From a virus (lineage: Duplodnaviria; Caudoviricetes): DNA of 39,675 nt. The position numbers were made by a program, and so were the translations under genes. The notes under the pieces were generated by a model, which was not told the DNA's origin, ran no database searches, and saw nothing but the letters and a program-made list of their open reading frames with translations. Position 1 is the first letter of the stretch, and the number at the start of each line of letters is the position of its first letter. The stretch is taken from positions 1 to 39,675 of IMG/VR virus record IMGVR_UViG_3300009678_000097, one strand, 5' to 3'. This document shows positions 1 to 39,675 of this stretch, in pieces.

Positions 1-22
1 TATTTAGCAGAACAAAAGCAAC

Positions 23-538
23 ATGACATTAAACCAGACAATAAAGAGGCTGCAGGACATTGTGGTGGAGCACGGGCAGATAAATAGCTACTACTTTGGG
101 GAGCTGTCTAATTGGTCTAGCTTTCCTAACCTAGTCTACCCCTCTTGCCTTATTACGCTAAATGATGCCACTATAACAACTCCACGCACGGAGCTGAATT
201 TTTCCATGTGGGTAACAGATAGGCTAACCTTTGACAATACCAATAGTAATGAGGTAATGAGCGACACCCTGCAAGTAATGAATGATTTACTAGCAGCTAT
301 AGACGACACGGCAATAAACTGGCTTCCCAATTTTGAGGGCAAGCCTGTAGTGTTTTTTGAGGACAGCAGGAATAACGACAATGCAGACGTAGTAGGCGGG
401 GTAAAGATTGACTTTACCATAGGCATAAACACCCCTAAAGATAGGTGTGCAATGCCCACAAGGACACGAAACTATATTATAACAGAAACAGGCTTAGTCA
501 TAATAGGCGAGGCAGGAATAGGATTAATACCAGAGTAA
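23..538 (+). CDS. Putative tail terminator / tail completion protein
   Basis: 171 aa; size, YP-containing N-half and position (after the adaptor across the window join, before the fibre) fit neck/tail-completion proteins. Confidence 0.55.
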   Translation: MTLNQTIKRLQDIVVEHGQINSYYFGELSNWSSFPNLVYPSCLITLNDATITTPRTELNFSMWVTDRLTFDNTNSNEVMSDTLQVMNDLLAAIDDTAINWLPNFEGKPVVFFEDSRNNDNADVVGGVKIDFTIGINTPKDRCAMPTRTRNYIITETGLVIIGEAGIGLIPE

Positions 539-540
539 CT

Positions 541-3294
541 ATGGCAGGGTTAAAAATATCGGCAATGACTCCCCACGTGGGAGCATTCACAGAGGGAGAC
601 ATACCAGCAGTAATAGCTGGTAATAATAAAAAAGTATCCCTTCAGCAAATAAAGGACAGTATACCCCTCCCCTCATTGGAGAGTTTAGGGGCTGTAGGCA
701 TTGCAGGAGCACAAACTATAACAGGTGCAAAGACTTTTGAGGGTGGGCTTATAGTAGGCTCTACAGAGCTTACAGAGGCTGGCATTATCAACAAGGACAT
801 GAGCATGACCACAGGCCTGTACGAGTTTGGCGGCATATCTGTTACCTCAGGCACTACCTTTAGCGTAGGGGCTGTAAAGGGCTACGTGATAGACAATACA
901 GACGTAACTAACCCTGTGCCTATCTACGTAGAATATGCAGGAGCTACAGGGCTAACAACTCCCTATATTGCGTCTTCGTTTGCTACGTACATTTCTTTAG
1001 ACGAAGATGGGTTGTTGGTAATGTCATCGTCAGAACCCGAACCGGATTTTTATAGGAGCCATATTTTACTAGGTGTAATCGGACACCCTTCAGGCACATT
1101 AACCGGTGCAGGTAATAAACCTGACGTAATTATTGGCGGCATGGATCAGGTTAGGGATATGTTCAGGCCTATTCGCTTTATCAATGACGGTGTAGTATGT
1201 TACGGGAACGGTAGTGACTTAGCCCTTGCAAACACCACAGGTAAACTGTATGGATTAGGTATAGGCTTTGTGGCTAACGGTAAAGACAATCCATCCAGTA
1301 TTACCATTGCAGCAGGTGCACCTACTACTTTTCAGTACAGGACGCAGCTAGGTGGTAGCTTTTCAAATACTACATTAATTATTCCCTCCAGCTATGACAA
1401 TGCAGGCACGGTTACAGCAGTAGGTGGTGGTGCAAACAGCTCCACAAACCAGAGGATTTACTTACTCCAAAACGGTATGATTCGGATACAGTTCGGACAG
1501 TTTGTTTACAGCACATTAACGGACGCAATAGCTGCTGCACAATCTGAGGCGTTTGTGGTAAACCCTAACACTAGGCTAGGTGTACTCATCGGAATTTTAT
1601 CTATAACTAAAGGCTGTACTAACCTATCCAGCACAAGCACTGCAAGGTTCTTAGCTGTCTCCAAATTTGGGGAGAGTGTAGGTGCAGCAGCAGGTATAGC
1701 CATAGGCACACTCCAAAGCTCTTACGACAATAGCGTAATTCCAAACATACTTACTAACTCCACGCTAGGTGCTTTCTCTGTACGCAGGGGCAGCGCAGCA
1801 GACACGGACAAGGTACTGGACATTCTTAACGGGGCTGGTAGTTCTGTGTTTAGTGTAACGGGCGCAGGTAATGTAGCCAGCGCAAACCTTTTTACACAGG
1901 GCGGCAACGCTTTCGGAACAACGGCAACAATAGGCACGAATGAGGCACAGGAATTGGCTTTGGAAACGAATAACGTGGCGAGGGTGAGGATTGATGCAAA
2001 TGGGAATATGGCAATAGGAGGCGCACCCTCTACTAACAGGACATTATTAATCACAAAAACTCTTACAGGGACAACAACAGGCATTGATAATACATTAAAC
2101 TCAACCATAGCCTCAGACGTAACAGGTGTGAGGTATGGAGTTTTCTCACAAGGCAACACACAGGCAGCAGCTTTTACATTGCCTGACAATATACATTTTA
2201 CAGCAGAGGGTGCAGTAATAGGGGCAGGGTCAGCAATAACAAACCAAATAGGTTTCAAGGCTGGCAGCAGCTTAACAACAGCGTCAAACAATTATGGCTT
2301 TCGTGGTTTGATTTCAGCAGGAGCAGGGAGGTGGAATCTTTACATGGATGGAGATGCCAGCAACCACCTTGCAGGAGCTTTGTCAATCGGCAGCACAACT
2401 ATTCCGGCAAGTGTCTTGCTGCAAGTAGCCAGCACCACAAAGGGCAGCATTCCTGCACCTGTAATGACAACCACGCAGAGGGATGCAATAGGCTCACCTG
2501 TGGCTGGCTTAATGGTGTACAACAGCGTAACGCTTTCCCCGAACTACCACAACGGCACAACATGGGTGGACTTAGGCGCAGGCGGCTTTATCCAAAACAC
2601 CACAGTAGCTCAGACCGGAAGTTTTAATGTAACAGGCACGGGCAGGGTAGCTACCTCAATGCAGATAGCAACCACCACAGCACCCTCAGGCGCAGAAAAA
2701 TTAATGCTCGGTGGAGATATAAACTTTACAGCCACCAACCCTAAGATTATTGGACTTAGCAAGCACTTGCAACTAGAATTACTTTCTTCCTCAGGACGTT
2801 TCACTTGTACAACGGCTGGCACGGTGGGCATGTACCTCAACCACCAGAGGGGTGACTGTGATTTAGTGAACATACGCACCAGCACACAAGAGACAGGTGG
2901 AAACCGTATTTCCTTTATCCATAAAGAAACCTCCCTTTCTACGGAGACCTTTGGCGGCAATGTAGGCTATATGTTTGGGGTGAATACCTCAATATCTACG
3001 TCTTCCGTGGGCAAGATGGACGCAACCAAAGCCAGCTACCAAGACCTCTACCCTCTAGTACTGGCAGCAGGTAGTATAAAGAAGTGGACAAAGATAGAGG
3101 GCACGGACGTGTGGAAAGAGTATGGCACAAAGACTGAGCTTTACCCAACCACCTCAGCAAGCACGGTGCAGATAGGTTCTGCTACTATCATAATGTCAAA
3201 CCTGCCAACATACGCAGATAACACAGCAGCAGCAGCCTTAGCAGCAGGCACAGTATACAAGACAGCCACAGGGCAACTAATGATTAAATATTAA
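541..3294 (+). CDS. Tail fibre / receptor-binding protein
   Basis: G/T/S/A-rich mosaic protein with motifs AQTITGAKTF, LLQVASTTKG..PVMTTTQRDAI..GLMVYN and LPTYADN. ATG at 541 directly follows the upstream stop and is preferred over 445. Confidence 0.8.
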   Translation: MAGLKISAMTPHVGAFTEGDIPAVIAGNNKKVSLQQIKDSIPLPSLESLGAVGIAGAQTITGAKTFEGGLIVGSTELTEAGIINKDMSMTTGLYEFGGISVTSGTTFSVGAVKGYVIDNTDVTNPVPIYVEYAGATGLTTPYIASSFATYISLDEDGLLVMSSSEPEPDFYRSHILLGVIGHPSGTLTGAGNKPDVIIGGMDQVRDMFRPIRFINDGVVCYGNGSDLALANTTGKLYGLGIGFVANGKDNPSSITIAAGAPTTFQYRTQLGGSFSNTTLIIPSSYDNAGTVTAVGGGANSSTNQRIYLLQNGMIRIQFGQFVYSTLTDAIAAAQSEAFVVNPNTRLGVLIGILSITKGCTNLSSTSTARFLAVSKFGESVGAAAGIAIGTLQSSYDNSVIPNILTNSTLGAFSVRRGSAADTDKVLDILNGAGSSVFSVTGAGNVASANLFTQGGNAFGTTATIGTNEAQELALETNNVARVRIDANGNMAIGGAPSTNRTLLITKTLTGTTTGIDNTLNSTIASDVTGVRYGVFSQGNTQAAAFTLPDNIHFTAEGAVIGAGSAITNQIGFKAGSSLTTASNNYGFRGLISAGAGRWNLYMDGDASNHLAGALSIGSTTIPASVLLQVASTTKGSIPAPVMTTTQRDAIGSPVAGLMVYNSVTLSPNYHNGTTWVDLGAGGFIQNTTVAQTGSFNVTGTGRVATSMQIATTTAPSGAEKLMLGGDINFTATNPKIIGLSKHLQLELLSSSGRFTCTTAGTVGMYLNHQRGDCDLVNIRTSTQETGGNRISFIHKETSLSTETFGGNVGYMFGVNTSISTSSVGKMDATKASYQDLYPLVLAAGSIKKWTKIEGTDVWKEYGTKTELYPTTSASTVQIGSATIIMSNLPTYADNTAAAALAAGTVYKTATGQLMIKY

Positions 3295-3306
3295 TACCAA
3301 TAACCT

Positions 3307-3684
3307 ATGAACATTGAACTAGTATTAGCCCCCATGTTTGGGGTAAATAGAAAGGCCATCTTCGAATGCCTTATCTACAACCAGAGAAGCAAGACAGTAA
3401 CTACACAATGGGGTATCTATCCCACCACAGCAGAGGGGCAAATTATTACCTCCGCTATGTTTAGGACAGCCACAAAGGAGCTTATTGCAGACGAGAGCAC
3501 AATGGTAAACCCTGCCACAGGAGACTACGTGGTAGCAGACGCAGATGGCAACTACCCTGAGGGCAGCATTACAGAGTATGCCTACTTTGTCTATGTGGCA
3601 GAGAACGTGCCTGTAAAAGTGCATGAGTTAATACTGGCAGCAGGACAGAAAGCCGTGGCAGCAGGACGCTTTGATGCTATCTAG
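3307..3684 (+). CDS. Hypothetical protein (possible fibre-associated protein)
   Basis: 125 aa ORF directly downstream of the fibre gene. Confidence 0.6.
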   Translation: MNIELVLAPMFGVNRKAIFECLIYNQRSKTVTTQWGIYPTTAEGQIITSAMFRTATKELIADESTMVNPATGDYVVADADGNYPEGSITEYAYFVYVAENVPVKVHELILAAGQKAVAAGRFDAI

Positions 3685-4129
3685 TATGATTATCACACTA
3701 GAGACTATTAAAGAGCTAGCACAGCGCAGGGAGGTGTACACAGACACTCCCTGCTTTGAGCATAGAGGCATACGCATACTTACGCAGGACGTAAGGTTTT
3801 TAACCAGCACAGGGCAGGAGGTGCACATTAGAAAGGGCTTTGAGTGGGACGAGGCTAGCGTACCCTATGGACTACGTGCTATCTTCCCCAAGAGCGGCAA
3901 ATACGCTTTTTCAGCCCTTTTGCATGACGCTCTATACTACATGACACAAGGCACGCAGGAGCAGGCAGACTACGAGTTTTACCTGTGGATGCTGGCAACT
4001 ATTAACCCACAGCAGGCATGGTTTAGGTATAAAGCTGTGCAGCTATTTGGCTGGACGTACTGGAACAAGAATTTAAAAAAACCCTCCACAAGGTGCAGAC
4101 TGAACAGGAGACTAATAACAATCCTATGA
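3671..4129 (+). CDS. DUF1353-family protein
   Basis: GFEWDEASVP ... ALLHDALY ... AD.EF pattern. Confidence 0.8.
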   Translation: MMLSSMIITLETIKELAQRREVYTDTPCFEHRGIRILTQDVRFLTSTGQEVHIRKGFEWDEASVPYGLRAIFPKSGKYAFSALLHDALYYMTQGTQEQADYEFYLWMLATINPQQAWFRYKAVQLFGWTYWNKNLKKPSTRCRLNRRLITIL

Positions 4130-4596
4130 AACTCTTTTTTATTGCACCCATACTATTTATTAAACTAAAGTTCTTTCCTGACCATGACCTGCTTGTGTGG
4201 ATGGGCATAGCTATTATGCTAGATTTTCTTACAGGTGTGGCCAAGGCTGTGGTACTAAAGAAAGCACGTACAAGCTCAGGCTTTAGGATGACCATTATAA
4301 AGTTTATGCAGTATGCAGGCTCATTAGCAGCAGGCATAATAATAAGCAACGCAGCTAAAGATAACGGCTTTGTAGACGTGGGCAAGCTGGCTGGCTACTT
4401 TAACGAGGGGCTTATAGTATTCATTATCTACATAGAGGTGACTAGCGTATTTGAGAACCTGTACGCAGTAGACAATACCAGCGCATTTGCACGGTTTTTT
4501 ATAAACCCTATTTATAGGATATTAACGGTGCAGTTAGGAAAGCTAAGTAGAGTAGCAGACGCAGCAGAAGCAGAAACTAAAAAAACACAAATATGA
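4126..4596 (+). CDS. Phage holin (holin_4-like)
   Basis: LDFLTGVAKA..SSGF..K..E..S.FENL pattern, several hydrophobic segments, ATGA overlap with the previous stop. Confidence 0.8.
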   Translation: MKLFFIAPILFIKLKFFPDHDLLVWMGIAIMLDFLTGVAKAVVLKKARTSSGFRMTIIKFMQYAGSLAAGIIISNAAKDNGFVDVGKLAGYFNEGLIVFIIYIEVTSVFENLYAVDNTSAFARFFINPIYRILTVQLGKLSRVADAAEAETKKTQI

Positions 4597-4922
4597 AGTT
4601 TAAACCATGGGCAAAAGATGCCACCACAGGAGAGAAAATTACCAACACAGCTATACTGCTTTTTGTAGTAGGCCTGTATATGTTTATGCAGCTATCTGCA
4701 TGGCAGGTATTTGAGAACCTCTACAGCAAAGAGTGTGCGTTAGCTCCAGTATTTTTCCACGCATTAGGCGGGGTGCTGAGTATCTTATCTATTACCGGTA
4801 TCTACCTTATGATTAAGGACAAGATAGGCAGAACCTCCACGGGCGCAGGAATGGCAGCAGTAGGTGTGCTTACAGCTTTAACCTTTTTGAGCTACGCAGG
4901 TTTTTATGCTTACGGTTATTAG
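4593..4922 (+). CDS. Membrane protein (3 predicted TM), lysis region
   Basis: Three hydrophobic stretches; ATGA coupling to the holin. Confidence 0.65.
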   Translation: MKFKPWAKDATTGEKITNTAILLFVVGLYMFMQLSAWQVFENLYSKECALAPVFFHALGGVLSILSITGIYLMIKDKIGRTSTGAGMAAVGVLTALTFLSYAGFYAYGY

Positions 4923-5325
4923 TATGTTAATCCTATTACAAATACTCTCCCTTTTGTTTGCAGTAGCCTGTGGGGTACATGACGTAGTGCCGGTGCTAAA
5001 GATGATACGGTACGGAGCTAGCCCTAAAGAGGCTTTAATGTTTCACCGTAGTGGGTTTATGGCTAGAGGGCTATTTGCGGCAGGGGTGAGTATTTGTAAC
5101 GGGGTATCCTATGAGACCCTATTTTTAGCCCTTTCTATGGGTTTTATTATGTGGGCAGGCTTTGACATATCCCTAGGCTGGATAGTGAAAGGAAAGGCCT
5201 TTTATGTAGGCCAGACAGCAAGCCTAGACAAATGGCTAAGAAGGTGGGGAAGGTATGCAGGGCAGATAAAGGCTGGCTTTTGTTTGCTGGCAGTAGGCAT
5301 ACTTAACTGGCTAATTTTTAGATAA
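4906..5325 (+). CDS. Membrane protein, lysis region
   Basis: Multiple hydrophobic stretches; overlaps the previous gene. Confidence 0.6.
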   Translation: MLTVISMLILLQILSLLFAVACGVHDVVPVLKMIRYGASPKEALMFHRSGFMARGLFAAGVSICNGVSYETLFLALSMGFIMWAGFDISLGWIVKGKAFYVGQTASLDKWLRRWGRYAGQIKAGFCLLAVGILNWLIFR

Positions 5326-5356
5326 AAAAAAAGAGAGGCTTTACCAGAGCCTCCCC
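5324..5356 (-). terminator. Intrinsic terminator on the minus strand
   Basis: Minus strand reads GGGGAGGCT-CTGGTAA-AGCCTCTC followed by a T-run. Confidence 0.6.
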
Positions 5357-5490
5357 GTAGATGAAACTTAACCAAGTTTCTAACCGTGACTACAAACCTA
5401 TGACAGAATATTCACTTATGCAAGTTTATACACAAAGTAATTTAAAAGCCTTTGAATATAATACAAGCACACACACAACCGTACCAACAC

Positions 5491-6015
5491 ATGAAACGTA
5501 TACCCACAGCAGCTTTGCTCATATTATTCTTAGCTTCATGTACCACTACAAAGAAGCTACTGAATAAACAAAATAAAGTTATCCACACTACTGAACAAGT
5601 AGCCAAAGTGGACAGCTCCAGCTTAAAAAAAAAAGACAGTTCCACGCAGTTAAGTGCCGTTATCACAACCACCCAAAAGGAGGCACACTATGACACGGAG
5701 ACCACTACAACCAAGTATGACACCACAGGCAAGGTAACTGAGGTGAAGGTGGTAAAAGCTAAGGTAAACAAGAAAGCTAAGACGGACACCAAGGCAGCAG
5801 CCATAGTCACCACAGCCCACCACAGCGAAACTAAAGCCCATACAGACAGCACAGCAAGCAAGCAGACAAGTAGCACGGAGAAGACTAAAGACGTGAATAT
5901 AAGCAAGCCTAACCTCTACACAGGGTTTATAACTGGCTTTATACTCCTCCTCCTCCTTATTGTGCTTGTAAGGTATTTGATTAAAAAAGTACTCCCTAAA
6001 TTTTACCCTTTCTGA
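5491..6015 (+). CDS. Lipoprotein, candidate unimolecular spanin
   Basis: MKR + hydrophobic core + lipobox LASC, T/K-rich middle and C-terminal TM helix; located between holin and endolysin. Confidence 0.7.
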   Translation: MKRIPTAALLILFLASCTTTKKLLNKQNKVIHTTEQVAKVDSSSLKKKDSSTQLSAVITTTQKEAHYDTETTTTKYDTTGKVTEVKVVKAKVNKKAKTDTKAAAIVTTAHHSETKAHTDSTASKQTSSTEKTKDVNISKPNLYTGFITGFILLLLLIVLVRYLIKKVLPKFYPF

Positions 6016-6017
6016 AT

Positions 6018-6473
6018 ATGAGAGCCATAACCCATGTGACTGTGCATTGCAGTGCAACTCCACAGACTACAACCATAGCCTCCATGCAGAGCTACTGGAA
6101 AAATATACTAGGCTGGAAAAACGCAGGCTACCACTACATAGTAAAGCCCAATGGAGATATTGAAAGGCTTACACCTGAGAGCATACCTAGCAACGGAGTG
6201 AAGGGACATAATGCCACGGGCATACACGTCTCTTATATCGGAGGCATAGACAAGGCAGGCAACGCAGTAGATAACCGTACACCAGAGCAAAAGGCAAGCC
6301 TACTAAAGCTACTCAGGGAGCTTGTGGACAGATACCCTAATGTGAAAATACTAGGGCACAGAGATTGGTCTCCAGATAAAAACCATGACGGAAAGATAAC
6401 CGTACACGAATGGCTAAAGAGCTGCCCATGCTTTGACGCTATACCAGAGTACAAACACTTAACTAAAGCATGA
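6018..6473 (+). CDS. Endolysin, N-acetylmuramoyl-L-alanine amidase (Amidase_2, T7 lysozyme-like)
   Basis: VHCSAT, GYHY, SYIGG, GHRD and KSCPCFD zinc-amidase motifs. Confidence 0.93.
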   Translation: MRAITHVTVHCSATPQTTTIASMQSYWKNILGWKNAGYHYIVKPNGDIERLTPESIPSNGVKGHNATGIHVSYIGGIDKAGNAVDNRTPEQKASLLKLLRELVDRYPNVKILGHRDWSPDKNHDGKITVHEWLKSCPCFDAIPEYKHLTKA

Positions 6474-7063
6474 AGGATATAAAGATACTACACCTAGACA
6501 TAGAGACAAGCTACAACCAAGGGAGTTTCTGGAGGGCTGGTTTTAAGCTCAATATAAACTACCAAGACATTAAGAAAGAGCGGGGCATTATCTGTATATG
6601 CTACAAGTGGCACGGACAAAAGAAGGTGCACAGCCTAGAGTGGAGCACTAACCAGAGTGACAAAAAGCTAGTAAAGGAGTTTATAAAAGTGATGGACGAG
6701 GCAGACGTAATAGTGGGGCATAATATAAACAGGTTTGACCTAAAACATATACGCACACGGGCACTATTCCACGGCCTGCCGATGAAACGTAAATATAACG
6801 TAATAGACACCCTTACACTAGCACGTAGCCTAGGCATGTTTAATAGTAACAAGCTGGACTACTTAGCACAGTACTTAGGGGTAGGCTGCAAGATAAAGAC
6901 GAGTATGGCATTGTGGGATAACATTATACTACATAAATGCCCTAAGGCTATGAGGGCTATGGTGAAGTACTGCAAGCAGGACGTAGTAGTACTAGAGGCT
7001 GTGTTTACAAAGTTTCTCCCCTACATACCAGAGAATAAGTTTAAAAAGAAAGTGAAAATATGA
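6470..7063 (+). CDS. DEDD / RNase H-like 3'-5' exonuclease domain protein
   Basis: LDIET (ExoI), GHNINRFD (ExoII) and YCKQDV (ExoIII). Confidence 0.85.
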   Translation: MKDIKILHLDIETSYNQGSFWRAGFKLNINYQDIKKERGIICICYKWHGQKKVHSLEWSTNQSDKKLVKEFIKVMDEADVIVGHNINRFDLKHIRTRALFHGLPMKRKYNVIDTLTLARSLGMFNSNKLDYLAQYLGVGCKIKTSMALWDNIILHKCPKAMRAMVKYCKQDVVVLEAVFTKFLPYIPENKFKKKVKI

Positions 7064-7347
7064 TTATAAAAAGTAAAGTAGTTACAGCCGTGCTGGAAGA
7101 CATAGCAGGCAGGGAGCAGGCAGGGTTAAGAAAGTATGGCACTACCGTGGACAGGCAAGACCTCTCCCCACAGGAGTGGAGGCAGCACATGTACGAGGAG
7201 CTACTGGACGCAGCCGTGTACTGCAAAAAGCAGATAATGGCAGAGCAACCCCTGAGGACATTAACCCCACACGAACTAATTGAAATGAAAGAGCAATACC
7301 TTAAAAAAATACAAGCCATAGATTATGAGTTTAGAACAAGAGGATAA
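7060..7347 (+). CDS. Small helical phage protein, possibly MazG/all-alpha NTP-pyrophosphatase-like
   Basis: G..KYGTT.DR.DL..W..H..EELLDAAVY; EExxD acidic helix. Confidence 0.5.
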   Translation: MIIKSKVVTAVLEDIAGREQAGLRKYGTTVDRQDLSPQEWRQHMYEELLDAAVYCKKQIMAEQPLRTLTPHELIEMKEQYLKKIQAIDYEFRTRG

Positions 7348-7567
7348 GACCCCTGAGGACAGCCTTAGTGCCTTTAGTGACTTAGATTTTATGGCACAGG
7401 AGATAGGTATAGCTAGCAATGCCCTAGCCCTTGCGGAGAGTGTGAAAGAGTATTCATGGAGAATAGGGGTATCACAGGAACGCATAGACGCTGTAATGGT
7501 GCAGGCTTTTGACGTGGTAGAGTATAACCTGCAGAAACTCCACAGCACCCTGCCAGCCTCAGAATAG
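7325..7567 (+). CDS. Hypothetical protein
   Basis: 80 aa ORF overlapping the previous gene and ending just before a terminator. Confidence 0.6.
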   Translation: MSLEQEDKTPEDSLSAFSDLDFMAQEIGIASNALALAESVKEYSWRIGVSQERIDAVMVQAFDVVEYNLQKLHSTLPASE

Positions 7568-7588
7568 TTTTAAAAAAGTTTACAAGTT

Positions 7589-7613
7589 AAGCCTCTGACA
7601 TTCAGGGGCTTTT
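7589..7613 (+). terminator. Intrinsic terminator
   Basis: AAGCCTCTGA-CAT-TCAGGGGCTT followed by Ts. Confidence 0.7.
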
Positions 7614-7634
7614 CTGTGTGTATGAAAATAATTT

Positions 7635-7708
7635 AAAAATAGTTTGCAAAATGTTTGGCTGTGTAAACTCGTTTGTACTATATTTGCAATACACAAACAC
7701 ACAAACAC
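7635..7708 (+). promoter_or_regulatory. Repeated host-sigma promoter cassette, copy A
   Basis: AAAATAGTTTGCAAAATGTTTGG ... TATATTTGCAATAC + CA-rich leader; matches the Bacteroidota -33 TTTG / -7 TAnnTTTG consensus. Confidence 0.85.
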
Positions 7709-7972
7709 ATGACTACCTCAATTTTAACCTTTGGCAAATTTAACGGCAAACGATTTTGCGACACCCCAACATGGTATCAAGAGTGGGCAAAAAAGCAAGC
7801 CGGATTCATGGCTAGGCTTTCTGGAGAGCCAAAGCCTCCAAAACGTCCAGCCTACCTAGACGGGCATAGCCGTAAAAGCCAAGCCTTTGAAAGCGCACAG
7901 TTTGAATATGAAATGGCTATGGCAGATAAGTATGACCCCTCAGACAGGTACGGAATGTACTACGGAATTTAA
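7709..7972 (+). CDS. Small protein with FGK.G motif (DUF3820 / ExoX C-terminal-like)
   Basis: LTFGKFNGKRFCDTPTWYQEW; ATG at the end of the promoter leader. Confidence 0.6.
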   Translation: MTTSILTFGKFNGKRFCDTPTWYQEWAKKQAGFMARLSGEPKPPKRPAYLDGHSRKSQAFESAQFEYEMAMADKYDPSDRYGMYYGI

Positions 7973-8012
7973 ACCACACGGGGAGCTAACTACTCCCCAC
8001 AAACATAAAAAA

Positions 8013-8330
8013 ATGATTTCTACCCCTTACAAAGAGTTTCACATAGTCAGCCGGTCAGCCGGTAGCCTCCACGTTATCTACAAAGCAGGCTCTCAGGTAT
8101 TCACCGCAAGACACCAAGAGTGTTACTGCATGGAGACAGCACAGGCTTTAATAGATGCCAGCCTAGCACAGAAAGAGGTGCAGGATAGAGCTAAGGCAGC
8201 ACACCAAATAGACCTATGGAAAGAGGAGGACTTTAGGACGGCTTGCGAGTTAGAGAATGGCGCATGGCTCAGGGACAGGGAGGAGCGCATGTGGGAGCAA
8301 AAGGAACTTATTGAAACTAATAAACTCTAA
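8013..8330 (+). CDS. Hypothetical protein
   Basis: ATG after a hairpin linker and A-rich leader; in frame with ORF 7887-8330. Confidence 0.6.
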   Translation: MISTPYKEFHIVSRSAGSLHVIYKAGSQVFTARHQECYCMETAQALIDASLAQKEVQDRAKAAHQIDLWKEEDFRTACELENGAWLRDREERMWEQKELIETNKL

Positions 8331-8334
8331 TAAA

Positions 8335-8643
8335 ATGAAAAGGACAGTATTGGTTATTAAAATTGACGGGGTAGAGCAGGAGGTAAAGACCTGCTACCTG
8401 CCCATAGGCTGTGTGCCCTACTACGCAGAGCTAAACTGTGGAGGCTTTGGCAGGCTGGTGCTGGATGAAGACCATGACCTTATAATAGCTAAAGACTACT
8501 CCACGTGCCCCACAAGGGTGGGGTGGTTTAACCTAGACGGCAGGTACTACTCAGGCAATGGCTTAATAGTACGGAATAAGGAAAGCAGGGAGGACGTAGG
8601 TATAGATATAGAAACTTTTAAACAACGTATAAAATTTATTTAA
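8335..8643 (+). CDS. Hypothetical protein (weak DUF3846-like)
   Basis: ATG 4 nt after the upstream stop; GNGLIV motif. Confidence 0.55.
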   Translation: MKRTVLVIKIDGVEQEVKTCYLPIGCVPYYAELNCGGFGRLVLDEDHDLIIAKDYSTCPTRVGWFNLDGRYYSGNGLIVRNKESREDVGIDIETFKQRIKFI

Positions 8644-8644
8644 C

Positions 8645-8932
8645 ATGGCAAGACGAGTATACAATCTCTGCACTACTTTGCACCTCATTGTGTGCAAGAA
8701 CGAACTTAACCAGATAGCCTCAGGAGAGCAGACAGAGGCTACACAGATAATGAGCAAGTACTGGCTAGACAAGCTCATAGACCGTAACGGATGGGCACGG
8801 CATAAAGAGGTGTGCTTTACCAATGGCACACAAAAGGATGCCCCAAAGGTGACTGTGGCACTAAAGCGCATACGCATGGACACCCCTAAAAGGGTAATGA
8901 TAATTGAACTAGGAAAAATACTTTCAAACTAA
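8645..8932 (+). CDS. ASCH-like domain protein (degenerate motif)
   Basis: LHL....IASGE....YW..L...V.FTNG..KDAP....IELGKIL pattern. Confidence 0.6.
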   Translation: MARRVYNLCTTLHLIVCKNELNQIASGEQTEATQIMSKYWLDKLIDRNGWARHKEVCFTNGTQKDAPKVTVALKRIRMDTPKRVMIIELGKILSN

Positions 8933-8948
8933 ATAAACCCCCATAGAT

Positions 8949-9611
8949 ATGAGATGGATACCTGTTACTGAAAGATTGCCGGAAGAAGCAAACGTATTAG
9001 TTGCCTACAAATTTGGAGTTGGGGAGTGTAAATATTACATTAATCAGTTTTGGATGAACCATGCTGAAGTTCCCGAAGTCACCCATTGGATGCCGCTACC
9101 GCCAAAGCCTGACGAATCCACTCCTGCCTACCAAGAAGGGGAGTTGGTGGATATTCCAAAGCCAGTTGGAGATTTTATCATTAGTCAGGAAGATATTACT
9201 CCCGTAATAACTGAAAACGGGTATTATTACCACTTTGGCAGCGTTTGTGTTTTATTAAAAAGATACGGTGCAAAATGGGCTGCATCCACCCCCGCCTACA
9301 AGGAGGTAGAGGAATTAGCGGAAAGGTTTGCTGAAATGAACTACTGTGAGGTTAAAGACAGTTATGATTACTTATATAAAGGCTTTATAGCTGGCTATGC
9401 CGCCTCTCAACCCGAAAAAAAGGAAGATAGCGCATTGAAGATATTGCTTGAAAATACCAAGTTCGCAAAAAGTATGGCACAGGGTAAAGATAAAGATTGG
9501 GTAAGATGGGAAGAAGTCATTGAACAAATGGAACTTTATTTAGTGGAAGAAAGTAGCAACCGCAAAGCTGGCTATGCCGCCGCAGCTACGCAAAAAAACA
9601 ATTTACAATAA
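8949..9611 (+). CDS. DUF551-domain mosaic protein
   Basis: WIPVTERLPE ... VTHWMPLP. Confidence 0.8.
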   Translation: MRWIPVTERLPEEANVLVAYKFGVGECKYYINQFWMNHAEVPEVTHWMPLPPKPDESTPAYQEGELVDIPKPVGDFIISQEDITPVITENGYYYHFGSVCVLLKRYGAKWAASTPAYKEVEELAERFAEMNYCEVKDSYDYLYKGFIAGYAASQPEKKEDSALKILLENTKFAKSMAQGKDKDWVRWEEVIEQMELYLVEESSNRKAGYAAAATQKNNLQ

Positions 9612-9632
9612 CCCACAATCCCCTACATTTGT

Positions 9633-9848
9633 ATGACAAACGAATTAAAGACCATGGCAAAAGCTGGAAACAAAGTGCCTTACTCAATGAGGCTAGACAA
9701 AGACCTTATAGAGGACTTAGAGAAAGAGGCAGCAGACCAGAACCGCTCTGTAGCTAACCTCATAGACACTATTTTAATGCACCACTACAAGGCGCAGCCG
9801 TGGAGCAAGACGCACAAAAAAACAGTAAGTAAACCTTTTAAAAAGTAA
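9633..9848 (+). CDS. Ribbon-helix-helix (Arc/CopG-like) DNA-binding protein
   Basis: YSMRLDKDLIEDLEKEA..NRSVANLI; TACATTTG -7 box at 9624-9631. Confidence 0.8.
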   Translation: MTNELKTMAKAGNKVPYSMRLDKDLIEDLEKEAADQNRSVANLIDTILMHHYKAQPWSKTHKKTVSKPFKK

Positions 9849-9851
9849 CAC

Positions 9852-10084
9852 TAGGTGTACACAAAAGTGCACCCCTCCACGTGGAATGAGCCACCAGAGC
9901 CACGCACAGCAATCCTGTGCGGATTAATTATGCAAACTTTATGAAACCTCTGAGCCTCAGGGGTTTCTGCTTTTAGGTACTGCCGGCCAATGCTTTACAC
10001 TCCACAAGAAACTTGTACAGCTTGCAACAAATAAACATACCTTTACACAAGTAAATACAAAAAGTGCACCCCAAAGTGCACCCC
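9852..10084. other. attP region with arm-type repeats
   Basis: AAAGTGCACCCC at 9864-9875, 10061-10072 and 10073-10084, flanking about 185 bp of non-coding DNA directly upstream of the integrase. Confidence 0.7.
9943..9974 (+). terminator. Hairpin/terminator inside attP
   Basis: GAAACCTCTGA-GCC-TCAGGGGTTTC then TGCTTTT. Confidence 0.6.
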
Positions 10085-10098
10085 ACAAACTTGCAAAC

Positions 10099-11148
10099 AT
10101 GAAAGTAACCGCTATACTAAAGAAGGGCACGGTAACTATACGCACCACCACGGGCAAGGTGAGAAAGTTTAAGGCTACCAAAATGAGAGCTACCCCACAG
10201 GAATGGGACAGTAAGGCAGGCAGGTGCAAAAGTAACCACCCTAGCTCCACACACTTTAACATAGCTATAAAAAAGCTCATAGCAGAGGCTACCCTAGCTG
10301 GCGCAGCCCCCGCTCCAGAGTTTGCAGACGGTTACCTGTTTAAGTACGCACTAGCCAGCATAGACGCATGGGAGAGGACTAAGGCCAGCACCACACTCAG
10401 GGAGTATAGAGCCTCAGTACGCAAGCTACAGGGCTACACGGCAGACCGGAAGCTATCCACGGTTAATATAGATTTCCTGCAAGGCTACCAAGACTACTGC
10501 TTTAATGAGGGGAATGCACACGGCACGGTATGGAATGCTTTTAAGTTCCTAAAGCTCATTATGAAAAAAGCCCACAAGGAGAGGTTAATACAGTACAACC
10601 CTTTCGCGCAGTTTAGTGCCGTGAAGTACAAGAACCCTGAGAGGCCATTTTTAGAGCAGGAGGACGTGGCAAGGGTAGAGGCTTACAGCACAGGAGACAG
10701 GGGCACAGAGAGCCTGAGGTTTGCAGCTAGGTGGTTTGTGATAGGATGCCACACGGGACTGAGGTACGGAGATATGAATAAATTTAACAAGCTGGAGCAC
10801 ATACGTAACGGCAGGCTTATGCTATACACAAGCAAGACAGGGGAGCTGGTAAGTATACCCTTTAAGCACAGGCTTGTGGAGTTGTTTGCAAGGGTGCAGT
10901 ATAAGCCCCTCCACCAGCTAAACGAGAACTATAACCGATATTTAAAGCAGGTGCAGCAGGCCTGTGGCATACATACCACGCTATCCAGCCACGTGGCAAG
11001 GCACACCTTTGGAGTGTACTGTGCAGACCAAGGCCTGAGTATAGAGGTTACCGCAAAGCTGCTAGGCCAAAAGGATTTAAAGGTAACAGCTATCTACTAC
11101 AAGATTTCTAACAAGAGGCTAGACAAAGAGGTAGACTTGTTGTTTTGA
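10099..11148 (+). CDS. int: Tyrosine integrase (Bacteroidota type, SAM-like core-binding domain)
   Basis: TGLRYGD, SKT, HVARHTF, LLGQ and TAIYY catalytic motifs. Confidence 0.93.
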   Translation: MKVTAILKKGTVTIRTTTGKVRKFKATKMRATPQEWDSKAGRCKSNHPSSTHFNIAIKKLIAEATLAGAAPAPEFADGYLFKYALASIDAWERTKASTTLREYRASVRKLQGYTADRKLSTVNIDFLQGYQDYCFNEGNAHGTVWNAFKFLKLIMKKAHKERLIQYNPFAQFSAVKYKNPERPFLEQEDVARVEAYSTGDRGTESLRFAARWFVIGCHTGLRYGDMNKFNKLEHIRNGRLMLYTSKTGELVSIPFKHRLVELFARVQYKPLHQLNENYNRYLKQVQQACGIHTTLSSHVARHTFGVYCADQGLSIEVTAKLLGQKDLKVTAIYYKISNKRLDKEVDLLF

Positions 11149-11243
11149 AACAAGAAAGTATTTATGTGTCAAATGACGCACTAATTTACAAAAATGTGGT
11201 GTAGGTTTGCACTCTATGCAACACCCTACAACACAACCCATAG

Positions 11244-11639
11244 TTATAATTTTTCTATCTCAGCTTTTACTTGCTGATTTACAGCAACTTCCAGCTCAGA
11301 CAGCACGGTAGCAATAGACACACCCCGCTCTTTTGCTAGTAGCTCTGCAAAGACCATTAAAAACACACGCTGTGTAGCCTGCATCTGCACTACTTTCTGT
11401 AAGATAATGCTAGTAGGACTATCTACCTGTGCTACTGTGTCTGTGCCGTACATTTCTGCAAATTTTTTATAAACCTCTGTGGGCACGTTTATTCTCCCGT
11501 TTATCACATTTGATAGGCTTGTTCTATTCCAGTCCAGTTTTTCTGCCAGCTCCTTGTAGCCCTTTAACTCCCCTTTGTCAATCAGTTTATTAACAGTCTC
11601 TATAAAGAACTTTGTAATACTACTCTGCCCGTTTGTCAT
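11244..11639 (-). CDS. XRE-family HTH repressor (CI-like)
   Basis: ELAEKLDWNRTSLSNVINGR helix-turn-helix; divergent from a Cro-like gene. Confidence 0.8.
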   Translation of the reverse strand: MTNGQSSITKFFIETVNKLIDKGELKGYKELAEKLDWNRTSLSNVINGRINVPTEVYKKFAEMYGTDTVAQVDSPTSIILQKVVQMQATQRVFLMVFAELLAKERGVSIATVLSELEVAVNQQVKAEIEKL

Positions 11640-11756
11640 GGTGGTTTGTTTGGGTTAGCTACACAATATAATACAAAAAGAATTATCTTACAAAGTTTGT
11701 ATTTTATTTGGTAGTTGTTATAAATTGTTTATCTTTGTGTGACAAAACAAAAAATA
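11640..11756. promoter_or_regulatory. Lysis/lysogeny switch region with rightward promoter and candidate operator
   Basis: TTTGG ... TATCTTTG (11730-11737); inverted repeat TACAAA-G-TTTGTA at 11689-11701. Confidence 0.7.
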
Positions 11757-12011
11757 ATGCAAACAATCACAAACACACCTCAACCCAAAGCCGCCAATTT
11801 AAGGCGCAAGTGTGGAGACCTGCTAAAAGTTGTAAAGGATAACGTGACCCCCTCTAATAAGGTGGAGGCCATGGCTACCCTGAAACTCTCCAGACCTACG
11901 CTAGATAAGTACATACATGGCAACGTAAGCAAGCTGGACACGGGCATGGCTCTGCTAGCTTTCCTACAGGCTAAGGTAGACGAATCAAATAGGAGGCTAG
12001 CGGAGATATGA
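11757..12011 (+). CDS. Cro-like HTH protein
   Basis: EAMATLKLSRPTLDKYIHG; first gene of the rightward early operon. Confidence 0.65.
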   Translation: MQTITNTPQPKAANLRRKCGDLLKVVKDNVTPSNKVEAMATLKLSRPTLDKYIHGNVSKLDTGMALLAFLQAKVDESNRRLAEI

Positions 12012-12205
12012 AGCAACAAGCCCCTCTCTGGATTGCAGAGGCAGACGCAGCAAAGTTAATGGGCTTTAAGCCTATGACTTTACGCAGGTATGCACAAGCA
12101 GGCAAGGTAGCCATAACCTACACAAGGGTAAACTCCAGAACCTTTGAATATTGCCAGCACAGTATTAATGCCCACAAGATTAAAAACTCAACTCTTACAA
12201 ATTAA
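12008..12205 (+). CDS. Excisionase-like (HTH_17/MerR-like) protein
   Basis: WI...DAAKLMGFKPMTLRRYAQAGKV. Confidence 0.65.
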   Translation: MKQQAPLWIAEADAAKLMGFKPMTLRRYAQAGKVAITYTRVNSRTFEYCQHSINAHKIKNSTLTN

Positions 12206-12206
12206 A

Positions 12207-12245
12207 TTTGGAAGTATGCTACAAAGTAGTATATTTGCAATACAA
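12207..12245 (+). promoter_or_regulatory. Host-sigma promoter
   Basis: TTTGG ... TATATTTGCAATAC (12230-12243), same core as the repeated cassette. Confidence 0.8.
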
Positions 12246-12261
12246 TTAAATACAAAATAAA

Positions 12262-12513
12262 ATGAACCAGACTAACTACAGAAAAGGCTCTTACTGCCAG
12301 TACAAAGTAACGGACTTGGAAATTATACGAGTCTCCTCTTATGGTATTGACGTATACCGCAAAGCAGATAATGATGCTACGTTTGCCTATTTCTACCATG
12401 ACGCTATGCTAGCAGGCTCAGAGATAGAGGCTACAGAGTTTGTGGAGACCTTCAATAAGCAATGGATGAAAATAGCAGGCACATTATCTAACCTTTTAAA
12501 ACTGGCAGCATGA
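12262..12513 (+). CDS. Hypothetical protein
   Basis: 83 aa ORF downstream of a promoter, ATGA-coupled to the next gene. Confidence 0.65.
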   Translation: MNQTNYRKGSYCQYKVTDLEIIRVSSYGIDVYRKADNDATFAYFYHDAMLAGSEIEATEFVETFNKQWMKIAGTLSNLLKLAA

Positions 12514-12698
12514 CCACGGAGCTGGATAATTTTGAGAGAATGCAGGCAGTAATGCAGCTAAATGAACTCTCTACAAAGGACACAGACGTTATGGAGCTAC
12601 TTGCCGAGGCAGCAAGAAAGGCAAGGCTAATAGCGGCTAAGAAACAAATACGGTACGGTGTACCATTACAGACCTTAAACCAAGCACAAACAGTATGA
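12510..12698 (+). CDS. Hypothetical protein
   Basis: 62 aa ORF, ATGA-coupled on both sides. Confidence 0.65.
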   Translation: MTTELDNFERMQAVMQLNELSTKDTDVMELLAEAARKARLIAAKKQIRYGVPLQTLNQAQTV

Positions 12699-13519
12699 GC
12701 ACAAATTTAACGGTAGCAACTACCACGGCACACGGCCTGCAGTTCACAGACGAGCAAATAAGCCTCATAAAGGCTATGGTAGCTGAGAAAGCTACAGATA
12801 ACGAACTAAAGCTATTCCTGCACCAATGCAGCAGGACAGGGCTAGACCCTATGACTAGACAAATTTACTGCATTCACCGTGGCGGCAAGATGACCATACA
12901 GACCTCTATAGACGGCTTTAGGGTGGTAGCTGAAAGGTCAGGAGCTTACGCTGGCCAAGCAGAGCCGGATTATATCTATAACGCAGACAAGGCACTAATA
13001 GGCTGCAAGGTTACTGTGTTTAAGTTCAGCCCACGGGGAGACCGTTACCCCGCAGCAGTAGGGGTGGCTTATTGGGCAGAGTATGCACAGACAAGTGGGC
13101 TGTGGTCAAAGATGCCTCACACAATGATAGCCAAGGTAGCAGAGGCCTTAGCCTTACGTAAAGCATTTCCGCAAGACCTGAGCGGCTTGTATACTACAGA
13201 CGAAATGGAGCAAGCTAACGAAGGGCAGGAGGTACGCAGCAGCTTTAAGTACTCTCTCTGGATGCAGAACGAGCTGGAGCAGCTACTTGCCACCAGCACC
13301 TACCAGAGCGGCAGTAAAGAGTTTGCTAGCATACAGAACACTATAGCTATGCACAACCTGCCTGAGGCTACCTATAACAGGGTTAAGGCTGGCCTACAGG
13401 CTAACCAGCTCTCCCCAATGGACAGGGGTAACATGTCAGCCACAGAGGTAAACAAGGCTGTACAGGCCAAGGCTCAGGCTGAGGACATAGATTTTGAAAC
13501 CATAGCTAAAACTGCCTGA
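12695..13519 (+). CDS. bet: Phage recombinase Bet (RecT/Red-beta ssDNA-annealing protein)
   Basis: ELKLFLHQC..TGLDP..RQIY, IQTSIDGFR..AER, W.KMP.TM.AKVAEALALRKAFP. Confidence 0.92.
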   Translation: MSTNLTVATTTAHGLQFTDEQISLIKAMVAEKATDNELKLFLHQCSRTGLDPMTRQIYCIHRGGKMTIQTSIDGFRVVAERSGAYAGQAEPDYIYNADKALIGCKVTVFKFSPRGDRYPAAVGVAYWAEYAQTSGLWSKMPHTMIAKVAEALALRKAFPQDLSGLYTTDEMEQANEGQEVRSSFKYSLWMQNELEQLLATSTYQSGSKEFASIQNTIAMHNLPEATYNRVKAGLQANQLSPMDRGNMSATEVNKAVQAKAQAEDIDFETIAKTA

Positions 13520-13592
13520 CTAAAGCAGTTGATGCCCTTAATAAATTCCCAATATTGGGAGCTTTCAATAACCAGAAATTAAAACAAGTACC

Positions 13593-13874
13593 ATGCAAGA
13601 CAAAAAGTTTATCGGAAAAGTAACAGCTAGGCAAACCCAATACGGGGAAATGATTTCTATATCATTTGGAGACAGAGACCGCAAAGACCTAGAGGCCACA
13701 AAGAGTGCAAGTGGCTGGAATAATTTAACCCTAAAGAAGGGCAAGGCAGGTAACTATTATTTGGAAGTGTTTGAGGGCAAAGCAGCAGGCGCACCACCAA
13801 GTGCTCCACAGGCAGCAGCTCCACAGCCAGCACCCTTACCAAGTGCTACACCAGCCGATGACCTGCCATTTTAA
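13593..13874 (+). CDS. Putative single-stranded DNA-binding protein
   Basis: Short beta-rich domain, P/A-rich linker and DDLPF C-terminus; follows bet. Confidence 0.65.
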   Translation: MQDKKFIGKVTARQTQYGEMISISFGDRDRKDLEATKSASGWNNLTLKKGKAGNYYLEVFEGKAAGAPPSAPQAAAPQPAPLPSATPADDLPF

Positions 13875-14016
13875 GACCGTACCCTTTGACCGTAGATGAA
13901 ACCTGTTATCTCATACCCCATGGCCAATAATCTAACCCCCGTGCTACCTGCTTTTCTGGATTTACCCCGTGTGGGTATGGGCTAACTATTAGCTAACCCA
14001 TTAACTCACTAACCCC

Positions 14017-14760
14017 GTGACCGATTTACAAGAGGTAGCCCCCTCTCAGGCTGGCTACATTAAACTCCACAGAGTACTACAAGATAATTTCCTATGGGAG
14101 GATGACCAAGACCCCCGCAAATTAAAGTGGTGGATTGATATACTATTCACCGTAAACTACAGCACCTCAGTAAAGACCCTAGGCGGCTTTAGGGACATTA
14201 CCTGCACCCGTGGCCAGTCCATACTCAGCCAAAAGAGTTGGGCAAAACGCTGGAAAGTAGATATATCTACTGTTCGCAGGTACTTTGCTTTACTGGAGAG
14301 GCAGGGAATGATTACACTTGAAGTGTTGCCAAATACGACACGCCTAACAGTCTGTAACTACGAGACTTACAACGATGTGCAGCACCCTAAGCAAACCGGA
14401 GACAAACCGGAGACAAACCGGAAGCAAACCGGAAGCAAAACAACTAAAGAAGGTAAAGAAGGTAAAGAAGGTAAAGAATATAATACAGGGGCAGGCAGTT
14501 TTGAGACCTTTTGGGAGACCTACGCTAAAAAGCAAGGAGACAAGCAAAGGGCTGCAAGACTGTGGAAAGCATTGCATGAAGATGACCACAAGGCTATAAT
14601 GGCCTACATAGCCCCCTACAGGCAGGATGCTAAGGAAACTAAGTACATGCTCCACCCTGACAAGTTTCTAGCTCAGGAGAGGTGGAAGGTAAGCCTTAAC
14701 CCATTATTCACTACTCCAGTAAGCACAAAGAGAAGACTGGACGATAACGAGACATTTTAA
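14017..14760 (+). CDS. Replication initiator (replisome organiser) with internal origin
   Basis: GYIKLHR..W, winged HTH, T.LTVCNYE.Y, FE.FW..Y.KK; internal DNA repeats. Confidence 0.8.
   Translation: MTDLQEVAPSQAGYIKLHRVLQDNFLWEDDQDPRKLKWWIDILFTVNYSTSVKTLGGFRDITCTRGQSILSQKSWAKRWKVDISTVRRYFALLERQGMITLEVLPNTTRLTVCNYETYNDVQHPKQTGDKPETNRKQTGSKTTKEGKEGKEGKEYNTGAGSFETFWETYAKKQGDKQRAARLWKALHEDDHKAIMAYIAPYRQDAKETKYMLHPDKFLAQERWKVSLNPLFTTPVSTKRRLDDNETF
14389..14486 (+). repeat. Origin-like repeats within the initiator gene
   Basis: Five 11-mers: four A(AG/GA)CAAACCGG and a final AAGCAAAACAA, then TAAAGAAGG x3 and TAAAGAATATAATAC. Confidence 0.85.
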
Positions 14761-14784
14761 CACTCACACTAAAACTAACTACAA

Positions 14785-16641
14785 ATGATTTGCACAGTAT
14801 ACAAAGACATTTACGACAAAGACAGCAGCCGACACATAGACATAGACGGTATGCTGGACAGGATAAAGAACGGCAAGAGCAAGGAGAAAATAGAGGCCAT
14901 ACGCTCTGCTATTGACAAGGACAAGGCAGACTTGCTAAAGAAGGGGCTACCCTGTGTGTTATTCTCTGGCAAGTTTAGCAGGAGGTTTGACGAGAACCTA
15001 CTGGAGCACTCAGGCTACATGGTACTGGACTTTGACGAGGTGTACGACATTGGCACAAAGTCAGCAGAGATACTGGACAAAATACACGACATAGTGTACG
15101 CTATGTGGCTCTCTCCACGTGGTAACGGGCTTAAAGTACTTGTAAAGATTGCAGACGGCACAAAGCACAGGGAGCACTTTGCAGCATTACTGGAGCTATT
15201 CCCTTTGCTGGATGAATACGGTAAGCCTAAGTACAAAGACGGTAACCTGAGCAGGCCACTATACGAGCTGGACAGGAGCGGGGTAAACCCTAGCAGGGTA
15301 TGCTATGAGAGCTATGACCCTAACATGTACAGGAATGCAGACGCAAAGCCCTTTACAGGCCTGAAAATAGAGGAGAAAGTGGTAGTAAAGGACACCGTAA
15401 AAGAGGATAATGAAGTGTTTAAGAGGCTTTTAAGCTGGCTCTCTAACCGGAATGACGCATTTGTAACAGGAGAGAGGAACCTATTTATCTTTAAGCTGGC
15501 CAGCTCTTGCTGTAGGTTTGGGATAGAGCTAGAAACGTCTGAGAGGCTCATTACAGCCCAATTCCCGCCCTCAAATGATTTTACAAGGTCAGAGTGCACA
15601 AACGCTATAAAGTCTGCGTATAGGGCTAATAAGGGGCAATTCGGTACATGCAGCTTTGATAAGGATTTGCTTGTAGATAAAGTGACACGCAAAGAGGTAG
15701 AGATAGATTTAACCATTTACGACACGGACGTAAAGCCTAGGGACGTAGTTTATGGGCAGGACGTAAAAGAACATGCCCTTAACATTTATGACACAGGCTA
15801 TGGCTTTGTGAGTGGCATAGGGGTGGTGGAGCTAGATAACCTGTTTAAAATGAGAAGGGGAGAGATAACCCTACTTACAGGAATAGGCAACTATGGCAAG
15901 AGTGCATTTAAAAAGTGGTATCAAGTATTCAGGGCTGTAAAGTTTGGAGAAAAGTTTGCCAGTTTCCCTCCAGAGGATTACCCTATTCAAAACTTTTACC
16001 ACGAACTGACAGAGATACTACTATGCTGTGACTGTACACCTAGCAACCCTAACAGGCCTAGCAGGGAGGCCTATGACAAAGCCTATGACTTTATAAGTGC
16101 TCATTTTTTCTACATACACCCCACAGACCTAAGCCCTACACCGGAATATATTAAGCAGCGTTTTCTAGAGCTTATCATTAAAGAGAAAGTAGACGGCTGC
16201 GACATAGACCCATTTAACCAGATGACAAATGATTACAGCAAGGCAGGTGGCAGGGATGACAAGTACCTAGAGGCTGTACTGGCAGACTTTCTGAGGTTCG
16301 CACAGCAGAATGACGTTTATTTCTGGATAGTAGCACACCCCCGTGCAATGACCAAGCAGGCAGACGGCAACTACCCCTGTCCAGACGTGTTTGACCTTGC
16401 AGGAGGTGCTATGTGGAACAACAAAATGAATAACATATTAGTCTACCACAGACCACTAAAGCAAATGCAGCCTAATGACGCTCTCTGTCATTTCCATGCT
16501 AAGAAGATTAAAGACCAAAAGGTAACAGGTTCTACTGGCATGGTAGAGATGGAATACAGCCGCAAGAAAAGAAGATTCGTATTTGACACTATAGACTATC
16601 TGGAGGCAGCAATACTGGAGGCAGGGCTGAAATTAAAATGA
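14785..16641 (+). CDS. Primase-helicase (BT4734/VirE N-terminal-like + PriCT + SF4 helicase)
   Basis: KKGLP.V.FSGKF, LDFD, SPRGNGLK, GERN..F.LA, Walker A TGIGNYGKS, IDPFN, VAHP. Confidence 0.85.
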   Translation: MICTVYKDIYDKDSSRHIDIDGMLDRIKNGKSKEKIEAIRSAIDKDKADLLKKGLPCVLFSGKFSRRFDENLLEHSGYMVLDFDEVYDIGTKSAEILDKIHDIVYAMWLSPRGNGLKVLVKIADGTKHREHFAALLELFPLLDEYGKPKYKDGNLSRPLYELDRSGVNPSRVCYESYDPNMYRNADAKPFTGLKIEEKVVVKDTVKEDNEVFKRLLSWLSNRNDAFVTGERNLFIFKLASSCCRFGIELETSERLITAQFPPSNDFTRSECTNAIKSAYRANKGQFGTCSFDKDLLVDKVTRKEVEIDLTIYDTDVKPRDVVYGQDVKEHALNIYDTGYGFVSGIGVVELDNLFKMRRGEITLLTGIGNYGKSAFKKWYQVFRAVKFGEKFASFPPEDYPIQNFYHELTEILLCCDCTPSNPNRPSREAYDKAYDFISAHFFYIHPTDLSPTPEYIKQRFLELIIKEKVDGCDIDPFNQMTNDYSKAGGRDDKYLEAVLADFLRFAQQNDVYFWIVAHPRAMTKQADGNYPCPDVFDLAGGAMWNNKMNNILVYHRPLKQMQPNDALCHFHAKKIKDQKVTGSTGMVEMEYSRKKRRFVFDTIDYLEAAILEAGLKLK

Positions 16642-16982
16642 GGCAGGACGAGAGCAGGTTACAGCAGCAATGTATAGCCCTATTTAAAATACAGTACCCC
16701 CTCTACAGGGGCAGGCTGTGGGCTATACCCAACGGAGGACACAGGCACATAGTAACAGCGCAGAGGCTAAAGAGGGAAGGGCTAACAGCAGGTGTGCCTG
16801 ACCTTATGCTATCCGTGCCTATGAAGGGGTACGGGGGCATGTTTCTGGAGCTAAAGACGAGCACGGGCACTATGAGCTTAGTACAGAAAGAGTTTTTTAA
16901 AAAGCATGAAGCAGCCTACTACTGTGTGACAGTCAGGAGTGTGGAGAACTTCATGCAAGAAGTAGCAAAGTATTTAAGATAA
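16638..16982 (+). CDS. VRR-NUC nuclease
   Basis: ES.LQ, AIPNGG.R, G..AGVPDL, LELK...G..S..Q. Confidence 0.88.
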   Translation: MRQDESRLQQQCIALFKIQYPLYRGRLWAIPNGGHRHIVTAQRLKREGLTAGVPDLMLSVPMKGYGGMFLELKTSTGTMSLVQKEFFKKHEAAYYCVTVRSVENFMQEVAKYLR

Positions 16983-16987
16983 AAAAG

Positions 16988-17024
16988 TTGGCGAGTGACA
17001 TACACTCCCCTACATTTGCAATAC
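16988..17024 (+). promoter_or_regulatory. Host-sigma promoter
   Basis: TTGG ... TACATTTGCAATAC (17011-17024). Confidence 0.7.
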
Positions 17025-17052
17025 AATTTTTAACCGTACAATTTACCAATTT

Positions 17053-17481
17053 ATGTTTGACAGCTTTTGCATACCAATGCACCACCCACTAGCGGAATTT
17101 AACCAGAACCCTACAAGACTAAAGACCATGCACTTTTCAGAGGCCTGCCTTAAAAGGTGGATACCGGAAGTTGAAAAAGTATTTGGCCTGAAACCTAAAG
17201 ACCTCACCAAGCGCAGGGCAAGCGGAAAGCCAACAAGAAAAATAGGTGAGATAAACCTATCAGAACTACGCAGAGCCATAGTGCATGTAGTGTATGAGAG
17301 TGGCTACATTGGAGTGAAAGAGTTTGGTGCTGTGCTAGGCATAGACCATAGCAGTATAACGAACCTCAGGCAGACCGGAAACGAATACGCAGAGCAGCAA
17401 GACCACACCTTTGTAAATTATTGTAGAGCTGTAAGAACCGCACCCCTTTTGGGTTTTGACGGCATACCCACAGTAGCCTAG
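17053..17481 (+). CDS. DnaA C-terminal-like HTH protein
   Basis: V..VFGL...DL..RR, R.AI.., G..LGIDHSSI. Confidence 0.7.
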   Translation: MFDSFCIPMHHPLAEFNQNPTRLKTMHFSEACLKRWIPEVEKVFGLKPKDLTKRRASGKPTRKIGEINLSELRRAIVHVVYESGYIGVKEFGAVLGIDHSSITNLRQTGNEYAEQQDHTFVNYCRAVRTAPLLGFDGIPTVA

Positions 17482-17544
17482 TATTTGTGGGTATTTGCTT
17501 GTGTTACAATAGTTGGTAGTTTCAGTAGAACTACCTACCTTTGT

Positions 17545-17784
17545 ATGGCAATGTTCAAGATAGAGGAGTTTATAAAAGACAGACTACAAATGAACTACTT
17601 TGTAAACAATCAGAGGCATGTATTTACCACACAGCAACTGAAAGCCCTACTTGAAAATTTCCTAACCGTGTACCAACGCTACCAAGATGAAACGCAACCA
17701 AGTTCTAACCGAGCTGTACAACTCAAGAGAGTTGGCAGACCTACTAACAAAGATGCAGCCCGAAAACCTAAGGGAGGACATTAA
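17545..17784 (+). CDS. Hypothetical protein
   Basis: ATG directly after a TTGG...TACCTTTG (17536-17543) promoter; 3' end overlaps the next gene. Confidence 0.5.
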   Translation: MAMFKIEEFIKDRLQMNYFVNNQRHVFTTQQLKALLENFLTVYQRYQDETQPSSNRAVQLKRVGRPTNKDAARKPKGGH

Positions 17785-18229
17785 GCAGGAGCTTTTTATT
17801 GTCCTGTGTGAACTCCCTGAGGCTAAACTTTTAGGCATGGCAGAAAGCAAGCAGCTTAGATTTTTCGCTACCCGTGTTATTCTCAACATGGTAAAAAGCA
17901 AGACCTCCCGTTTTTATTATCAATTCCGTAAGCAAGTCCACGTGGAGCTACCAGACATGGCAGGCACACCGGATGACGGAGATTTTACACTAGAGCAGTT
18001 TGAGCAGGACTATGCAGACAAACTAGCAGCCACCCTAGCAGCCAAAGACAAACTTAATTGGTATCAGCAGGAGATACTAGAGCAGTATATCCTCCACGGA
18101 AGTGCTGGTAAAATGGTAAAGGACATGCAGGCAAGGCTAGGGGGTAACTGCATCCCCAAACGGTCAATTTTGCACACCGTAAAAGAGGCAACTACACAAA
18201 TACGTAACCAAGTAAACAAAAACAAATGA
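17687..18229 (+). CDS. Sigma-70/ECF-like phage transcription factor (probable late regulator)
   Basis: REDIKQELFI.L (region 2-like) and LNWYQQEIL (region 4-like); lies between replication and packaging genes. Confidence 0.65.
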   Translation: MKRNQVLTELYNSRELADLLTKMQPENLREDIKQELFIVLCELPEAKLLGMAESKQLRFFATRVILNMVKSKTSRFYYQFRKQVHVELPDMAGTPDDGDFTLEQFEQDYADKLAATLAAKDKLNWYQQEILEQYILHGSAGKMVKDMQARLGGNCIPKRSILHTVKEATTQIRNQVNKNK

Positions 18230-18480
18230 ATATTATCTACAACGTACTGCTAGCAGCATGTACAGCTTTTTATTTCGTGGAAGTTCTGGAACTCCACAAA
18301 GGCAAACTTTCATGGATGAACATTAAACCCTTTAACTGCACTATTTGCATGTCTGCTTGGTTCGGGCTGGCACTAGGCCTGACAGACGGCTTTGGTGTGC
18401 ACAGTTTGGACATAATGATATTTAGCGGTATTGCAGGCATAGTCCTGAGGACTGTAATATACAGGCTTTACAAATTCTAA
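18226..18480 (+). CDS. Small membrane protein with CxxC (DUF1360-like)
   Basis: KPFNCTICMSAW with flanking hydrophobic segments. Confidence 0.6.
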   Translation: MNIIYNVLLAACTAFYFVEVLELHKGKLSWMNIKPFNCTICMSAWFGLALGLTDGFGVHSLDIMIFSGIAGIVLRTVIYRLYKF

Positions 18481-18494
18481 CCCCTATGAAAACA

Positions 18495-18522
18495 AGGGAG
18501 GCTCTGTAGGTCTCCCTATTTT
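18495..18522 (+). terminator. Possible terminator
   Basis: AGGGAGGC-TCTGTAG-GTCTCCCT then ATTTT. Confidence 0.45.
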
Positions 18523-18543
18523 CTAACCCCACAACCACAACCA

Positions 18544-18903
18544 ATGAAACAGGAGCACATAGATATTTGCGAAAAGTACTTAAACAGGTGGCACATGCTA
18601 CGGGATACTAAAACTATTTCAGGCATTACCGTGCAGATAGTAGACGAGCTTATAAAAGTCTACAAGGAACACAACAAGGGAAAGGAGAGCTTTTGCAGGT
18701 GGTGTCCTGACAGCATAGTAAGTCTGGTAAAGCAGGTGTACCTAGCCTATGAAAGGGACGCACCCAAGCCAGTTATTGAGACTGTGCTAGAGGTAAAAGT
18801 AGAGAGGCCAAACGGAGTAAAGCCTACACCCATAGCTGTTACATTTGATTCAATTTTACCAAAGACTGAAAAGCCAAAAAGACGTAACCAATGGAGCAAG
18901 TAA
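18544..18903 (+). CDS. Hypothetical protein (CxxC)
   Basis: 119 aa with CRWC motif. Confidence 0.65.
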   Translation: MKQEHIDICEKYLNRWHMLRDTKTISGITVQIVDELIKVYKEHNKGKESFCRWCPDSIVSLVKQVYLAYERDAPKPVIETVLEVKVERPNGVKPTPIAVTFDSILPKTEKPKRRNQWSK

Positions 18904-19433
18904 AAGAGGTAGCCCTGAGCCTAATAAAGCCTAACCCAAACAACCCACGGCTAATAAGGGATGACAGGTTTAAAAAGCTGGTAGCCAGCATAAAAAAGCA
19001 CTCAGGCATAATGGCTCTGAGGCCTATTGTTGTGGAAAGCTGGAGCAATCCAATTATCCTAGGTGGTAACATGCGTTTCAGGGCATTGAAAGACCTAGGC
19101 TATAAGTATGTGCCAGCAGAGTGGGTACGCACGGCAGAGAGCCTAACAGACAAGGAAAGAGAGGCTTTTGTGGTGCTGGACAATGCCAGCTTTGGAGAGT
19201 GGGACATAGACATACTAGCAAACACATGGGAGACAGCAGACCTACAAGCATGGGGCTTAGAGTTGCCTAGCTTTACTGCCCCTGTAAACGATTTGCAGCC
19301 CATTACAGACCACCAAAGCCAGCCCTTAGTACTTTCTGAGGAGGAGGCACAAGAGGCTCAGAATAGCCCTAATAGCACTAAAATAACAGAGGTGGTGTGC
19401 CCTGAGTGCAGCCACAGCTTTAGAGTTAGCTAG
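18891..19433 (+). CDS. ParB/Srx N-terminal domain protein with C-terminal Zn-ribbon half
   Basis: IKPNPNNPR.I, RPIVV, ILGGNMRFRAL, DN..FGEWD, CPEC.H.F. Confidence 0.85.
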   Translation: MEQVKEVALSLIKPNPNNPRLIRDDRFKKLVASIKKHSGIMALRPIVVESWSNPIILGGNMRFRALKDLGYKYVPAEWVRTAESLTDKEREAFVVLDNASFGEWDIDILANTWETADLQAWGLELPSFTAPVNDLQPITDHQSQPLVLSEEEAQEAQNSPNSTKITEVVCPECSHSFRVS

Positions 19434-19486
19434 CATTTACCCAAAACAAATTTTTTTATATATACTTTAAACCCACAACCACACAC

Positions 19487-19705
19487 ATGGAAAATAACCA
19501 AGTATCAAAAGAACAAGCAGAGCTTATACTGGCAGAGCTGGAGATGAACATTACCCAAGCATGGGCAAAGCACAAGTTCCTCAGCAAGCAGCTAGAGGCT
19601 TTAGAGAATGAAGCAGGCAAGCTGGAAAGAGACCACAAAAAAGTAGCGGCAGCTATTGCCAGCGCAGAGCAGCCAGTAATAGAGGCAGAGCCAGTACAAG
19701 ATTAA
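19487..19705 (+). CDS. Hypothetical coiled-coil protein
   Basis: 72 aa, heptad-like and E/K/A-rich. Confidence 0.6.
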   Translation: MENNQVSKEQAELILAELEMNITQAWAKHKFLSKQLEALENEAGKLERDHKKVAAAIASAEQPVIEAEPVQD

Positions 19706-19710
19706 CACCT

Positions 19711-19968
19711 ATGAGAACAGCCACCCATTTTATAGCAGTTTGGGGCACAGGCACAAGCAGGACAGGGTATTCACAACTAATGGAAGTGAATGCCCTAACT
19801 GCATTCATAGACGGGCTGGCAGACTTTAAAAGCATCTACCCCGTAGCAGTATGGAAGATAAAAGAGGGGCACAAGGCAAGGTATAGCGAGGCAAACCTTT
19901 GGGCATGTGAAGGTAAACCAGACAGGATGACAGACAGCTACAGTAGGCTATATGACAGAACGGCATAA
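19711..19968 (+). CDS. Hypothetical protein
   Basis: 85 aa ORF in the operon. Confidence 0.55.
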   Translation: MRTATHFIAVWGTGTSRTGYSQLMEVNALTAFIDGLADFKSIYPVAVWKIKEGHKARYSEANLWACEGKPDRMTDSYSRLYDRTA

Positions 19969-19989
19969 ATAAGCATCTTACAAGCAATT

Positions 19990-20451
19990 ATGAAACCAAG
20001 AAAGAAGGGCAACCCAAAGCCAAAGACAGAGCAAATAGAGCCATACCAATGGCCTAAGGGACATAGCGGCAACCCTAACGGCAGACCCCGCAAGCTAATG
20101 AGCAAACTGGAGGGAGGCTACAAAAATGACGAGATAAACACCACAGTAATGAACATAGCAGCCCTAGACATGGAAGGGCTAAAGAAAGTCTTTGAGGACG
20201 AAACAGCAACTATACTGGAAAGGTCTGTAGCCCATGCTTTATACAAAGGCTTTACAAAGGCCAGCCTGTATAATCTGGAGACGGTTATAACCAGAGCGCA
20301 CGGCAAGCCAAAGGAGCAGGTAGAAATGAAGCAAGAGGTGAACCTTGCAGCTATGACAGTCCACGTGGTAAAGGTGGACACACCACTAGCCAGCTCAGAG
20401 AGCGAAGTAGACACTACAAGGCCTGACACAAACACCAAGATAAGCCTTTAA
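19990..20451 (+). CDS. terS: Terminase small subunit (DUF5681-type)
   Basis: WPKGHSGNPNGRP; R.HGKP; stop overlaps the terL start. Confidence 0.75.
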   Translation: MKPRKKGNPKPKTEQIEPYQWPKGHSGNPNGRPRKLMSKLEGGYKNDEINTTVMNIAALDMEGLKKVFEDETATILERSVAHALYKGFTKASLYNLETVITRAHGKPKEQVEMKQEVNLAAMTVHVVKVDTPLASSESEVDTTRPDTNTKISL

Positions 20452-21617
20452 TGATATTCCAGACCTCCCCACTATACGAGGCTAACCTGAACACCACAGC
20501 AGACGTGGTGGTAAACCAAGGCGGCACAAGCTCAGGCAAGACCTACAGCATAATGCAGGTACTGTTTACTATTGCCATGCAGGAAAATAACGCACTTATA
20601 ACGGTAGTGGGGCAGGATTTCCCAAACTTAAAGGTAGGTGCACTCAGGGACGCACAGAACATTATTAGGGACAGTCCAGTACTACAGAGTGTCATAACCA
20701 AGGCCAACAAGAGCACCAGCACCTACGAGTTTGCCACGGGCAGCGTAATGGAGTTTATGAGCTATGACGATTGGCAGGACGCAAAGAGTGGTAAGAGGGA
20801 CTACTTGTTTATTAATGAGGCCAACGGCATACCCTATAACATGTACTGCGAGCTAGCCCTGAGGACACGCAAAAGGATATACATAGACTATAACCCAAAT
20901 AGTGAGTTTTGGGTACACAGGGAGGTGCTAGGCAGGCCTACTGTGCAGCTCATAGTATCTGACCACAGGCATAACCCTTTTCTGTCCCAAAAGACACGGG
21001 ACAAAATAGAGGCACTAGCGGAGAGCGACACAGAGCTGTGGAGAGTGTACGCACGTGGACTGACAGGTAAGGTAGAGGGCTTAGTGTTTCGTAACTACGC
21101 AGCAGTACCAGCCCTACCAGACGGGGGCACATTTGTGGGCTATGGTATGGACTTTGGATTTACCAATGACCCCACCACCCTTGTGGAGGTATGGAAGCAA
21201 AACGGGGAGCTGTGGATTAATGAGTTAATCTATGAGACAGGCCTAACTAACCAAGACATAAGCGAGCGCATGAAACTACTAGGCATCCCTCAGGGCAGGG
21301 AGATAACAGCAGACAGCGCAGAGCCTAAGAGCATAGAGGAGCTTAACAGGCTAGGCTGGAATGTACGGGGCGCTAACAAGGGGCAGGACAGCATACGTAA
21401 TAGCATAGACATTCTAAAGCGGTATAAACTGAACCTGACACAGCGCAGCCATAACCTGAGGAGAGAGGTAGGTGGCTACAGGTGGAAGACAAATAAAAAT
21501 GGCACACTAGAAAATGTGCCAGTAGATGCCAACAACCACACCATAGACGCTTTGAGGTACGTGGCTTTAAATAAGCTCTCAGAGAACGTGGGCAAGGGCA
21601 AGTATACAGTAGCCTAA
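20451..21617 (+). CDS. terL: Terminase large subunit (PBSX/SPP1-like)
   Basis: QGGTSSGKT, FINEAN, DYNP, GMDFGFTNDP, ADSAEP, NHTIDALRY. Confidence 0.95.
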   Translation: MIFQTSPLYEANLNTTADVVVNQGGTSSGKTYSIMQVLFTIAMQENNALITVVGQDFPNLKVGALRDAQNIIRDSPVLQSVITKANKSTSTYEFATGSVMEFMSYDDWQDAKSGKRDYLFINEANGIPYNMYCELALRTRKRIYIDYNPNSEFWVHREVLGRPTVQLIVSDHRHNPFLSQKTRDKIEALAESDTELWRVYARGLTGKVEGLVFRNYAAVPALPDGGTFVGYGMDFGFTNDPTTLVEVWKQNGELWINELIYETGLTNQDISERMKLLGIPQGREITADSAEPKSIEELNRLGWNVRGANKGQDSIRNSIDILKRYKLNLTQRSHNLRREVGGYRWKTNKNGTLENVPVDANNHTIDALRYVALNKLSENVGKGKYTVA

Positions 21618-21626
21618 ATAAGAACA

Positions 21627-21764
21627 ATGAGGAAGCTAATAGACAGATTTAATGAGGGCGCAGCCTTTATGGTGGGCATGGTAGCTGTAGCAGTTTTACT
21701 AGCAGCAGCAGTAGCCCTAGGCTGGCTACTGTCCGAAGTTATAGTATATCCTTTCACCAGATAG
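21627..21764 (+). CDS. Small single-TM peptide (45 aa), not in the ORF track
   Basis: MRKLIDRFNEGAAFMVGMVAVAVLLAAAVALGWLLSEVIVYPFTR; ATG 9 nt after the terL stop. Confidence 0.5.
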   Translation: MRKLIDRFNEGAAFMVGMVAVAVLLAAAVALGWLLSEVIVYPFTR

Positions 21765-21923
21765 CACCCTGAGGTAGTAAGCCTCAGCCTCCTCTAGTGT
21801 CTTAAAAGTCTTTGCAACCGGCTTACCGTTCTCGGTGTTAAGATAGTCCCACACGTGATAGCCCCACGTCTTTGTGTACTTTATTGCAGCCCCTTCTTTT
21901 TTACTTCCTTTTAGCGTAGTCAT
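21726..21923 (-). CDS. Hypothetical protein (inverted island)
   Basis: Preceded by a hairpin linker + CACAAAACAAACCAC leader; KTFKTLEEAEAY motif. Confidence 0.7.
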   Translation of the reverse strand: MTTLKGSKKEGAAIKYTKTWGYHVWDYLNTENGKPVAKTFKTLEEAEAYYLRVLSGERIYYNFGQ

Positions 21924-21963
21924 GTGGTTTGTTTTGTGGGGGCTTTTACACCCCCGTTTAAGT

Positions 21964-22182
21964 TTAGAATATCCAGCCGTTAGTGTCCAAAATCCTCTGT
22001 ACTTGTTTCATTCCAAAAGCATGGCAAGTCATGGTATTTACATTTATCTTATGAGCATAACTGGCCAAGTTAATAACGGTTATTTTGTTTGGGGTAACCC
22101 CTACTACTCTAAAGTTTCTAACCACGCCCTCTATCTCAGTTCTGAACTCCATTCCTGTTTTTATGTCTGTAGCTTTTTTCAT
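21964..22182 (-). CDS. Hypothetical protein (inverted island)
   Basis: ATG at the end of promoter cassette copy B. Confidence 0.7.
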   Translation of the reverse strand: MKKATDIKTGMEFRTEIEGVVRNFRVVGVTPNKITVINLASYAHKINVNTMTCHAFGMKQVQRILDTNGWIF

Positions 22183-22262
22183 TTTGTGTGTGTTTGTGTG
22201 TTATTGTATTGCAAATATATACCGGCCAAAATTACTATCCAAATTTATTTCAAATTATTTTT
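22183..22262 (-). promoter_or_regulatory. Repeated host-sigma promoter cassette, copy B
   Basis: Minus strand: AAAATAATTTGAAATAAATTTGG ... TATATTTGCAATAC + CA-rich leader. Confidence 0.85.
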
Positions 22263-22365
22263 TAAAATACTTTCCACGTGGGTAGCTAACGCCCCTGTCT
22301 ACTGAACGAGGGCAAGGGCTAGCACGGAAAGCCTCAAAGCATATTTAGGGGAAACACACTACCAA

Positions 22366-22629
22366 ATGAGTACAATTATTAACACCATTGCCAGCGCAGT
22401 AGTTGGCCTAGCCACAGGGGTAATAGTGACAGACGGGGCACACAAGACCCATACCACCTATGCAGAGCCAGTAAAGACTATCCAGATACCGCAGCCTACT
22501 ATTATACTAGATGCCAGCGCAGCAGGCAGGAATAGGGGCAAGTTTGGCACACAGGAGAGTAAGAGAAAGCAGCTAAGGCAGAACCCCTCCTTTGCACGGA
22601 GTAAGAAATGCACCACTAAAATAAAGTGA
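22366..22629 (+). CDS. Hypothetical protein
   Basis: 87 aa with hydrophobic N-terminus and basic C-terminus; follows an ATATTTAGGGG motif. Confidence 0.6.
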   Translation: MSTIINTIASAVVGLATGVIVTDGAHKTHTTYAEPVKTIQIPQPTIILDASAAGRNRGKFGTQESKRKQLRQNPSFARSKKCTTKIK

Positions 22630-22781
22630 TGGCAAAGGAAAAATATTTTTTACAACTATTTCAGTTTACACACGGCAACAATGCTGTGCATTTATATCCT
22701 GCATGGAGGGCAAAGGTTTTGAGGAGTTGCCAAAGAATGAAAGCTCAACTAATGATTAACCGTTTAAACAAACACAAATGA
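22629..22781 (+). CDS. Small hypothetical protein (50 aa), not in the ORF track
   Basis: MAKEKYFLQLF...NKHK; TGATG overlap upstream and ATGA overlap downstream. Confidence 0.55.
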   Translation: MAKEKYFLQLFQFTHGNNAVHLYPAWRAKVLRSCQRMKAQLMINRLNKHK

Positions 22782-23374
22782 ACTGGACAGATATAACCGT
22801 AGAACAATACCAAGGCCTGCACTCTATAATGACGGACAAGGCAGCAGACGAATGGGACAAGGAAATAGCTTGCATAGCTTACCTGACAGGCAAGAACATA
22901 GACAGCATAATAGACATGCCCTACAGCGAGTATAAGGAGCTGCGTAAGGGCTTTGCTTTCCTGAGCGAGGATAAGATTGAGGGGCAGGCCAAGAAGGTTA
23001 TAAAGGCCAACGGGAAGACCTACAGGGTACAGTTTAACCTTACAGAGCTGCCCGTGGCTAGGTACGTGGAGGTGAAACACTTTGCACAGGAGGACTATGT
23101 AAAGAACCTGCATTTAATGATGGCCAGTATAGTAGTACCAGACGGATTGCCTTATAGCCACAAGCACCACAGCCTCTATGCAGAGGACATGAAGAAAGCC
23201 AGCATAGTGGACGTGCATAACACAGGGGTTTTTTTTTGCAAATTATACGCAAGATTGATACCGAATATCAAGGGCTATATGGCACAGATGATGACGGAAA
23301 CGGGGCTGACACCGATACAAGCAGCCAGCCACGTGGAGGGTTTATGCAACGCTATGGCTGGATTTACAATATAA
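22778..23374 (+). CDS. Tail assembly chaperone (gpG-like)
   Basis: W.DIT..QY start; slippery GGG GTT TTT TTT at 23225-23236. Confidence 0.65.
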   Translation: MNWTDITVEQYQGLHSIMTDKAADEWDKEIACIAYLTGKNIDSIIDMPYSEYKELRKGFAFLSEDKIEGQAKKVIKANGKTYRVQFNLTELPVARYVEVKHFAQEDYVKNLHLMMASIVVPDGLPYSHKHHSLYAEDMKKASIVDVHNTGVFFCKLYARLIPNIKGYMAQMMTETGLTPIQAASHVEGLCNAMAGFTI

Positions 23375-23505
23375 AACTATTGAGCACCCTAAAAGTAATA
23401 TCACTAGATGAGGCATGGCAGATACCCACAAGGGAGGCCTTAAACCTGTTAAGCTATTTGAAAGCAGAGGAGAGCTACCTAAAACACCTAAGAAATGGCA
23501 GTTAG
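23236..23505 (+). CDS. Tail assembly chaperone frameshift extension (gpT-like)
   Basis: In the -1 frame relative to 22778, opening at the T9 run; F..RYGW and L..LSY.K motifs; no independent ATG start. Confidence 0.65.
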   Translation: MQIIRKIDTEYQGLYGTDDDGNGADTDTSSQPRGGFMQRYGWIYNIKLLSTLKVISLDEAWQIPTREALNLLSYLKAEESYLKHLRNGS

Positions 23506-24145
23506 CATAGCACAGTCACAAAAGGCTTTTATAAAGTCAAAGTTTATAACCCTTAACCAGATAGGACAGGCTAAAGGTGTTGGCGGTGTGCCTCTGGACG
23601 AGGTAGAGCAGATACTTGTAGACTTAGCTATAAGGTTTAAGGTGGAGGCAGAGAGAAACCTTAACGAAACGGACAGCATGAGTAGTGCTAGGCTGGCCAA
23701 CTCTATCCAGTTTGAGAGTGTGCAGTACATGGGTGGAGTATACAGCATAGAGATAAAAGTACTGGACTACTACAAGTTTATTGACAAGGGAGTAAGAGGG
23801 GTAAAGAATGAGAAAGGGGGCAGCTCCCCGTATAAGTTTAAGAACCTCTTTGTATCTGACGGCATGAGAAAGGAGATACGCAAGTGGCTAATACGGGAGG
23901 GCATGAAAGTTACCACTAAGCCAGTAACCAAGAAACACGCACTAGGCACAGAAAAGAAGGGCACGGCATTTAAGGGCATAGACAAGACAGATGCCTTTGC
24001 CACAGCCATAGCACGTAGCATTAAAAAGAAAGGGATAAGGCCTACTAACTTTTGGACAGATGCAGAAAAGAAAGTGCATGAATACCTCCAGAGAAACGGA
24101 GGGCAAGGGTTTGAAGTAGCAATAATAAACGAATTAACTAGATAG
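23495..24145 (+). CDS. Neck/tail-completion protein (HK97 gp10-like)
   Basis: S.RLANSI, YYKFIDKGV.G, AIARSI.KKGI.PT.F. Confidence 0.65.
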   Translation: MAVSIAQSQKAFIKSKFITLNQIGQAKGVGGVPLDEVEQILVDLAIRFKVEAERNLNETDSMSSARLANSIQFESVQYMGGVYSIEIKVLDYYKFIDKGVRGVKNEKGGSSPYKFKNLFVSDGMRKEIRKWLIREGMKVTTKPVTKKHALGTEKKGTAFKGIDKTDAFATAIARSIKKKGIRPTNFWTDAEKKVHEYLQRNGGQGFEVAIINELTR

Positions 24146-24146
24146 T

Positions 24147-25322
24147 ATGGCAATAACATTAAAGCAAGCCTCAGGAGCTTATGACTTTAGGCTAAGTGCA
24201 CACAGCCCTTTGTGGTTTGTGGTGAGTAGTGATAACACGGCACAGGATAATTTCAAATTTGTGTTTGAGGTGTTCATAGGTGGTGTAAAGGTAGCAACCC
24301 TAAAGAGGTGGCCACACCCTAGCACAATATATGGCAGTATTGACGTAGCCCCAATAGTGAGGAGCTACCTATCTAACAACTACCTGCTAGAGCCTAGCCC
24401 TGCCTCAGGTGCGTGGTACGTAGACTATGACGTAAAGGTAGGGGAGGAGTATGGTAGCCCACCAACTACCTATTTAAACCTAAACTCTTGGCTAAATGTA
24501 AGGGCTTACAACTCATACGAGGACATTACAGGCACGTACCTAAAGAGCCAAATATTTACCAAGCAGGACAAGCTACTGACGAGCAGGCCAATGACCTACG
24601 AGGGACGCAAAACAGAGCTAATAAGTGTGCCCTACTGGAACTATTCAGACCCTATACTTACCCCCTACGATTTAAACGTATATGACAGCGCAGGTGGTTT
24701 GCTTATCACAGAGGAAAGGACTATGCTACTAAGTCACAACGTGGTAGACTGTAGCCTAGCAAACGTAGACCTTATTACAGACACTATAATAGCAAACGCA
24801 GCCAGCCTAGAGCTTGTGATTGGTAGTGAGACCTTCACTATTAACTACTGCGAGGCAAGGGCTTACACGGGCAGGACGGTGCACTTTTTGAACAAGTACG
24901 GAGGCTATGAAACCTATTCCTTTACTGGCAAGAGCAGGATGACGGCAGACATAGACCGCAAAGAGTATGGCTTACAGCAAGACCAACTTTATGACAATGG
25001 CAGCACGGTAGCTATGACCCCGCTAGAGGAGGGCACTACTAACGTGTACAGGGGCAGCAAGAGGACAGCCCACGTGGGGAAAAGGTACAAGTATAAGCTG
25101 TCAAGCGCACACCTCTCAGACGAGGAGTTTACATGGCTTGCAGAGCTGGTGGCCAGCCCTATGGTATACCTGTACATGCCTGACTTTGACAATGTGCAGA
25201 AAGCTATGCCAGTTAAGATACTTAACACTAACTACGATTATCTTCGTATTGAAAGTGACAAAGTAAACTGCTTAGAGATTGATGTAGAGATACTTACGGA
25301 CTTCAATTCACAATTCGCATAA
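24147..25322 (+). CDS. Structural tail protein
   Basis: FLNKYGG.E.Y.F and W..EL..SP.VY motifs; tail module position. Confidence 0.65.
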   Translation: MAITLKQASGAYDFRLSAHSPLWFVVSSDNTAQDNFKFVFEVFIGGVKVATLKRWPHPSTIYGSIDVAPIVRSYLSNNYLLEPSPASGAWYVDYDVKVGEEYGSPPTTYLNLNSWLNVRAYNSYEDITGTYLKSQIFTKQDKLLTSRPMTYEGRKTELISVPYWNYSDPILTPYDLNVYDSAGGLLITEERTMLLSHNVVDCSLANVDLITDTIIANAASLELVIGSETFTINYCEARAYTGRTVHFLNKYGGYETYSFTGKSRMTADIDRKEYGLQQDQLYDNGSTVAMTPLEEGTTNVYRGSKRTAHVGKRYKYKLSSAHLSDEEFTWLAELVASPMVYLYMPDFDNVQKAMPVKILNTNYDYLRIESDKVNCLEIDVEILTDFNSQFA

Positions 25323-25337
25323 AGTATATTTAGCACT

Positions 25338-27440
25338 ATGACATGGGAGATATATGTAGAAGGGCAGAAAATAGACCCACCAGAGGGCACAAGTGCTCAA
25401 ATAACATTTAACATAGATGACATTAGGGACTTTGCGGCACGTAACACGGCATTTAGCAAGACCATTATACTACCTGCCACAGCCACAAATAAGAAAGTAT
25501 TTGGCCATGTGTTTGACGCTGGCAGCAGTAATATAGTGGACGATGAAAACCCTAACGTAGGGTACGACTACAACGCTAGCAAGGCAGCTAGCTGCATTAT
25601 GTTTATAGACCAGATGCAGGTATTTAAGGGTGTTATTCGTATTATGGACATAGTGGTGGACGGCAGCTACATGGAGTTTGAGGTGGCAGTATTTGGGGAG
25701 CTAGGTGGCTTAATCAGTAACATAGCAGACAAGAAACTGGAGCAGCTAGATTTTGCAGCCTATAACCACACATTTAACTTAGGCAACCTCACAGGCTCAT
25801 GGTCAGAGGATTTTTTATTTCCCTCAGGCACGGGGTACTACTACCCACACATGGACATGGGGTACAGCACGGACAAAATCATTTTTCCTATTGAGAGCTT
25901 TAGGCCAGCCCTGCACGTGAGGGAGTATGTGGACAAGATGCTAGACCAAGCAGGCTACACGTTTGCCTCAGACTTCATGGACACGGATTACTTTAAACGG
26001 CTTATTATACCCTTTAACGGGGCTTATCCTGCCAAGGTGGTACAGACAGCTTTTCAGGCTAGCATGGCAACCTACACCAGCCCTAGTGGTGCAGGCAGTA
26101 CTGGATTTTTCCAGCAAATACCCATTAATGACGTAGTAGGCACTAACTATTTTAGGTTTGTGGCTGAGGCTGGAGCTGTCCCTGAGCACATTGTGTGGGA
26201 CAGGGCAGATACGGTTAAGATGAAAGCTAAATTCACAGCAAACTGGACAAGAGCCTTAGGCACAGCGTTTAACCTCAAACTAACCATAGTGAGAGTGCCA
26301 AATGGCAACACAGCCATACCAAATGAGGAAATAGTGTTATATGAGGAGGTTGTGACAGGCACAAGTGGCACAATAAACGTAGAGCTGCCTATAGACGTGG
26401 AGCAGGGTGATTGGTATAACCTGTGGAGTAACTGCACGGTTATAGACGGTAGTCAAACCTTCACCTTTACCCCGTATAACTTTTACTTTGTAGGCTCTCC
26501 CGATATTGCTATCCCTCTTACGTTTAATGATAGCGTAGATATGAATAGCTGCATACCTAAAAATGTATTTCAGCTAGACCTCCTCAAGTGGCTTATTAAA
26601 ATGTTTAACCTGTATATCTACGAAGACCCTGACACGGTAGGGCACGTACTTATAAAGCCCTACGTGGACTTTTACGGTACTACTGTGGAGGATTGGGACG
26701 GCAAGCTAGACAGGAGCAAGCCATTTAAGTACACACCCATGGGAGAGATAAACAGCAGGAGCTATGAGTATACCTACAAAGATGACAAGGACTACTACAA
26801 CGAGCTGTACAAGACAAAATACCAAGAGATATATGGCAGCAGGTTCTATGACACAGGGCTGGACTTTGTAAAGGACAAGAACAAGGTAGAGGTAGGCTTT
26901 AGCCCCTCCCCGCTAGTGCAGTACAGTAATAGTGACAGGGTGCAGGTAGCTGTGTACAAAAAGAAAGAGGACGGCACAGAGGAGAGAATGGCACACGGGC
27001 TGCGTATACTGTTTAGGTCTGACGCACCACAGCCCTGCCAAGATTGGACTATTAGCTACATATCTGGAGGCACACCCCTGACTAACCTCATGGACTATGG
27101 CTATGCTTATGCAGGCCACGTGGACAGCGTAGACGCTCTAGCTAATGACTTAAATTTCGGTGTACCTCAGGAGCTATACTTTACAATAATTGCAGGAGAC
27201 CTGAGCGCAAACCTGTTTAATGTTTTTTGGAGCAGGTACATAGGGGAGGTAAGCGACAAGGACAGCAAGCTATTAAAGGGAAACTTTAAGCTAACTCCGC
27301 AAGATATTATGACTCTTGACTTTAGCAAACCTAAATATATTAATGGCCAGCTCTGGAGGCTAAACAAAATAATAGACTGGAGCACGGACGGTATAGAGAG
27401 TACAAAATGTGAGTTATTAAAAGTAATTGACTTAGTATAA
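25338..27440 (+). CDS. Tail tip / hub protein
   Basis: 700 aa; I.DI....R...FSKTI.LP...N, KMFNLY; precedes the tape measure gene. Confidence 0.7.
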   Translation: MTWEIYVEGQKIDPPEGTSAQITFNIDDIRDFAARNTAFSKTIILPATATNKKVFGHVFDAGSSNIVDDENPNVGYDYNASKAASCIMFIDQMQVFKGVIRIMDIVVDGSYMEFEVAVFGELGGLISNIADKKLEQLDFAAYNHTFNLGNLTGSWSEDFLFPSGTGYYYPHMDMGYSTDKIIFPIESFRPALHVREYVDKMLDQAGYTFASDFMDTDYFKRLIIPFNGAYPAKVVQTAFQASMATYTSPSGAGSTGFFQQIPINDVVGTNYFRFVAEAGAVPEHIVWDRADTVKMKAKFTANWTRALGTAFNLKLTIVRVPNGNTAIPNEEIVLYEEVVTGTSGTINVELPIDVEQGDWYNLWSNCTVIDGSQTFTFTPYNFYFVGSPDIAIPLTFNDSVDMNSCIPKNVFQLDLLKWLIKMFNLYIYEDPDTVGHVLIKPYVDFYGTTVEDWDGKLDRSKPFKYTPMGEINSRSYEYTYKDDKDYYNELYKTKYQEIYGSRFYDTGLDFVKDKNKVEVGFSPSPLVQYSNSDRVQVAVYKKKEDGTEERMAHGLRILFRSDAPQPCQDWTISYISGGTPLTNLMDYGYAYAGHVDSVDALANDLNFGVPQELYFTIIAGDLSANLFNVFWSRYIGEVSDKDSKLLKGNFKLTPQDIMTLDFSKPKYINGQLWRLNKIIDWSTDGIESTKCELLKVIDLV

Positions 27441-27449
27441 AATTATAAT

Positions 27450-29207
27450 ATGAGTAGTAAGACAGTAATAGGTGCAGAGTTTAGGCTGGATAGTGCAGAC
27501 GCACTAGCGAGTGTAGGTAACGTAAAGAAAGCCCTTAAAGAGGCTAACCTTGCCCTACATGCAGCACAGGCAGAGTTTGGGGAAATGTCAGCACAGGCTA
27601 TTAAAGCAGCAAAGCAGGTAGCAAACCTGAGGGACGCACTAGGGGATGCTAAAAGCCTTACAGAGGCCTTTAATCCAGATAAAAAGTTTCAGGCATGGAC
27701 TAGCGCACTAAACGGTGTGGTAGGTGGCTTTGCTGCCGTGCAGGGAGTTATGGGCTTAGTAGGTTCTGAGAGTGAGGAGGTGGAGAAAGCCCTACTAAAG
27801 GTACAGTCTGCCATGGCTATTATGCAAGGGGTGGATGCTGTTACAGATAGCATACAAGCCTTTAAAAATTTAGGGGTAGTTATCCGTGCCAGCACTATCT
27901 ACCAGACAGCACACAACGCTGTAACAGCAGTAGCAGCAGCCGTTACAAGGCTGTGGAGCAAGTCTGTGGACACTACTACAGCGTCTTTTGCTAGGCTTAA
28001 ATGGGCTATAGCAGCTACAGGTATAGGCGCTCTTTTAGTAGCTCTGTACTTTGTCATAGATGCCATGGACTTGTTTGGAGACAGCACAGAGGAGGCAGCT
28101 AAGGCGCAGGAGAAACTAAAGGCAGCAACGGAGAGCCTAAATGCCTCAATAAGCAGGCAGTTAGATTTTCTGGACAGGACAAGAAAGCTGGAGAGGTTAA
28201 GGCTGGAGGCAGCAGGAGCTACAGCAGCACAGTTAGAGATTTTTGACCAGAACACTTACAAAAAGAGACTAAAGGCAGCAGAGAGAGGCTTGCAGGATGC
28301 TATAGACGCAGGCCTGAACCTGCAAGAAGCCACTAAGGTGCTCAATGACGTAAAGGAGGCTGAGGAGGCAAGATTACTCAACAATAGCATACAAAGAAAT
28401 AAGGCAGCACATGACCAAAAGTTAAAAGACCAAGAGGAGGCACACAAGAAAGAGCTTGAAAAACTAAAAGCACAAGAAGATAAGAAAAACTTTTTAACCA
28501 GCCAGCCTGTCACAGGCTCTAGTGCTATCACGGACGCTATTAAGGCAGCAGACAAGGAGCGAAACGAGGCAGAGGACAAGAAAATAGAGGACGCTAAAGT
28601 GAAGGGTGGGCTATTTGTAGAGGTAGCACAGAACGTAGCAGGACACCTAGGTATGATTAACGGCCAAATTACACAGAATGAGGCAGATAATGCAGAGGCA
28701 GCTAAGGCTATAAGAGAGCAAGAGGTACTGCATAAGGCGCAAATGATGCAGGCAAGTGCCTCTATTATGGACAGCCTAGCAGAGCTGGCAGGACGTAACA
28801 CGGCAGCAGGTAAGGCTTTTGCCATTGCCTCTACAGTCATAAGTACGTACCAAGCTGCACAGACAGCCTATGCTAGCCAGTTCATGCCAGCACCAGACCC
28901 CTCTAGCCCTATCCGTGGTACAATAGCAGCAGCAGCCGCTATAGCTGGAGGCCTTGCACGTGTTAAAAATATTATGGCTGTAAAAGTCCCTAACGGTGGA
29001 GGAGGTGGTGGAGTTTCTATGCCCTCAGGAGGAGCTGGAGGAGGTGCGCCCCTCAGGCCTAGCTACGGCTCAGTTACCACCACGCTGGACAGGAACAGCA
29101 TTAACAACATGGGAAACGGGGCTATTAAGACCTATGTACTTGAAACGGATGTAACAAGTTCGCAGGAGCAAATTAAACGCATAAACAGAGCCGCAAGACT
29201 AGGGTAG
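27450..29207 (+). CDS. Tail tape measure protein
   Basis: Ala-rich helical protein, ATGIGALLVAL hydrophobic segment, coiled-coil centre, G-rich linker. Confidence 0.8.
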   Translation: MSSKTVIGAEFRLDSADALASVGNVKKALKEANLALHAAQAEFGEMSAQAIKAAKQVANLRDALGDAKSLTEAFNPDKKFQAWTSALNGVVGGFAAVQGVMGLVGSESEEVEKALLKVQSAMAIMQGVDAVTDSIQAFKNLGVVIRASTIYQTAHNAVTAVAAAVTRLWSKSVDTTTASFARLKWAIAATGIGALLVALYFVIDAMDLFGDSTEEAAKAQEKLKAATESLNASISRQLDFLDRTRKLERLRLEAAGATAAQLEIFDQNTYKKRLKAAERGLQDAIDAGLNLQEATKVLNDVKEAEEARLLNNSIQRNKAAHDQKLKDQEEAHKKELEKLKAQEDKKNFLTSQPVTGSSAITDAIKAADKERNEAEDKKIEDAKVKGGLFVEVAQNVAGHLGMINGQITQNEADNAEAAKAIREQEVLHKAQMMQASASIMDSLAELAGRNTAAGKAFAIASTVISTYQAAQTAYASQFMPAPDPSSPIRGTIAAAAAIAGGLARVKNIMAVKVPNGGGGGGVSMPSGGAGGGAPLRPSYGSVTTTLDRNSINNMGNGAIKTYVLETDVTSSQEQIKRINRAARLG

Positions 29208-29246
29208 TCCACGTGGCGTAATAACTAAAAATTATATTTAAAGAGT

Positions 29247-29858
29247 ATGAAAGATTTACCGGTTTACTTAATACAGATTAACGAGGACGAGGGAAGTGAT
29301 TTAGAGGTGGATGCCGTGGCCATAGTGGACAGGCCAGCAGTAAAGAGGCATTTCCTTGCCTTTGACGAGCAAGAGGCTAGAATAGCCTTTAAAGTGGCTA
29401 ATACGGACAGGAGAATTATTAGCGGGGTAGCTATACTGGCAGATACCCCTATTTACAGGAAAGACGAGAATGGGAAAGAGTACTACACGGTGTTTAACAA
29501 GGAGACAATAGAGAAGATAGTGCAGAAATTCCATAAGAAGGGCTACCAAAAGAGTGTGAATGCTATGCACGACAAGGCGCAGGCAACCACAGAGGTGGTG
29601 GTGTTTGAGAGTTTCATATCGGATAATTCCAGAGGCATTAGGCCAATGGTAGGCTTTGAGGATGCACCAGAGGGTAGCTGGTTTATATCCATGCTAGTGG
29701 AAGATGACGAACTATGGCAGCGAGTAAAGGACGGAGACCTAAAGGGCTTTTCTGTGGAGGGCTTGTTTTCTTTTGCACGGGCAGGCAGTAAAGCTGTCTA
29801 CTCAGACGAGGAGAGCCTAGAGGAAATTATCCGATTGCTAGCCCAATTTGAGGGTTGA
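29247..29858 (+). CDS. Prohead protease (XkdF-like serine protease)
   Basis: VDRPA, IYR, N.MH, ESF, G.W, W..VK.G.LKGFSVEG. Confidence 0.85.
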   Translation: MKDLPVYLIQINEDEGSDLEVDAVAIVDRPAVKRHFLAFDEQEARIAFKVANTDRRIISGVAILADTPIYRKDENGKEYYTVFNKETIEKIVQKFHKKGYQKSVNAMHDKAQATTEVVVFESFISDNSRGIRPMVGFEDAPEGSWFISMLVEDDELWQRVKDGDLKGFSVEGLFSFARAGSKAVYSDEESLEEIIRLLAQFEG

Positions 29859-30023
29859 TATAACACATATTTATAATAGAATGAAAGCCGCTACAGTACT
29901 GCACTTAGCGGTTTTTGTTTTTCAATTCTCCACATACGAAGACTTACGTAGATAAATAATCCCCAAAAAGAGCACACCTAACTACTATGAGCTGCAATGT
30001 GTTACAAAGGTAGGCGACACGCC

Positions 30024-30132
30024 AAGCAATCGCAAGACAACTCCGAAGCAATCGCAAGACAACTCCGAAGCAATACAATTAAAGAAGGGTTAAGAAGGTA
30101 AAGAAGGTAAAGAAAGTAAAGAAGTATAATAC
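30024..30132 (+). repeat. Orphan origin-like repeat array
   Basis: (AAGCAATCGCA AGACAACTCCG)x2 + AAGCAATACAA, then five TAAAGAAGG-like units ending ATAATAC. Confidence 0.85.
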
Positions 30133-30233
30133 TGTGATTTTCCATTCAAGCAAAGCCTAGTGCATGAAACCCTTACCCAAATTGCACGGCTTACACATAA
30201 AAATATTTACTGCTTTAAACCCAAAATCATTTC

Positions 30234-30734
30234 ATGACTAAAAACGCAAAAGAAGTAATTGCAGAAATTCGGAAACTGATTTTTGGTGAAGCACAACCAG
30301 AGGTAGCCCCTGTGGAGTCATTAGAAGCTCATAGCGAGCCTAACGCACCTGAGGCAGTAGAATTAGCTAGCCAAGAACCAGAGGCCGTAGAATCGCCTGA
30401 GATTGCCCCACAGCCTAGCCAAGAGTTTGGCAGCATCGAAGACCAACTTTTAAACCTACGCAAGCAGGTAGAGGTATTGTCTGAGTTTGCTCAACTAAAG
30501 CAGCAGGTAGACTACCTGAGCGGATGGGCTAAAGGTCAAATGTCAGTTAATGAAAACTACAAAGCAGCTTTTGAGCAGCTTTTGCCTGTAGTGGAAGCAA
30601 TGGCAGACAGTCCTACAGCAGACCCCGTGCACACACCAAGAGAAAAGTATTCTGAAGTATTAAACGCAGCCTCTAAAGACAGGGCAGCAAATTTTTTAAC
30701 CTCTATCCGTGCAGCAAGAGCAGCACAAAAGTAA
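30234..30734 (+). CDS. Capsid scaffolding protein
   Basis: Acidic P/E-rich N-half plus coiled coil; between protease and capsid genes. Confidence 0.7.
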   Translation: MTKNAKEVIAEIRKLIFGEAQPEVAPVESLEAHSEPNAPEAVELASQEPEAVESPEIAPQPSQEFGSIEDQLLNLRKQVEVLSEFAQLKQQVDYLSGWAKGQMSVNENYKAAFEQLLPVVEAMADSPTADPVHTPREKYSEVLNAASKDRAANFLTSIRAARAAQK

Positions 30735-30754
30735 AAACCCCCCATTAAAAAACT

Positions 30755-31717
30755 ATGAGTTTTTCAGTAGCAACATTGGCGGCTTATGTAAAAGACAATA
30801 GCGATATTCTCTTAACTAAGACCGTATTAAGCCCTAAGACGGCAAAATTAATTGAGGCAGGCGGCACAGTTTTGACTGGCGTAAAATCCTCAGAGAGAAT
30901 TGGCATTTTTGACACAGACGCAGTATTTCAAGCAGGAGCTTGTGGATTTACTCCCTCAGGAACTACCGCTATTACTCAGCGTAGTGTAACTGTAGGTGAT
31001 ATTAAAATCGAGGAGAGCCTGTGCTATAAGACTTTGGAAGCAAAGTACACGCAGAAAATGCTCACAGCAGGTGTTTTGTATGATAATCCTACTGACTTTA
31101 ATTTCTACCAGCTTTGGGTAGACTTGAAGATAGCAGCAGCCTCCCGTGCATTGGACGTAGCTATTTGGCAAGGTGACACAGGTAGTGGTACTGCAAACCT
31201 TAACAAGTTTGACGGTTTTATTAAGCAGATTGTAGCAGCCTCAGACGAGCTGGACGCTAACGCTACCCCTTACATTGCTACCCCTATTACAGCAGTAGCA
31301 GGCATTACCTCCTCTAACGTCATTGCAGCATTGCAGGCAGTAGTTAAGAGAACAGCTACAGAGGTTAAGCAAAGTGCAGACTTCCGTGTGTTCATCGGTT
31401 ATGATGTTCTGGAGTCTTACACCCTTGCCTTGCAAGCAGCTAACCTGTACCACTACAAGCCTGAGAACAGCGAGGAAATTACTATTGTAGGCACAAACGT
31501 GAAAGCAGTAGCAGTAGCGGGTTTATCAGCAGCTACAGGTATGTTCGGTATGCGTCTTTCAAACATGGTTGTAGGTACAGACCTTTTGTCTGACCAAACA
31601 CAGGTGGAAGTATGGTACGACAAAGCAGACCAAGCGGTAAATTATCGTAATGCTTTTAAATACGGTGTAGGCATTGCCTTTACCAATGAAGTAACCAAAT
31701 TTATTCCTACTCCTTAA
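30755..31717 (+). CDS. Major capsid protein
   Basis: 320 aa after the scaffold; C.FTPSG, IWQGDT, FDG motifs; followed by a terminator. Confidence 0.85.
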   Translation: MSFSVATLAAYVKDNSDILLTKTVLSPKTAKLIEAGGTVLTGVKSSERIGIFDTDAVFQAGACGFTPSGTTAITQRSVTVGDIKIEESLCYKTLEAKYTQKMLTAGVLYDNPTDFNFYQLWVDLKIAAASRALDVAIWQGDTGSGTANLNKFDGFIKQIVAASDELDANATPYIATPITAVAGITSSNVIAALQAVVKRTATEVKQSADFRVFIGYDVLESYTLALQAANLYHYKPENSEEITIVGTNVKAVAVAGLSAATGMFGMRLSNMVVGTDLLSDQTQVEVWYDKADQAVNYRNAFKYGVGIAFTNEVTKFIPTP

Positions 31718-31746
31718 TCTGGAGCTTAGGTAATTGAATAACCAAG

Positions 31747-31780
31747 GAGAGCCAGCCTAGCAATGGCTGGCTTTCTTTTT
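31747..31780 (+). terminator. Intrinsic terminator
   Basis: GAGAGCCAGCC-TAGCAAT-GGCTGGCTTTC + T5. Confidence 0.8.
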
Positions 31781-31796
31781 AAAACTAAGTAAAATT

Positions 31797-32321
31797 ATGG
31801 CATGTGTATTGACCACAGATTTAAACATTGACTGTAGAGACAGCATGGGCGGCTTGCGTAACATTTACGTCATGGAGTTTGCTAATGCAGAGACTATCAC
31901 AGTCACAGCAGGTGTAGTAACCGCTATTGAGAAAGCCCTAGGTAAAAAGTTCTGGAAGTACCAGCTACCAAGGGAGACAGGGGTATTATCCTCTCCAATT
32001 AATCCAGACGAGAAAAACGGCAGCTTATTCTTTACCCACGAGGTTAAGATTGCAATAAACAAGCTGACTAGCCAAATAAGGAATGAAATTTTATTGCTTG
32101 CTAAAAACCGTTTGCTTATTGTTGGTGAAGACATGAACGGAGTCTACTGGCTAGTAGGTAGGCAAGGTGGTATGATGGTCTCTGGTGGTAACGGTGGTTC
32201 AACTGGAACAGCAGCAGGAGACCGCAACGGGGCAGAGCTGGAGTTTAGTGGTGTTGAGCCTGAGAACCAGATAGAAGTAGACGCAGCCACAGCAGCCACA
32301 CTGCAAACAGCAGGGGTATAG
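31797..32321 (+). CDS. Major tail tube protein
   Basis: MAC......CRDSMGG..IY, ED.NG.YW..G, G....D.NG..L.F. Confidence 0.7.
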   Translation: MACVLTTDLNIDCRDSMGGLRNIYVMEFANAETITVTAGVVTAIEKALGKKFWKYQLPRETGVLSSPINPDEKNGSLFFTHEVKIAINKLTSQIRNEILLLAKNRLLIVGEDMNGVYWLVGRQGGMMVSGGNGGSTGTAAGDRNGAELEFSGVEPENQIEVDAATAATLQTAGV

Positions 32322-32348
32322 TGATAATTGTTTTGTGTGTTTTTGTGT

Positions 32349-32379
32349 AGAGGGAGACCCCGTAGGTCTCTCTTTTTTT
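32349..32379 (+). terminator. Intrinsic terminator
   Basis: AGAGGGAGACC-CCGTA-GGTCTCTC + T7. Confidence 0.8.
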
Positions 32380-32410
32380 ATGCCCCTACTCCACGTGGCA
32401 AAAGAAAGTT

Positions 32411-32504
32411 TAAAAATAGTTTGCAAAAAGTTTGGTAGTAATGCAAACAGTACTATATTTGCATTACAGAAACACACACACAAACACAAACAAACACTTT
32501 TTTT
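32411..32504 (+). promoter_or_regulatory. Repeated host-sigma promoter cassette, copy C
   Basis: TAAAAATAGTTTGCAAAAAGTTTGG ... TATATTTGCA (32454-) + long CA-rich leader. Confidence 0.85.
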
Positions 32505-33752
32505 ATGACTACCTCTACTTTTACTCAGACACAAGTACAAGCCCTGAAACAAGCCTATGAGACTTTTGTAGCCAATGGCACTACACGCACATTTATGGCA
32601 ACTATGCAGGATGCACTAGGGGCTGAGTGGTTTAGTGCACGTGGTATCTCCGAAAAGTTCGGGAAGGACTACAGGTATTTTTTGAAAGACTTTTTTGCTA
32701 CAGAGGGGCAGTATGCTATATCTAACTACTTCAGCTCTACCCTTATTGGGTATGCTATAGAGGCTCTACAGGCAAAGCTGGAGGTAGTAAAGGTAGCTCC
32801 AGTAGCTCAGGTTACAAAGGTAGAGGGCGGCAAGAATGACCTCCTTACAGCTACTATGCAAATGTTACTGCCTATTCAGCAGATGATAGACACCAGAGTG
32901 ACTGACTACCTAGAGAATGAGAGCGGATTACTTGCCCACGTAGACGAGAAGATAAAAGCAGAGGCTCAAAAGTTAGTACCTACTATGATAACCATAGGGG
33001 AAAGGCCTACAGTAACTATGACAGGCAAGCTGCACATGGCTTTTGAGAAAGCTCTTAGACGTGCAAACACACTCAAACAAATTTATGTTTCTGGAGAGGC
33101 TGGCACAGGTAAGACTACCCTAGCAAGCCAAATAGCTACAGCTATGGGCTTAGAGTTTGCACACATAAGCTGTACCATGGGCATGTCAGAGGCACACCTT
33201 TTGGGACGCATGGACGCACACGGTAACTACCTCTCCTCAGATTTTGTACGTATCTATGAGAACGGGGGAGTATTTCTGCTAGACGAGGTAGACGCAGCAG
33301 ACAGCAATACCCTGCTTATTATTAACTCAGCTCTGGCTAACGGACACATGGCTGTGCCTAACAGGGTAAAAGCTCCACGTGCAGCAAGACATAAAGATTT
33401 TATTTGTGTGGCAGCAGCTAACACATGGGGCTTTGGCTCAAACGACTTTGTAGGCAGGAACGTACTGGACGCAGCATTTTTAGACAGGTTTGCTATGGGT
33501 AAGCTGACCATTAGCTATGACACCAAGCTGGAGCAGGATATTAGTAAAGACTTTCCAGAAATGGCTATAGCTATTCACGCTATCCGTGCAAACGTGGTTT
33601 CTAACAGGATTAAGAGAGCTGTAAGCACTAGGGCTATAGTTGATGGGGTAAAGCTCAGAATGGCAGGAGACAGCCACGCAGAGGTGCTGGAGACGTTTAT
33701 GACAGGCTGGACACCAGAGGAGAAAAAGAAAGCCATGCAGGGGGTTAAATAA
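32505..33752 (+). CDS. MoxR/CbbQ/CobS-like AAA+ ATPase (AAA_5)
   Basis: Walker A GEAGTGKT, Walker B LLDEVD, AANT, LDAAFLDRF, sensor-2 STR. Confidence 0.9.
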   Translation: MTTSTFTQTQVQALKQAYETFVANGTTRTFMATMQDALGAEWFSARGISEKFGKDYRYFLKDFFATEGQYAISNYFSSTLIGYAIEALQAKLEVVKVAPVAQVTKVEGGKNDLLTATMQMLLPIQQMIDTRVTDYLENESGLLAHVDEKIKAEAQKLVPTMITIGERPTVTMTGKLHMAFEKALRRANTLKQIYVSGEAGTGKTTLASQIATAMGLEFAHISCTMGMSEAHLLGRMDAHGNYLSSDFVRIYENGGVFLLDEVDAADSNTLLIINSALANGHMAVPNRVKAPRAARHKDFICVAAANTWGFGSNDFVGRNVLDAAFLDRFAMGKLTISYDTKLEQDISKDFPEMAIAIHAIRANVVSNRIKRAVSTRAIVDGVKLRMAGDSHAEVLETFMTGWTPEEKKKAMQGVK

Positions 33753-33771
33753 CCCCTCCCTAAAACTTTTT

Positions 33772-33839
33772 TAAAAATACTTTGAATAAAGTTTGGTGGT
33801 AAAATACTTTCACCTATATTTGCAATACAAACAAACACA
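33772..33839 (+). promoter_or_regulatory. Repeated host-sigma promoter cassette, copy D
   Basis: TAAAAATACTTTGAATAAAGTTTGG ... TATATTTGCAATACAAACAAACACA. Confidence 0.85.
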
Positions 33840-34031
33840 ATGACACAGACAAACACCCCGACAAATAACCCCTACATTGGCTGGACATTAGCAAACCTGA
33901 CAGTAAGGCTAGCTAAAGAGACAGCGTGGTACAATGACATGCACAAGAGTAATAAACTGTCAGCCTCTGGTAAGTCAATAAGGAGAGATATAAAGCAGAT
34001 TAAGGAGGCAATACAGTTAAAAAGTAAATAA
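33840..34031 (+). CDS. Hypothetical protein
   Basis: 63 aa ORF between promoter D and a hairpin linker. Confidence 0.65.
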   Translation: MTQTNTPTNNPYIGWTLANLTVRLAKETAWYNDMHKSNKLSASGKSIRRDIKQIKEAIQLKSK

Positions 34032-34071
34032 CCCACAGGGGAGGGTAACACCTCCCCACAAAATAAACCAC

Positions 34072-35019
34072 ATGCAAAACGTAAATTTAACCGGCTGGAA
34101 AGAGTGGACTAGAAAGCCTGTAAAAAAAGAGGAGCTTATTAACTGGACAGCTTACGAGAAAGGAAACAGCAGGCTGGTTATGTGGGACAGTTCAGCAGAC
34201 TTTATAGAGTGCTGGAGGCAGAACGGGGAGAATAAGAGCTGGCAGCATCCGCTCTCAGGCAGGGACAGCAGGAGCTTGTGGGCATACGGTGAAGACTACA
34301 AGACGCTAGAGAACACGCTGGAGGCTCTGGAGAATGGGCAGATACTAGACAAGTACATAGATAAAGTAGGGGAGGCAAAGAGCGAACTATTTAAGCATTG
34401 CCCACAGCTAGAGAACCTGCAAACTGTAGCCATGAGTAAGCGCAGGAGACGCAAGTACGCAGAGGAGGGGGCAGAGCTGGATATAGACAGGTATATGTGT
34501 GCAGACCCCGCTATGTGGGTATCCTGCCCTCCCTCAGAGATACGCAAGAGGAGCGCACGTATCTACATAGACGTATGGGGCACGTGTGGTACTACCTTTC
34601 AGACCTTCATAAACAGCATAGTGTTTGCAGCAGCTATGGCAGACATAATAGAGGCAGCAGGCATAACGCTGGAGATAGTGGTAGGGACTACAGCTACAAA
34701 CTTTTGGGAGGGCAAAGGAGCATGTACTATAGCCTTTCCAGTAAAGCAGGCAAACGAGCCTATGGACATTAGCAAGCTCCTTACATTTGGCATCTCAGGC
34801 TTTCTACGTGGCCTGTGCTTTGACACCTACCACGGAATAGACGCAGAAAATTGGGACAGTTCATGCGGTACGTTAATCTATGGGGGGCTAGAGGGAGCTG
34901 CCAGCTTAGAACCATTGGAGGCAGACATAGTGATGAAGGGAGGAGATGCTTACACAAACCCTGACAAGGTGCAAATGATAGTGGGAAAGATAAAAACTTT
35001 ACTTAATATAACTGATTAA
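34072..35019 (+). CDS. Putative VWA/CobT-like partner of the AAA+ ATPase
   Basis: G.ELDIDRY helix, strand RIYIDVWGTCGT, then helix and IE.AG..LEI; adjacent to a MoxR-type ATPase. Confidence 0.6.
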   Translation: MQNVNLTGWKEWTRKPVKKEELINWTAYEKGNSRLVMWDSSADFIECWRQNGENKSWQHPLSGRDSRSLWAYGEDYKTLENTLEALENGQILDKYIDKVGEAKSELFKHCPQLENLQTVAMSKRRRRKYAEEGAELDIDRYMCADPAMWVSCPPSEIRKRSARIYIDVWGTCGTTFQTFINSIVFAAAMADIIEAAGITLEIVVGTTATNFWEGKGACTIAFPVKQANEPMDISKLLTFGISGFLRGLCFDTYHGIDAENWDSSCGTLIYGGLEGAASLEPLEADIVMKGGDAYTNPDKVQMIVGKIKTLLNITD

Positions 35020-35040
35020 TTTCGAGTGTTTGAGTGTTTC

Positions 35041-35079
35041 AGGGGTGGCCTTTTCAGGTCTGCCCCTCTTTTTTTTTTT
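35041..35079 (+). terminator. Intrinsic terminator
   Basis: AGGGGTGGCC...GGTCTGCCCCT + long T-run. Confidence 0.75.
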
Positions 35080-35146
35080 AAATAGTTTGCAAAAAGTTTG
35101 GTGATAACATACAAAGCACTATATTTGCAATACAAACAAACACAGT
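35080..35146 (+). promoter_or_regulatory. Repeated host-sigma promoter cassette, copy E
   Basis: AAATAGTTTGCAAAAAGTTTGG ... TATATTTGCAATACAAACAAACACA. Confidence 0.85.
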
Positions 35147-35440
35147 ATGAAAAAAATCACCCTTACCACAGTCAAGAGTTTCTTAAAGAAAAACAAAGGA
35201 GCTATCTACATTAACGTAAAGTCTAGCTTTGACGGCATGACAGACGGATGCGAAATGCAGACTAAAGGCTTTAAACTGGCGCAGGCGGCAGAGCAGAACT
35301 TTTCAGACACCTTAGGCATAGAGGGTGCATGGTTCGTGGGTAGCAGCCGTGACTACTTTACAGCCTACGAGTGTGGACAGTTTACCGGAATTGAGGTCTA
35401 TAACTCTTGCGGAAAGTTCATCTTAGCCGTTCAAAAGTAA
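35147..35440 (+). CDS. Hypothetical protein
   Basis: 97 aa; SSFDGMTDG, G.WFVGSSRDY, V.NSCG; ATG at the end of leader E. Confidence 0.75.
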   Translation: MKKITLTTVKSFLKKNKGAIYINVKSSFDGMTDGCEMQTKGFKLAQAAEQNFSDTLGIEGAWFVGSSRDYFTAYECGQFTGIEVYNSCGKFILAVQK

Positions 35441-35494
35441 CCACGTGGGCAAGCCTCCTCCAGAGCGGGGAGGTAGCCCTTTAAAAATAGTAAC

Positions 35495-35767
35495 ATGAAA
35501 AACAAGACACGGATAACCTCCACAGGTGGCAGCTACTTTGACAGCGTTATTGATGACACGGTATTTTTTACCGTGGAGACTAACCCTAGTGGAGACCATG
35601 AGTTCCCTAAAGGCGGCACTACGCTATGGATAACCACGTCCGATAGTTGCGGACTAAGGGAAACGCTTTCTGGCAATACCCACTACAAGCACAATGGCTT
35701 CCACAATGCCCCACGTGTGAAACCTCTGACCGTTAAGGAGTTAATAAAGGAGCTTTTAAATATTTAA
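35495..35767 (+). CDS. Hypothetical protein
   Basis: 90 aa ORF after a hairpin linker. Confidence 0.6.
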   Translation: MKNKTRITSTGGSYFDSVIDDTVFFTVETNPSGDHEFPKGGTTLWITTSDSCGLRETLSGNTHYKHNGFHNAPRVKPLTVKELIKELLNI

Positions 35768-35830
35768 AAATAGTTTGCAAAAAGTTTGTAAAATGTTTGG
35801 TAGTTCAAATAAAAGCATTACCTTTACACC
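35765..35830 (+). promoter_or_regulatory. Repeated promoter cassette, variant copy F
   Basis: TAAAAATAGTTTGCAAAAAGTTTGTAAAATGTTTGG ... TACCTTTA. Confidence 0.7.
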
Positions 35831-36259
35831 ATGACACACACAAACACACACAGCAGTAATACTTGCCCTAAATGCGGAGGAGCTGGTACTTTAGACTGGA
35901 CTAGCCAAGACGGTGGAGTATGTTACAAATGTGAGGGTAAGGGCTATATAGGCGAAATGCCTGCAGGCTTTGTAAAGTGCAGCACTAAGGAAATTAGAGA
36001 GGCAGCTAAGGAGCTGGTAAAGGTGGGTGTTTATAACTTAAAACAAAAAGACAGCACGTTTAGGTGTTACCCAACCTATGAAATGGATGCAGATACCATT
36101 AAGGAGCTTGTCGAGAGGGGTAAGGTGTTTAGATTCAAGTATAGTAATTATTTTTTAACTGTGCCAGACATGAGCATAACCTTTGGCGGAGATAGTGAGT
36201 ACTGCTACAACTTAATAGTTGGTGGGGAGTTTTTGGAAATTAAACCAATAAAAAAGTAA
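35831..36259 (+). CDS. DnaJ-type zinc-finger (CxxCxGxG) protein
   Basis: CPKCGGAG ... GGVCYKCEGKG. Confidence 0.75.
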   Translation: MTHTNTHSSNTCPKCGGAGTLDWTSQDGGVCYKCEGKGYIGEMPAGFVKCSTKEIREAAKELVKVGVYNLKQKDSTFRCYPTYEMDADTIKELVERGKVFRFKYSNYFLTVPDMSITFGGDSEYCYNLIVGGEFLEIKPIKK

Positions 36260-36308
36260 ACCACACGAGAGCTGCCCACAGGTGTGGCTCTCCTTTAATT
36301 AAAAGCAA

Positions 36309-36560
36309 ATGAGAAACGCAGCAGACATAAGAGAAAGGCCTAAGGACATGGTAAGGCTCATTATGAGCAACCACAGGGACGGCACACTAATTACCACAGA
36401 CATAGCCATAACCCACCTGCTTTACTTTGACGGGGAGCAGGAGGTGTTAGCCCCGCAATGGATGCAGAGAGGGCTACTGCAAAAGTGGATTATAGAGAAA
36501 GGAAACAGGCTCTACAGGACGCAGTTAGAGCTAGTTAGTTGGCATGAGATATATTACTAA
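36309..36560 (+). CDS. Hypothetical protein
   Basis: 83 aa ORF after a hairpin linker. Confidence 0.6.
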   Translation: MRNAADIRERPKDMVRLIMSNHRDGTLITTDIAITHLLYFDGEQEVLAPQWMQRGLLQKWIIEKGNRLYRTQLELVSWHEIYY

Positions 36561-36561
36561 T

Positions 36562-36684
36562 ATGAACAAGGATATAAAGTATAGCCAGCACGAGAGGGTG
36601 CAGGCTCAGATACGCAGGCAAGAAAAGCGCCACAAGAAAGAAAGGCAGGCAGCTCTTGCACGGAAAGCAAGAAAGCCTATTTAG
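36562..36684 (+). CDS. Small basic protein (40 aa), not in the ORF track
   Basis: MNKDIKYSQHERVQAQIRRQEKRHKKERQAALARKARKPI; ATG 1 nt after the previous stop. Confidence 0.5.
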   Translation: MNKDIKYSQHERVQAQIRRQEKRHKKERQAALARKARKPI

Positions 36685-36721
36685 CTTTAGGTAGCATTTT
36701 TTTTGAGTTTGTTTAGTAGCA

Positions 36722-36753
36722 GCCCTCCCCTATCCATGGGAGGGCATTCTTTT
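36722..36753 (+). terminator. Intrinsic terminator closing the island
   Basis: GCCCTCCC-CTATCCAT-GGGAGGGC then ATTCTTTT. Confidence 0.7.
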
Positions 36754-36801
36754 GCCCTCTCCTCATTTGGCGCAAAGCCCTAGAAAGCATATTTAGGGGT
36801 A

Positions 36802-37203
36802 ATGATTCAGCTAACCAAGGGCACTACAGTAGACGTAATAGTGACGGCAACCGAGAAGGTGACGCTTACAGCACCATACTTTCTGTGGGTATTTACAAAC
36901 CCTGAGACTGATAACACAGTTACGTGGATAGTCTCCAGCGTAGATGACCAAAGCCCTTTCCCTGAGCGGTACAATGACTTTAACATGGACGTGGACGTGG
37001 TGTTTTTTATGCAACCTGAGGGGCAATGGCACTACAAGATTTACGAGCAGGATAATGACACCAACACAGACCCCACGCTAGCTACTACCCTTGTAGAGCA
37101 GGGTATGCTCATTTTAAACAAGGCAGCAGCCAGCATACGAACTATTAAAAAGTTTGCACCTACAGCAGCCACAATAAAAGTATTTAATGAAACCACAGAG
37201 TAA
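36802..37203 (+). CDS. Hypothetical virion-associated protein
   Basis: 133 aa, beta-rich; overlaps the portal start; follows an ATATTTAGGGG motif. Confidence 0.6.
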   Translation: MIQLTKGTTVDVIVTATEKVTLTAPYFLWVFTNPETDNTVTWIVSSVDDQSPFPERYNDFNMDVDVVFFMQPEGQWHYKIYEQDNDTNTDPTLATTLVEQGMLILNKAAASIRTIKKFAPTAATIKVFNETTE

Positions 37204-39115
37204 AACAGACACAGTACATGTGCTCCAGTTTGCCGCTAAGGATATACCAGAGTACAAGGAGACCACTAGCGGGGCACGTAAGATAGTAAACTACGGGGCA
37301 GATAATAAGTTTCCAGACTACCTGCTAGAGCTTTACAGCAAGTCTCCAAAGCACGGAGCTATAGTAAAAGGCAAGGCCATGTACATAGCTGGCTCAGGCT
37401 TTGAGTTTAAGGACAAGCAAAGCGAGGGGCTTAATGAGAGCCTAAAGACAGTAAACAGGTACGGGGAAAGCCTTAACAAGGTAGGCAAAAAGTGCATACT
37501 TGATAATGAGATTTTCTATGGCTTTTACCTCCAGATTATCTATGGCAAGGGAGGCAAGGTATCGGACGTGCTCCACGTGGACTACAACAAGATACGGAGC
37601 AATGCAGATAACAGCATTTTCTATTATAAAGAAGACTGGAAAAAGACCACAGGAGAGGTAACCCCTTACCCCTGCTTTAATCCTGACAAGCCCACAGGTA
37701 CACAGATACTATACTACAAAGGCTACAGGGCTGGCATACAGACCTACACTATACCTGACTACCTGAATAGTCAAATGTACATTGAAAGTGACATTTTAGT
37801 AGCTGGCCATGTGCTGAACAATGCAAATAGCGGATTTACGGGCAGCAAAATGATTTCCTTCAATGACGGAGAGCCTAGCCCTGATGAGGCAAGAACCATA
37901 GAGACTAAGCTAAACGACAAGTTTACTGGCAGCAAAGGCAGCAAGCTGGTGGTGAACTTTTCAGCAAACCCTAACGTAGCCCCCACGGTGCTGGACTTAG
38001 GGGCTAGCGATATGTCAAAGGAGAACTTTACCCCTGTAGATGAGCTTATAAGTCAGAATATTTTTACAGGACACCAGATTGTTAGCCCTATGCTTTTTGG
38101 GGTACGCGTGGAGGGGCAGCTAGGTGGACGTAATGAAATGAGGGAGGCCTACGAGATATTTAAAAACACTTACATAAATAACAGGCAGCAAGAGGTAGAG
38201 GAGGTGTTTAATACAGTACTAGCCCTTAACGGCCTGCCTGAGGTAAGAATTGTGCCAGTAGAGCCAATAGGCTACGAGTTCAGCGAGCAGACCATAGTAC
38301 AGGTAGCTCCTAAGGCCTATATACTTGAAAAATTGGGCATTAACCCAAATGACTATGCAGAGGACGATGTAGAACCAGAGGCCAAGGACGAGGCTAAGAA
38401 TGCCCCTGAGCAGGTAGAGGAGGACGAGGACACGGAAGGAGAGGACGTAAAGAGCAAGACTAAAAAAAAAGAAAAGTTTAGCAGTCTAGATGACGAACTA
38501 GCCCTTACCTTATTTTCTCAGGTAGGGGAGGACAGTAAAGGCTATTTTAGGTATAGCAGCAAGAAGGTTTGTTTTCATTCAGACGAGGAGTGCAGGGCAG
38601 GAGAGATACAGGGCTACAGGCAGGCATTTGCTGAGATAACCATACTAGAGGCTAACATTATTGACCTGCTAAAGAAGGACAAGAGAGCTACCCCTGAGGT
38701 TATAGCAAAAGCTCTGGAGGTCTCCCCTGAGCTAGTGCAGAGAGTGTTAAGGACGCTCTCAGACAAGGGAATGATAAAAGTAGGCACGGAGAAAGTGGGA
38801 GACGAGAAGACCACCACAAGGGACGTAACAGAGGGAGGCAAGGAGGCTATAAGCAAAAGGACTCCAACGAGCACGGAGGTATTTATTAAATACAGCTACG
38901 AAGGTCCTGAGGATGAACGTAATAGAGATTTTTGCGCCCACATGCTAGACCTAGATAAGATATACTCACGTGTAGAAATTGAGCAGATAAGCCAAAGGCT
39001 AGGCTACTCAGTTTGGGAGCGCAGAGGGGGATTTTACACTAATTCAGTAACAGGGGAAACCACACCCTACTGCCGCCACTATTGGATGCAGCACATAGTT
39101 TTAAAAAGAAAGTAA
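37187..39115 (+). CDS. Portal protein with C-terminal HTH and MuF-like extension
   Basis: YG.DN.FP.YL.ELY..SP.H.AI, Y..PDY, GH....P.LFG; C-terminal YSY.G....R.FC..M and RGG...CRH.W. Confidence 0.85.
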   Translation: MKPQSKTDTVHVLQFAAKDIPEYKETTSGARKIVNYGADNKFPDYLLELYSKSPKHGAIVKGKAMYIAGSGFEFKDKQSEGLNESLKTVNRYGESLNKVGKKCILDNEIFYGFYLQIIYGKGGKVSDVLHVDYNKIRSNADNSIFYYKEDWKKTTGEVTPYPCFNPDKPTGTQILYYKGYRAGIQTYTIPDYLNSQMYIESDILVAGHVLNNANSGFTGSKMISFNDGEPSPDEARTIETKLNDKFTGSKGSKLVVNFSANPNVAPTVLDLGASDMSKENFTPVDELISQNIFTGHQIVSPMLFGVRVEGQLGGRNEMREAYEIFKNTYINNRQQEVEEVFNTVLALNGLPEVRIVPVEPIGYEFSEQTIVQVAPKAYILEKLGINPNDYAEDDVEPEAKDEAKNAPEQVEEDEDTEGEDVKSKTKKKEKFSSLDDELALTLFSQVGEDSKGYFRYSSKKVCFHSDEECRAGEIQGYRQAFAEITILEANIIDLLKKDKRATPEVIAKALEVSPELVQRVLRTLSDKGMIKVGTEKVGDEKTTTRDVTEGGKEAISKRTPTSTEVFIKYSYEGPEDERNRDFCAHMLDLDKIYSRVEIEQISQRLGYSVWERRGGFYTNSVTGETTPYCRHYWMQHIVLKRK

Positions 39116-39116
39116 T

Positions 39117-39620
39117 ATGAAACCTATAGCATATTTTTTGAGCGAGGAAACGCTAAAGGAGCGCACAGTAGTTAGTGCCCACGTGGACACAAAGCTACTT
39201 AACCAAGCAATTTGGGACGTGCAGGAGAGGGTAATGCAGCCCATACTAGGCACTACACTTTATAACAGGCTGGTAGCTGGCATAGATGCAGAGGACTTAA
39301 CGGCAGAGGAGACCACCCTACTGGAGGACTACCTGACCAATGCAATGCTTTTTTATGTCATTGCAGAGCTGCCCTACATGTTAGGCTACAAGTTCCACAA
39401 CAAGAACGTACTAAAGAAGACAGCAGAAAATGCAGAGGCAGCTAGTATGTCAGAGCTTGCAGACGTGATGAAGTACTATATGAACAAAGCAGAGTTTTAC
39501 GAGCAGAGGGCTATAGTATTTCTAAAAGAGCAGTACAAGCTAGGGATATTCCCTGAGTATGCAGAGTGCTACGACATGCCCCCTAACCAGAGTGGCTACA
39601 GGTGTGGCATAGTTCTTTAA
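39117..39620 (+). CDS. Head-tail adaptor protein
   Basis: Helical; Q.....ILGT.LY.RL, A.FY..R...FL; directly after the portal. Confidence 0.65.
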   Translation: MKPIAYFLSEETLKERTVVSAHVDTKLLNQAIWDVQERVMQPILGTTLYNRLVAGIDAEDLTAEETTLLEDYLTNAMLFYVIAELPYMLGYKFHNKNVLKKTAENAEAASMSELADVMKYYMNKAEFYEQRAIVFLKEQYKLGIFPEYAECYDMPPNQSGYRCGIVL

Positions 39621-39675
39621 AACTTATATATAGCTATATGAAACCACCACCCAAAAAGAAGGGGCAGGTATCTGA

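Follow-up and report, generated by a model that had tools for sequence, protein, structure and literature searches.

The window, meaning the whole 39,675-nt stretch of DNA under analysis, is a temperate phage whose host probably belongs to the Bacteroidota. It carries 15 exact copies of the palindrome CCACGTGG, all at the start positions listed in a first-pass annotation of the sequence, and a whole-window count yields no others. Ten copies lie within genes, nine of them in the xHVx frame and one as PRG in the primase, and five are intergenic, in agreement with the contexts originally described. The genic copies are located in the tail fibre gene (573..580, P-H-V-G), the integrase gene (10989..10996, S-H-V-A, in the H-x-x-R region), the primase-helicase gene (15115..15122), gene 17687-18229 (17938..17945), whose product is putatively sigma-like with no family match, the small terminase gene (20361..20368), gene 22778-23374 (23329..23336), gene 24147-25322 (25070..25077), gene 25338-27440 (27116..27123), the portal gene (37573..37580) and the DUF6712 gene (39179..39186). 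The intergenic copies lie 28 bp past the gene for a ribbon-helix-helix (RHH) protein, adjoining an arm-type repeat of a putative attP (9877..9884); between divergent genes, upstream of a leftward sigma-A-type promoter ending at 22212 (22274..22281); 1 bp past the tape-measure stop (29209..29216); upstream of a sigma-A-type promoter ending at 32461 (32391..32398); and immediately 3' of the stop of gene 35147-35440 (35441..35448). These places had been singled out as key intergenic positions, a description that stands for the five copies as such, while the attP label derives from the arm-type repeats and, of the supposed divergent promoters, the leftward one (22.2 kb) alone fits the promoter pattern. 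The primase, terminase, tail, head protease, portal and fibre genes have a site within them or shortly ahead of them; the repressor gene and the immunity region are devoid of sites. A reading as late promoters was discarded, there being no second motif within 80 bp and the coding sites lying no closer to gene starts than expected by chance.

The array is no assembly artefact, since contigs from run X1, which may be the source sample, align to the phage without substitutions and a contig from run X2, which belongs to another study, is identical over site 25070. Zero substitutions with respect to the phage were observed across runs X1-X3, and no RNA holder of the phage sequence was listed. The abundance of CCACGTGG greatly exceeds expectation, with 0.24 copies predicted by dinucleotide shuffling (15 being reached in 0 of 100 shuffles) and 0.60 by a Markov model of order 2. 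At order 3 the expectation is 1.24, a 12-fold excess that ranks CCACGTGG first among all 8-mers (p ~1e-11), or 0.82 when the sites are masked; at order 4, where the model itself absorbs part of the signal, it is 2.9, and CCACGTGG ranks second to an iteron word. The k-mer enrichment check suggested beforehand returns, for Markov, dinucleotide and codon-preserving nulls alike, far lower counts than the one observed. Asymmetric subwords outside the palindrome are not enriched (CCACGTG, 5 versus 5.3), and a Chi-like asymmetric subword was likewise rejected. Since one-mismatch variants show no excess (13 observed versus 13.0 expected) and no conserved flanks surround the 15 sites, recognition of CCACGTGG looks all-or-none.

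Several lines of evidence indicate that selection very probably acts on CCACGTGG as a DNA word. In 2000 synonymous shuffles genic copies average 0.68 and never exceed 4, against the 10 observed, and xHVx contexts, nine of which hold CCACGTGG, number 11 against 3.2 after amino-acid shuffling (~3-fold). Homolog alignments reveal that several sites yield residues differing from those of homologs: the SPRG of the primase corresponds to SPSG or SPGG in 4 of 4 close homologs, the VHV of the small terminase to xEV/xEI in most aligned homologs, and the GHVD encoded at 27116 to mostly GHLD-type residues. Furthermore, intergenic sequence accounts for 7.6% of positions and for five of the 15 copies (P = 0.004). 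Gaps between copies range from 1055 to 4126 bp, mostly around 2 kb, which bears out the 1-4 kb spacing noted from 9.9 kb onward, with the exception of a single 9304-bp gap. The latter matches the 0.6-9.8 kb stretch reported as empty, no copy being present at 581..9876, a region of fibre, lysis and small genes that is not a recent import, as restriction words are purged there as much as elsewhere. Overall, spacing is more even than random (P(min gap >= 1055) = 0.0008; P(CV) = 0.001), also under a null of one site per gene (P = 0.003-0.004), and CCACGTGG is the most regularly spaced of 37 eight-mers with similar abundance.

Palindromes tend to be lost from phage genomes, and restriction-site purging is extreme in the present one, from which 33 of 64 six-base palindromes and every CCNGG have disappeared. 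A neutral by-product of such purging and codon bias would accord with ACG being the favoured CG context in the phage genome, and with the existence of further enriched words, such as CCTSAGG (30 versus 8). These further words, however, lack even spacing (P 0.68 and 0.47), the observed counts lie far outside those of both the codon and the amino-acid shuffles, and the primase site places an Arg where a small residue is conserved. The by-product reading is already contradicted by the shuffle, spacing and regularity tests, and its chances of being correct are negligible. The even retention of an exact palindrome at the cost of amino-acid changes points instead to a function at the DNA level, reaching over roughly 1-2 kb, and the proposal that these are selected binding or marking sites is backed by the codon shuffle, the amino-acid contexts, the comparison with homologs and the spacing tests.

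The density of CCACGTGG in the phage (378/Mb) contrasts with that of sampled hosts, where it reaches at most 61/Mb in 401 genomes of the phylum and ~32/Mb in 301 genomes of the order, two partly overlapping sets. The highest host counts inspected stem from GC-rich stretches, and four outlier genomes contain no prophage-like cluster among the places listed (100 of 134 for G619). A DNA search for the host in the 401 genomes turned up nothing beyond homologs of the primase and a single short repeat match, and when composition was matched to 19 host stretches r did not exceed 0.49. Among phages, no comparable array occurs in 29 comparison genomes. With five loci representing the same phage (L001, L005, L258, L282 and L334) removed from all counts, CCACGTGG is found in 4 copies across 160 terminase or capsid loci of relatives, in 0 copies in 8 tail-protein loci, at most 3 times in 118 other pattern-scan loci, and at most 3 times in 47 whole records; of these, 23 had been picked up because they already contained a copy, through the pattern scan or other matches. 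The closest relatives reach 71% for the best terminase, 53% for the integrase and 38% for the tail protein.

HIP1 and the alternate HIPs of cyanobacteria (PMC5861425, PMC4390886) resemble CCACGTGG in being 8-bp palindromes of at least 15-fold excess, present in several frames and between genes, non-randomly spaced and of unsettled function. The same excess in and between genes is found here (15 versus 0.24-0.82; 12-fold under unmasked order 3), without the biased one-base variants that also characterise HIPs. HIPs fill host chromosomes and are accompanied by a cognate methyltransferase and conserved near-variants, whereas CCACGTGG appears, across the 401 and 301 host genomes searched, to be abundant in the phage alone, in which no methyltransferase was detected, and lacks a variant halo. 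A factor of the real, unsampled host could still read CCACGTGG, be it an alternate HIP-type methyltransferase with repair, a nucleoid protein or a defence protein, with the phage keeping sites in order to be served or spared. The all-or-none exactness is enzyme-like, the phage has no recognisable methyltransferase catalytic domain (MTase-labelled matches cover a ParB-like or protease part only), and in cyanobacteria the alternate HIPs are lineage-specific (PMC4390886). A self-mark, however, should be dense in the host chromosome, and none of the 401 and 301 genomes comes near the phage density, so that the HIP-like host trait or host self-mark envisaged initially was not found in the genomes searched, although the true host may lie outside them. 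A host factor is a lesser possibility, though one of some weight.

The identification of CCACGTGG as the parS core is correct in that the central 8 bp of Bacteroidota parS are identical to it, and it forms the exact core of GTTCCACGTGGAAC clusters in two Bacteroidota genomes. Host ParB might on these grounds be thought to load at CCACGTGG as it does at parS, bringing SMC. The link to parS nevertheless fails at the flanks: the GTT/AAC that completes the 16-bp parS palindrome is missing at all 15 sites, just 2 of 30 half-sites have a G where GTT would stand, TTCCACGTGGAA has a count of 0, and the sites are dispersed rather than clustered. ParB/Noc specificity is set by positions 1 and 6 of the half-site (PMC7383237), the second of which, in the mapping made here, falls outside the CCACGTGG core. 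Loading of host ParB is hence highly improbable. The ParB-like phage protein put forward as a binder (18891..19433, + strand) matches ParB_N only, with no DNA-binding domain detected, and has homologs in relatives without CCACGTGG, making it an unlikely reader; neither ParA nor a DNA-binding ParB was found in the phage genome.

The phage also encodes a BT4734-like primase, with a PriCT-1 match below cut-off and a helicase part (14785..16641, + strand), for which CCACGTGG could serve as a priming site usable on both strands at Okazaki-fragment spacing. Sites 1-3 kb apart would suit such a role, and the AEP-class primase-polymerase of NrS-1 is reported to read an 8-mer and to start primers efficiently at GTGG (PMC8718748), the sequence in which CCACGTGG ends on both strands. 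The NrS-1 site is however non-palindromic, and a count in NrS-1 itself gives a single copy; moreover, a palindrome would be superfluous for an enzyme acting on single strands, yet one-sided subwords show no enrichment. Four of 4 full-length homologs of the primase (44-54% identity) have no CCACGTGG nearby (contigs of 2.8-40 kb), four more distant primase-bearing phages have no comparable array, and a 9.3-kb unprimed gap would be awkward, all of which render the priming role unlikely. Less likely still is that the small terminase, or a winged helix fused to the portal, reads the sites as a mark for packaging or on the virion DNA, or that they are places of virion nicks. A private word would distinguish phage from host DNA, and the portal does have a winged-helix match, but full-length portal homologs (32-42% identity) are present in ~10 relatives, none with CCACGTGG, which also weakens the portal helix-turn-helix as the binder suggested at the outset, and even spacing would have no clear reason.

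Among phage proteins, the leading candidate reader is the RHH protein (9633..9848, + strand), although as a named reader it is a doubtful one. Its fold resembles CopG/Arc (Foldseek probability 0.9-0.99, with E > 0.2), with MatP appearing only as a weak match, and the RHH protein MetJ binds an 8-bp palindrome with an ACGT centre, as in CCACGTGG (PMC3413123). RHH operators require tandem adjacent boxes (PMC3413123), whereas CCACGTGG sites are single and at least 1055 bp apart, and the upstream region of the RHH gene itself has no site. Among retrievable phages G404 has the RHH strand closest to that of the phage protein, and it contains 4 copies against 1.7 expected; CCACGTGG is absent from 14 others of the 17 viral RHH loci and from 30 of 30 host RHH loci. 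The closest RHH homolog may travel with an integrase (longest contig for both, 12,692), which would fit a local att role. The RHH strand of the phage protein is PYSMRL, and the homologs P0268 and P0269 have the same strand. A rival candidate is the DnaA C-terminal helix-turn-helix-like protein (17053..17481, + strand), with TM ~0.5-0.6, below the Atlas naming bar, for which no phage homolog was found. Zinc-finger gene 35831 gave weak partial matches only, and gene 35147 was rejected, CCACGTGG occurring in 0 of 9 records with homologs. No candidate reader was found to travel with CCACGTGG in the tested loci.

Taken as a whole, the evidence tentatively favours a model in which the copies of CCACGTGG have been selected as places where a sequence-specific roadblock protein of two-fold symmetry, probably the phage's own, can dock. 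The reader would be a dimer on double-stranded DNA, because the full palindrome alone is enriched, and each occupied site would serve roughly 1-2 kb, because the spacing stays under-dispersed against a null of one site per gene. The rarity of CCACGTGG in hosts suggests that the phage encodes the reader, and a phage-encoded protein of some kind is, by a little, the better supposition. Once bound, it would constitute a local roadblock about once per 2 kb of phage DNA but only rarely on that of the host. By analogy with mycobacteriophage stoperators, which act in one direction, such roadblocks might in the prophage stop RNA polymerase through the lytic genes in both directions. The stoperators of Cluster A mycobacteriophages (L5, TipsytheTRex) are also found in many copies across a temperate phage genome, and have been proposed as roadblocks bound by a phage protein, the immunity repressor (PMC9283540). 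They differ from CCACGTGG in being 13-bp, asymmetric sites oriented with transcription, located in short intergenic spaces and shared with repressor operators (PMC9283540), whereas CCACGTGG copies are exact 8-bp palindromes with no conserved flank, 10 of 15 inside genes and none between 10997 and 15114, where a site at a repressor-controlled promoter would be expected. The roadblock model is strained by the lysis genes, the most harmful if leaky, which sit in the site-free gap, and the absent one-mismatch halo is more what an enzyme than what a repressor would leave. The matS/MatP and KorB operators likewise are scattered palindromes, in some cases within genes, through which a dimeric protein recognises a DNA domain; they are 13-bp sites of far lower density than CCACGTGG and have a known cognate protein.

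A broader reading, which is possible but less probable, is that of an undescribed recurrent phage strategy, in which a private exact palindrome every ~2 kb lets a phage protein mark the whole genome as self, with kilobase resolution, and halt a DNA tracker; the trackers in question may be RNA polymerase, a translocating restriction enzyme, an exonuclease or an SMC-type defence complex. The phage would on this reading be one instance of the strategy, under unusually heavy restriction pressure. A literature search found no description of evenly spaced phage palindromes. Study of the array may bring to light a new mechanism of silencing or counter-defence, and a 40-kb genome with 15 sites and ~6 candidate DNA-binding proteins offers a small test bed for the role of highly iterated palindromes. 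Regular words seen in other phages were set aside, consisting of a tandem repeat (G408), in part of a duplicated stretch (G424), and of weak cases that may be due to chance given the many words tested.

The complete temperate phage record holds exactly 15 copies of CCACGTGG, each at the coordinate listed in the first-pass annotation, against a mean of 0.24 and a maximum of 3 across 100 dinucleotide shuffles. The Markov expectation is 0.60 copies at order 2, 1.24–1.4 at order 3 (0.82 with the sites masked) and about 3 at order 4, which already absorbs the signal, and CCACGTGG ranks first among 8-mers in order-3 enrichment. Contigs from three sequencing runs show no substitutions wherever they cover the window; one run, X1, is possibly the source sample, and a contig from another study (run X2) independently covers the site at 25070, again without substitution. 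At intergenic position 30738, one base is missing from the X1 and X2 contigs, the extra base being probably a homopolymer error or a variant in the window.

Selection on CCACGTGG as a DNA word is well supported. The ten genic copies compare with 0.68 after synonymous shuffling (maximum 4 in 2000), and xHVx, the peptide permitting the palindrome, is found 11 times where amino-acid shuffling gives 3.2, with nine of the 11 occurrences encoded by CCACGTGG. At the sites themselves, the small terminase has VHV where homologs mostly have xEV or xEI, a 700-aa tail protein has GHVD where they mostly have GHLD-type residues, and the primase has SPRG where all four close homologs have SPSG or SPGG; the integrase and portal sites cost little, because their histidine is common to the homologs. 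With homologs 25–54% identical, such single-column comparisons are suggestive rather than proof. The five copies initially described as intergenic do lie between genes, although intergenic sequence makes up 7.6% of positions (P = 0.004). Both shuffles, the homolog residues and the spacing of the sites support the original proposal that they are selected.

The array is real, selected, exact and evenly spaced. No two neighbouring copies lie closer than 1055 bp (P = 0.0008), the coefficient of variation of the gaps is 0.40 with the largest excluded (P = 0.001), evenness holds when no gene or intergenic block may take more than one site (P = 0.003–0.004), and CCACGTGG is the most regular of the 37 eight-mers having 12–20 copies. 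These tests imply that the value of each copy depends on the distance to the next. By itself, a 9.3-kb gap is nothing unusual for randomly placed sites (P = 0.34), and this site-free stretch is not a recent import, since it is purged of restriction-type words as strongly as the remaining genome. Within the window, one-mismatch variants show no excess (13 vs. 13.0 expected) and neither do one-sided subwords, flanking columns up to 80 bp away never exceed the null, and coding sites do not crowd towards gene starts beyond chance. Exact without near-variants, flanks or subwords, yet evenly spaced, the signal is the bare palindrome. The word ACCCCGC also recurs between 396 and 34505 (9 copies vs. 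1.3 expected, both strands), with borderline regularity (P about 0.01) that is perhaps due to chance.

The array is not parS. Clustered CCACGTGG copies in the Bacteroidota genomes G003 and G001 are full parS sites, GTTCCACGTGGAAC, whereas the flanks of parS are absent at every window site, and the parS link first suggested is not supported. On our mapping, half-site position 6, which together with position 1 sets ParB/Noc specificity (PMC7383237), falls beyond the shared 8-bp core. In its working, the array most resembles stoperators (PMC9283540), or else highly iterated palindromes (HIPs; PMC5861425 and PMC4390886), but it lies outside both definitions. The matS sites of MatP and the operators of KorB are also dispersed palindromes bound by a dimeric protein, but they are 13 bp long and far sparser. 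Among the sequences reached, it is confined to a single phage lineage: 4 copies turned up in 160 further terminase or capsid loci, no palindrome is both strongly enriched and evenly spaced in 25 related phage records (five covered to 40 kb only), and an all-word scan of 29 records (three covered to 50 kb only) returned just a tandem repeat, a duplicated stretch and weak words. Among the papers listed by searches of a collection with few subscription titles, none describes such an array in phages, and those that pair HIPs with bacteriophage concern cyanobacteria. Across the sampled genomes, CCACGTGG reaches at most 61/Mb in 401 genomes of the G003 phylum and about 32/Mb in 301 genomes of its order, two partly overlapping samples, vs. 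378/Mb in the window, and the inspected stretches of the densest phylum genomes are mostly GC-rich; a small host lineage rich in CCACGTGG is possible, because searches did not find the actual host.

While the selected nature of CCACGTGG is well supported, its reader and purpose are what we infer. In our leading but tentative reading, a dimeric phage protein would dock at the dispersed sites and form a roadblock whichever way a site is approached, and such orientation-independent roadblocks may hold the prophage silent. Against a repressor-type reader stand the lysis region left without sites and the lack of near-variants. The phage's own repressor is an improbable reader, as no copy falls in the immunity region. 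The ribbon-helix-helix (RHH) protein at 9633–9848 (+) is our named candidate, albeit an improbable one. Its geometry suits an 8-bp dyad, and the box of the RHH protein MetJ, AGACGTCT, shares the ACGT centre of CCACGTGG; the paper on that box, however, has RHH proteins requiring adjacent dimers, whereas the window's sites stand singly (PMC3413123). Of the 17 viral loci that carry an RHH homolog, CCACGTGG occurs only at three, all of phage G404 (most similar strand), whose whole record holds 4 copies vs. 1.7 expected; none occurs at 30 host RHH loci or at the integrase-RHH locus of record G776. In the otherwise distant G404, a homolog of the RHH gene (49%) adjoins one of gene 35147 (72%) at L325:3452–3911; in the window, 25 kb separate the two genes. 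The DnaA-C-like protein (17053–17481) is a rival candidate. An attractive alternative, in which the primase (14785–16641) reads CCACGTGG as a priming site, draws on GTGG priming by the NrS-1 enzyme (PMC8718748), but comparisons with primase homologs gave it no support. Two readers named in the first-pass annotation fare poorly: the ParB-like protein (18891–19433) consists of the N-terminal domain only and its homologs turn up at 62 loci that lack the array, and portal homologs likewise occur without it. The portal (37187–39115) is fused to a winged helix and has one more domain at its C-terminus, with an equally long match in about ten relatives. No methyltransferase catalytic domain was detected in the window.

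Restriction-type words are purged to an extreme degree: 33 of the 64 six-base palindromes are missing, CCNGG is absent (about 120 expected), GGNCC, GGNNCC, GATC, GCTNAGC and CCAN5TGG occur 1, 2, 1, 0 and 0 times, and the CpG ratio is 0.46. Modification genes are not detectable in the window. The 40 kb surrounding a primase homolog of 50% identity (L450–L451, G496:C21) show a similar purge (GATC 0, CCNGG 1) and no CCACGTGG. The genes include an Arm-DNA-bind_5 integrase, RecT, a BT4734-like primase-helicase, terminase, portal, capsid, tail and lysis genes. Named terminase relatives (Mucilaginibacter, Chitinophaga) and repeated TTTG...TAnnTTTG promoters, a consensus we take to be indicative of Bacteroidota, point to a host in that phylum. 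Near-identical strong sigma-A-type promoters at 7629, 11692, 12200, 16981, 22212(-), 32406, 33767, 35072 and 35767 head islands of small unknown genes, among them an AAA and DUF7192 pair. Three AAAGTGCACCC direct repeats (9864–9874, 10061–10071 and 10073–10083) flank a hairpin resembling a terminator, upstream of the integrase, and are arm-type sites of a likely attP, a region through which an X1 contig passes unbroken. The 9-bp unit AAAGAAGGT, or close likenesses of it, forms two arrays: that at 14429–14487, inside the replication-initiator gene, is an iteron-like origin, and that at 30074–30132, separating the head protease gene from the scaffold gene, could serve as another origin or for titration.
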